DNA of 64,000 bases from Botryllus schlosseri (Eukaryota). Below are positions 1 to 64,000 of the stretch, one piece after another. Numbering within the stretch: the stretch's first letter is position 1; each line of letters begins with the position of its first letter. The DNA is taken from assembly GCA_051294905.1 (NCBI GenBank), contig CM119371.1, forward strand, positions 6,634,001 to 6,698,000. Reading direction: 5' to 3'. Below the pieces are notes generated by a model. The model was not told the origin of the DNA, did not search any database, and was given only the letters and a program-made list of their open reading frames with translations. Made by a program: the position numbers and the translations under genes.

Positions 1-371
1 GAAGAAAACTGAAAGCAGACGACTTTGCAATATTCACTTGAAATTATGTTGAGTTCACTACAAAAAAAAAGTTCATCATTTTTACTCGACTCCCGGTTAA
101 CCCACTTTTTATTTTTATTTTGTGGTATTCACTAAAAAAGGCCACCACTTACTTTCATTTAAATCCCGAATAACCCCCTCAAACGTTCCTATTGCCCATT
201 TCACGTCATTTATGCCGATTTCCGTTGAATCTGTCCATTAACCTAGCTGTAAAAGCTGTAAAGGAGGACCGATTGCCCAAAAGGAGGCCATATATTAGTC
301 CTCGAAGGACATTTCTAAAAACCTGAAGAAGGAGAAAAAATCCTTTCTAAAGGAGAACGTATGGTAACCCC
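1..371. mobile_element. Partial non-autonomous hAT-like element (TAGGGTTACCAT-type TIR), cut by the window edge
   Basis: Ends in ATGGTAACCC; the internal sequence matches 55186-55585 in reverse orientation. Confidence 0.65.
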
Positions 372-1773
372 AAAATAAGGTCGTTTACTCGTGGTTGAGT
401 TGAATTTATTGAGAATAATTGTATCATTTCAAAACACCCCACCGCGTCTTAGCATTGATGGCAAATAATCGAATCCAAAATCATTGATAATTCAGAATTA
501 CTCACTTTCATCTCTCGAAATGAATTGTCAGACATTGATGCATGTCAGATTCCAACTGATTGAGATTGTCATGCAAACTTCTTTTACCACCAAAGCCATT
601 TCACATCGGACAACCAGACTATGAAATGATACGTTATAAATTATGATCTCCTGATTGCAATCCACTGTAAAAAATTGAAAAGAGTGGTTATGAAAAGTAA
701 CATCAATGAATGTATTTATATACACCACAGGTTGCTCAAACCAGGTTATCGTACAAGAAGATGTGGTAGATAACTAGTTGCCGATAGTCGCCTCATAATC
801 AAAGTGGTTTGTTAAGTAACATGCGGAAAAATTCGGATTTCTTGATCATGGATAGCAAAAAAATAATGACACACAATAAAGACAACAAGATAAACGAAAA
901 TTACATCCGATTTAATTTCGTACTTGGACATAAAGTTGTAACTTGGCCCAAAAAGTGGCTCAACAAGGAAGACATCCACACTTTTTGAAATTTTCATGCA
1001 TTCAATCATTGAATGCAGTGGGTTATTTCATACCGAATTATTGGAAGGGTAAAACTTATACGACTTACTGTAAACAATAGGTTCCCAACTCCTGATAACG
1101 GCCATATAACCCTAGTGAGATCAATTGTGCAAGTCGTCAAAATGAACAACCATATCTATATTGGGCAAGATAGAAAATATATGATGGGCTGCATCAACTA
1201 GAATTACTGGCATGATTATGCACTTTTGTACAAGTCTTGAAGAATGTTTCCACAAAATTACTGGCTACTATGGCTATCACATTCATCAAATGATACGAAT
1301 CTACCGAAAAGTAGTTTATATGAAAAATTGACCATACGGATACAAAGTTCTGCCGATTTGAAACAAAAAATGCACGATCTTGAAGGCAATTGCCGTATGA
1401 TGCATATAGCTTTATGAGTTGATATTTTTATTCATGTCTCAGTTGCAGATTTGTACAAACTACTAATCGAGTTGGTGTATGGTCAAATAGTAGCTCCAGT
1501 TGCAAATTTGTGGAATGAGTAGTTTGGTGCGAATAGTGATACCGGTGTTCTGTTGTGTGATGTTCTTGCAGCTATTGCTAGCTTGGAGTCAACACTACTA
1601 ATAACAATGGCGTGGCCAGAAAATGGGTTTTGAGGGTAGAAAACTGTCCATTTCGAACTTCAAACACAGATTCTGTCTCCAAGTCAGACTAATTTGCATT
1701 AGAAGTACCCTACTGCACTTGCTTAAGAACTGAAAATCCAGTAATTGCACAAGTTTGCTCAGTTGAATGCAAT

Positions 1774-3402
1774 CTATCTCTTCACAAATACTGATTTGTA
1801 AATTGGAAAACATTGATCGACTTTTGGCTTCCCTATAGTCCATTTGTCTTGCGATATATCATACTTTTCAATTGCATCAGAAGTTTTTCCATCTGTTACT
1901 GCAAAAATGCACTTGTCAATGTGATATGCAGAAACTCGATAATGACAATCATTCATAGAAGATAATGAAGTCCACTGAGCTGAAGCAACATCGTAACATT
2001 CTACGTTGTCGACATAATTTATTCCTCTCCAGCCACCGATCACAAAAATCTTTTGATCAACTGCAACAACACCACTCACACAAATAGGATATTTCATTGG
2101 GTCGAGATCAACCCACTCTGATGAGGATGGAGTGAATCTGCAGAATGATGAAACTATGACACCACCTGGTCCTTCACCTCCGATACAATAGATGGAATCA
2201 TTCAATGATACGAGGCCTGCATCACATATCGCTGTAGGTTTGTCTTCTAGTTGAATCCATTTATTCAGGAGGTAAGTAAATATTTCCACAATACTTGTTG
2301 CTTTAGTATAACTTCCTCCAACAATAAAAATTGATCCCGACAAAGAAACTGAGCGAGGAAAGTATCCATGGTCACAAATCATATTTTTCATCTTTTCCCA
2401 TTTTGAATTTTTGCTCTGAAAATTGAGCCGATGAACTGATTTATTCTTACATAAAACGTAGATATGTGAGTCTAGAGAAATCGCTGAGAAATGTTTTAAA
2501 TTCGTAAACTTCTCATCATGAAACTTCTCTACTTTCTCAGTTACTGGATTGAAGGATCGGATACAATCTGCCTCATCATCAAAAAGAAGTATCAATTCAT
2601 CATCGCCAATTTCTTCATACTTGTTGTGCGATTCTTTTGGAGCTTCTAAAAGATGTCTTGTGATCAACTTGTACAATCCGAAGTCGTTTCTGATAATTTG
2701 GTTTGATTTCAAAAGACGCTCTAAAAATGCGGGAGAGACTTTATCAAACTTGACCGCTTCCAGACACTTGTGCAAATGTTCCTGATTTTCCCCATTTTTT
2801 TCAACCCAATTGAACAACAATGTTAGTTTGTCTTCTTCACATAACTTAGATTTTTTAGACTTCACATAATTGAGGATGTTAGTTTTTTCAGTATTTCCAA
2901 ATTCAGGTTGGTTTGATATTTCCATGATATTTTCATGTAAAAATGCTCTACATCGCGTAGAGACGGCATCCAGTCCATACATATCGGCGACATTTGTCGT
3001 GGAAAAGTAATTCTCCACATTAACTGATCCCTCCAAAATGTCAGATACTGCTTGTTTCACGTCATCCAACTGCATCATGACTGCGACATGTAAAAGATCA
3101 TTCATCTTTTCATCAAGAATCTCAAATTTACCCGAATATATGAAGTCGATGCAGCTTTTCACACACATAGAATCAACCTCTTTCAAAACAACTATTCCTT
3201 CACGACTTTCTTTGGTGTCGTGCTTTAACATCGCTTTGAAATAAGCACAACCAGCCGACAATACATTTCTGTGAGTGTAAAAGACATCATCTCCTACTTG
3301 AATTGTGAAATCACAATGATCGTTCTCTTGCTTCATTCGATGTAATTCTTCCATCATCTTCATTGAATGGTTCTCTACATTTGGACACACAATCTGCACC
3401 AT
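1774..3402 (-). CDS. BTB-BACK-Kelch (KLHL-like) protein, copy 1, intact, 542 aa
   Basis: Uninterrupted ORF. BTB motif (CDFTIQVGDDVFYTHRNVLSAGCAYFKAM), BACK region, and kelch blades with GG dipeptides and Y-D...W motifs. The track start at 3411 is TTG; the first ATG (3402, MVQIV) is the start shared by all paralogs. Confidence 0.95.
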   Translation of the reverse strand: MVQIVCPNVENHSMKMMEELHRMKQENDHCDFTIQVGDDVFYTHRNVLSAGCAYFKAMLKHDTKESREGIVVLKEVDSMCVKSCIDFIYSGKFEILDEKMNDLLHVAVMMQLDDVKQAVSDILEGSVNVENYFSTTNVADMYGLDAVSTRCRAFLHENIMEISNQPEFGNTEKTNILNYVKSKKSKLCEEDKLTLLFNWVEKNGENQEHLHKCLEAVKFDKVSPAFLERLLKSNQIIRNDFGLYKLITRHLLEAPKESHNKYEEIGDDELILLFDDEADCIRSFNPVTEKVEKFHDEKFTNLKHFSAISLDSHIYVLCKNKSVHRLNFQSKNSKWEKMKNMICDHGYFPRSVSLSGSIFIVGGSYTKATSIVEIFTYLLNKWIQLEDKPTAICDAGLVSLNDSIYCIGGEGPGGVIVSSFCRFTPSSSEWVDLDPMKYPICVSGVVAVDQKIFVIGGWRGINYVDNVECYDVASAQWTSLSSMNDCHYRVSAYHIDKCIFAVTDGKTSDAIEKYDISQDKWTIGKPKVDQCFPIYKSVFVKR

Positions 3403-3440
3403 GATTGTCAATCATCCACAATATGCTATATAGAATGATC

Positions 3441-3465
3441 CTATGATTATTATGATATAGTCAAG
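3441..3465 (-). other. Conserved splice-acceptor-like site upstream of the kelch ATG
   Basis: A branch-like T(T)RAC followed by ATAATAATCRTAG|GAT precedes the ATG in copies 1, 2, 3, 5 and 6 (AG at 3441-2, 11909-10, 28250-1, 45636-7, 61692-3). Confidence 0.5.
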
Positions 3466-3721
3466 CACTGTTATTGAAGTAAAGATGATTAGTAGGGCGA
3501 ATTTTCTTCACATGTCAAGAAGAGTCAAAATGGAAGCGTTATGTCAAAAATTGTGAACATTTTTTTGACGTCTGCATTTCGTTTGTATCGTAGATTATGC
3601 AATGTCGGTAGGCCTATTATTGGAAACGGCGAATCGTCTGCTCATTGTGAATCATAAACGGTCAAATGAAAAAAAATAGGTAGACATGGTATTATGGTCA
3701 ATGTGCCGCAATATCCTAACT

Positions 3722-4022
3722 CAGTGGTTGCCAACGTGGGCGATTTGGCGGTCTAGGAGGGCGAAAATGATGAATGGGGCGACAGGGGGGCATAAATGGA
3801 CAAAGGGGGCGACGGGGGGCGAAAACAGCAGAGGGGGCGATAGGGGGGCGATGACGCGTCAAACCAGCACAATTCGAGTCGACAATTTGACCTTTTATTT
3901 TAGTCAACCCGCCGGTGATTACAGTTTGTATGCCCAATTTTGGGTACACAAAATTTGGGGGGCGATGATTGGCGTTGACCTTGAAAAGGGGGCGATTGGT
4001 CGAAAAAGGTTGGGAACCACTG
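3722..4022. mobile_element. hAT (Buster/Charlie-type) MITE with GGGGCGA subterminal repeats
   Basis: TIRs CAGTGGTTGCCAAC / GTTGGGAACCACTG. Short relative of 13419-14833. Flanks are TCCTAACT and (G)TCTAACT. Confidence 0.8.
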
Positions 4023-4029
4023 TCTAACT

Positions 4030-4671
4030 CAGGGGTCGCCAACTCAAAACGGGTCGCGGGCCACTTTTCAAATTTCGCAGCGGCCGCGGGCCGCATGAAT
4101 TCAATATCGGTATAAACTAGGCTACCATCGTTTTAAAACTCTACGTCAGTACAACGCCGTGCTACTTAATTTAGGCAATGGGCGTAGTGACAACAAAAGA
4201 AGTAATATTTTATCAAAGGAATACAAATACAACAAAAAATCATTATCATTAATTTCATTTTATTTTGAAGTCTGAGCTGTGCACGATACTGGAAACGCTT
4301 TTAAGCGAATAAGAACTCGATATTGGGGCTAGCGAGATACGTTACTAGCTGAAAGACCATCTCCACGTAAAGCTTGATCTTGTGGGGCATCCCTAAGCCA
4401 GTGGTTCTCAAACATTTTTAGACACGCCCCCTCAATGATACTGAAAACTTTCGCTCCCCCTTATCATCATATCACAAAATGCAACCAGAATGCTAGCTAT
4501 CCCAATGGATAGTTTGATGGCATTGAAGGTTATCACTGTTGATACACAGAAAATTCACGGACCATACACACACTGCATTACAAAATGGTTTTCTCAGCTT
4601 TCTTCCGAAATCTCAAATCACGTCGCGGGCCGCAAAATATGACCTCGCGGGCCGCGTGTTGGAGACCCCTG
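4030..4671. mobile_element. hAT MITE with a partial MITE nested from 4399
   Basis: TIRs CAGGGGTCGCCAAC / GTTGGAGACCCCTG; 8-bp TSD GTCTAACT at 4022-4029 and 4672-4679. Confidence 0.85.
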
Positions 4672-6879
4672 GTCTAACTGAAGAAAGACTTCTTGGGCAT
4701 TGCATCATCCTTATATTGAGAAACGCATGATCAAAAATTGTGATGTAGACAACATTGTTAGAATGAAGCAACACGGTGTGTCACCAGCAGCGTACGCACA
4801 ACTTGAGTGTTGTCAGCCAAAAACTGCTGCTGTTGAACGGCCTTGGCAAGTTTCTTAGTAAGGACATGCACTTTCTATTCAAGAATATAGGAAAGTATCT
4901 CCCGTTGTACTACAAAGAATTTTAATTATTTCTACCATAATACAGAATGTAACCACTGGAATTCTTTATAGGGTCAGATTTCATTGAAATATTTTTTTTG
5001 TTCAAGTAAAAAGTTGCCTGTTTCTAAGCCAAAAACATTTTTTTCAGGCCAACCTTCGTTAGGACAGCCAGTTCCAACCAGAAATGAAGATAAGTGGTAC
5101 AATTTACATTATGTGGGAAAACACCTAATTTGCATTCATTAGTTCAAATGTTGGTAAAAATTCAGTTTGTTCAATTCAAAAAAAGTCAAAATTATAATTT
5201 TTTAGGTCAAAATTTTCTTTTTAGGTAACAAAAAAACGCCCCACTACTAGGCATTGGTCAGAAACGAAATTTATGAAGTAGTCAATTAGCATGTGTCTAG
5301 TCTACATGCCCTCAGTCAAATATTCAAGGACTAGGACTTGCAGTCTTTCTGAATCATGTGTTCGACCCATGCAGCTGAGCTACACTACAAATATTTTCAA
5401 TTTTGTCAAGTGGGAAGCAGCATTTGGTTATATTTACATCAATTTTACAATTTAACTAAACCAGACGATGTATTTACTCAGTCCCAGTATCATAGCATAT
5501 TTACAAAAATTGTATCAATTTGTGACTGCATCACAAAGATGAATATTGCGATTTTCATCCTCTGTGCAAGTGAATTGAATTTAAAAATGATGTCCAATTT
5601 TATCTATATCATTATTCATTACTATCATTGGCTGCAGCCTAATTTCCGTCTAAGCGGGAGTAATATGGCAGGTTTAGGCCAAGCAGTTCATATCAAATCG
5701 GTTTGCTCTCATGGGCACGAGAATGGCAAATGTCCATACCACAAGCTTAGCTCGTTTCGAGATATACAGTTCTTCTGTAGCATTTACGCGAAAACCGGAA
5801 AATAGATTAGAATTAAAATTAGAGCATAGAAACATTTCCCAAACTAAATCAGAATTAGAGCAAGGAAACAATACACGAATTAGATTTCTGGCATTTCAAT
5901 CTAATCAGTATAATTATACAAGTAAAATTATGTAGTTGCCCAAGTCTGTCTGGACGGTCTCTGCCTTTTCCGGTCAACTGTATAATTTGGGGGTCCGACT
6001 CGGGTTGTTACTTGACGCCCGCGGTGTGCTTCGCCTGGTCACTACATGTCAACAAAGTGAAGGAGGCGCTTTTTGTAATGAGTTCTCTCATGGCAAATTC
6101 GAAATTCTGTCGGTGTCTGATGCCGTCGTTGTGACAACCTGTGACCCAGGCAGGGGATCTGGAGTAAGAATTTTACGAATTCTTCGGTTGATTGGCTGCT
6201 TCGAGCTGCCACATTCTTACTCTCCTTGAAACGTCGCTCGGGTTTGGGCCAGTTTAGGTTCTCCTCAATCTGCGCAACATATTCAAGGGTTCAGTCAATA
6301 CCAGCATTGGAGTTTAGGGATTTCGATAAAGCATCTACACCAGCGGTCTTCAATATTTTTCGTATTGGTAGATACACCATTTTAAAGAATGCTTAAAACT
6401 TCTCCGCCTCAGTTCACATTATTCGTCGAATCTGTAGCGATCTTAATCAGAAGAGGGATCTTCCCTGCTGCAATCCATCGGAAATGCTAATGCAACAAAC
6501 AAATCAGCTTTCGACATAACTGAATCACAATCGAACACAGTGGTTTTCAACCAGAGTCTACGAAACAATATTAGGAAACCACGATCCGATTGATAAATAT
6601 AATTTGTGATATTGGAAGCTAGGGTAGACCAACACAAACCCAGCTCTCTGCACCGTCCAGCAAGATTCTAGGTTTCGAGTATGTATTTATGACCGATTCT
6701 CAAAACTACCTACAAAATTTATTAATTTTCAAAGACAGCACATTCTTCTTCCACCTGTAGTAGGCTACTTCTGGGTTGCTTGGAATAACATTACTTCTAC
6801 TTCACTACTTATACTGGAGTGAACTTTGCATTGCCATTTCTACTTGAGTAACTTATTTGACCCTTTCTGATTATGCATA

Positions 6880-9780
6880 CGGGCTCATGCATTCGCGGAT
6901 AGTTATTCTTACACTCAGTAACTTTTTCGAGACAGCTAAGAGACTTTACCTCCGTCCCAATTTACTGCGATCTCAGTGTGCAATTTTTATTGCATGATTT
7001 CTTTGTCCGCTCGGAATGAGTAAATGCTGGATGTAAACGTAGGTAGGGTGTAAATATTGGTGTGCTCATGTCCCGGGAGATAGCATAGTGCTATGAATAT
7101 CCATATCTGGATATGTCACAACTCACCTGAATAAGTCATCACGATTCCTGAAAATCTTGATATAGAGGTCTTGTCTTTTGGCAGGTGACAAAGCCTGAAA
7201 GAAAATCTTATAATTGCACAGCCATTAAAAATAGACTTGATCACTTTACGTCTTAAATGCAACTTGGATATAAGAACAGTAAAACTAAACATATGATCAC
7301 CCAATCATCTTGGACTGTATAGAGCAGAGGTTCTTGAACACCGGCCCGCCAAGTACATAAGAACTTTATGTGTATCAATTCCAAAACGCAAAAAGGTAAA
7401 CCCTTGTTCATTATTGGAGAAATGCACACCAAATGTGAAGTTGATTTGGAAGTTTGTAATGCATTTTCTGCATGGCGTCATAATAGGGAGTTCATGGTCC
7501 ACTTTGGGCATAGGCCTACATAACAATGGTGCAACTGTTGTACAAAACTGTTTGAAAGTAGCCTACAACTTCTGATAGGTTACATGTGAAAGCTACTGAG
7601 ACTTTTAAACAAACTTCCTTGACTTCCGACAGTGCAATTAATCACTTGTCAGTATAATAAAGACGACAGCAAAGTCGCCTTTCTTTTAGAGGATACTGAA
7701 CACTCACAATCAAGTTACGGGTATGTAACAGGAATTTGCGAGCTTCGACCACGGTCTCTAGTAACGAATACAGAGGCGTGCATGAATGTCTGCTTCCAAA
7801 TGAGATTTCAAGGAGAAAATGAGACATGGGCAAGGATAGCTAATAGCCATACCTCAATTGTTATAGTAACAGGCACGTACGGTCCATTCAGTTCCTACAA
7901 ACTGGGGTAATAGCTTCAACGTAGCCTCAAATTGAAAACTGTTATCATTATGTCAGTAATCAATTGTTAAATAATTGGGTAGGTTTGAATAGAATGTCGA
8001 TTTACATCCTAATTGCGGATTGAAAATACGAAGCCAGATAAAACTTACCTTGAATGAAAATTGGTGAACTTGCTTGAAAGTTGCAACTTGTTTGACTCTG
8101 ATTGAAAGAAAATTCCTGCCTGTGATGATAAATAAACGATACTTCGTGATAGAAACGATTCAAAATTCGAACTTTGCAGTCACCAAATTTGTTGAGACTT
8201 GTGTTACAGATTGTCAAAATAAGATCGTTTATCGGATCGCGGTTGAGTTGAGTATAAACACCCCACTAAAGGCTTGATGGCAAATAATCGAATCCGAAAT
8301 CATTGATTTTGTAAAAAGATAAACTCAGAATTACGGTACTCACTTTTATCTCCCAGGTAGAATTTTCATAAATTGATGCATGTCAGATTCCAACTGATTG
8401 ATAACGGTTGAGATTGTCATGCAAACTTCTTTTATCATCAAATCCATTTCCCATCGGACAACCAGATCATTAAATGATACGTTATAAATTATGATCTTCT
8501 GATGGCAATTAACTGTAACAAAATGAAGAGTGGTTATGAAAAGTAAACTCAATGAATGTATAATTGTATTGTATATGCACCACAGGTTGTTCAAGCCTGG
8601 CTACTGTACCAGCAAAAGTGGTTGCCTAGCCAATATAACAAGTTGCCGATAGTCGCCTCATATAAACAGAATCGAAATGGTTTATTTTGAGAATACATAA
8701 AAATTTGGTATCCTGATCATGGATAACGAAAAGCGAACGACTTTTTTCAATCAAGGTGAAACCAAATTCGTCAAAAACAATCAAAAGAAAGATTTTATTA
8801 TGCAGTAAAATATTGTTTATGCAAGATTCTCATAAAATAAGACGGGCATATGAACTTGTAACCCAGGGTTGTAATGACTCGAGTCATGACTCGAATCGAG
8901 TCCGACTTGAGTCACCATATTTTGGTGACTCGACTTGACCAGAGTCATTTTTTAAAATGCGCAAAATGACTCGACTCGAGTCAATTTTTGTATTGACTCG
9001 ACTTGTAGGCCTAATCGATTCATTGTACACGACTCGAACCAAGTCATATGACTCGAAACTAGGACGGCCAAGACAGACATTTCATTGTAACTTGGAAGAA
9101 TAGTAAAAGTCACCAAGTTATTGGTATTTCGTCTATTAGTCCTGATACTTGCGAAATGGGCCAAAAACTGATTGTATTAAGGAAAATTACAACATTATGA
9201 ATGCGAACAATTCTATTTCACTCGAGCAGAGTTGAAAGAAGTGGGTTGAACCTGGTTGAACTCAAAACTGAATAGTGAACGCAATGACTTTGAAGAGTGA
9301 ATAGCTCGAAGCATATATCGCATGCGGCTCAACTAGTATTGAGATAATTCTCACTCATTTGAAATTTCCATGCATTGAGTCATTGAATGCTGTGGGTTAT
9401 TTCATACTGAATTAGCAGAAGTGTGAAACTTAAACCGCCTACAGTAAGCAGTAGGTACAAACTCCTGATATTGGCCATATAACCATTTTGGCAACAATTG
9501 TAGGCTATAAGTGATCATAATCCTTGACCATGTCTATATTGAATAGGCCTAAGGAACTAAATATATGATTGGATGCATCGACTAAATCTACCGGCAAGAT
9601 CATGCACTGTGGCACAATTAATGGAAGTATATTACCACAAAATTACTGGTTACTATTGCTATTACATTCATCAAATGATACGAATTTACCAAAAAGCAGT
9701 TTACACTTATCAAATTACTGCCGCATTGAAATAAAAATGCACAATTTTCAATGCAATTATGATGGATATGGCTTGATGAA
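6880..9780 (+). pseudogene. Fossil EGF-repeat (EGF_CA/EGF_3-like) gene in the 3' flank of the repeat unit; paralogous copies at about 400-1400, 23170-26500, 36800-41700 and 55650-59560
   Basis: Frameshifted plus-strand motifs across paralogous flanks: DIDACQ..DCHAN (531-578), NINEC (699-713), TNTE..EC-x-CFQ..FQGENET (7764-7829), CHTLANC (24380-24400), KGYIG (39443-39457), NNGAT/CTKLFGS (57745-57782), CSKVATC (58305-58325), TGYYCHDI (59445-59468). No intact ORF. Confidence 0.6.
8864..9290. mobile_element. Right-truncated hAT element of the CAGGGTTGTAA / GACTCGAGTC family
   Basis: Left TIR and GACTCG repeats are colinear with 17852-18358; the right end is missing and the kelch flank resumes. 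Confidence 0.75.
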
Positions 9781-10243
9781 TTGAAAACATCAAATGTGAG
9801 AAACTTTATATTCATTCATGTCAAAGCTGCAGACTTGTACTAACTACTAATTGAGTTACTTCGACGGTCAAGACTAGTTCTAATCACCGCTTTTGAAAGC
9901 GAATAGTTGTAGTGTTGATATTAGTGTAAATATCAACAGTGACATAGTCATGGGTGGGTTGAAAACCGTTACATTTCAAACTATCCACAAAATCCTTTTT
10001 AAACGCCGATTCTATCCCCGATATTTTCAAGCTCATTTCCAATCCAGTAATTCACATTATCAGTACTGCAGTCGCTTTGGAATTGAAACTACTAAGTTGT
10101 TTTTATTTGCCAGTTACGGATTTTTAAAGAATGTCAATTGTAGTTCTAGTAGCAAGTTTTGAAAAGTCAGTGGTTTTAGTTCTAGGTTGAGTTGCATTTT
10201 GAAGATCCAGTAATTTGAACAAGTCTGCTCAGGTGAGTGCAAT

Positions 10244-11877
10244 TTATCTCTTCACAAATACGGATGTGTAAATTCGACAACATTGATCCACTTTTGGCTT
10301 AACTATAGTCCATTTGTCTTGCGATGAATCATACTTTTCAATTTGATTGGAGGCTTCAAAATCTTATACTACAAAAATCCAGTTGTCAATGTGATAAGCA
10401 TAAACTCGGCCATGACAAGCATTCATAGAAGATAATGAAGTCCACTGAGCCGAAGAAACATCGTAACATTCTACTTTTTCAAATTCCGTTTTTCCTCTCC
10501 TACCACCGATCACAAATATCTTCTGATCAACTGCAACAACACCACTCTCATAAATAGGATATCTCATTGGGTCGAGATCAACCCACTCTGATGAGGATGG
10601 AGTGAATCTGCAGAATGATGAAACTTTGACACCATCTTGTCCTGCACCTCCGATACAATAGATGGAATCATTTAATGATACGAGACTTGTTACACAAATC
10701 GCAGTAGGTTTATCTTCTAATTGAATCCATTGATTTACGAGGGAAGTAAACATTTCCACATCACTTGTTGCTCCATTATAACTTCCTCCAACAACAAATA
10801 TTGATCCCGACAAAGTAACTGAGCGAGGATCGGTTCCATGATCACAAATCATATCTTTCATCTTTTACCATTTTGAATTTTTGTTCTTAAAATAAAGTCT
10901 ATGAACTGATTTATCCTCACATAAAACGTAGATATAAAGGTCTAGAGAAATCGCCGAGAAATGTTTTAAATTCGTAAACTTTTCATCATGAAACTTCTCT
11001 AGTTTCTCAGTTACTGGATTGAAGGATAGAATAAAATCTGCCTCATCGTCAAAAAGAAGTATCAATTCATCATCGCCAATTTCTTCATTCTTTTGGTGTG
11101 ATGCTTTTGGAGCTTCTAAAAGATGTCCATTGATCAACTTGTACAATCCAAAGTCGTTTCTGATAATTTGGTTTGATTTCAAAAGACGTTCTATAAATCC
11201 CGGAGGGACTTTATCAAACTTGACGGCTTCGAGACACTTGTGCAAATGTTCCTGATTTTCACCATTTTTTTCAACCCAATTCAACATCAATGTTAGTTTG
11301 TCTTCTTCACATAACTTCGATTTTTCAGACTTCACATAATTGAGGATGTCAGTTTTTTTAGTATTTCCAAATTCAGGTTGGTTTGATATTTCCATGATAT
11401 TTTCATGAAAAAATGCTCTACATCGCGTAGAGACGGCGTCCAGACCATACATATCGGCAACATTTCTTGTGGAAAAGTAATTCTCTACATTAAGTGATTT
11501 CTCCAAAACATCAGATACTGCCTGTTTCACATCATCCAACTGCATCATGATTGCGACATGCAGAAGATCATTGATCTTTTCGTCAGGAATCTCAAATTTG
11601 CCCGAATAGGCTATATGAAATCGATGCAGTTTTTCACACACATAGAATCGACCTCTTTCAAAACAACTTTTCCCTCACGACTTTCTTTGGTGTCGTGCTT
11701 TAACATAGCTTTGAAATAAGCACAACCAGCCGACAATACATTTTTATGACTGTAATAGACATCATCTCCAACTTGAATTATGAAATCACAGTGATCGTTT
11801 TCTTGCTTCATTCGATGTAATTCTTCCATCATCTTCCCTGAATGTTTCTCTACATTTGGACACACGATCTGGACCAT
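10244..11877 (-). pseudogene. KLHL-like copy 2, pseudogene
   Basis: Full-length alignment to copy 1 with three lesions: a 5-bp insertion creating TAGGCTA at 11607-11613 (frameshift), an in-frame TAA at 10865-10867 and an in-frame TAA at 10364-10366. The original stop is retained at 10244-10246. Confidence 0.92.
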
Positions 11878-12208
11878 GATTGCCAATCAACCACAATATT
11901 CAAGGATCCTACGATTATTATAATAATAGTTAAACACTGTTATTGAAGTAAATATTATAGCCAACTTAAGTAAAATACCTGTTGAAGTTGAAAGAATCAT
12001 AAAACTTATTAACGTCACGAGTTGAATGAACGAGGAATTGAAGGAAAGTTAACGAAGGCGAACACTGAACAGTGCAGTTCTGCAGTTATGAATGTTGTAT
12101 AATTTTATATTACGTTATATTCCACGAATGGCCATATCGGTTTCATGCAAGATCGTCATATCGCAAAGCTTGGTTAAAAATTGCAGCAACACGAAAGATC
12201 ACGCTGGT

Positions 12209-12245
12209 TTCACTCCGTGTTTGGAAACGAAATCAGCGAAGCATG
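12209..12245. promoter_or_regulatory. 37-bp invariant upstream block containing GAAACGAAA (also at 29809-29845 and 61942-61978)
   Basis: TTCACTCCGTGTTTGGAAACGAAATCAGCGAAGCATG is identical in three paralogs whose flanks differ. Regulatory function is inferred only. Confidence 0.45.
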
Positions 12246-12861
12246 AGGCATGTCAGCGTCATCTGACCACTGAGCTATATAAACACGGATAATTAGTTAT
12301 TGGACACGGAGCTATATGGATTGGGAGTATAGCGGATAGCGGTTACCGACGGGGTGATTTCAAAACACCACAAAACCGTGAAAAAAGGAGGGTGTCGAAA
12401 CGACGTGGAGTAGTCTTTCAAATCAGACACCCGGCAGGACCTAGGCGATGTAGAGAAGAGGCATGCGCACTAAAGCAGAGAAGGATAAAGGCAAGCTATT
12501 CCTACAAATGGGTACAATATTTCAAAATATATGCATTCAGGATAATGTAGGAGCTATTTAGTGCAGTTCTTATGACTCATAAACATGTAGCAGATTGATC
12601 ACAAAGCTATTTTCTACTTTTCCAAATCCAAAGTGAATAGGTTTATTAGTTATGTATAAACAAGAGGCCAAGTCGAAATAGAAGTAGAATTTAAAAATGT
12701 CACCACTAGGGTATGTAGTGCAATTAGGCAAAACGTACCCAAGTAGTCGAACTGAAACTATCTTCAGCAATATACTCACTCAGTTACGATAACCGGCATT
12801 TTTACGCGTTTCTTCTACAATTTCACTAATAACAATATTCAATACCTTAATCAATGAACGT

Positions 12862-13185
12862 CAGATTATATTTTCCTCTGAACAAGACAGGCACAATGCG
12901 ACGTGATCAACAGATACGAAGATGACGAAAGACCAGTTGTGGTCTTGCCTTGTGTCTGATGTTGCAATTCCCTTTTCGGTGTTAGTCTCTATCCAGCGAC
13001 TCATCTTTCTAACTCTTTCCATTCTTTGTGGGTATGCACCCCTCTTCTATCAGGTCTTTTTCTGGGCTTTTTTGTCGTCGAAATATAAGAACAGCGACGC
13101 AGGTGAAGAGGAGCCCATACTATGCTAACCTCCGGCGCGGAATCGAACTTGGGCGCTTTATCGTCACTACAACGCTACCTCCCCC
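12862..13185 (-). mobile_element. tRNA-derived SINE, older degraded copy
   Basis: Colinear with 15846-16236, retains the GTTCGATTCC B box, and has a deletion in the anticodon arm. Confidence 0.7.
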
Positions 13186-13418
13186 GCTAAATGATGCCAG
13201 TTACCCAAAACTACTTTTTACTTTCCAAAACCAGGGATATCTAGAACTAGAACTCTATATATCCCTGTCCGAAACTCAAGGTAGTTTGCATCATCATTGG
13301 TTTATTAGCAATTTTATCAGTTCAATACACCACAAACATGCGATACAATGAAAAGACAGAAAGATGTCGAAGCGACAAGGAGTAGTCTATGGAATCTGAC
13401 ACCCACCTTGGCCTAGGC

Positions 13419-14833
13419 CAGTGGTTCCCAACCTTTTTCGACTCATCGCCCCCTTTTCAAACTCCAGACCGATCATTGCCCCCCAAATATTGGGAACCGA
13501 AAAATGGGCATACAGACTGAAATCACCGGCGAGTTGACTAAGAAAAAAGGTAAACTTTTCGGCTCGACCTCGAAATTACAATTTTCCAGCTAAATTTTGG
13601 TGAGTTGACTAACAAAAAAGGTGATTTCTCCGACTTGATTCCAAAAGGACCGTAACAGCATTTCGTCAGCCCCCCCCCAATACGTTGGTCTTGACCCTCC
13701 TCCATAGGGCGATAAAGCAAACTTCTGCACCCTTAGACCAAACTCCCTCGATACCTCTTTACCGCTACTTCTCAGCACAATTTATTGGACTCTTTAGTGA
13801 CTAATCAGTCGGCTTAATTCGCGCGAAGCGCGAAAAATTTCTATCATTCATGATTGAATCGGTGAATATGATCGGGAATTGCACATATATTGCTGTCAAT
13901 TTTTTATCATCTCTCTGCTCATCTATTCAGATTTACCGGTAACGCTGAGTGAGGTGTCTTGGAAAATGTAGGGCTCGTAAATATTAATTGAACATATTCG
14001 GGCGGACCCGTGGGTATACTGACTCCGTTACGTTATGACATTTCGTGGCCTGTCTGTTATGTCAAAAGATATTCAAATCGCCCATACGTACTAAACTAAA
14101 AGACGCACACGATTTCAAATTGGTATTTCTGCACTGGCAATTAATTTTTCTCTGCGAGATGGCATTTTTTGTGGGGTCTTGATTGCCAGGACAGAAACAT
14201 TTGGCGCCACCCGTTTAAGCGCCCATGGACAATTAAATATATATATGTATATAGTATATATATCGAAGTCGGTCAGCATAAAGGCAGTCCTTTTCCGCCG
14301 AGGTTTTCTCATTCTGGCACACTTCTCGGAGTCGCATGTTACATGGCCTGAAACTTTATATCTCTTGGTGCGATAATGGCTGACGCCGAGATGCCCATTT
14401 TTGGTTCGATAATGGCTGACGCCGAGATGCCCATTTTCGGTGCGATAATGGCAGACGCCGAGATGCCCATTTCTATAACTCATGCGTATTATTTCTTGGA
14501 GGAAGGGTAACCAATAAGCAATAAATATGTGACCACGAAATGGCGCGCAGCGCGAAATTTTTTGGAAAAAGTTGCCTTAATTTCCAAAATAATACTTTAT
14601 AATTTCATTATTGTTAATTCACGAAAAAACTGTGGTCCCCCCATCCCAATTGAGGGTTTGGGTGTGGCAATTATGGTCATGAACGCCAATATAGCCATTT
14701 CAACGCGCAATCGCCCCCCTATCGCCCCCTTCGTCCATTTTCGCCCCCCTATCGCCCCCTTGGCTATTTTCGCCCCCCCTGGACCGACAAATCGCCCCCT
14801 GGGGGGCGATATCGCCCACGTTGGGAACCACTG
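13419..14833. mobile_element. Non-autonomous hAT (Buster/Charlie-type) element, 1415 bp
   Basis: TIRs CAGTGGTTCCCAAC; perfect TSD GCCTAGGC at 13411-13418 and 14834-14841. The empty site (single GCCTAGGC) is visible in the LINE copy near 63221. Confidence 0.95.
14367..14472. repeat. 36-bp tandem repeat, about 3 copies
   Basis: The GGTGCGATAATGGCTGACGCCGAGATGCCCATTT unit starts at 14367, 14403 and 14439. Confidence 0.95.
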
Positions 14834-15845
14834 GCCTAGGCGATGTAAAGAGGAGGCATGCACACTGAATGAAAGTAAAGAAGATAGTATAGAAAAAGAA
14901 TGCGACAAGAAATAGGGCGGCATGTCATGGGAAGCGAGATCGATAGGTCAGTCGTGGTACGGTAATCTTGAGGATGGACAATATTTATTTAGTAGTAATT
15001 GCTTGTATTTCGACTTGAATGTGGACATGCTCGTCGACTGTCGGATGGCCGGCGGGATACTGTTCCACACATCAGGTCCGGCATATTTGATGGAGCGATG
15101 ATCTTTTCGGTCGATCATATGATATTTGGACGACGTGGACGCGCGTGTGTTGTACTTGTGCGCTTTTGATTCAGAGGTAAAGAAGTCATTGAAATATTCG
15201 GGGCAACGACCGCAGTGAAACTGATACATAAACTTGGCCATTTCTAGTTTCCGCATATCTTCTATGTTTAGGACGCCGAATCTCTTCAGCGGCGACTTAT
15301 TGGATGGGCAGCCAGGACCCTTTGGGGCCCTATAGCTATGATTCGGAGTACTTTATGCTGTAGTTTCTGCAGTGGCTTGAGTGCAGTTTTTCTGGCAGCC
15401 CCCCAACAGAGGATGCCATAATGTAACTTCGATTGGATTAAGGATTTAATGAGTATCAGAAGAACCCATGCTGGCATGAAGCGCCCAAGGCTGTAGAACA
15501 GGCCGCACTTCGGTGATAATTTAGTTTCTAGGGACTGAATATGACTCTTCCAGGACATGTTCGAGTCCAGGTAGAACTCCGAGATATTTGGCATTATCTG
15601 TGTTGGAAACGGGCCGATATTAACGGTTACGTTATTTTTTGAATTTACTGTCAGCAATTGCGATTTCGAGGCGTTTATGCAAAGGTTGTTCTGGGCCGTC
15701 CACTCATGGACTTTTGGCATTTGGTCACCAGTCAGGGCATCCAGCTCTGCCGTCGAAGATGCGGAAGAGAGGAGGTGAGTATCATCAGCGAACAGTGTGT
15801 CTGTTCAGGTAGTAGCTTAATGTTCTAAAAAGATTGTCAGTACTT

Positions 15846-16236
15846 CATAACATAACATAACATGGTTGGGTTATATTTTTATCTGAACAAGTCACACACA
15901 CTGTACAATGCGATAAGACACAATGCGATGTCATGAACAGATAGGAGGATGTAGAACGACACGCATCAGTAGCGATCCTTTACTCTAACATCCACCTCGG
16001 CCTAGAGAGCCCGATGTCACAGTTCTTTTTTCGATGTTGATGCCGCGGCCTTTCTACTAGTTCTTTTCCATTCTTTGTGAGTGCTTTCTTTCGTCGGGTC
16101 TTTTTCTGCGCTTTTTTTTTGTCGCCGTAAGAACGGCAACGGCAGGGGAAGAGGAGCCCAGATAAACCTCCGACGGGAATCGAACACGGTTCGCCTGCGT
16201 GCAGGGCGCTTATCGTAACCACTACACTATCTCCCC
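15846..16236 (-). mobile_element. Full-length tRNA-derived SINE (about 390 bp) with (TTATG)n tail
   Basis: Head GGGGAGATAGTGTAGTGGTTA (A box) through GTTCGATTCC (B box), resembling tRNA-Val/Ala. The body is shared with 12862-13185, and a microsatellite tail lies at 15846-15863. Confidence 0.85.
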
Positions 16237-17413
16237 TGCTCCCAAAAATTGAAGTACTTTGCTATGGACCCCCTCAGGTAATATGTTACTAACCTTGCGC
16301 TGATTGACGAATTTTATGGTCATCATAGCAGTATCAATTCGAACGAGCGATCGGGATTACCTCCAGCAAAAAGCGGATGCGATTATCTGCATCCACGTGG
16401 ACTCTCTCCCTGACCGCACAATATTCATTCACTGTGTACTATTTGATACTCATTTCTTGTAATAGTTTTATGCTTGGTTGTTCTAAAACAGAAGCGGACC
16501 AACGTACAGACAGCTTCCGGTCTTATAGGATACTGTGGCCCGCGTCTACAATACATACAATCGCGAGCGAACGTTCTCGACACTAGCCTGCTAAAACAAA
16601 GCCTCGCCCCAATCCAACTTACGTTCACGTGCAGTCTTTACAGACGGTATGCAAGTGCAACATACAGTCAGAGAGTTCGCCAAATAACTCGTTGATAACT
16701 TCGAACGAGCACAGATGTCTCTAAGACTTTAACGGCTATTGAAGTACATTACGTTGATAAATCCATTGACTACTGTTTGGTCACTATGCTTTACGGTGAA
16801 AGTTTACATTAAATAAGTTTTATTCATGGTATGGATTGATAAATACGCGATTGATATATCGATCCAGGATTTCGGCATAATAATCAGGTCGACAACTTGC
16901 TGGATTTCAAATTTCATACTTTCAACACATTTCATTTTTACAAACAGTAGAAAAGTAACAAACCAATTATGTCTGATTCATTTCGCAGAAGATTATGATA
17001 ATTTACTCTTACGCAGTTGCAAGCAACAGATGGACAAAGGCAGAGAGACATTGAATTTCAAGCCTGACCTGATCACAGTCGTGTCTTAAATTTAGCTCTT
17101 ACAAAGCCTCAGGTCCGGCAAACAACATCCCAATATTATTCAAAACACTGATACAAAGTGAAGATGTCAAACTAGCTGTAGTAACTAGAGCGAAAATATC
17201 AAAACTTCTGTACAAATATTTTATTATTTATTTTATATAATAAAAGAAACTTTCTTCTCCTGTAGCAAAGCGGTTACTGGCTGGAATCGAACCAAATTTG
17301 GTGGGGAGGCTTAAATTAGGCAACCTAACAATTTTATCAAGTAGCCAGTAGGCTACGATTTGAGAAAAAAGGTCATTTTTGAAGAGCCCTACTGTACAGA
17401 GTATATATTAGAA

Positions 17414-18802
17414 CAGAGGTCTCAAAATCAAATGTACTCCTACTATTGGAGTGCTCCGCGGGCCGCAGCACCAATAATGGGGTAGATTCAATGTATTTCC
17501 AAGTAGGCCTTATTTGACGGGACCTCGCAGAGTGGCATCCCCCACGCTTCGTGAAAATGCGATTCACTATTGCGAATTCACACTTGGCACGGAAAAATCA
17601 CATTTTAAGCATTTCAATAATTTTGTTGCTGTACTGCACTGTAAAATAATTAATTGTAGACACCATGCGGGAGTAAAAATGCATCAGGAAATCGTAAAAG
17701 CTGTCGCTTGCGGACATTTGACATGCTACAGTTATAGGTAGAATTTAGGAATTTTACAAATATTGATCTGATATCAGAGCATTGGAGCAGTAAAGCCTAA
17801 TCCGGGTTTCTGGCATAGGCCTACCGTTAACTAGGCTATATTGATCATGTCCAGGGTTGTAATGACTCGAGTCATGATTTTCTGATGACTCGAGTAATTT
17901 TCTCAAAATGCGGAAATTACTCGACTCGGTTCAATCCATGTATTGACTCGACTTGGACTCGAGACTCAGACGGCCAAGACCGACATTTTATTGTAATTTC
18001 GAGGAATACCAAAGCAACCACCCTATCAGGATTTCATCTATTGGTACTGGTACTTTAAAATGAGACCAGAAACTGTTAAAAATGAGGTAAATTAGTATAT
18101 TGTAGATGCGAGCCATTGTATACCACCAAACAGAGTTATAAAGTGGGTTTAAGAGACTTTAACTGGAAACTGAGCTGTCAACACAATGACTTGGACTCGA
18201 GTCATATTATCATGACTCGGACTCGAATCTCTATTCGATGACTTGGACTCGGACTTGACTCGGGGGTGAATGGAAAATGACCCGACTTGACTCGAGTCAA
18301 AACTACAAAAGTGGGATTGACTTGTGACTCGGAGCTTTGTGACTTGGTTACAACCCTGATCATGTCATTACCAAGTCAAATACTTTCAGCGTTAAATTTG
18401 CCTTCGAATATTAGAACAGAGCAATAACAACTTGAAGATAATGAATACTGTGCCGTAGCAGTATAAATGTAGAATCGTCCTTCTCTGGTTGTAACGTTTG
18501 ACGCGACGAGTACATGCACGAGTAATTCTACAGAAAACCGCGCCCAAGTCCAAATCACAATTTTCAGTCACGAATCATCAACGGGCCATGTTTTACCATC
18601 ATAAACAAGTAATTTCACGTAATAGTTGATCTTCCACTGCGTGGTAACTTTTGAAAGTGATGTAATAATGAAGTTTTATGAGTAGTTTCAGGCTTCTGGA
18701 GTAGAATTTTAAAATCTCAAATTGAACAAAACTGGTAGATAAATATTGTGGAATACTACGAAATCCAAAATGCCGTCGCGGGCCGCGTGTTTTAGACCTC
18801 TG
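17414..18802. mobile_element. Non-autonomous hAT element containing nested 17852-18358
   Basis: TIRs CAGAGGTCTCAAA / TTTAGACCTCTG; perfect TSD TATTAGAA. Confidence 0.92.
17852..18358. mobile_element. hAT MITE with GACTCGAGTC subterminal repeats
   Basis: TIRs CAGGGTTGTAA / TTACAACCCTG; perfect TSD ATCATGTC. Confidence 0.93.
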
Positions 18803-21416
18803 TATTAGAATGTGCAACCTAAATTGCGGTTATTCTTAAGTCAAGAAAGAAACCGTATTTTGGCTTTGGGGATAGCGAGGATTAACATATCTGCGGGAAG
18901 CGGCGATAATTCTTGTCCTTTTCATAGCCGTGGCCCAATTTCCATTTTGCAAATATGCCAGGACCCACCTCTCGACCTCAATCTCCTTTTAAGCAGTGGC
19001 AATACGGCAGGTTTGGCTTAGTAGTTCATATCAAATCCTAGTTCGTTCTCATGAGCACGAGAATGGCAAATGTATTTATCCCAAGCTTGGCTCGTTTCAA
19101 ACTATACAGCTCTTCTGTCGCCTTTACAGGAAACCGGAAATTAGAGAGGAACATTGCTCAACTTATATTAAGATTAGAGCAAGAAACATTTCACAAATTA
19201 GATTAGAGCCATATCACTGGCATTTTCCTCTGATTAGTCGAATAAGGCAATTAAAACTATCCAATTGTCCAAGTCTGTCTGGACCGTATAAGCCTTTTTG
19301 GGTCAACTGTTTGATTCGGGGGTTCGACTTGGATTATTACTTAAGACCTGCAGTGCGCTTCATCCGGTCACTAGGTGTCGACAAAGTGAAGGAGGCGCTT
19401 TTCGCAATGAGTTCTCCCTCGACAAATTTGAAATTTTGTCGCTGTCTGATTCTGTCGTCGTGACAAACTTGCGACCCAGGCAGGGGGTCTGGGGTTTGAA
19501 TTTAACGAACTCTTCGTTTGATTGAGCCGCCACATTCTTACTCGCTTTGAAACGTCACACAGGACTGGGTCGGTTCACGTCCTCCTCGATCTGCAAAAAA
19601 AATGGTAGGGGGTCAAATCAATACTAGCATTGGAGTCACGGGATCAACTCTATTGAAATCAGGAGTTATCGAGAAAGCATCTATCAGAGCAGTAGTAGCA
19701 TTTCCTTTGCTCTTAAAGCGGCGTTACAATATCAGCTGACTGTCTTGAACACACCGTGACCGTGACGATAATACCAACTATGGCACAACTATGAACTACA
19801 CCAGTGGTCTTAAATATTTTTTTAAACGATACAACATTTTAAAGGTCACGCAAAACCTGTACACCTCAGTTAACAAAAAAAAACGAATCCGTCGTAATTC
19901 TAATCGGAAGGCTGCAATCCTTCGGAAACGCTAATGCTAAAAACTAATCAGCGTTCGAGATTACCACAACACGGTCTAACAGTGGTTTTCAACGGCGGTC
20001 TACGAAACATCTTCAGGAAACCGGAAGCCGATCGAATAATCTAATTTGTGATATTGCAAGCTAGGGTAGATCATGTGAAGAAATTTTGCTTCTAATTGCT
20101 AAAACTTCATGGTTTACATCAGCCGAATGACCGTTTAATACAAGATATCAGACTGCATCAGGTGATTTTAATTGCTCGCAAACCATTTAGTCAATGGGTA
20201 GAACTATTGTTACAAACATTTTGCTGTTTAAATCTGTTGAGGGTAGTGTAAAAACAGCAAATTTGGAATAGAAAGGTCTAACAGAGTGATCATAATCAGA
20301 AACCGCTTAAACGATGATATTTTAGGTGCTCTCACGATTGAGACGGTATTACAATAATGTGACTTGCAAGTGTATATTCCTACATCACTTAACTAAGGGT
20401 TAGGGAGTAAAAATTCCAATCGCGGGATTTAAATTTTCATCCCGAAATCCCAACCCTTGTGAGGGATAACCCAAAATAACTCATCATCTTCAGTGGGACC
20501 CGCACTTATTCTGGTATCCCATTTTGAAAGAAAGATTGCACGGATGATAGAAATCTGAACTTCTACTTTACAGAGTTCTTCAAGTGGGTTTTGTCTACAT
20601 CTACAGCTACCTCAAGTGGTAGGTTTTATATTCTTCCACTTCTACTTCTACAGATTTTTAGGAAAAACTAGCTTCTTGTTACACTTTAGATTTCGCAGGA
20701 GATTTTTGATGCTCGCAATCTCTAACTTTCGATTTCAAACTTTCCACTAGGCCCACAATACTTAATTTTTTACTATTTGGAATTTTCTACTTCTACTTGT
20801 ACTTGAAAAGAAATTTACAACACTGCTTACCCTTTCAGTCGAGAACCAACGACAAACACTTTGATCACATCTGCTCCCGAAACAGCGACGTAGAATCGCC
20901 GCCAAACCCAACCTTCCCCACCTTTTTAAATCGGGATCAATCGACTTTTCCTGTAGGCGTTCGGACCAAGGGTGGGACCCGGGGCTCATTCTGTCGGATC
21001 ACTCCCGGTGGTGGTTGGTCCTTTGACCAATTATGCGCCATGCCGGAAATCCATCCTGAACGAGGGCGATGCTGGAATGAAAGGGGGTAGTTTTTTTGTT
21101 GGCAACACAAAGCAAAATGCAACACTGACTCGATTACAATCATAATTGTAAATACAAGGTGTCTTCAAAATTAGATTATAAGTCAAATGATAGCTAGATA
21201 TTATTTATAAACGAGATTAGAATCAGAATTACATCTATACAGCTAACAGACTTTACCTCAGTCCGAATTTACTGGAAAACAGTGCCCAATATTTTTTGCA
21301 TGATTTCTTTGTCAAATCAGAATGAGTAAATGCTGGATGTAGGCGTAGGTAGGATGTAAATATCTGGTGTGCCAATGCGAAGGATAGCAACATCTTACAA
21401 GAAATGACATTATGGC

Positions 21417-23156
21417 CAGACATGGGGTGATTACTTCATGAATGTAATCGATTGCAATTAAGATTACTTATGAATCACGCGATTACGATTACAGCAAAAT
21501 CCGAGAGTAGTCGATCACGATTACTTTGGAAAAGTAGTCACGATTACTCACGATTACATTCATTTTGCTTCTGAGAAGTTATCTTTGGAAGACAACAATG
21601 CGATGAAAAGGCCTCATGAGAGAAGGTCTTTATTTTTAAATGTGACATAATGACGTCATTTCCTGTGTATGACATAATATACCATTGCATGATTCATACA
21701 GAAATAGGCATTTCGGTGCCAGCCAATACCGCGCCGCAACACACCAAGACATGCTACATTGGCCGAAACATTGTGTATTTGTCCCTTGTCCATGGCCGCG
21801 CTGGATGGTCGCGACGAATAATCTTCTCAATCTCAGCCCCACAATACAAATGTCAACGGGGGCACTCACTGAGGAAAATGATGAACCATGTGCATAAATG
21901 ACAATTTTTTGGTGCGTGTCAAGAAAGTTTTTCGTTTAGTTTTCTTTTCGTCTGCTACGTTTGGGCGACTCCAATATCTGTTGACTATATAGCAGACAGA
22001 AGGTCACGAGTTAACAACATGCAATAAAGTTATAGCTGTAAACTATGTGCCTAAATATTCGCGCTTGGCGCGACTTGAGAGCAAATGCACAGCGGATCAA
22101 TCGCATCAAATCGTGTTTTCCAGTTCTTGTAAAAAGCCCGGTCGTTAAGGGGGGTCTGGGGGACTTCGCCCGCCACAAGCTTTGTTGATCGCTTTATGGG
22201 GAGCACAAGATCACCATTTGTGAGAATGGCGGTGGTGAAGTGCTGTTTCGGTACTGATTCTAGCTGCAATCCACGCTAACATGGTGTGTATGCAGATGGC
22301 TAGTGGCATATCCGAATGATGAGTACAAAATTGCGAAAGAACAATTGTTGCCCGTTTTAAGTAGGGCCGTATGAGAATATGATAAGGTAAACATCAACTT
22401 CTGACTGCAATCCATTTAATACAGATATTTCGATCACCCGTTATACGAGTAACGGAAAATAACGGCTTGGTTATGATTTTTTTTATCAGCAGCCTGGTTT
22501 TTAATGCTTCGATGCAGAAATTGTCATGTTTAATTTGACGGGTACAAAATTTTAAATCTTTGGCCATTGTACAGATACGTAAATAGGCCTACCGCTCGCC
22601 AATCAGCTACGGTCAGATTGCGTTTACCTAAGCATAACAAAACATCATTACATTGTACTATGTACAATTTGTACATACGTTACTATTCGAAACTAGGCCG
22701 ATTGGTGATTATTATAATGCTGTGAGGTAGTGGCGTGTACAGTGTATTGATAACCTGACATAATCCACAGCGGGTGTTCTTACAATCACAGTACTACATG
22801 TACAATTGTACATCAAATATCTATTTACTACGTGTGGATAATTCGTTACGCAATCAAGAACCAAGCTAATACTTGTGACGCAATAATGAGTATAGAGGCG
22901 TTTGAAAACCCGACATTTCTGCTATCCAAAACCTGTTTTAAATCACACCCTTCGTTGCTAATGAATGTTCAGTTCTTGTCATGGGCATTGTACAAATGAT
23001 AAGTAATCGTTCATTCACAAAGAAATCGATTAGATATGTGAAGTAGTCGATTACGATTACTTCGGATTTTTTTTTAATGTAATCGATTGCGATTACTTGG
23101 AAATGCTGTAATCGTCGTAATCGATTACGATTACTATTACGATTACCCCATGTCTG
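21417..23156. mobile_element. Non-autonomous hAT-like element with GATTAC subterminal repeats
   Basis: TIRs CAGACATGGGGT / ACCCCATGTCTG; degenerate TSD ATTATGGC/ATTATAGT; inverted relative of 46315-51729. Confidence 0.85.
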
Positions 23157-24225
23157 ATTATAGTATAGAAATCCATTCGATTTGAATTGATTCATTTCAC
23201 ACTGATACTGTGAACATTGTGGACAAACTGTTTGCGATATCTTACACCGTTGCCAATTCTGGAGATGTTACAAAATTACACAGAAACTCACCAGTAGTCA
23301 TCACGATCCCTCAAAATCTTGATATAGAGATCTTGTCTTTTGGCAGGAGATAAAGCCTGAAATAAAATCTCATTAGTATCCATCAGAAAGGATAACACTA
23401 ACACTGCTACTTGAATGTGACTTGAACAAAAACAGTGAAGCTATTGAACAGTTTTCCACCAATCACCTTTAACTGTATAGAGCCATAACATGTGAAAAAT
23501 GCTCTCTTCTTGGGTAGAAAATCTCTTACTGTGCAGGATGTGTTTCACTTCGATTTACTCATTCATCTTTATGGCATCACAGAGCCGTTGTCGTGTGTGT
23601 TAAAACCATTATTACACATTCCCCAGTGCTCAATGTCCGACGTCGATGTATTTTTCCATAACACAAAAGAGGTCAACCACAATCGCCTCTAACAAATACA
23701 GATAAGTGCATGAATGCAAGCTTTTAAACGGGCTCTCAAGGAGAATGTGCAGTAAGCGTGAGGATAACCCTTAGTTCAAGAACTCGTCAATTAGCAAGTA
23801 GCCATCGGACAGATTTGTATTATTTTCACAAGTGAAATTATTGGCAATTACTAGTGATAAAGAATATTAATTCAAAGCTCCTGCCTATTTGCATCGATAT
23901 TAATCATTATGCATTAATTGCAAAATATTCTTCATCTTATCAGTGGTAATTGACCAACAAACCCTGGGACGCTACTTTGTAAAACTACTTACTTCGGTTC
24001 TTTTCTGACCTTGCTCCTGACTTTTACTTCAAGTAGTCTGACAGCTCTTGAGAATTGCTGCTTCTATTTCAAATCAAGTAGGAATTCGGCGATGACTTCT
24101 TCTTTAACTGATGAGTTAGAGCAATGATAGAGCATCTTATTCTCGATCGGTGGGCAGAGGTCGTCCCCGTAGTCAGCGTTTGTGCTCTAGTAAAAGTAAA
24201 ATTATTCTTGAAAATTGCTACTTAA

Positions 24226-24310
24226 AGGGGCACTGTACCCTCAAAATGATGTGGTCTTAAATTGAATGGCAATACGAACCGCAGCAATTGTTTTCGAAAC
24301 GCCACCGTAG
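24226..24310. mobile_element. Left-end fragment of the Kolobok-type MITE
   Basis: TTAA|AGGGGCACTG start colinear with 51990 onward, then fuses into repeat-unit sequence. Confidence 0.7.
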
Positions 24311-24569
24311 TGCTATGAATATCTATGGGATTCCATACTGAAATTTACAATATCGCGGACAGAACTTTTGCTATATATTTGTCACACTCTTGCCAATTGT
24401 GGATATGTCACAATATTTCGTAGCAACTCACCTGAAGTCATCCCGATTCATAAAAATCTTGATATCAAGATGTCTGTCTTTCGGCAGGTGACAAGGTCTG
24501 GAAAAAAATCTCACAATTACACACCCGGAAAAATAGACTAGAACCAGACTTGGACAGCTGGAAAATTTT

Positions 24570-24720
24570 CAGCGTGTCCAAAATAGATTCGAGTTACAGC
24601 TACCAAGTTTTTCCAAATTAGAGTAGAATTATAGCTACCCAGTTGTTTCCAAATTAGATTAAAATTAGAATTATAGCTACGGCTTTGTCCCAATTAGATT
24701 AGAATTACTGAATTCTTGAA
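24570..24720. repeat. Degenerate tandem repeat of a CCAAATTAGATTAGAATTA-like motif
   Basis: Several imperfect copies; the same motif occurs at 5800-5860 and 53240-53290. Confidence 0.6.
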
Positions 24721-26602
24721 AACTTGGATATTAAATCAACTTACATTAATATCAAATAGTGGTTCATTTTCATGAGCATGACTCAAGTACGGTATAGCAT
24801 GCTTCATGAAAATAGCAAATGTCCGTACAACAAGCTTGGCTTGTCTCGTACTATACAGTTCGCCTGTAGCTTTTACAGTAAAACCAGAAAGTAGATTAGA
24901 AAGGAAATAAGAGCTTAGAAACATTTTACAAATTAGATTAGAATTAGATTAACGGTGCCAGCATTTAGGGAGATTTGTTTGGTTATTAGACTTTGCCCTG
25001 TGCCCTATGTCACATCAACGATGTAATTAACCATCCCATAAAAGAGTTCAATCTTGATGATTACTAACGAATACAGAGGCGTGCTTGAATGAATGCTTTT
25101 AGACAGGATTTCAAGAACATGCAGTTGAGCAGGAGTAGCCATACTTCAATTGTTCTATTAGCAATCATTCATGGTTCAATCAGTTCCTACAAACCGGGAT
25201 AATAACTGCAGCGTTGGAGCAAATTGAAAACTGATATCATTATGTTAACTTCACTATTCAATTCTTAAATACTTCTGTAGGTGCGAATAGAATGTTGATG
25301 TCCGTCTTAATTGTGACTTGAAAATACGCAGCCGGATAGAACTCACTTTGAATGAAAATTGGGAATTGCTTGAAAGTTGCAACTTGCTTACTTCTGATCG
25401 AAAGATAATCCTTGCCTGTGATGATAAAGAAAGGATACATCACGTTAGATGTATCATAGCATTGATGGCAAATAATCAAAACTGAAATCATTGATTTTAC
25501 GAAAAGATAAATTCAGAATTACTCACTTTCATCTCTCGGATAGATTTGTCAGACATTGATGCATGTCAGATTATAATTGATTGACATTGGTCGAGATTGT
25601 CACGAAAACTTCTATAATCACCAAAACCATTTCACATTCGCCGACCAGACCATTAAATGATATGCTATGACGATATTCTGATTGTAATCCACTGTACCAA
25701 AATGAAGAATGGTTATGAAAAGTAAAATCAATTCTGGCCATCGTACGAGAATATGTGGTAGATAACCAGTTGCCGATAGTCACCTGACAGAAACATGATC
25801 AAAATGGTTGGTTTTGAGAACGAATAAAATTAGGAATCTTAATCATGGCTAGCGGAAAAATGACACTTTTTCATTCGGCGGACCCAAATTCTTCAAAAAA
25901 CAATAAGTATAGCAAGATAATCAAAAATTTCATCCGATTTTATTTCGTACTTAATCATTGTTTATCCACGATTCTCATAAAATAAGATACACATATAAAC
26001 TTGTAACCTAAGCGCTATTTCAAAACGTATACTGCTATTGCGATCCGTTTGAAGAGCGGATAACTTGATCGTGTACCCGACTTAACAAGGGTGAGATCAT
26101 CCAAACTGATTTGACTTTATCATAATTAGTCATTGAGTGCGGCTGGTTTTTTTCATATTGAATTATTGGCAGTGAACAACTTGTATGGCCTACAGTAATC
26201 AGTAGGTTCCCAACTCCTGATATTGGCCATGTAACCCTTGTGCAATGAATTTTCCCAGTCATCAATATCATCCATCATATTTCTATCGAGTAAGGAACTA
26301 CAGTAAAGATATGATGGGCTGTATTAACTAAAATTGCCGGCATTATTATGCACTTTCGTATATTTCCACAAAATTACTGGTTACTATTGCTATGACATTT
26401 ATCAAATGGTACAAATTGACAGAAAGTAGTTTCCACATGCCAAAATTTGAAAAAACTGGACCTACGAAGTTCTGCTGTTTTGAAACAAAAAATGCGCAAT
26501 CTTCAAGGAAATAATGATGGATTGAAAATGAAATGAATTGTAACTGTTGCTTCGGAACTGAAAATCCAGTAATTATTACGAGTCTACTCATGTGAGTGCA
26601 AT

Positions 26603-28216
26603 CTATCTCTTCACAAATACAGATCTGTAAATTTTAAAACATTCATCTACTTTTGGTGTCACTATTGTCCATTTGTCTTGTGATATATCATACTTTTCAA
26701 TTGTACTAGAGGTTCCTCCATTTGCTACTGCAAAAATCCACTTGTCAATGTGATATGCAGAAACTCGACCATGACAAGCATTCATAGAAGATAATGAAGT
26801 CCACTGAGCTGAAGTAACATCGTAACATTCTACGTTGTCGACTTTATTGAGTTCATGTATTCTTCCGCTTTTCCCACCGATCACAAATATCTTTTGATCA
26901 ACTGCAACAACACCACTCACACAAACAGGATATCTAATTGGTTCGAGATCAACCCACTCTGATGAGGATGGAGTGAATCTGCAGAATGAAGAAACTACGA
27001 CACCATCTGGTGCTATACCTCCGATACAATAGATGGAATCATTCAACGATACGAGACTTGGTGAACGAATTGGTGTAGGTTTATCTTCTAGTTGAAACCA
27101 TTGATTTACGGGTGTAGTAAATATTTCCACATCACTTGTTGCTTTATTATAACTTCCCCCAACCACGAATATTATTCCCGACAATGCAACTGAGCGAGGA
27201 TTCGTTCCATGATCACAAATCATATCTTTCATCCTTTCCCATTTTGAATTTTTGCCCTGAAAATTGAGTCGATGAACTGATTGATTCTCACATAAAACGT
27301 AGATATGCGAGTCTAACGAAATCGCCGAGAATTGTTTTACATTCGTAAACTTCTCATCATGAAGAACCTCTACTTTCTCAGATAATGGATTGAAGGATCG
27401 GATACAATCTGCGTCATCATCAAAAAGAATAATTTCTTCGTTGGTTTTCTGTGATGCATTTAAAGCTTTCAAAAGATGTCCATTGATCAACTTGTGCAAT
27501 CCCAAGTCGTTTGGGTTTGATTCCAAAAGACATTCTAAAAATGCCGGAGAGACTTTATCAAACTTGATTCCTTCCAGACATTCGCACAAATGTTCCTGAT
27601 TTTTCCGATCTTTCTCGATCCAATTGAACAATAACCTTAGTTTTTCTTCTTCGCATAACTTTGATTTTTCCGACATCACAAATTTGAGGATGTTGGTTTT
27701 TTCAATACCTCCAAATTCAGGTTGGTATGATATCTTCATAATATTTGCAATAAAAAACGCTCTACATCGCGTAGAGAGCGCATCCAGTTCATACATATCG
27801 GCGACATTTCTTGTGGAAAAGTAATTCTCTACATTAACTGACTCCTCCAAAACATCAGATATTGCCTGTTTCACGTCATCCAACTGCATCATGATCGCGA
27901 CATGAAGAAGATCGTTCATCTTTTCATCAGGAATCTCAAATTTGCCCGAATATATGAAATCGATGCAGTTTTTCACACACTGTGAATCGACCTCTTTCAA
28001 AACAACTTTTCCTTCGCGACTCTCTTTGGTGTCGTGCTTTAACATAGCTTTGAAATAAGCACAACCAGCCGACAATACATTTTTGTGAGTGTAATAGACA
28101 TCATCTCCCACTTGAATTATGAAATCACAATGATCGTTTTCTTGCTTCATTCGATGTAATTCTTCCATCATCTTCACTGAATGTTTTTCTACATTTCGAC
28201 ACACACTCTGCACCAT
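26603..28216 (-). CDS. BTB-BACK-Kelch (KLHL-like) protein, copy 3, intact, 537 aa
   Basis: Uninterrupted ATG-to-stop ORF, colinear with copy 1, ending VFVKR. Confidence 0.95.
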   Translation of the reverse strand: MVQSVCRNVEKHSVKMMEELHRMKQENDHCDFIIQVGDDVYYTHKNVLSAGCAYFKAMLKHDTKESREGKVVLKEVDSQCVKNCIDFIYSGKFEIPDEKMNDLLHVAIMMQLDDVKQAISDVLEESVNVENYFSTRNVADMYELDALSTRCRAFFIANIMKISYQPEFGGIEKTNILKFVMSEKSKLCEEEKLRLLFNWIEKDRKNQEHLCECLEGIKFDKVSPAFLECLLESNPNDLGLHKLINGHLLKALNASQKTNEEIILFDDDADCIRSFNPLSEKVEVLHDEKFTNVKQFSAISLDSHIYVLCENQSVHRLNFQGKNSKWERMKDMICDHGTNPRSVALSGIIFVVGGSYNKATSDVEIFTTPVNQWFQLEDKPTPIRSPSLVSLNDSIYCIGGIAPDGVVVSSFCRFTPSSSEWVDLEPIRYPVCVSGVVAVDQKIFVIGGKSGRIHELNKVDNVECYDVTSAQWTSLSSMNACHGRVSAYHIDKWIFAVANGGTSSTIEKYDISQDKWTIVTPKVDECFKIYRSVFVKR

Positions 28217-28814
28217 GATCGTTGATCAACTATACAATATATAATGATCCTACGATTATTATAATATAGTCAAGCAAGCTGTTATTGAATTAAACATGAT
28301 TAGTTAACTCTAGTAATGCCTGTTGAAAGAATCATAATACGTATAATAACGTCACGGGTATGAATTGAAGGAAATTCAACTACACACAAGATGAACACTG
28401 AACAGTGCTAAATCAGAGGCATCCCTGCCATAATGCAGTTATGAAAACTTCTTCCATCGATTTGCCCAAGTTTTATTTGTTGTATTGACACGAAACCAAA
28501 GAGTTATTGCGGTCGATTACCACCACCTCGCGAATGATCGAGTTGATTACCGGTAATCTAAATTGTATTTTGGAACATCAAAAATAATTTCATACTGTGG
28601 TATATTCCAGGGGCGGCCGCATCTGTTTCAATATATATATCTATATATATATAATATAACGACTTTCAATTAAATAAAAGGGCAAAAGAAAACAGGAAAC
28701 AAAAGAACATCAAGATAATCAGTTTTGGCCCAAAACTGTTTCAATGCTCCAACCGAACATCACAAAGATTGGTTTTAAAGTAGCCGCAACACGAAAGATC
28801 ACGCTTATTTCACT

Positions 28815-29808
28815 CAGAGATGCCACTGGAATATTTCCAAAAAAAAACAGATGTGGAGGCCAAATAAACCCAGAAAAACCCAGATTTTACTCAAATATCG
28901 ATAAGATATCAATTACAGTAATAGAGTTATAAAAGCCTTTAACATTGAATCTCCAACAGTTCATGCTATATATTTTGCTCGGTTAACACTGCAAATATGT
29001 TGTTTTCCTCTAGACGCATTGCTATGAAACAATTGGCGGGCGGTGTCAATACTCAATGTAGTATTAGGCTAAATATATCATTGTACTGCGAATGGTCTTA
29101 TAACAGTGCCACACATTCCCCATTTCTGAGGATGATTTTCGTGTATTTTCGGTGACCTAGCCAGATTAGAAGTAATAGCTTTCGATTGATTAATCCTGGG
29201 ACAATCACTTTGATCTGGGAAAAAGACACATGCCCATTTTTGGTCGAAATAATAACTGACGAATCACGAAATTCATCCTATATTTGAATGCGCTGATAAC
29301 CATACCAACACCTCTGCCTAAATTGCTTGGGGTGTCCAACTGTTTCCCCGAGTATCCCAGTTGGAACTAAATATTTTTAGATAACAATATAATATATTAG
29401 TCAGATCAACACCAGGTCTATCCATTTGAATACTTTACAGTTACATGTTGTTTATCGAATTGGTTGGAGTGACACTAGTATTCACGTCTTAAATCATTTC
29501 AAATGGTAAGATAGCCTTTCCAATGATTCGCCCTATGAACATGACTATCTGCGACCTGAAGGTTCCAATTCAATGAAAATCCATCGCATCACGCCGAAAC
29601 AGTCTCTACAAGACTCTGAGCGAACTGAAGTGCGTGGATTTTACGACATTATGATCTTACTAATCTAATAATAAATTTTTGAGTGTAAAACTGACCTGAC
29701 GAACATGATGTTGAAATAAACCCAGATTTCAAGGACAAAAACCCAGAAACACAGGTGATGCCTAAAAAACCCAGATCTGGGTGGAAAAACCCAGGAGTGG
29801 CATGTCTG
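28815..29808. mobile_element. Non-autonomous DNA transposon with AAACCCAG subterminal repeats, upstream of copy 3
   Basis: TIRs CAGAGATGCCACT / AGTGGCATGTCTG with TTCACT on both sides; absent from the paralogous upstream regions at about 12210 and 61943. Confidence 0.8.
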
Positions 29809-30057
29809 TTCACTCCGTGTTTGGAAACGAAATCAGCGAAGCATGTGGCATGTCAGTGCCACCTGACGGATTAGTTTTTGCATTTGCAGTGTTGTGTTGC
29901 CGTTGCCAATGATAAATATATATTATTAAATTATTGAATTATTAAATATATATTTATCATTGGGGTTACTGACGGGGTAAACCTTGTGCTATCAGTAACA
30001 ATTATTCAGTTTATCAATATTTTCATCATTTCAAAACACCACAAGACTGCGACTAGC

Positions 30058-32105
30058 CAGTGGTTCTTAACCTTTTTCATACCGTTACCCCCAAGAAGAA
30101 AATGACAGGATGCAATTACCCCCTTTTAAAAAATAACAAATTACAGCTTGCACTCAATTAATTGTAAAACAACACAACGTGACGTCATAATGCCTGGTGA
30201 AAATATCAAGTCAATGTGAAGGCTGTTTTTGCGTTATCCAGTGGTCACATCTAGGCAAAGCGGAGGATAATAGACAGCATCTCATGTAATAGTCCAGTGG
30301 TTCTCAACCTTTTCGACCTCGCGGCACCCTTTGAAAATGAAAAATAGTTCGCGGCACACCATCACAGTGGCTTTTGAACTTCGTTGGCTTACGGAACCTG
30401 CAGACTACCAGAATGCTTAATATCACCCAGCAGTGACGCCGACTAATGTGACCACCTCTGCAGTCAATCCAAAATGCTTCTGTACTTCTCCATTTTAAAA
30501 TTTCTAAAAGTAAACTTGTAAGTAAAGCGTCCCTCGTATAGCTTACTAAGCCGTGATAAAAAAGCCGTCGTTTTCCTCGGGCCAGAATATCGTTCCTTCG
30601 TGATTACTACGGACAGGGCGTTTCCGGGCGAAAGTAAAGGGGGTCATTTTGAAATGCGACTTCACAGAAACTTCGGGCTGCCCTTAGATACTATTTCATA
30701 AGATTTGGCGATAGGCACGATAGGCGTTAACGAATACGGAGGCGTAGATGGTTAGGCTATACCAGGCTGTACAGTGTACAACTGTACAGTGTACATGTAC
30801 ATAATGCATTTGCACGCAGATCGTGTAGCACGCGTGAGGATAGCCATACCCCAATGGTTGTACTGGCAGCCACCCGTAGTCGATCATATTTCCAACAAAC
30901 CAATATTATAACTGATATAATTTGATCAACATTTCTTCTCAACTCTCAACTCGACATTAACACAAACGTTGTGCTACAAGCCTACATTTTAACGGAAGTG
31001 CCGGCACGATACCTAAAAATCGCAATGTGGATCGCCATGTTTGTAATTCGAGTTTGTAACCGTGAACCTCAATTCCAAAGAAGTTCATTTTTCGCTGGTG
31101 ATTGGGGAGACAATAATGAGGATTAGAAAACTGCATTGTGATACAGGCGCCGTTAAGGATGCTCCTCTCTGCGATCAATCAACGTACTGTGCAAAACTGA
31201 ATTCAGTCTTCAAGGCGCGCGATTTGTCCGGTTAAGTGAATTCGTGGGGGTATTGATTGCGGGCATAACATCAATTTTGATTTGTCAAATGAACAAACGT
31301 CACATCAAGCTCGAATAAAATTACTATTGATCGTTTGCTTTTGACTAGAATTATTTTGCGCATAATTTCAAAATTCTGAAGAAATCGCTCGCGGCACACC
31401 TGCGAGACGTAAATGGCACACTAGTGTGCCGCGGCACACCGGTTGAGAACCACTGATAGTTAATCGCATACTTATTTCAATTTTTGATTTTGATAGATAC
31501 CATTGCAGAAAATCCTATTTCACAGCAATAATTTTAAGAAAATTCAATCAGAAAGTTTAAGTGCCATTATGACAAAGATTTGTTATTCATTTTGAAGCCG
31601 AACCCGCAAGGTTTCCAATATATTCCCCTCGTTTCTCCGAAAGCATTTTGATGATGTCAGACTTAAATTTTCCGACAAGACTAGGCTACTACACTTTTCA
31701 ATACTAACAACTATATTTCTAGGATATTGTTATTGTATTATAGCTGTAAACCTGAACCTAGACTCCCCTTGTTGTCCTTCAATTTGCCAGCATGCGTAAC
31801 AATATAATATGATCCGCACTACTGCGAAATAAATTCGATATACCTAGCACTATGCTAACTACATTTGACCCTGTTATTCATAATCACTGGTGGTTACTAT
31901 GATATCACAGCAGGCATGGTGCGTTGAGTGAAACAAAATATATACAAGCTCGCAGAAATCCATGTTAGCCTACATTCATATTTACGTTTGAAAATATTTC
32001 ACAGTGCAGCGTTAAAAGTTCGTGAAATATGCCAATTAGAATTACCCCCCGGAAATTGGTGAATTACCCCTTTGGGGGTAATTACCCCCAGGTTAAGAAC
32101 CACTG
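30058..32105. mobile_element. Non-autonomous hAT element containing nested 30295-31455
   Basis: TIRs CAGTGGTTCTTAACC / GGTTAAGAACCACTG; TSD GACTAG(G)C; paralogous empty site GACTAGAC near 62154. Confidence 0.88.
30295..31455. mobile_element. Nested hAT non-autonomous element
   Basis: TIRs CAGTGGTTCTCAACC / GGTTGAGAACCACTG with GCGGCACACC subterminal motifs; TSD degraded. Confidence 0.8.
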
Positions 32106-33799
32106 GACTAGGCGATGTAGAGAATAGGCATGCACGATGAATGAAAAGTTAAACAGAGAATATAAAAGGCATGCTAGCCCTACAAATGGGTACAGTCTTT
32201 GAAAATATATGCATTTACGATGATGCAGGAGCTATTTAGTGCAATTTTTTACGACTCACAAATGTGTATCAGATGTATCACAAAACCAATTCATACTTTT
32301 CAAAATCCAAAGTGAAAAAAGTAGGTAGTTGTGGGCCTAAACAACATTTTAAGTAGTAGCGGAAGTAAAATGTCAAAATGTCACCATTAGGGCATGTAGC
32401 GCAAATAAGCAAAACGTACTTAAGTACTGCGAATAGGAACAATCTTCAGCAACATATCTAGTTACGATATGTGGCTCTTTTACGGCCTTTCTTATGACAA
32501 TTTCCGTCATAAAAATGATCCCAATTATCCAAAAGCTACTTTCTACTTTCCAAAACTCAATGTGGGAAAAGTAGTTTGCACATAATCTGTTCAAGTAGTA
32601 GCCGTTACTAATGGTATAAAAAGATAGCCACTTCAGTACTCCCCCAAAGTAGTAGTAGTAGTACATTGTTATAGACCCCCTCTGGCAATATTTAAAAAGT
32701 GGAGAAGATTATATGGAGCCGCGTGGACTCTCTCTCTCACACACTGTAAAATCTTCATTTACTGTATACCCTTTGTTATACATGCCTGGCTGTCCTAAAT
32801 CAGGGTAGGGCAACATGCGACCTGCAGACAGCTTCCGGTCGTATACGATAATGTCGCCGTCGTCTACATTCAACCGCGAGTCATCGTTTTCGACCATGAG
32901 CATTATAGCCTAATAAGACAAAGCCTCGTTCCAATCAAACTTATGTTTACGGGCAGTCTCTACTTCCAACATGCAGCCAGATAGTTCAAAGAACTTTCTC
33001 GACCACAGAATTATTTTTACATCTATTGAATTACATTACGATACTGAATTCATTGACAACTGTTTTTGGTCTCTATACTTCACGCTTAAAATTTATATTA
33101 TGCATATTTTGTTCCTTGCATAGGTGGATAAAGACGCGATTGATGTATCGATCCAGCAATCCGGTACGCCAAGTACTTCATTTTTCTATATCCGGTCCGC
33201 CGAACGGAGAAGTTGCCCACCCCCGTTCTAAATGTTCACAGCATAATAATCAGGTTGACAACTCGCTAGATTCCCAATTTCATGCTTTCAACACAGTTTA
33301 TTTTTTACAAACAGTAGACAAATAAGAAACCCAATCATACGTCATTCATTTCGCAGGAAATTACTAGAGTTTATACTCTTACGCAGTTGTAAGCAACAGA
33401 TAGAACGAAGACAGAGAGACATTGAATTTCAAGCTTAACCTGAACACAGTCGTGTCTAAAATTCAGTGTTGATATATTTTAAAAACCTACAATGCCAAAG
33501 CCTCAGGTTCCGCAGACAACAACCCAATATTATTCAAACGACCGAGGCAAAGTGAAGATGTCAAACCAGCTGTAGTAACTGTAGCGAAAGAATCAAAACT
33601 TTCTGTACAATCATCTGTACATAGTAAGTATAAGAATGTGCAATCTAAATTGCAGTTTCCCAAAGTCAAGAAAGAGACCGTGTTTGGCTTTGGGAATAGT
33701 GAGGGTTAACATGTCTGCAAAAGTAGTGGTTCTTGTCCTTTTTCATAGCCATGGCCTAATTTCGATTTTGCAAAAAAATATGCCAAGACCCGGCACTCG

Positions 33800-34440
33800 T
33801 CCTCGAGCGTTTGATGGCTGGCTTGCCCCAACGAACAAGATTATCCCAGTACTACCGCAAATACAAAATTCTAAAATTTGACGATATTTTTACATTTGAA
33901 GTAGCTAAATTTATGCATCAATATTTTTCAAATGAATTGCCTCCTGTGTTTAATGATTTCTTCGCCCTTGCTCAAACTGTTCACTCACATAATACCAGAT
34001 TTTCTTCCCAAGGTAACATCTATTTTCATCGACCCACAAGTAACCTCACAAAGAAATCGATCGACTATGCCGGTCCTGTCATATGGAATGCTATACCCTC
34101 ATCAATACGGGACATCCCATACCACTCCTTCAAAAAGGAATTATTCAGTCACCTCATCTCCCGTTACCAATGATCCGCTTGTCTCACACCAATTTTTTTA
34201 GTTTCTTCAGTATTTTATTTTTATGCTGAGCTGAATTGATTGATCCCAACCAATGCATCCAAATTTATGACACGATATCTGTATTTGTTAATGCAGGGTG
34301 TGATCAGACTAGTTGACCCTACCCAGAGTCATATCGGTCACACCCTGTCCTATACCGTTAAGTTCATTTATTGTTGTTTCATGTGCCAATGATGTTTTCT
34401 TTACGGTTGGACAAATCAATAAATATCTCTCTCTCTCTCA
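33800..34440 (+). mobile_element. 5'-truncated CR1/L2-clade-like LINE 3' end (second family)
   Basis: ORF 33811-34173 has AKFMHQY...HSHNTR...YAGPVIWN; tail AATAAATATCTCTCTCTC; the paralogous region near 18975 lacks the insertion. Confidence 0.85.
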
Positions 34441-35214
34441 ATCTCCTTTTAAGCGGCGGCAATACGGCAGGTTTAGGCCTAGCAGTTCATATCATATCAT
34501 AGTTCTCATGAGCAGGATGGGGAATGTACATATCGCAGTCTCGGCTCATTTCCAACTACACGGTTATTCTGCAGCCTTTACAGAAAAACCGGAAATTAGA
34601 GTGGAACATTTCCCAAATTAGATTATAATCAGATTAATGGCATTTCGCTCTAATGAGGCAAAACAGACAGCTGAAATTATCCAAGTCTGTCTGGATCGTC
34701 TCCGCCTTTTTGGTTCAACTGTTTGATTTTTGGGTCCGACTTGGATTATAAATTGGGGCTAGCAGTGCGCTTCGCCCTGTCACTGGATATCGGCATGATG
34801 AAGGATGCGCTTTTCGTAAAGAGTTCTCCCTCGCCAAATTTGACTTTTTCTCGTCGTCTGATTCCATCGTCGTCACAACCTGTGACCAAGGGAAGGGGTC
34901 CGGGGTTTGAATTTTACGACTTCTTCGTTCAATTGAGCCGCCACATTCTTACTCGCTTTGGATCATTGCACAGAACTTCCGGTCTGCAAAAAATAGGGGG
35001 TCAGTCAATACTAGTATTGAAATCCCGGGAGTTTAAGGTATATTCTGGTTGCGATCCCGGGCTTACCTTCATTGAAATCCCCGGATTTCGCAAAAGCATC
35101 TACCAGGCCTTAAACTACTTCCACTTAAGTTTTTTTTCGGCAAAACTAAGCCTACAATACTTCACTTTTTTACTTATTTGGAAATTTCTACTTCTCCTTG
35201 TACTTTAGTATAAA

Positions 35215-35552
35215 TTTGTTTGGCTGCATTTGTTTATTTTCCACTAGCTTGTCGATGCGTGGCATACGTTTGCTTACAGCGCATCGAAAGTCATGCATGG
35301 GCGCAACAACTCGGTTTCGTTTCGACAACTTGATAGTCATCAGGGGATGAAAATCCTTGCTCGCATTCCCATGTATAGGGGAAAATTAGCAGCTGGGGCA
35401 TAGCGTGAGAAGACGGTTTGAAGAAACTAAAAATCAACCTCACCTGAAGTAATAACTCCAATCGGTCGAACAAAACAGAATCTACTCGCGTACCACCTGG
35501 AAGACCTTCGCGTACCACTAGTGGTACGCTTACCACAAGTTGGGAACCACTG
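35215..35552 (-). mobile_element. hAT Buster/Charlie-type transposase C-terminal fragment with terminal TIR
   Basis: Minus-strand translation LLIFPYTWECEQGFS(fs)LMTIKLSKRNRV..HDFRCAVS...PRIDKLV matches the Buster/SPIN-like C-terminus; CAGTGGTTCCCAAC TIR at 35552. Confidence 0.85.
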
Positions 35553-36201
35553 CACTAAAGTATGGGTCAATAAAATTAATGTTGCAGTTTCCTTGGTTCA
35601 TGTACGTAATTTCGGGTCGCTTAGTTGCCATATAGCAGTTTCATCACATTAAGCTTGACTAAAGTTCAGCAAAACGTTTGGAATTATACGACCTGCCTTA
35701 TTTCAGTTTGCTTCCTATTAGCTCAAAACATCAATGTGGTGTCCTGGTAGAATTTATCCACATCGGTCATTGTCTTATTAACTAAAGACATTGCAATACG
35801 ACCGACGGCGCCATACCATCACATTTTCTGAAAGGGGGCACTAGGGTGAAAAAGAGGTCAATAGCCCCTGTTCTTAGCAATGGTGTCATTTGTAGGCTAT
35901 CACATGATAATTCCAATCCTCATGCTGTTAAAACAAATATCTCCTGGGATGTAGCAACACGAACCCACTTCTCTGCACCGCCAGTTTCCATGTTTCGAGA
36001 GTGTAGTTATGACGGATTTTCGAAATTGCTAACATACTTCAGTAGTTTCGAAAGACAGCAAATTCTACTTCTACCTGAGGTAGGCCACTTATGGGTTGCT
36101 TGGAACAGCACTACTACTCATACTTGAGTGAAATATGTATCACTACTTCTACTTGAGTAACTTCTTGACTACTTTGACAACTTCTGATCATGCATGTGGA
36201 C

Positions 36202-36797
36202 TAGGGTTGTTCAAAAAAACCTTTTCGGATACTTAGGATTCACTGATTACATCGCAAAGTTTCCTAAAAAAGGCTGCACACCAAATTTGACTCGATTCAA
36301 CCAGCAGTAGCCGTGGGAGAGCGAATTGAAGTTTTTGAGTTTATTAAAAAAATGATTTTTATAAAAATTTGACTGTCAACTTAAGAAAATTGTTGAGTTG
36401 CCTAAAAAAACGATGCATAACAATTTTTGCTCACTTTCAACTGGTAGAAGCGAAGTTATTGCAGTTGAAAGTTTTAGATTTGCAAAAATAGCATTTATGG
36501 TGGGTAATCCTAGAATAATTGATAAAAAACTCAACTTCTCTTCTACCGGTTGAACTTGTGTCAAATTTGTTTTGCAACGTTTTCCTAGACAACTCAACCA
36601 TTTCATGAGGTTCACAGCAGAAAATTGAAAAAAATATATATATATTTTTTCTAATAAATGATAAATTTCAATTGACTATGCCTCGACTTCTACGGGTAGG
36701 AATTGAGACAAATTTGGTGTGCTGCGTTTTTTTACGCAACCTAACATTTTAATCAGCGAATCCTCGGGATACGGAAAAGTTATTGTGAACAACCATA
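36202..36797. mobile_element. Putative MITE
   Basis: Imperfect TIRs TAGGGTTGTTCA / TGAACAACCATA; absent from paralogous sites at about 6880 and 55670; no clean TSD. Confidence 0.55.
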
Positions 36798-37277
36798 ATG
36801 CACCCAATCGCAGATAGTTATTTTTAGTGACTATTTCGCGACAACTAAACGACTTTACCCCCTACGAATTTACTGGAAATCAGTGAGCCATATTTAGTAC
36901 ATGAATTCTTTGTCCGCTCAGAATGAGCTGGATATAGGAGTCTGTAGGATGTAAGTATATGATGCGCTGATGTTAAGGAAGATAACATGTTGATAAGAAA
37001 ATCCATGGGATTCCGATTGATTCATTAACAATGAAATTGTCTACATAGCGGACAGAATGTTTGCTATATATTTCCACATTGTCATCAATTCTAGATATGT
37101 TACAACATTACAGAAACTCACCTGTCACCATCATTCCCGGAAATCTTATTGTCGTGATCTCGTCTTTTAGCCGGTGCCAAAGCCTGAAAGAAAATCTTAC
37201 AATTACACAGCTGAAAAAATAGACTTGAACAATAAAATTAAACAGTGGTTCCAGCAGCCACCTTGAACTGTATAGAG

Positions 37278-38872
37278 CAGTGATTCCCAACCGCGGCCCT
37301 GAGGGCCGCATGCGGCCCGCAGATAGCCTTCTTGCGGCCCCCACAAAATATTAAGAAATCGAGTACTAACAAAAAATCAATTTTTATATTTATTAAATGC
37401 ACGTACTTGGCTTGGAGTTTTTAATTATGGGATTGCAGGAAAGTCGTGGGTAGACTGCTAACGCTACGTTGCTGCTGTTTCAATGCAATGTGCCCTAACT
37501 TTCCAGTTGAACGAGCAATAGCTATAGATATAGGTATATACATGACCATAACTGCGGCACGCCACACCCTCCAATTGGGGCGTAGGGCGAGCTCGAAGTG
37601 GGCTCAAAGTTATTTCGTGAATAAGCATAAATTATAGAGTATTATTTGAAAATTTGTGCATCTTTTAACTCCAGGCGTGATTTCATGCTGCCAAATATCT
37701 TGACTTTTGGGTAGGCTACTCATCCCCCCCCCCCCCAAAAAAAATATATTTATCGAAATGGGCATATCGGCACTTGCCATTACCGCGCCACGACGCAACA
37801 AGACATATTATAATAGTTTTACGCCATGTAACATGCGACTCCAAGAAGTGTGTCAGAACGATTGGCAGCGAGAAAACCTTGGTCGAAAAGGACTGCCCTT
37901 ATGCTGACCGAAGCTTCGTTATATATAGGCTACAAAATACTGTCTTGGCAATCTGAACCTCACAAGACACATATCATCCCGCAGGGACAAATTATATTCC
38001 AGTGAAGAAATACCAATTTGAAATAGTGTGCGTCTCTTAGTTTAGTAGCCTACGTTTGGGCTATTCTATATATTTTTGAAATAGCAGACAGGAGGTCACA
38101 AAATAACATCATGTTACGGGGTCATACCAACGGGTTCTACAGTGTCCAAGACACCACACTTAGCTCTACCGGTAAATATGATTACGTGAGCAGCGAGGAC
38201 AAGAAGTTGATAGCAATATATATGCAATTCCCAATCATATTGACTGATTTTATCATAAATTATCGAAATTTTAACGCTTCGCGCTGGCTCACTTAACGGT
38301 ACAGCTAATTTCGTGGTAAAAGCGAACAAGGTGATAGGGGTACGTTTTTCACCCTATGGGAGCCCAAGACCAACGTTTTTTTGGGGAAGGGGGGGCTCAC
38401 GAAGTGCTCTTTTGTTCCTGCCAACGGATATACACCCGGAGATGTTTCATTATTATTGAGGGGTTCTACCTTTTCAAACACACATCCCTCGGCTCTACCT
38501 GTAAAACTGATTACGTGCTGAGTAGAGAGAGGATAAAAATTGATAGCAATATATATGCGATTCCCGATCATATTAACCGGTTCAATTATGAATTACAGCT
38601 GGCTCACTAAATGGCCCCGAAAGCAGCATAATTGGTAGTCCTACAGCTCCCAAATAGCCACCAAAGGTCGATTGTTCTGAACAATGGGAGCGCAGCAACA
38701 CAATGACCATAACAATGGCCAATGGCTTCGAGCGATTGATCGGAACAATGCCAATTTTCATATTTTGGTGACTATTTTGGGTCCGTTTCATTGCCCTGGT
38801 ATTCGTGCGGCCCCGACCGTACTTTAAAATTCTAAATTTGGCCCCGACACCGAAAAAGGTTGGGAACCACTG
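37278..38872. mobile_element. Non-autonomous hAT element, 1595 bp, with an internal duplicated segment
   Basis: TIRs CAGTGATTCCCAACC / GGTTGGGAACCACTG; perfect TSD GTATAGAG; internal duplication at about 38130-38300 versus 38460-38615. Confidence 0.92.
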
Positions 38873-39596
38873 GTATAGAGCACAAAAATGCTTTCATTTG
38901 GTGTAGAAAATATGTTGGTGTCCACAGGAAAGCGGTTCACTTTGGTTTATCGACTCCATCTTTACGAAATTACAGAAAGGTCACAGTGCATGTTTATGCA
39001 ATTTGGGAAGATTTGGTTGTTCATTAAACTCTGGCCTGTGCCCAATGTCACATCAACGGTGCAATCAAGTACAAGTATCTCATAAAAGAGTTTAACCACA
39101 ATCGCCACTAATGAATATAGAGGCATGCATGGAGGCTTGCTTCTCAACGGGATTTCAAGAACATGCAGCTCAGTTATTAGCCATACCTCAAATGTTCTAC
39201 TAGCAGTCACGCGTGGTTCAATCACTTCCTATTGGCTTCAGCGTGGGAGAAAATGGAAAACTGATAACCTCCGGATATGAGCTGGTAGTTGCGATGTGAA
39301 TAGAATGTCGATGTACTTACTAAATGTGGCCTGAAAATATAGCCAGATAAAACTCACCTGGAATAACAATTGGTAAACTTGCTTGAAACATGCTACTTGC
39401 TTGACTCTGACCCATAGAAAGTCCTTGCCTGTGAGGATAAAGAAAGGATACATCGGGTTAGAAACGATTCAAATTCGAACTTTACAGTCACCCAAGGTGT
39501 CGAGGCTTGTTGTTACAGATAGAAATAAGATTGTTACTAGTGGTTGACTTGAGTATTTTGGTGCCATAATAATTTAATCATTTCAAAATTCTATAG

Positions 39597-40599
39597 CAGG
39601 GTTGGGCAATTATTTTCCTCCGTGGGCCAAATGAGAAGTAGAAAACACGTTGGCGGGCCAAGTGCGAAATTTTAGCTATATTCTCCAGCGTATTTTAATT
39701 TTATTTCTAGATTGCATTGTTATTGTTAGTAAATGCTGCTCAGTGAATGTGTTGGTAATGAGAAATTGACGGTTTAGTCAAGAACATCTATTTGCCGTCA
39801 TAATTGGCAACAATGTTAAACATGATACATAATTAACTCTCATTAAACCCCTATCCACGTTCTGCTATTAAGACTCTGAAACAGTGGTTCTCAAGCTTTT
39901 TTAGGCACGTCCTTCTTTATGATAGTGAAAAATTCCATGCGCCTGCCTTATCATGATATTACAGAACAATAAAAAGTGTAACCAGAATGCTAGCAATCCC
40001 AATCGATAGTTTGATGGCATGGGAGGTTCTGGCCGTTGATGAGAGAATTCTGAAACATAAAAGTCAGAGAATACACAGAGCAAAAACGATATGCTGGGGT
40101 GCTGGGGGCGAATCACGCGAAGCTTTTTCGGCTTATTTTGACATGCCCGTTAATAATTTATGGGTGATAAATATGATGAATCATATAGCAATCGCAAGCA
40201 CTGATTGACTTGTTTTACAAATTGTGGATTTGGAAACGTATCACGTATCAATTCGAAACACATGCCGTATAATGCGTACTGTGACATTGTCACAGTGACA
40301 ATGGCAACAAAGAAGGTTTGAACTAAACTATATGGAAAGAGTAACTTCTTGCGACTTCAACTGCTAGTCATACTTTGCCACATTGCCTTTATTTTGAATA
40401 TGGATAACGCATGCGAGGTGCGTAGGCAATGTAATCGTGGCATATTAATGCACAGGCTCCAAAGTAAACCAATTTCCTGTTCATTTGATACATCCTACAA
40501 TTTTAGTCCTTCAAAAAGCAAGTTTTATATTTTCAATTCCAAGCAACCTGTCGCGGGCCGCACAGAACAGCTTCGCGGGCCGCACTTTGCCCAGATCTG
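39597..40599. mobile_element. Non-autonomous hAT element with a partial MITE nested from 39882
   Basis: TIRs CAGGGTTGGGCAA / TTGCCCAGATCTG; perfect TSD TTCTATAG. Confidence 0.88.
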
Positions 40600-40900
40600 T
40601 TCTATAGCATTGATGGCAGATAATCGAATCCGAAATTATTGATTTTGTAAATGGATAAATTCAGAATTACTTACTTTTATGTCATGGACGGAATTGTCAG
40701 ACATTGATGCATGTCAGATTCCAACTGATTGAGGCTGAGATTGCCATGCCATTTTCTTTTATGACCAAAGCCATTTCCCATCCGACAACCAGACTATTAA
40801 ACGATATGTTATCCGATGTGATGATATTCTGATTGCAATCCACTATAACAAAATGAAGAGTGGTTATGAAAAGTAAAATCAATGAATCTATATACAACAC

Positions 40901-41290
40901 CAGTGGTTCTCAACTGCCGGTCCGCAAGGTATATGATAACTTTATAAAGTATTTTTAAATTTCATTCAATGCGATTTGGCGTCACTAATTGTCTTGATTA
41001 TTGGGTGCCCTTCCTCCAAGAAATACCCATGATATATTGCAATAGGCATTCTGGTTTCAATCATTACCGCGCCACTACGCACCATCCCATCATGAAGTTA
41101 AGGCTAACATAGGACTCTGAAAAGAGTGCCGAAAATTCGGCAGCGAGAAAACCTTGGCTGAAAAGGAATAGCCTATGTTGATCGAAAACATCGATATATA
41201 TATATTGTCCATATGTGCTTAAACGGCTGTCACCGAATCTCAATGTCCTGGCCATCTGTACCTCACAGGACAAATGCCATCCCATGGAGA
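40901..41290. mobile_element. Remnant of a CAGTGGTTC-family hAT element
   Basis: Left TIR at 40901; internal 41100-41285 matches 37825-37990 and 14150-14350 (reverse). Confidence 0.65.
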
Positions 41291-42123
41291 ATAAAATTGT
41301 TTGTTCACTGAAGCCATTTCCCATCTGACGACCAGACTATGGAATGATAAGTTTTAGAGTATAAACTTCTGATCTTAACAGACTGTAACAAAGTGAAGAG
41401 TGGTTATGAAAAGTAACATCAATGAATGTATTGTATATCCACCATAGGTTGTTCAAGCCTGGCTATATGCCAGTAGAAGTGGTAGCTAACAAGTTGCCGA
41501 TAGTCACCTCATATAAACAGAATCGAAATGCTTTATTTTTAGAATGCATATAAATTTGGTATCTTGATCATGAATAACGAATGACTTTTTTAAATCAGCA
41601 TCCCCAAAAGCAGTTTACACCTGGCAATATTTGTAAAACCGAACGCACGAATTTCTGCAGCATTGAAACAAAAAGTTACACAATTTTAAATGCAATAATG
41701 ATGAATATAGCTTGATGAATTGAAAATATCAAGTGTGAGCACTTTTATTATACATCACGACTCAGCTGAAGACTTGCACAAACTACTAATCGAGGTAGTT
41801 TGATGGTCAAGCCTAGTTCTAGCGTTGATTTTAGTGTGAATACCAATAGTGGCATAGCCGAGTCATGGGTGGGTTGAAAACTGTTACATTTCAAACTATT
41901 ACCAAAATTCTTTTTAAACGCCGATTCTATCTCCGATATTTTCAATCCCATCTCAAATTCAATGATTCGCATCATCAGTATTGCAGTTGCCAGTTACGAA
42001 TTTTCAATGCATGCTAGTCGTATTTCTAGTAGCCGGTTTCGAACAGTGAGTGGTTCTAGTTCTACATCAAGTTGCATTTTGAAGATCCAGTAATTTGTAC
42101 AAGTCTGCTCAGGTGAGTGCAAT

Positions 42124-43134
42124 CTATCTCTTCACTAATACGGATTTGAAAATTTTAAAACCTTGATCTACTTTTGGCGTAACTATAGTCCATTTGTCTC
42201 GCGATATATCATACTTTTCAGTTTCATCAGAGGTTTCGCAATCTGTTACTGCAAAAATGCACTTGTCAATGTGATACGCAGAAACGCGACCGTGACGAGC
42301 ATTCATAGAAGATAATGAACTCCATTGAGCTGAAGTAACATCGTAACATTCTACGCTGTCGACTTCTATTCCTTTTATCCACCCCCCGATCACAAATATC
42401 TTTTGATCAACTGCAACAACACCACTCGCACAAACAGGATATCTAATTGGGTCGAGATCAACCCACTCTGATGAGGATGGAGTGAATTTGCAGAATGAAG
42501 AAACTATGACACCATCTTGTCCTCTACCTCCGATACAATAGATTGAATCATTCAATGATACGAGACTTGTATTTCGAATCGCGGTAGGTTTGTCTTTTAG
42601 TTGAAACCATTGATTCGTGAGGGAAGTAAATATTTCCACGTCACTTGTTGCTTTAGTATAACCTCCAACAACGAATATTGATCCCGGCAAAGAAACTGAG
42701 TAAGGAAAGTATCCATGATCACAAATCATATCTTTGATCCTTTCCCATTTTGAATTTTTGCTCTGAAAATCGAGTCGATGAACTGATTATCACAACATAA
42801 AACGTAGATATACGAGTCTAAAGAAATCGCCGAGAAATGTTTTAAATTCTTAAACTTAACATCATGAAAATTCTCTACTTTCTCAGTTACTGGATTGAAG
42901 GATCGGATACAATCTGCGTCATCATCAAAAAGTATTATCGATTCATCTTTGCCAATTTCTTCGTTTGTTTTCTGTGATGCTTTTAACAGATGTCCATTGA
43001 TCAACTTGTACAGTTTGAAGTCGTTACTGATAATATGGTTTGATTCCAAAAGACGTTTTAAAAATGCCGGGGAGACTTTATCCAACTGGATTGCTTCGAG
43101 ACATTCGCGCAAATGTTCTTGATTTTTGCGATTT
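42124..43134 (-). pseudogene. KLHL-like copy 4, 5'-truncated pseudogene (kelch plus part of BACK; BTB lost)
   Basis: Homology to paralogs stops at about 43134, where the sequence joins the 3' flank of copy 5 through a TGGTTCA x3 filler. There is also a 1-bp deletion near 42788-42790 (frameshift). Confidence 0.92.
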
Positions 43135-43974
43135 GGTTCATGGTTCAATGGTTCATTTTGAGTGTATCTTGATCATGGATGGAAAAAACTAATGATAGTT
43201 TTTGAATCAGCGTCCCCAAATTTGTCATAAACAATAAGATAACAAGATGAAGAACAATTTCATTGGCTCTTATTAGGCCTACATTGTTGAAAGTTGATCA
43301 TTGTTAATCCACGATATTCAAAAAGTAAGAGAGCCATATAAACTTGTAACTTGTAACCTAAGCTCTATTTGGAAGCACATACTGTTGTGAGTATACCTTT
43401 TGAAGAGCGAATAACGTGTGCAAATATCGTATGCGGCTAAACAAACAAACAAACACTCGTATGAGATTTTCATGCATTGAGCAGCCCTATCATGTGCTGT
43501 GGGTTATTTCATAGTGAATTACGGGATGTTTAAAACTTGAACAGCCAACAGCAGAGGTGTCAAAATCAAATTGCGTCGCGGGCCGTATTCTAGCCTTCAA
43601 ATCGCTCTGAGGCCAGACAAGTCAACTAATGGAAAATTGTTACCTTGTGCTCTTGATTTTTCCTTGAATACGTTAAAAGCACTATAATAGATAATACACG
43701 GATCAATGGGTCTTTAAAGCGACTTGCTAGATCCAGATGGCTGACGGTAAAGAGTAGCTCAAGTTTCAGATTTTGGAAGCGAGTAATTCTAGTGTTATCG
43801 CTTAGGGCGAATAGTGATACTGGTGCTTCAAACACCGTCGAATTCTCAAACCCGTTCTTTTGAAAGGCATATTCTATTACCAACTCAGTAATTTGCATTT
43901 CAAGTACTGCAGTCTTTACGGAACTGAAAATCCATTTTTTGTACCAGTCTGCTCAGGTGACTCATGAGAGCAAT

Positions 43975-45597
43975 CTATCTCTTCACAAGTATGGATTTGT
44001 AAATTCGGCAACTTTCATCTACATTTGGTTTCACTTTAGTCCATTTGTCTTGTGATATATCATACTTTTCAATTGCATTAGAGGTTTCTCTATCTGTTAC
44101 TGCAAAAATCCACTTGTCAATGTGGTACGCAGAAATTGGACCATGACAAGCATTCATAGAAGATAATGAAGTCCACTGAGTTGAAGTAACATCGTAACAT
44201 TCTACGCTGTCGACAATCTTTAATTCTCTCCTCACCCCGCCGATCACAAATATCTTTTGATCTACTGCAACAACACCACTCGTAGATACAGGATATCTCA
44301 TTGGGTCGAGGTCAACCCACTCTGATGAGAATGGAGTGAATCTGCAGAATGATGAAAGTGCAACACCACCTGGTCCAATGCCTCCGATACAATAGATGGA
44401 ACCATTCAATGATACAAGACTTGTTGATCGAATCGCAGTAGGTTTGTCTTTTAGTTGAAACCATTGATTCACCAGGGAAGTAAATATTTCCACATCACTT
44501 GTTGCTTTATAACCACCTCCTCCAACAACGAATATTGATCCTGACAAAGAAACTGAGCAAGGACGCCATCCATGGTCGCAAATCGTATCTTTCATCCTTT
44601 CCCATTTTGAATTTTTGCTCTGAAAATTGAGTCGATGAACTGATTTACTACGACATAAAACGTAGATGTAGGAATCTAGAGAAATCGCTGAGAAATGTTT
44701 TAAATTCTCAAACTTCTCATCATGAAACTTCTCTACTTTCTCAGTTACGGGATTGAAGGATCGGATAGTATTTGCCTCACCATCAAAGAGAATGATCAAT
44801 TCATCATTGTCAGTTTCTTTGTCTGTTTTCTGTGACGCTTTCAAAAGATGTCCAGTGATTACCTTGTACAATCCAAAGTCGTTACTGATAATTTGGTTTG
44901 ATTCCAAAAGACGTTCCAAAAATGCCGGAGAGACTTTATCAAACTTGATTGATTCTACACATGCGTGCAAATGTTCCTGATTTTTACGATTTTTTTCAAC
45001 CCAATCAAACAGTAACGTCAGTTTATCTTCTTCGCATAACTTTGATTTTTCAGACATCATAGATTTGAGCAGGTTAGTTTTCTCAATATTTCCAAATTCA
45101 GGTTGGTTTGAAATTTCCATGATATTTTCATGAAAAAATGCTCTACATCGTGCAGAGACGGCATCTAGTCCATACATATCGGCAACATTTCTTGTGGAAA
45201 AGTAATTCTCAACCTCAATTGATTCCTCCAAAATGTCAGATACTGCCTGTTTCACGTCTTCCAATTGCATCATGATTGCGACATGAAGAAGATCATTAAT
45301 CTTTTCATCGGGAATCTCAAATTTTCCCGAATATATGAAATCGATGCAGTTTTTCACACACTCAGAATCGACCTTTTTCAAAACAACTTTTCCTTCACAA
45401 CTCTCTTTTGTGTCGTGCTTTAACATCGCTTTGAAATAAGCACAGCCAGCCGACAATACATTTTTGTGAGTGTAATAGACATCATCTCCCACTTGAATTG
45501 TGAAATCACAGTGATCGTTCTCTTGCTTCATCCGATGTAATTCTTCCATCATCTTCACTGAGCGTTTCTCTACATTTGGACATACAATCTGCACCAT
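43975..45597 (-). CDS. BTB-BACK-Kelch (KLHL-like) protein, copy 5, intact, 540 aa
   Basis: Uninterrupted ORF. The track start at 45606 is TTG; the ATG is at 45597. Confidence 0.95.
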   Translation of the reverse strand: MVQIVCPNVEKRSVKMMEELHRMKQENDHCDFTIQVGDDVYYTHKNVLSAGCAYFKAMLKHDTKESCEGKVVLKKVDSECVKNCIDFIYSGKFEIPDEKINDLLHVAIMMQLEDVKQAVSDILEESIEVENYFSTRNVADMYGLDAVSARCRAFFHENIMEISNQPEFGNIEKTNLLKSMMSEKSKLCEEDKLTLLFDWVEKNRKNQEHLHACVESIKFDKVSPAFLERLLESNQIISNDFGLYKVITGHLLKASQKTDKETDNDELIILFDGEANTIRSFNPVTEKVEKFHDEKFENLKHFSAISLDSYIYVLCRSKSVHRLNFQSKNSKWERMKDTICDHGWRPCSVSLSGSIFVVGGGGYKATSDVEIFTSLVNQWFQLKDKPTAIRSTSLVSLNGSIYCIGGIGPGGVALSSFCRFTPFSSEWVDLDPMRYPVSTSGVVAVDQKIFVIGGVRRELKIVDSVECYDVTSTQWTSLSSMNACHGPISAYHIDKWIFAVTDRETSNAIEKYDISQDKWTKVKPNVDESCRIYKSILVKR

Positions 45598-47625
45598 GAT
45601 TGTCAATCATCCACAACAGGATATATATTATGATCCTACGATTATTATGATATAGTCAAGCACTGTTATTGAAGTAAGATGGTTAGTAGAGCGATTATTT
45701 TGACAAGTCTAAAAAAGTCAAAATTGTTCACAAAGTCAAAAAAATTTAGACGTCCGCATTTCGTTCATATCGTAACTATACTGTATGCACTGTCGATGAA
45801 CTTATGTGATATTTTACAGCTTGTAGCCTATTTTATAGGCCTACCGTTGTAGACGGTGCATTGTAAGCTCATTGTGAATCATAAACGGTTACATGCACAC
45901 ACACACTCTCACACTACTAAGGTAATAAACATTCGTCATAAACGAAATTTATGAAGTAGTCAAATAGCATGTCTAGTCTACATGCACTTAGTCAAGTATT
46001 CAAGGACTAGGACTTGCAGTCTTTCTTAATCATTTGTTAGACCCAAGCAGCTGAGCTACACTAGAAATATTTTTAATTTGGTCAAGTGGGAAGCAGCGCT
46101 TGGTTATATATGTAACATCAATTCTACAACTTAACTAAACCAAACGATGTATTTACTCAGTCACAGTATCATGGTATAATGCCAAAACTTTCATCAATTT
46201 ATGACTGCATCGCGAACATGCATATTGCAATTTTCGTCATCTATGCAACTGAATTGTAATTTACAAATGATGCCCAATTTTATCAATATCGTTACTAATA
46301 ACAGGGATTGATGGCAGATATGGGGTAATCGCGATTAGTAATCGTAATCGATTACGACGATTACAGCATTTTGAATTAATCGTAATCGCAATCGATTACA
46401 TTAGAAAAAATCCCAAGTAATCGTAATCGTAATCGACTACTTCCCATATCTAATCGATTTCTTTGTGAAAGAACGATTACTTTTTGTTTGTACAAGGACT
46501 ATGACATAAACTGAATATTCGTGAACAAGAATGAGATAATATACCACGTCAACATTAGCACAAACGTCTGATTTTCAAACGCCACTACTCCTTATTACGT
46601 CAGAAGTATTAGCTCCGCTCGTCATTGCGTAAGAAAACAGACATGCGATGGACATTGTAGTGTGATTGTAAGAACATCCCGTGGTGTATATCAGGTTATC
46701 AATACACTACAGACGCCCCTACCTCGCAGCAGGATATTGATTGCCATTCTGCCTATAGTTTCGAATAGTAACATATGTATTGATGTTTAGTTGTGCTTAG
46801 TTAAACGCAGTTTTACCGTTGCTGCTTGGCGAGCAGTAGGCCTATGTACGCACGTACACCTGACAAAGATTCGGAATTTTGTACTCGTCGAATAAAACAT
46901 TGCAGTTTCCACAACGAAGCATTACAAATAAACAGCTGCTGATATATATCATAACCGAGCCGTGCTTAGCCGTTTCTCGTAACAGCCGCTCGCAGTATAT
47001 GTATTAAGTTGGCGGAAGAATTTTTATGTTCATTATATCTTATTCTCATCTAACTACTTGAAACGGGCGCCAATCGTTATTTCACAGTTCGTTACTCAGC
47101 ATTTGGACCTGCCGTCATAACCATTCGCTTATATAGCCTGACCCTGACATATTAGCGTGGGTTTCAGAACCAAAACAGCAATTCGTCCCCCAGTCCAACC
47201 GTTGCTCAATTTTCAAAACTGAGTTTCGTCAATAATATTGATAATTGCATTATATTACTATTCATTTTAACCTCTCTAAGCCCCGAGTGTCAGATTTACC
47301 TGTAGAGCTGGTACGTAATCCATAATTAAAGCATCTGGTATGTTGTTATAATTACTTTATTGTATGTTGGAAATTCGTGACCTCCAGTCTGTTGTATAAT
47401 GATAAGATATTGTACTCGCCCAAACGTAGCAGACTAAAAGAAAATCTTTCGTGAGACGCGCACACAAATTTTCATGGCTTTATTCTTTTGTGAATGCGCA
47501 GGGTGGCATTTGCATTGTGGGCTCAGATTGGAAGGACAGGACTTATTTGTCACGCCCACCCAGCGCGGCTATTGACAATGGACGAACACCCCAAGTTTCG
47601 GCTAAGGTATTTCTTTGGTATCACA

Positions 47626-49670
47626 CAGGGTTGTAATGACTCGAGTCATGACTCGACTCGAGTCAGACTCGAGTCACGATTTTTTTATGACTCGACTTGA
47701 CTCGAGTCATTTTCTTGAAATGGGAAAATGACTCGACTCGACTCGAGTCAATATTTGGATTGACTCGACTTGTACTCGAGTCATTACGCATGACTCGACC
47801 CAAGTCATTGACTCGGCTTATTTTATATGACTTAAGATGAAGAAATTTGCGAATCATAATGGCTAGATCAACGCATCCGACGAATTCTGCCGACATCGCT
47901 ACTTGTCACCACTGCTTTCGTTGCACTTGTCTGATATCAGATATGCCGCCGTAAAAACAACAGAAAATGATACATAGTAGCAATGCATTGTACAAAATCG
48001 TCCAGTGATGAAGAGGTAATAGATCCTCCGCAAATAAAGTACTCAAGACTTTTCAATTATACAAGCAAGCAATTGAATCAAAGTTCAATTAGAGCCAATG
48101 AAATGACTCAGATGGTCAAGAGACTGGGCTCATGTGTAGATTTGAAGGCGATGATTCTTTGCATTTTTGGGCGACTAGAAAGAATGACTATTCAATGCTC
48201 TTCAGTGTGGTTCAAAAATGCTTGTCAATTTCTGCATCTAGTGCACTAGTGGAACGTGTATTCAGTAGATATGGATTCATTCTACGGCCATGCCGCTTTA
48301 ACATATTTGAGGATCTCCTTTCCACATTAGTATTTTTGAGGTGTAACTCATTGATTTGATCTGCTGTCTGTGAAAACACACAATGCGCCTCGTCCATTTG
48401 ACGTTTTGTTAGGTATGTGCATGGTGCACGTGAGTAATAATGAATGGCTAATGTTGTGTGATGTTTGTACAATATGGCTGTTCTAAAATAACTTCTTTTT
48501 TATTTTACTGGGTGGTTACTTGATAAAATTGTTATGTTGCATAAAAGGAACACTGAATCTGGCTTAATTTGAAAAAAGTGGAGTCAATGATGTGAGAGGA
48601 GAATATTTTGGATTTTAAAATAAATGCAGTATTTTAGTGAGAAATTCTTTCATATAATATAATTACATAGTAGTAAGCCGACTATTTTTTCATATCCAAA
48701 ACATTCTACTCTAATAACTTCACTTTTTCTAGTTGGAATTGAGTCAAATTTGCTATGAATCATATTTTTACACAATGTAACAATATCATGAGATAGCCGG
48801 TAAAATTCGAAAATCTCTATTTGTAATTAGTCTAAAATTTTCTTTCATAGCATTGCATTCTACTGGTTGGAATTGAGCCAAATTTGATTTTTTAGACAAT
48901 CTAGCAATTTTAAGAAGTAGCCGGAAAATTTGAAAAAATGTTTTTGAACAGCCCCATTTTACAATTATTTCTCCAATGCTGTAACTGCGATGTAGTCTGT
49001 AATGCAATTGGGAAAACCTTTAGTATAATCAAAAGGTATCTGTTCTGTTGTCTCTGCACAATGCACATAGTTGCATGCACGCTTTTACAGCATGCTGGAC
49101 TGTTGTAAATACCTCTACATAAACATGCATCTATTGATTCTCTATCAACTAGTATCTTGACGTGAATTTGTTGGTTCTCTATCATATATAGTATGTAGAC
49201 GTGAGTTCGTTGGTTCTCTATCAGATATTCGTTAGCTATCGTCGATGTGTTCATAATAAAAACTGAATGCTTGTATTGGTGATGTATCAGACTGACAAGA
49301 GAGATATTTGATTTTAAGCTCTAAGATTAGTAAAGTTATCTTTAGCATCGGTAAATGAGGCCAGGACCTGTCCGTTATCTGCCTAAATAAACACGTGCCA
49401 AGACTCTGATAGGGACAAAATGAGCATGTTTCGCAAACAGGGAATTCGATATCACCCAAGCAGGATTGAAAACATGAGTTGAACATGACTTCAATACTGT
49501 GACTTGGACTCGACTCGAGTCATAACACCATGACTCGGACTTGACTCTTTAAACGGTGACTTGGACTCGAGTCTGTGATGAATTGAAAATGACTCGAATC
49601 GACTCGAGTCAAAACCACAAAAGTATGATTGACTCGTGACTCGGAACCATGTGACTTGGTTACAACCCTG
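47626..49670 (+). mobile_element. Internally deleted hAT element retaining the C-terminal dimerisation domain
   Basis: TIRs CAGGGTTGTAA / TTACAACCCTG; TSD GTATCACA/GCATCACA; 48132-48359 encodes LHFW...LSISASSALVERVFS..GFILRPCR...LVFLRCN (Dimer_Tnp_hAT pattern). Confidence 0.92.
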
Positions 49671-49848
49671 GCATCACATCCCGTGCAGTTGCGTGTTGGC
49701 CAAAACTGCATATGTCTTTTGGTGTGTTGTGAGATCGTGGTGCGGTAATGACCGGCTCCGAAATGCTCGTTCCCATAAAATAGCCTATGCATGTTTTTTT
49801 CTTGAGGGGGGATCGGGTATGCATTTCAAACCCAGCTATCCACTGGAG

Positions 49849-50339
49849 CAGAGGTCAGCAACCGTTTTGAAACAAACAGCTACTTCTTGTGTAATGTGTA
49901 CTGATTATTGCGACGACCGATGGGTTAACGCCTACTCCAGTCGTTTATCCGTGCTCAGTTGGATTTCTTAACTTAGAAGCACTGGGGCCGGAGCACCCGA
50001 GCACTGGGCCGGGTTTCCGCCCCTCACCAAGAACAAAAGACGCTCACTCGCCGGGACTCACACCAGCTCCTCCGGGCTCGATTGGCTTGCTGCAGTGCGC
50101 GCCGAAGCGCCAATCTCCGCGTCGAGACTCGGGAATATTAACTATAGATTCCCGTTGAGCCGCCGCGTGGGCGAAGACGTGCAATGCCCCGAGCGACTGC
50201 GTTCGTCTGTTCCTTGGGTTCGGCCGACGCACGTTCAGCTGCTGCTCATATGAAACCAGCTTCAACTTTCTAGTCTCTCATTTGGATATTTGCTACAGCG
50301 ACCGCGGGCAACTCATTTGGTCCGCGTTGGTGACCCCTG
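49849..50339. mobile_element. hAT MITE with a GC-rich interior
   Basis: TIRs CAGAGGTCAGCAAC / GTTGGTGACCCCTG; TSD CACTGGAG/TACTAGAG. Confidence 0.8.
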
Positions 50340-50570
50340 TACTAGAGACATTTGAATCGCGAAGCTCGAAGACCATTTTCAAGAATTAATTAAATTCTCG
50401 AAAATACTCTATAATTTATGTTGGTTTACGAAATATTTGAGTCCCCTTCGAGCATGCTCCCCACCTTATTAAGGAATTTAGGGTGCGGCAGGTAAAGACC
50501 TGGCAATAATGCAAATCGTAGGGTGCGATAAATCATCCCCTATAAAGTTGGGCAATTGGTATATTATGAC

Positions 50571-51444
50571 TAGGGTTGGGACTTCGGGATCAAATTTGAA
50601 ATCCCGGGATTTTCGCTCCTCAATCCCGGGATTCCCCGGATCGAATTAGAAAAGTAGTAAAATACACATATAAGTTACACAAATAACATTTAGTCCTTGT
50701 GATATTTAATTGACGCAAAACATAAGAGCATCAAGAGTTCCGTCGTTTAGATCAGGGGTCCCAAACTCCAATTTGCTCGCGGGCCAATTTCGTAGTTTTT
50801 GATGACGCGGTGGGCAGCAGCATCAAATAGGGGTATAATATGTATTTCTCAGTACGCCTTTTTTGTCGGACCTTGCAGATTGGCATTCCATACACATTGC
50901 GAGAATGTAATACACTATTGTAATATTCACGGTTGTCACGAAAAAGTCATATTTTTCAATATTTTTAAAAATATTGTTGTGCTTGGCATAATTTGGCGAC
51001 ATAAGGAGTGATATAGACAGTTAGAAACCATGCGAGACGTCAAATGCATCGTGTCATCGTAAAATCTGTCGCATTATAATTTAGCAGCTAGTGGACGTTT
51101 GATGTGTGATAGCGATTCAGGTTTTTGGAGTGGTTTCAGAATGAAATTTCAAGTTCTCAAATCCGAAATCTGAAATTTTCGAGTTTAATATTGTCGAATG
51201 CTTGAAAAGTCAAAACGCCGACGTGGGCCGCAAAAACAGTTCTGGCGGGCCGCGTGTTTGAGGCCACTGTTCTAGACAATCAGCCGAGTTTGTGACACTG
51301 CTTTATTACCAAAATAAGAGATATGGCGCTACATAAGCCTTGGTATATGCTGTTCACAAATCCCGGGATTTCATCGTGACCAATCCCGGGATCGGGATTG
51401 CTTCAAATTCCGGGATCCCGGGATTTCCCGGGGTTCCAACGCTA
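50571..51444. mobile_element. hAT-like MITE with ATCCCGGGAT subterminal repeats, containing 50753-51269
   Basis: TIRs TAGGGTTGGGAC / GTTCCAACGCTA; perfect TSD ATTATGAC. Confidence 0.9.
50753..51269. mobile_element. hAT MITE related to 17414-18802
   Basis: TIRs CAGGGGTCCCCAAAC / GTTTGAGGCCACTG; degenerate TSD GTTTAGAT/TTCTAGAC. Confidence 0.8.
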
Positions 51445-51989
51445 ATTATGACGCAATAAGCAAATGACGCATGATGTATGAAGAGAATTGATATCTCATT
51501 AAGCCTTTTTATCGCAATCCTTGTATTGTCTTCCAATATATCATTCAAGAATATAGTCCTAAGAAGCAGAACAAATGTAATCGTGAGTAATCGTGATTAC
51601 TTTTCCAATGTAATCGTAATCGTAATCGACTACTTCCTGATTTTGCTGTAATCGTAATCGTAATCGCGTGCTTCTGAAGTAATCGTAATCGCAATCGATT
51701 ACATTCATGAAGTAATCACCCCATGTCTGATAGATGGTACATAAAAATCATATTTTAGTTATTATTAGTAATTTCAAGATACTTTTGAAAGCAATAGTTT
51801 TCATAATAAAGAAGTTGTCACTCAAACACTCATAGATTTTGCGTTTTACTGAGCCTCCATCGTTTTATCATTAATAAATTGACCGCAAACAAAGTGATCG
51901 GAGCTCGCAAACTAGTAGTATAGTAACCAAATGGCACAGTATATATCCATTTTTTATAGAATGCTAATAATGGTCTGTACCCGCCTTAA

Positions 51990-52716
51990 AGGGGCACTGT
52001 GCTTTAAAAATAATGTGGTCTCAAATTGCAGGGCAAAATGAAAAAAAATCGGGCCGCAGTCATTTCCTTCAGAACGCCACCGTAATGGAGCTGCAATGTA
52101 TTGGAATTTCCATAGGAGCTTCACGCTCCAGATGTCGCGGTGGCGCGTCATTTCTTAACCAGTTACATGGCACGATGTCTTCACCGTTGCACTTGCTCGA
52201 CGTGATTAGGCGGTCACGCAGAAAACGAACCTTATGTAGTTGTCAGCCGATGTTATGAAGGAAATATGTCTTACACGCCAAGGTGGTTTGGATACGGCTA
52301 TCAACAGATGATGTTCAGTTCAGCCAGATTTATGTCTAAATTGGGCCAATTGTATTATATTTCTTCAGGACAGAAATAGATCATGTCCTATTCTTACGTA
52401 TAAAACATGATCATCACTAATCAGTATGATGGTGATGTGATGGTGGGCTGACAACTATCTAAAGTTCGTTCTTTAAGTGATTGTCTAATCTTGTCGAGCA
52501 AGTGCAACGGTGAAGATATCGCGCCATAAATTTTGTCAACAGCTCAAGAAACGATGACGCCCAGCTGCAACAGCTGGAGCGCGAAGGTCCTGTGGTAATT
52601 TCAATAAATTGCAGCTCCATTACGGTGGCGTTATGAAGAAAATGGCTGCCACCAATTTCTTTTTTCATTTCGCCCTTCAATTTCAGAACACATCATTTTT
52701 AGAGCGCAGTGCCCCT
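51990..52716. mobile_element. Kolobok-type MITE with long imperfect inverted repeats
   Basis: TTAA|AGGGGCACTG...CAGTGCCCCT|TTAA; the arms are complementary over roughly 250 bp. A TTAA TSD with purine-purine 5' termini is the Kolobok pattern, not piggyBac. Confidence 0.85.
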
Positions 52717-54142
52717 TTAATCAAACCCAGTACATGATTTTAATCGGAATATAATCAGCTTAATAAGTTTATTTTACTAGTCAACCATTGGCGCAGGCCT
52801 AATTTGCATCTCACAGATGTGTACGAAGCCATTTTCGCAGTTGTATTCAACTCTGTATTCGTCCCCCTATTCCAAATAAATGGCAGATTTCGTGACCGGA
52901 CTTGACTTGAGTCACCTTTAAAAATCGATTGACTCGACTCGACTGAATTCAAAATGCGCAATGACTCGAGACGACTCGTGACCCGAAGGTGGTGATTTTA
53001 TCCCAAACACTGATCACACTTAGCAAGAGAGGTGACCCATTTATGGATGTCACAATTCCCTTGTCATCGATACAGGTTATTGTTTCAACTCATAGCGGGT
53101 TGCGAGTTGAGCACTGGGCGTCAATATCATTAACAAGCGACACAGTGAAATTTTACGATTCTTGTGGACCTCGACTTAAACAACTAGAACTTTTCAGATT
53201 TTTTTTAATTAGGGTACAATCAGGCATATAGGTAAACAGTATTTTCCAAACTAGATTAAAATTAGAAATATAGTTACATTTTTTTTCCAAATTATATCAG
53301 AATTGCTGAGTTCACGAAAACTTGGACATCAAATCAGGTTCAGTTGATATCAAACCATCGTTCCGAGCAGGATAAAGGCAAATGTATGTACTGCAAGATT
53401 GGCTCGTCTCAAACAATACAGTTCTTCTGTAGCAGTTACAGGAAAACCGGAAATTAGATTAGAATTAAAATTAGAGCATAGAAACATTTCCTAAATAACA
53501 TTGGAATCCGAGCAAAGAAACATTTCACAAATTAGATTAGAACTAGATTACTGGCATTTCGCTCAAATCAGTCGAATTAGACAACTAGAATTATGTAGTT
53601 GTCCAAGTCTGTCTGGACCGTATCCGCCTCTTTGGGACAATTGTTTGATTTGGCCTCCGACTTGGATTGGTACTTGGGGCCCGCGGTGCGCTTCACCCGG
53701 ACACTAGATGTCGACAAGGAGAAGGCAGCTCTTTTCGTAATGAGTTCTCCCTCGACAAATTTGAATTTTTGTCGGTGTCTGATTCCGTCATTGTGACAAC
53801 CTGTGACCCAGGGAGGGGCTCAGGTATGAACTCTACGAATTCTTCGTTTCATTGCCCGCTTCAAGACGACACATTCGTACTCTCCTGAAATTTCGCCGGG
53901 ACTGGGCCGGTTCAAGTCCTCCTCAATCTGCAAAAGATATTAAGGGGTCAGTCAATACTAGCATCTGAGTCACAATATTTTAAGGTATTCTGGAAATCCT
54001 GGGATGAAACTGGTTCTTTACAATTGTGTATATCTTTTGGCGGAATTTTAGATAGACGTATGTGCAACGGTTTTCTGTAGAAATTCCACCCCCTGAACTA
54101 GTGAGGCTCACGAGGCGATTTCGTTGGGCCCGCAACAGCCTT

Positions 54143-54260
54143 CATCATCATCATCATCACTGGTTTATTAGCAATTTTATCAGTTCAATACACCACAAAA
54201 AAATGCGATACAATGTAAAAGAAAGGAAGATGTCGAAGCGACTAGGAGTTGTCTATGACA
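54143..54260 (-). mobile_element. Tail-only copy of the LINE 3' UTR
   Basis: (CAT)n followed by TGGTTTATTAGCAATTTTATCAG, matching 13289-13390. Confidence 0.85.
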
Positions 54261-55185
54261 AGCCGGGAAAAGACTTGCCAAGTTCAGCACAAGACCGTCG
54301 GTGAAAATGTGTAGGTCATTTAAGCCAACATCTGAGATAACGTGAAAAACATGAAATTTGTGTATTCTACTCAAGGCCATTGCAAGCGAACTTGGCGATA
54401 TATTTTTTGTCAGCAGCTACCTGACCGTTAAACATCAGGCCAAAATGAGCGAAACGTTTGACGACCTGATTTCTTCTCAGTTAAATAATTTCTAAATAAC
54501 AGTACAACTACTGTTAAATAATATATACTGAAGTAGTCCACGGTACTCTACCAAAGTGTAACGCGGTTGGCTTTCGACATAGTTTGGGCACATATTGCTC
54601 AGTTAACAAATGGTTTAGCGTTAAAAAGCACCTTTTTTAGTAACCGGGCAACTTTTTCTTATAGGGGGAATTTTAGCTCAAATATTGCTCAAAAAGGTTG
54701 GGAACCACTGAACTATTGCATAGCAATGAAATACAAAACTGGCATTTAATATTTTTCGTAATGGTAGGTACACCCTTTCAAAGAATGCTCAAAACTTGTC
54801 CACCTCAATTCACTTAATATATCAAATCTGTAGTAATCCTAATCTGAATAGGGATGTAACCCTGCAGAACTCCATTGGAATTGCTAATGCTACCAACCAA
54901 TCGGCTTTTGAAATAACCGGATCACAATCTAACACAGCGGTTTTCAACCAGGGTCTGCGAAATATTATTAGGAAACCGCAAACCGATCGATAAATATAAT
55001 TTGTGACATTGGAAGCTAGAGCAGACCAACACAAACCCAGATCTTCACACCATCCAGTCAGATTCCAGGTTCCAAGAAGTGTATTTATGACGGATTATCA
55101 AATCTACTTACATAATTCAGTAGTTTTCAAAGACAGCAATTACTATTTCTCCTTGAAGTAGTCTACTTCTAGGTTGCTTGGAAAA

Positions 55186-55585
55186 TAGGGTTACCATTAC
55201 CTCCTCTTTTTTGACGTTCATGAAAATGTCCTCCGAGGACGCCTAAATGTCTTTCTTTTTGGCAATTCGTCCTCCTTTACAGCTTTTACGACTAAGATAA
55301 TGGAGAGATTCAAGTGAAAATGGGCATATGTGACGCTAAATAGGAAATTTGTGGTTTGATCGAAAGTGACAACATTTTTTTTTCAAGTCAACACCACTGA
55401 TTTTAAGTAAAAAGTCTGTAAAACAGGAGTCGAACCAAAGTGATGACCTTCTTTTTTCAGTCAAGCAACCATCAAGTAAAGAAAAAATGTAACATTTTTT
55501 CCGAATGTTTCTCCTGTATTGTAAGTCTGAAAATTTTGAACGTGTCCTCTTTCCAGATTTCCAAAATATGATAACGGTAACCCAA
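55186..55585. mobile_element. hAT-like MITE (TAGGGTTACC TIR)
   Basis: TSD TTGGAAAA/TCGGAAAA; empty paralogous sites near 6780 and 36100. Confidence 0.85.
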
Positions 55586-56206
55586 TCGGAAAAGCAATAC
55601 TTTTACTCACTGGAGTGAACTTTGCATTGATACTTTTACTTGGAGTAGTTTTCTCGACCACTTCTGATCATGCATACGGTCTCATGCAATCGCAGATAGT
55701 TATTCCTATTCTTAGTAACTTTTTCGAGACAGCTGAGAGACTTTATACCTCTGTCGAAATTTACAGGTGTCAGTGTGCAATATTTATTGCATGATTTCTT
55801 CGTCAGCTCGGAAAGAGTAAATACTGGATGTAGACATAGGTAGAGTGTAAATATTGGTATGCTCATTTCATGGGAGATAGCATAGTGCTATGCATATCTA
55901 TATGACTTCATACTGAAATTTACAACATCGCGGACAGAATGTTTACTATATATTTGTAACACTGTTTCCAATTCTGGACATGTCACAATATTTCATAGCA
56001 ACTTACCTGAAGTTGTCACGATGCCTGAAAATTTTGATGTCGAGATCTTCTCTTTTGGCAGGTGACAAGGTCTGAAAAAGAAAATCTCATAATCACACAG
56101 CAGGAAAATAGACTTGAACACATTAGCCTACTTCTAAAACGCAACTTGGATATAAGAACAGTAAAAGTAAACAGTTGATCCACTAATCATCTTGAACTGT
56201 ATAGAG

Positions 56207-57546
56207 TAGGGGTTCTCAACCTGGGGGGCGCGGGAGGCTCTCAGGGGGGCGCCAGAAATTGACGAAGTCAGTATAGGGGGGGGGCGCGAGTAATTGACAA
56301 AGTCAGTATAAATTGTATGTGTCCGAACATGTGTTTCACATCCATTATGAGAAGACTATTAATGAAGATGAAATTTTTTCCATATTCAAGAAAGCTTGCA
56401 AAATACAAACTCTAGCAACTGCGCTCAACGGAGTATAGTCTGATTTCAACTTCATTTGAGCAAATTTTTGAAATTCTTTGGAGATATAGAGAGCAATTCC
56501 CACGTGTAAGTCATTCATTGCTTCATAGCTTTGACAGTACCGGTAGCCTAAAGCTTGTCGCGCTGGGCAGCTCTTGTTAGTAGCTTGCGAACTGCACTGC
56601 CCAAGACAAACTTAGATGCAACATAGGTTGCCCGGTTTCGCCCTCAATTAGGCTATAAATCAACACAATTTAATTAATTTCCAAAACTGATCAAATTTAG
56701 CATGGCAGGACAGAACGACGCCTTGCTCTCTGTACTCACTACCAACATCAGGATTAGTCTCAGGGTGACCTACCTTGAAATTAATTAATGGATGTCTTGT
56801 TCAATGTTTTTTTGTTATTTTCAAACAAGTTTGGAGAAATTTGACAGCAATGTAAAAGACTCAACAACTGGAATGCAGATTCAAAATTGGCGTAAGATAT
56901 ACCTTATTATGTATACTATTAGATCAGGGGTGGGCAGCCTACGGCCGTAGAAGGGAATTTGAGCGGCCGTCGACGCCTAATTCAATTAGTATGTGTTGGC
57001 GGCCCTAGACATGCAAATTGCAATTACGAATTCACTCCCGCATTTTCGAGAGATTTTAATTAATCTTGAAATTTTCTTCGCCCTCCGCGCAATTCAACAA
57101 GACTTCATTTTTCGATTTTTATGCGGTAGCGCCCTTCTTAATCTGAGCCGCAATGGGAATTGGCAAGAAATAACAATTTGTCCGCGGCCCTGAAAAATTT
57201 TCGCGCTCCGCGTGACAATATGCACCTCCCGGCAGCTATTCATAACATTGCCACTCGCGATTTCGGTGCCTACAATAGGCCATTGTGAAAAGTAGAATGG
57301 TCCGGAGTTCACCAGGAATGGATATGGACAGTTTACCGTAGGAATTTTGCGTCCAGATCGTTCATTGCGGCCTTACGCTACATAAGCAATCGAAATGCGG
57401 TCATGATTATCAGAAACGTTGCCCACCTCTGTATTAGATGATGTGCTCTTTTTGACATGACGATAAATGCAAGGGGGGTCAGGGGGGCGCGAGTTTTTTG
57501 ACCATCTCCAAGTGGGGCGCGTGTCAAAAAAGGTTGAGAACCACTG
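56207..57546. mobile_element. Non-autonomous hAT element, 1340 bp
   Basis: TIRs TAGGGGTTCTCAACC / GGTTGAGAACCACTG; perfect TSD GTATAGAG. Confidence 0.9.
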
Positions 57547-60018
57547 GTATAGAGCATAGGTTCTTGAACGCCGGTCTGCCAAATATATTGGAACTTTATA
57601 TCTCAATTCCAAAACGCAAGAAGATAGACGCTTGTCCATCTTTAGAGAAATACAACATCACATGTGAAGTTAATTTGGAAGTTTGTAATGCATTTTCTGC
57701 ATGCTGTCATTATAGAGAGTTCATGGTGTACTTTGAGCGTACATAACAATGGTGCAACTGTTGTACAAAACTGTTCGGAAGTAGCATACAACTTCAGATT
57801 AGGTATATGTGCAAGCTACAGAGACTATTAAACAAATTTCGTTAAATTCCAACAGTCCAATTAAGCACTTGACAGTATGATGAAGACTATAGCAAACAGG
57901 ATAGTTGCATTTCTTTTGAAGGATACTGAACACTCACAATCAAGTAAGCGGTCTCAACCATGAATTTGTGAGCTTCAACCACGGTCGCAACTAACGAATA
58001 CAGAGGCGTGCATGAATGAATGTTTCCAAATAAGATTTCCAGGAGAACATGCGACATGGGCGAGAAAAGCTATTGGCCATAACTCAATTGTTCTATTCGC
58101 AGGCACGCGCGGGTCAATCAGTTCCTACAAACTGGAAAAATATCTTCAGCGTAGGAACAAATTGAAAACTGGTATCATCATGTAAACTTCATCAATCAAT
58201 TCTTCAATACTTAGGTAGGTCAAATGTCAAATGTTGTCCATCGTAATTGTGACTTAAAAATACGCACCCATATAAAACCCACCTTGAATGACAATTGGTA
58301 AACTTGTTCGAAAGTTGCGACTTGTTTGACTCTGATCGAAAGAGAATCCTTGCCTGTGACGATAAAGAATATATACATCGGGTTAGAAACGATTCAAATT
58401 CACTCAATGTGTTGAGACTTGTTGTTACAGATAGATATAAGATCTCTACTAGTGGTTGAGTTGGGTTCATAGTGAATAATTTTATCATTTAAAAAAACAC
58501 CATAGCATTGATGGCAATAATCGAATCCAAAATCATTGATTTTATGAACAGATGAATTCAGAATTACTCACTTTTATCTTCCGAGTAGAATTGTCACACA
58601 TTGATGCATGTCAGATTTCAACTGATTGAGATTGTCATGCGAGTTACCAAAGCAAATTCACATCCGCCGAACAGACTATTCAATGATATGTTGTATATGA
58701 TGATATTCTAATTGCAATCCACTGTAACAAAATCAAGAGTGATTATGAATTTAAGTAAAATCAATGAAGGCATAGGCCTACACCACAGGTTTCTCAAACC
58801 TGACCATCTTACCAGAAGATGTGGCAGATATCGAGTAGCCGATAGCCACCTCATATAAACATGATCAAAATGGTCTGTTTTGGGTATGCGTACAAATTTG
58901 GTATCTTGATCATGGATAGTAAAATGAAAGACATTTTTTGAATCAGCGTCCTCTAAATTCGTCAACCGCAATTAATAGACCATGACAAGCAAAAATTTAT
59001 TCCTATGGTATTTCGTACTTAATCATTGTTTATCCACGATTCTCATAAAATTAGATAGGCATACAAATTTGCAACTTATAACCTAAGCTCTATTTGGAAT
59101 CACATACTGTTGTGATGATAAGGCCTTTGAAGAGTAAACAAATATGGTATGCGACTCAACAAAAGAGAGATCATCCACAGTCCACACTCATTTCAAATTT
59201 TCATATTGAGTCATTTAGTACTGCGGTTTATTTCATATTGAATTATTGGAAGTGTAGAACTTACACCGTTTACAGTAATCAGTAGGTTCTCAACTCCTGA
59301 TATTGGTCATAATAAAACCATTGTGGTATCAATTGTCAAAGCCATCGACCGTATCTGTATTGAGTAAGGAAGTAAATATATGATGGGCATTATCAACTAA
59401 AATTGGCAGCAGTATTATGCACTTTCGTACAAGTCCACAAAATTACTGGTTACTATTGCCACGACATTCATCAAATGATACGAATCTGGCGAAAAGTAGT
59501 TTACACAAAATTTAAAAAAACAGAATGTACGAAGTTCTACCGATTTGACAAAGCAATTATGTCGGATATAGCTTGATGAGTCGAAAATTTCAATTGAGCG
59601 ACTTAATTCTTATTCATGTCTCAGCAGCAGACTTGTACAAACTACGGTACCAATCTAGTTACTTGACGGTTGAGAGTAGTTCTAATTACAGTTTGTGAAA
59701 GCAAGTAGTTCATGTGTTTATATTAGTGTGATTACCAACAGTGGCATAGTCATGGGTGGGTTGCAGACCGTTACCTTTCGAACTATAAACAAAATTCTTT
59801 TCAAACACCGATTCTATCTCCGATATTTTCAAGCTCATCTCAAATTCAGTGATTCGCATTATCTGTATTGCGATTGCCAGGTCGCCAGTTACGAATTTTC
59901 AAAGCATGTTAAGCGTATTTCTAGTAGCCAGTTTCGAAAATTGAGTGGTTCTAGTTCTACGTCAAGTTGTATTTTGAAGATCCAGTAATTTGTGCAAGTC
60001 TGCTCAGATGAGTGCAAT

Positions 60019-61660
60019 CTATCTCTTCACAAATACGGATGTGTAAATTTCAAAACATTCATCTACTTTTGGTATCACTATAGTCCATTTGTCTTGCGAT
60101 ATATCATACGTTTCAATTGCATTAGAGGCTTCTCCATCTGGTACTGCGAAAATCCACTTGTCAATGTGATACGCAGAAACTGGACCATGACAAGCATTCA
60201 TAGAAGATAATGAAGTCCATTGAGCTGACGTAACATCGTAACATTCTACGGTGTCAATTCTCTTTTCTCCTCTCCAGCCACCGATGACAAATATCTTTAG
60301 ATCAACTGCCACAACTCCACTCCCCCAAACAGGATATCTCATTGGGTCAAGATCAAACCACTCTGACGAGGATGGAGTGAATCTGCAAAATGATGAAACT
60401 GTGACACCATCTTGTCCGATACCTCCGACACAATAGATGGAATCATTCAACGATACGAGGCTTGTTGATTGAATTGCGGCAGGCTTGTCTTTTAGTTGCA
60501 CCCAATGATTCAGGGGAGAAGTAAATATTTCCACATAACTTGTTGCTTCAGAATAACTTCCTCCAATAACTAATATCGATCCTGACAAAGAAACTGAGCA
60601 AGGATCGATTCCGTGATCACAAATCATATCATTCATCTTTTCCCATTTTGAATTATTTCTCTCAAAATTGAGTCGATGAACTGATTTATCGTCACATAGA
60701 ATGTAGATGTATGAGTCTAGAGAAATCGCCGAGAAATGTCCTAAATTCCAAACGTTCTCATCATGAAACTCATCTACTTTCTCGGTTACTGGATTGAAGG
60801 ATCGGATACAATTTGCGTCATAATCAAAGAGAATTATCAATTCATCATTGCCAATTTCTTCGTTCATTTTGTGTGATGCTTTTGAAGCTTTCAAAAGATG
60901 TCCAGTGATCAATTTGTACAGTCCTAAGTCATTACCAATAATTTGGTTTGATTCCAAAAGACATTCTAAAAATGCCGGAGAGGCTCTATCAAACTTGATT
61001 GCTCCGAGACATTCGTGCAAATGTTCCTGATTTTTGCGATTTTTCTCAACCCAATTGAACAATAACGTTAGTTTTTCTTCTTCGCATAACTTTGATTCTT
61101 CCAACTTCACAAAATTCCGGATGCAAGTTTTTCAAATATTTCCAAATTCAGATTGGATTGAAATTTCCATGATATTTTCATGAAAAAATGCGCTACATTG
61201 CATAGAGATTGTATCCAGTCCATACATATCGGCGACATTTCTTGTAGAAAAGTAATTCTCTACATTAAGTGATTCCTCCAAAACGTCAGAAACGGCCTGT
61301 TTCACGTCTTCCAACTGCATCATGATTGCGACATGAAGAAGATCATTCATCTTTTCCTCAGAAATCTCAAATTTGCCGGAATATATGAAATCTATGCAGC
61401 TTTTCACACACAGAGAATCGACCTCTTTCATAACAACTTTTCATAACAACTTTTCCTTCACGACTTTCTTTGGTGTCGTGCTTTAACATAGCTTTGAAAT
61501 AAGCACAACCAGCCGACAATACATTTTTGTGAGTGTAATAGACATCATCTCCCACTTGAATTATGAAATCACAATGATCGTTTTCTTGCTTCATTTGATG
61601 TAATTCTTCCATCATCTTCACTGAATGTTTCTCTACATTTTGACACACAATCTGCACCAT
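60019..61660 (-). pseudogene. KLHL-like copy 6, pseudogene
   Basis: A 13-bp tandem duplication TCATAACAACTTT (61428-61453) frameshifts the BTB, and there is an in-frame TGA at 61132-61134. The rest is colinear with the paralogs. Confidence 0.92.
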
Positions 61661-62758
61661 GATTGTCGATCAACTACAGTATATAATTATCCTACGATTA
61701 TTATAATATAGTCAAGCACTGTTATTGAAGTGAAGATGATTAGTTAACTTAACTCAAGTAATGCCTGTTGATTGTTGAAAGAATCACAATACGTCCATCA
61801 ACGTCACGAGTATGAATTGAAGGAAATTCAACTACACATCGTAAATTAATTTTCCAGGGGCGGCCGCATCTGTTTCATGCTCCAGCCGAATATCACAAAG
61901 ATTGGCTTGAAAACAGCAGCAACACGAAAGATCGCGCTGATTTCACTCCGTGTTTGGAAACGAAATCAGCGAAGCATGTAGCTTGTCAGTGTCATCTAGC
62001 GGATAATTAGTTTTTGCTTTTCAGGGTAGCTGTTACCACCAATGATATATATATATTTATGATTGCGGTTACTGACGCGGTAAACCTTGTGCTATCAGTA
62101 ACAGTTATTAAGTTTGTGAATATTCCAATCATTTCAAAACACCACAAGACTGCGACTAGACGATGTAGACAGGGATATTTAGAACTAGTTCTAGCTATCC
62201 TTTGGATGTAGAGAAGAGGCATGCACTCACACTGAATGATAAAAAGTAAAGCAGAAAATATAAAAGACAAGCTAGCCCTACAAATGGGTACAATATTTGA
62301 AAATAGATGCATTTACGATAGTCATGGGTCTATAGCGGGATCACCTCCAGCAAAAAGTGGAGAAAATTACCTGCATCCGCATGACACTCTCCCTGACTGT
62401 AACATCTGCTTTCACGGTGTGCCCTTTGACGTTCATTAGTTGTTTTAGTTTCATGCTTGGTTGTTCCAAAGTCTATGTTGAGTGACTTTGGGTTGTTCTA
62501 AATCAGGGGCGGGCAACATACGGCCCGCAGCCAGCTTCCGGTCGTATACGATAATGTGGCCCGCGTCTACATTCACTCGCGAACCAACGTTTTCGAACAT
62601 CAACATTAGCCTAGCAAGACCAAGCTCGCTCCAATGAACCTATGTTTATGTGCATTGTGCAGTCTTTACCGGCGGTTTGTACGTCCAACATGCAGCCAGA
62701 GAGTTCAAAGAACTTGTATCGACCACGGATTGACTTTAACAGTTATTGAAGTACGTTA

Positions 62759-63349
62759 CCAATAAGTCGCTGCTGAAGAGATTCGGCGTCCTAAACATAG
62801 AAGATATGCGGAAACTAGAAATCGCCAAGTTTATGTATCAGTTTCACTGCGGTCGTTGCCCCGAATATTTCAATGACTTCTTTACCTCTGAATCAAAAGC
62901 GCACAAGTACAACACACGCGCGTCCACGTCGTCCAAATATCATATGATCGACCGAAAAGATCATCGCTCTATCAAATATGCCGGACCTGATGTGTGGAAC
63001 AGTATCCCGCCGGCCATCCGACAGTCGACGAGCATGTCCACATTCAAGTCGAAATACAAGCAATTACTACTAAATAAATACAGTCCATCTTCAAGATTAC
63101 CGGACCGCGACTGACCTATCGATCTCGCTTCCCATGACATGCCGCCCTATTTCTTGTTGCATTCTTTTTCTATACTATCTTCTTTACTTTCATTCAGTGT
63201 GCATGCCTCCTCTTTACATCGCCTAGGCCAAGGTGGGTGTCAGATTTCATAGACTACTCCTTGTCGCTTCGACATCTTCCTGTCTTTTCATTGTATCGCA
63301 TTTTTGTGGTGTATTGAACTGATGAAATTGCTAATAAACCAATGATGAT
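62759..63349 (+). mobile_element. Young 5'-truncated LINE copy, same family as 13289-15803
   Basis: Near-identical to the reverse complement of 14834-15300 plus 13289-13418; (ATG)n tail; paralogous empty sites near 16750 and 33035. Confidence 0.93.
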
Positions 63350-63758
63350 GATACTAAATTCATTGACTACGGTTTTTGGCCTTTATGCTTTACGCCCAAA
63401 GTTTGTATTAAATACGATTTGTACCTTGTATATGTGGATAAAGACGCGCTGATGTATCGATTCAGCAATCCGGCCCGTCAAGTACTTCATTTTTCCACTT
63501 CCAGACCGCCGAAAGGAGAAGTTGCCCTCCCGGGTTCTGAATGATCACCGCATAATAAGCAGGTCGATAACTTGCTAGATTCCCAATCTCATGCTTTCAA
63601 TACCGTTTATTTTTACAAACAGTAGACAAGTAACAAACCCAGTTATGTCCGATTCATTTCGCAGAAGCTGACGAGAATTTACTCTTACGCAGTCGTAAGC
63701 AACAGGTAGGACAAAGGCAGAGAGGCATTGAATTTCTGGACTTTTTTTGACTAAATAC

Positions 63759-64000
63759 CAGTGTTGGGATCAAGTCACTATACCTTCGAGTCACGAGTCA
63801 TCTCGAGTCATTGCACATTTTGACTCGAGTCAAGTCAAGTCAAGTCAAGTCAAGTCGAGTCGAGTCACGAGTAGGGCTGGGCAAAATCGAGTACCTGAGT
63901 GATTCGATTCTGAATCACGTAATATGCTTCGAGTCGAGTCGAGTAATCGAGTATCACTCATTATGACGTCACAACAGAATGTACTACCAAATATGTACCT
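63759..64000. mobile_element. Left ends of two nested GAGTC-repeat DNA elements, cut by the window edge
   Basis: CAGTGTTGGGATCAAGTC start, an (AGTCA)n run, and a second start TAGGGCTGGGCAAAATCGAG at about 63872. Confidence 0.6.

Follow-up and report, generated by a model that had tools for sequence, protein, structure and literature searches.

A tandem array of BTB-BACK-Kelch genes in Botryllus schlosseri with positively selected loops at the presumed substrate pocket

The window analyzed here is a 64,000-nucleotide stretch of the B. schlosseri genome (assembly GCA_051294905.1, contig CM119371.1, positions 6,634,001 to 6,698,000). A tblastn search of the window with copy 1 (C1) as the query returned exactly six copies of a single-exon BTB-BACK-Kelch (KLHL-type) gene, all on the minus strand, spanning positions 1774 to 61660:

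1774–3402, minus strand: C1, intact single-exon BTB-BACK-Kelch gene of 542 codons from the ATG at 3402 (ORF and Pfam), with BTB-BACK at about 2638–3402 and the Kelch propeller at about 1777–2598
10244–11877, minus strand: C2, pseudogene, frameshifted by a 5-bp insertion at 11609–11613 and carrying in-frame TAA stops at 10865–10867 and 10364–10366 (DNA alignment)
26603–28216, minus strand: C3, intact gene of 537 codons
42124–43133, minus strand: C4, 5'-truncated pseudogene whose homology begins at 43133 (about codon 203), with one base pair missing between 42788 and 42789 as second lesion
43975–45597, minus strand: C5, intact gene of 540 codons
60019–61660, minus strand: C6, pseudogene, frameshifted by a 13-bp insertion (a tandem duplication) at 61443–61455 and carrying an in-frame TGA at 61132–61134

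Half of the array is thus inactivated (C2, C4 and C6), and C1, C3 and C5 are intact. The original prediction described six paralogs that are nearly invariant in the BTB domain and the blade cores. The number of copies was right, but the lesions in C2, C4 and C6 had been missed. The conserved BTB block is present in the alignment, as are the blade cores; C4 lacks its first ~200 codons and is joined to the downstream flank of C5 by a large deletion, and the BTB motif is therefore found in five of the six copies. Two in-frame deletions in C3 are located in the disordered linker between BACK and Kelch.

The copies share 85–89% identity in the coding sequence and 75–83% in the flanks. Homology of the flanks along with the genes indicates segmental tandem duplication. 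Synonymous divergence among the six copies is about 0.2–0.3 and even across the gene and its domains, and the paralog tree resembles a star, its terminal branches being long. We propose that one burst of duplication copied a unit of roughly 15 kb, made up of the gene and its flanks, after which three copies would have been held intact by purifying selection and three inactivated recently. At constrained sites, omega is 0.40 on the pseudogene terminal branches vs. 0.27 on the intact branches, a difference that is not significant; this closeness, together with the small number of lesions, suggests that inactivation was recent. The closest relatives outside the array have at most 54% identity. 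These results support a tandem, lineage-specific family with birth-and-death evolution, as had been proposed from the sequence of the array.

Pfam searches of C1, C3 and C5 gave a BTB domain (PF00651, 78–79 bits, cut-off 20.5), followed by BACK (PF07707, 45–52 bits, cut-off 20.9) and Kelch_1 (88–96 bits, above the curated cut-off). The AF2 model of C1 (pLDDT 91.7) has a helical BACK region at residues about 132–253 and six four-stranded blades by DSSP, the last of which (VI) is completed by the C-terminal strand 533–541. Foldseek matched the full-length model to the Cul3 adaptors KBTBD2, KLHL22 and KBTBD4, and the Kelch domain to KLHL12 and KEAP1 (TM 0.81–0.85).

The array proteins share the BTB, BACK and six-bladed Kelch architecture with the vertebrate KLHL/KBTBD Cul3 adaptors (KEAP1, KLHL12, KLHL3, KBTBD2, KLHL22), with Kelch folds matching at the TM values above, but they have only 18–24% identity to them and no one-to-one ortholog. 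The array genes also differ in their small size (about 540 aa), their single-exon CDS and their young tandem arrangement, which includes pseudogenes. Three Styela clava proteins annotated as kelch-like protein 12, 30 and 5 (XP_039264566.1, XP_039254024.1, XP_077976160.1) are of the same length class (526–552 aa) and align in one stretch over nearly the whole protein, though with only about 29–31% identity; by sequence, they appear to belong with the array to the same ascidian-expanded group. The nearest database proteins are P0001 (54%), P0007 (45%) and P0002 (43%), none of which has a name; each is encoded on one short contig assembled from public sequencing runs (Logan).

Rates of change differ sharply between regions of the gene. 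Omega is 0.29 in BTB-BACK (0.12–0.30 in BTB), 0.30 in the blade strands and 0.43 in the bottom loops, but 0.81 in the top-face DA and BC loops, and 1.19 in the BC loops alone. The difference lies in dN, which is 0.22 in the top loops vs. 0.066 in the strands, while dS is similar (0.28 vs. 0.22). This contrast between core and loops is beyond chance. The BTB-BACK half, which in known relatives serves dimerization and Cul3 binding and may do so here, is under purifying selection.

Codon site models were fitted with our own implementation, separate from PAML and HyPhy, to an alignment of six sequences, three of them pseudogenes. They rejected neutrality (M1a/M2a, 2ΔlnL = 62.8; M7/M8, 72.9; M8a/M8, 64.4); the selected class of M2a comprises 3% of sites at omega 8.3. 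For M1a/M2a, the statistic was 22.2 with the intact copies only (p = 1.5e-5), 64.6 for the Kelch domain on its own tree, 49.8 without the indel loop and 67.0 on a star tree. Allowing synonymous-rate variation gave 25.0, multi-nucleotide changes 36.3, and both together 18.9 (p = 8e-5). The maximum in null simulations (n = 20) was 7.4. The top loops alone gave 49.3, with 12% of their codons at an omega of about 9; the remainder of the protein gave 2.5, which is not significant. Mosaicism was detectable across the whole gene (PHI-like p = 0.008), but the Kelch domain gave no recombination signal (PHI-like p = 0.59), no significant conversion tracts were found among the copies, and no effect of gene conversion removed the signal of selection.

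Ten residues had a posterior probability above 0.9 in M2a (C1 numbering, MVQ = 1): 300, 319, 347, 348, 394, 442, 458, 461, 463 and 533. M8 gave the identical set plus residue 379. An example, assigned from site posteriors and DSSP on the AF2 model, is the following:

2362–2367, minus strand: selected pocket codons of C1, residues 347–348, in the DA loop between blades I and II

Nine of the ten sites map to a DA or BC loop of the AF2 propeller (Fisher p = 0.0016 within the Kelch domain, 4e-6 in the whole protein), and seven lie in ungapped, well-anchored alignment columns. Selected pocket positions carry four to five different residues among the six copies. Diversifying selection on these loops, which had been anticipated, is borne out at the level of sites, with omega well above 1, while the class average over every top-loop codon is about 0.6–0.8 and not above 1. 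The loop variants noted earlier (YFPR/TDPR/TNPR/YFPY/WRPC/IDPC and CDAG/CVTS/RSPS/RNTS/RSTS/QSTS) are all present in the alignment. In-frame indels occur in these loops too, as had been seen in the sequence; the post-GG loop varies by 0, +3 and +12 nt, and is longest in C3 (+12 nt).

DA and BC loops define the substrate pocket of KLHL proteins (PMC3597819), and they are the variable loops of the array. In a HMMER alignment to KEAP1, V442 corresponds to R415, E410 to R380, W458 to F478 and Y463 to R483, all residues of the Nrf2 pocket (PMC6891428). The pocket residues are conserved in KEAP1, whereas those of the array are positively selected. The site models thus support positive selection at the pocket that presumably binds substrate. 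A dozen or so DA/BC-loop codons on the top face of the propeller would have been driven apart, so that each intact paralog presents a different pocket, and the different copies would have different targets. Because several of the selected residues coincide with KEAP1 substrate-binding positions, the three intact paralogs amount to a natural experiment in Kelch substrate specificity. We therefore consider it likely that the array consists of young BTB-BACK-Kelch genes, specific to ascidians and of the Cullin-3 substrate-adaptor type, with pocket loops diversified by positive selection. In the literature searched, no report was found of host BTB-Kelch genes with such a diversifying pattern.

As to what drives the diversification, it is quite plausible, if short of probable, that each copy was selected after the burst for a different host protein, such as a gamete, allorecognition or developmental factor, possibly a fast-evolving one, without parasite conflict. 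The star-like tree and long terminal branches agree with this neofunctionalization, since the changes could be episodic and follow duplication. The KLHL substrates known so far are proteins of the host (PMC3597819), and the S. clava relatives are annotated as ordinary kelch-like proteins. However, the decay of half of the array agrees more with turnover than with a stable division of labor, and the same few pocket positions have been replaced repeatedly and independently, which suggests continued pressure.

We hold it possible, but doubtful, that the array is an intracellular immune or genome-defense repertoire engaged in an arms race with parasites, in which the pockets recognize pathogen or transposon proteins and direct them to degradation through Cul3. 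A tandemly expanded family with pseudogenes, in which positive selection is confined to the recognition surface, bears the signature typical of conflict genes, and the MATH-BTB and F-box families of nematodes and plants offer a parallel (e.g. PMC4091423). However, reproductive genes, self/non-self recognition genes and neofunctionalization after duplication give the same signature, and fast-evolving endogenous substrates fit the data as well as pathogens or transposons do. Expression was also undetected in RNA subsamples. In three bulk RNA-seq subsamples (1.1–1.9 Gb each), searched at 96% likeness, the depth on C5 was below about 1, with every read a partial fit, and reads on C4 were essentially absent. 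The sole hint of transcription is a small run labeled 'RNA?', which contains 34% of the sampled words of C5. The scarcity of reads weighs against the main adaptor reading as well as against a defense role.

The array is comparable to the MATH-BTB, F-box and TRIM5 systems. Fast-diversifying ubiquitin-ligase adaptors of these types (MATH-BTB, F-box, TRIM) are thought to mark intracellular conflicts, and Thomas (2006) reportedly described the MATH-BTB and F-box adaptor expansions of nematodes and plants. The primate TRIM5/TRIM22 locus is a tandem E3-type cluster with selected sites and indels in short surface loops of the recognition domain, features that the array shares. TRIM5/TRIM22, however, are of the RING-B30.2/SPRY class and have proven antiviral targets, while the array would be of a different E3 class. 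The MATH-BTB (BATH) genes of nematodes and grasses and the F-box genes of nematodes and plants are likewise lineage-specific tandem expansions of cullin adaptors under birth and death, with a conserved cullin-binding module and positive selection focused on the substrate-binding domain (PMC4091423; PMC8120010). They differ in using MATH or FBA/FTH for recognition, whereas the array has a Kelch propeller and a tunicate host. A more far-reaching version, which we think rather unlikely, is that tunicates, which among invertebrates are the closest to vertebrates, have built a large germline repertoire of BTB-Kelch Cul3 adaptors, with the array as one part, acting as TRIM5-like intracellular restriction factors whose diversified pockets recognize viral or retroelement proteins for degradation. 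The nearly identical BTB domains might allow heterodimers, multiplying the number of specificities. Fast-changing adaptor genes of this kind usually chase changing targets, and if these were found, the array would reveal which degradation needs of the sea squirt change fast, whether set by parasites, transposons or self-recognition proteins.

Cul3 binding and ubiquitin-ligase function of the array proteins are suggested by homology. The φ-x-E motif of KEAP1 (L-R-E), in the α3-β4 loop of the BTB domain, aligns with T-K-E in the array proteins; its Glu (E65) aligns with that of the vertebrate adaptors and is nearly invariant across 35 relatives, but φ is Thr rather than a hydrophobic residue. 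The substitution at this Cul3-contacting position, together with the cytoskeletal roles reported for some BTB-Kelch proteins, would fit another use of the scaffold: the proteins might, for instance, bind actin or the cytoskeleton, or act as decoys for Cul3 or for partner BTB proteins by sequestering them. We judge this improbable, because the Glu is retained, the BTB and 3-box/BACK architecture (the 3-box as judged from the helical model only) is whole and under purifying selection, and every one of the top matches to the full-length structure is a Cul3 adaptor bound to Cul3.

Finally, it is very unlikely that there is no adaptive signal, and that the loops are unconstrained or the result an artifact of pseudogene decay, indel misalignment, gene conversion, local hypermutability or multi-nucleotide mutations: the top-loop class average, the three pseudogenes among six copies, the whole-gene PHI-like test and the fall of the test statistic from 63 to 19 under the strictest model lean that way, but the likelihood-ratio test stays significant under every control, the null simulations behave as expected, loop dS about equals strand dS, most selected sites are well anchored, the Kelch domain gives no recombination signal, no conversion tract is significant, and three ORFs of ~540 codons would not be expected to survive neutral decay at such divergence.

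A conserved block of ~95 nt precedes five of the copies:

3403–3500, minus strand: conserved block directly upstream of the C1 ATG
11878–11975: further copy of the block
28217–28315: further copy of the block
45598–45700: further copy of the block
61661–61760: further copy of the block

Mean pairwise identity is 83% in the last 100 columns of the upstream alignment vs. about 50–56% farther upstream. Within the block are an acceptor-like TTCAATAACAG and a TATA-like stretch rich in A/T; it presumably comprises the 5'UTR and core promoter.

The window has the base composition of AT-rich animal DNA (GC ~0.36–0.45). A tblastn search using its first long ORF as the query revealed six homologous BTB-BACK-Kelch (KLHL-type) copies, C1–C6, all on the minus strand:

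C1: 1774–3402, minus strand, intact, 542 codons from the ATG
C2: 10244–11877, minus strand, broken by a 5-bp insertion (11609–11613) and in-frame TAA codons at 10865–10867 and 10364–10366
C3: 26603–28216, minus strand, intact, 537 codons from the ATG
C4: 42124–43133, minus strand, broken, beginning at about codon 203 (43133), with a 1-bp deletion at 42788/42789
C5: 43975–45597, minus strand, intact, 540 codons from the ATG
C6: 60019–61660, minus strand, broken by a 13-bp tandem-duplication insertion (61443–61455) and a TGA at 61132–61134

The coding sequence of each copy is a single exon without interruption, and the Pfam scores for BTB, BACK and Kelch_1 clearly exceeded the curated cut-offs. 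Because C4 starts at about codon 203, it lacks the BTB. The six paralogs of the original prediction are thus present, as is every conserved motif and variable loop string quoted there, but three of the copies (C2, C4 and C6) are pseudogenes, and only C1, C3 and C5 are intact.

The closest proteins in two very large collections share 54%, 45% and 43% identity; all three are unnamed products, each from a single short assembled contig of public sequencing runs (Logan). The next relatives, of the same length class and including Styela clava 'kelch-like protein 12/30/5', are ~30% identical, and canonical vertebrate KLHLs ~18–24%. This pattern of identity therefore indicates an ascidian-lineage branch, without a one-to-one vertebrate ortholog.

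An AlphaFold2 model of C1 was built from a 35-sequence alignment, and had a pLDDT of 91.7, with disorder only in the BACK-Kelch linker (residues 257–266; numbering of the C1 protein, MVQ = 1). DSSP analysis of the model gave six four-stranded blades, with the C-terminal strand 533–541 closing blade VI. Foldseek matched it to full-length Cul3 adaptors whose structures were determined together with Cul3 (KBTBD2, KLHL22 and KBTBD4), and, at TM 0.81–0.85, to the KLHL12 and KEAP1 Kelch domains. HMMER alignment with full-length KEAP1 placed T-K-E opposite L-R-E, the Cul3-contacting phi-x-E motif of KEAP1. The Glu is retained and nearly invariant in 35 relatives, and the phi position is Thr.

Nei–Gojobori dS was ~0.2–0.33 for every pair in every region, and the tree was star-like, with only the C1+C2 grouping supported. 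The BTB showed ω (dN/dS) of 0.12–0.30. Its conservation could in principle stem from gene conversion, but BTB dS (0.19–0.39) equals Kelch dS, and the conservation is therefore attributed to purifying selection. Structural classes were fixed beforehand, from the DSSP string only. Mean ω was 0.29 for BTB-BACK, 0.30 for blade strands, 0.43 for the bottom loops (AB and CD) and 0.81 for the top loops (DA and BC), reaching 1.19 for the BC loops alone (1.06–1.42 between intact copies). All structural classes had similar dS (0.22–0.30).

Standard codon site models were fitted with our own Goldman–Yang likelihood code (F3x4, all branch lengths optimised) rather than PAML or HyPhy. Simulation of 20 data sets from the fitted M1a gave LRT (2ΔlnL) values of 0 to 7.4, one of them above 5.99, showing that the code behaves as expected under the null. 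Neutrality was rejected for the six copies, with 2ΔlnL of 62.8 for M1a versus M2a (p = 2e-14; ω2 = 8.3 at 3% of sites) and 72.9 for M7 versus M8, the comparison proposed in the original prediction; M8a versus M8 gave 64.4.

Several artefacts were considered as sources of this signal. Recombination was one of these, and the prediction itself had asked for gene conversion to be modelled. A PHI-like permutation test detected mosaicism in the gene as a whole (p = 0.008) and none within the Kelch domain (p = 0.59), and no pair showed a significant conversion tract after correction in a GENECONV-like test. The ω > 1 signal persisted for the Kelch domain with its own tree (M1a versus M2a, 2ΔlnL 64.6) and on a star tree (67.0). 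Hypermutability of the loops was rejected, as loop dS is close to strand dS and the test stayed significant with gamma site-rate variation acting on synonymous and nonsynonymous changes alike (25.0). Multi-nucleotide mutations were likewise rejected, with double and triple changes allowed (36.3), as also when combined with rate variation (18.9, p = 8e-5; ω 5.2 at 4.4% of sites). Misalignment of the indel-bearing loop does not explain the signal, which remained after its removal (49.8). Pseudogene decay was dismissed because the three intact copies sufficed (22.2, p = 1.5e-5) and the pseudogene branches are not significantly relaxed. At constrained sites, a branch model gave ω of 0.40 for pseudogene terminal branches versus 0.27 for intact ones; the difference is not significant, and C2, C4 and C6 therefore died recently.

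The signal was localized to the top face of the propeller. Top loops fitted separately gave an LRT of 49.3, with ω of 8.7 at 12% of 112 codons, and all non-top-loop codons pooled gave no significant signal (LRT 2.5, p = 0.28). M2a posteriors exceeded 0.9 at residues 300, 319, 347, 348, 394, 442, 458, 461, 463 and 533, and M8 returned the identical set plus residue 379. Nine of the ten M2a sites lie in DA or BC loops; the exception, residue 533, is the first residue of blade VI strand A, adjoining a DA loop. Loop enrichment was significant by Fisher's test, both within the Kelch domain (p = 0.0016) and over the whole protein (p = 4e-6).

In KLHL proteins the DA and BC loops give the substrate pocket, on the upper face, its shape (Canning et al., PMC3597819). 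For comparison with KEAP1, residue numbers were obtained by subtracting 7 from the 6wcq_C chain numbering, an offset derived here and checked by residue types. The HMMER alignment pairs V442 with KEAP1 R415, Y463 with R483, W458 with F478 (or, in the alternative repeat register, S431), C393 and D394 with S363 and G364, and E410 with R380, which we take to be likewise a pocket residue. R415, R483, S363 and F478 are named as part of the Nrf2-binding pocket of KEAP1 (PMC6891428). Because the blades are repeats, blade identity in this pairing is unreliable, and the register within a blade is reliable.

The evidence best fits a young tandem array of BTB-BACK-Kelch genes, putatively of Cul3-adaptor type, evolving by birth and death, with the presumed ligase-docking half conserved and the presumed substrate pocket diversified by positive selection. 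A similar combination of conserved docking half and diversified substrate side is found in the MATH-BTB and F-box adaptors of nematodes and plants, where Thomas reportedly described it in 2006; TRIM5 shows a comparable pattern. No description of it for host BTB-Kelch genes was found in the literature searched. The birth-and-death array and the positive selection on DA/BC pocket loops thus survive from the original interpretation. The pressure may stem from pathogens or transposons, from fast-evolving host proteins, or from a single episode of divergence following duplication; the first of these, the arms-race version, is rather unlikely.

Self-comparison showed that the flanks are homologous among copies, at 75–83% identity versus 85–89% for the coding parts. 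Given this homology, the array grew through tandem segmental duplication, with a repeating unit of ~15 kb that comprises gene and flank, and not through separate retropositions. Only ~830 bp (43134–43974) separate the C5 stop codon from the truncated C4 start. The DNA adjoining C4 on its upstream side shows homology to the usual downstream flank of other copies, with 43164–43390 matching that flank at 58901–59115. A large deletion therefore joined the C5 downstream flank to mid-C4. The ~14 kb that it took out comprised the intergenic DNA together with ~200 codons from the 5' end of C4.

Upstream flanks (3403–3760, 11878–12235, 28217–28574, 45598–45955 and 61661–62018) fall into two types, one shared by C1 and C5 and another by C2, C3 and C6. 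Among the downstream flanks, compared for all six copies, those of C1, C3 and C5 form one type and those of C2, C4 and C6 a second, the latter with ~450 extra bp in common. The coding tree and the flank types disagree, and unequal crossing-over has therefore contributed to the array's history. The alternating types suggest that a two-gene unit was duplicated and/or that unequal crossing-over yielded chimeric copies.

The ~95 nt immediately 5' of the ATG are conserved like coding sequence (83% mean identity versus ~50–56% further out) and contain an acceptor-like TTCAATAACAG and a TATA-like A/T stretch, making this block a putative 5'UTR plus core promoter. The TTCAATAACAG, invariant ~75–100 nt upstream of each ATG (e.g. 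3475–3500) and followed by TG, resembles a 3' splice or spliced-leader acceptor. If it is a true acceptor, it may serve trans-splicing or belong to an intron in the 5'UTR. No spliced leader was recognisable on L001, a relative's contig that may be genomic.

RNA reads were mapped to the C4–C5 region only (41900–45900). The mapped reads numbered 36, 4 and 31 in three bulk RNA-seq subsamples; each was a partial fit, and most lay on a repeat at 45786–45900. In a fourth run, whose type is uncertain, short contigs covered genic and intergenic parts alike, which makes it uninformative. A small run labelled 'RNA?' contains 34% of the sampled words of C5, which hints at its transcription. Depth at 45786–45900 was far above its surroundings (summed contig word depth ~4100 in one run), and its reads continue into unrelated sequence, indicating a dispersed transcribed repeat outside the C5 transcript. 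Of the sampled words of C5 (43975–45606), 27% occurred in a run whose label names a second organism (organism B), and no DNA run exceeded 52%; high polymorphism, or a closely related taxon with a near-identical copy, is the likely reason for this partial coverage.

The DNA between the copies contains nothing but degraded repeats and LINE-like tails, and no second conserved gene was found there. An interleaved C2H2 zinc-finger or UNC-93 family was rejected, there being no zinc-finger pattern and no frame-specific conservation among copies. Ten intergenic ORFs had no Pfam match, and a search for non-coding RNAs gave no Rfam match. Pro/Arg/Gly-rich overlapping ORFs recur on opposite strands (3686–4096 on both strands, 13372–13566 and 14529–14923); they have no Pfam match, and resemble a family of repeats more than genes. 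Another ORF, also without a Pfam match, is present in two inverted copies, 14951–15352 (minus strand) and 62758–63111 (plus strand), with 95% protein identity and 98% DNA identity over 472 bp, and has a weaker relative at 33856–34167 (plus strand). It resembles the C-terminal tail of ORF2 from a non-LTR (LINE) retrotransposon, and the near-identity of the inverted copies suggests that a recently active element has inserted into the array.
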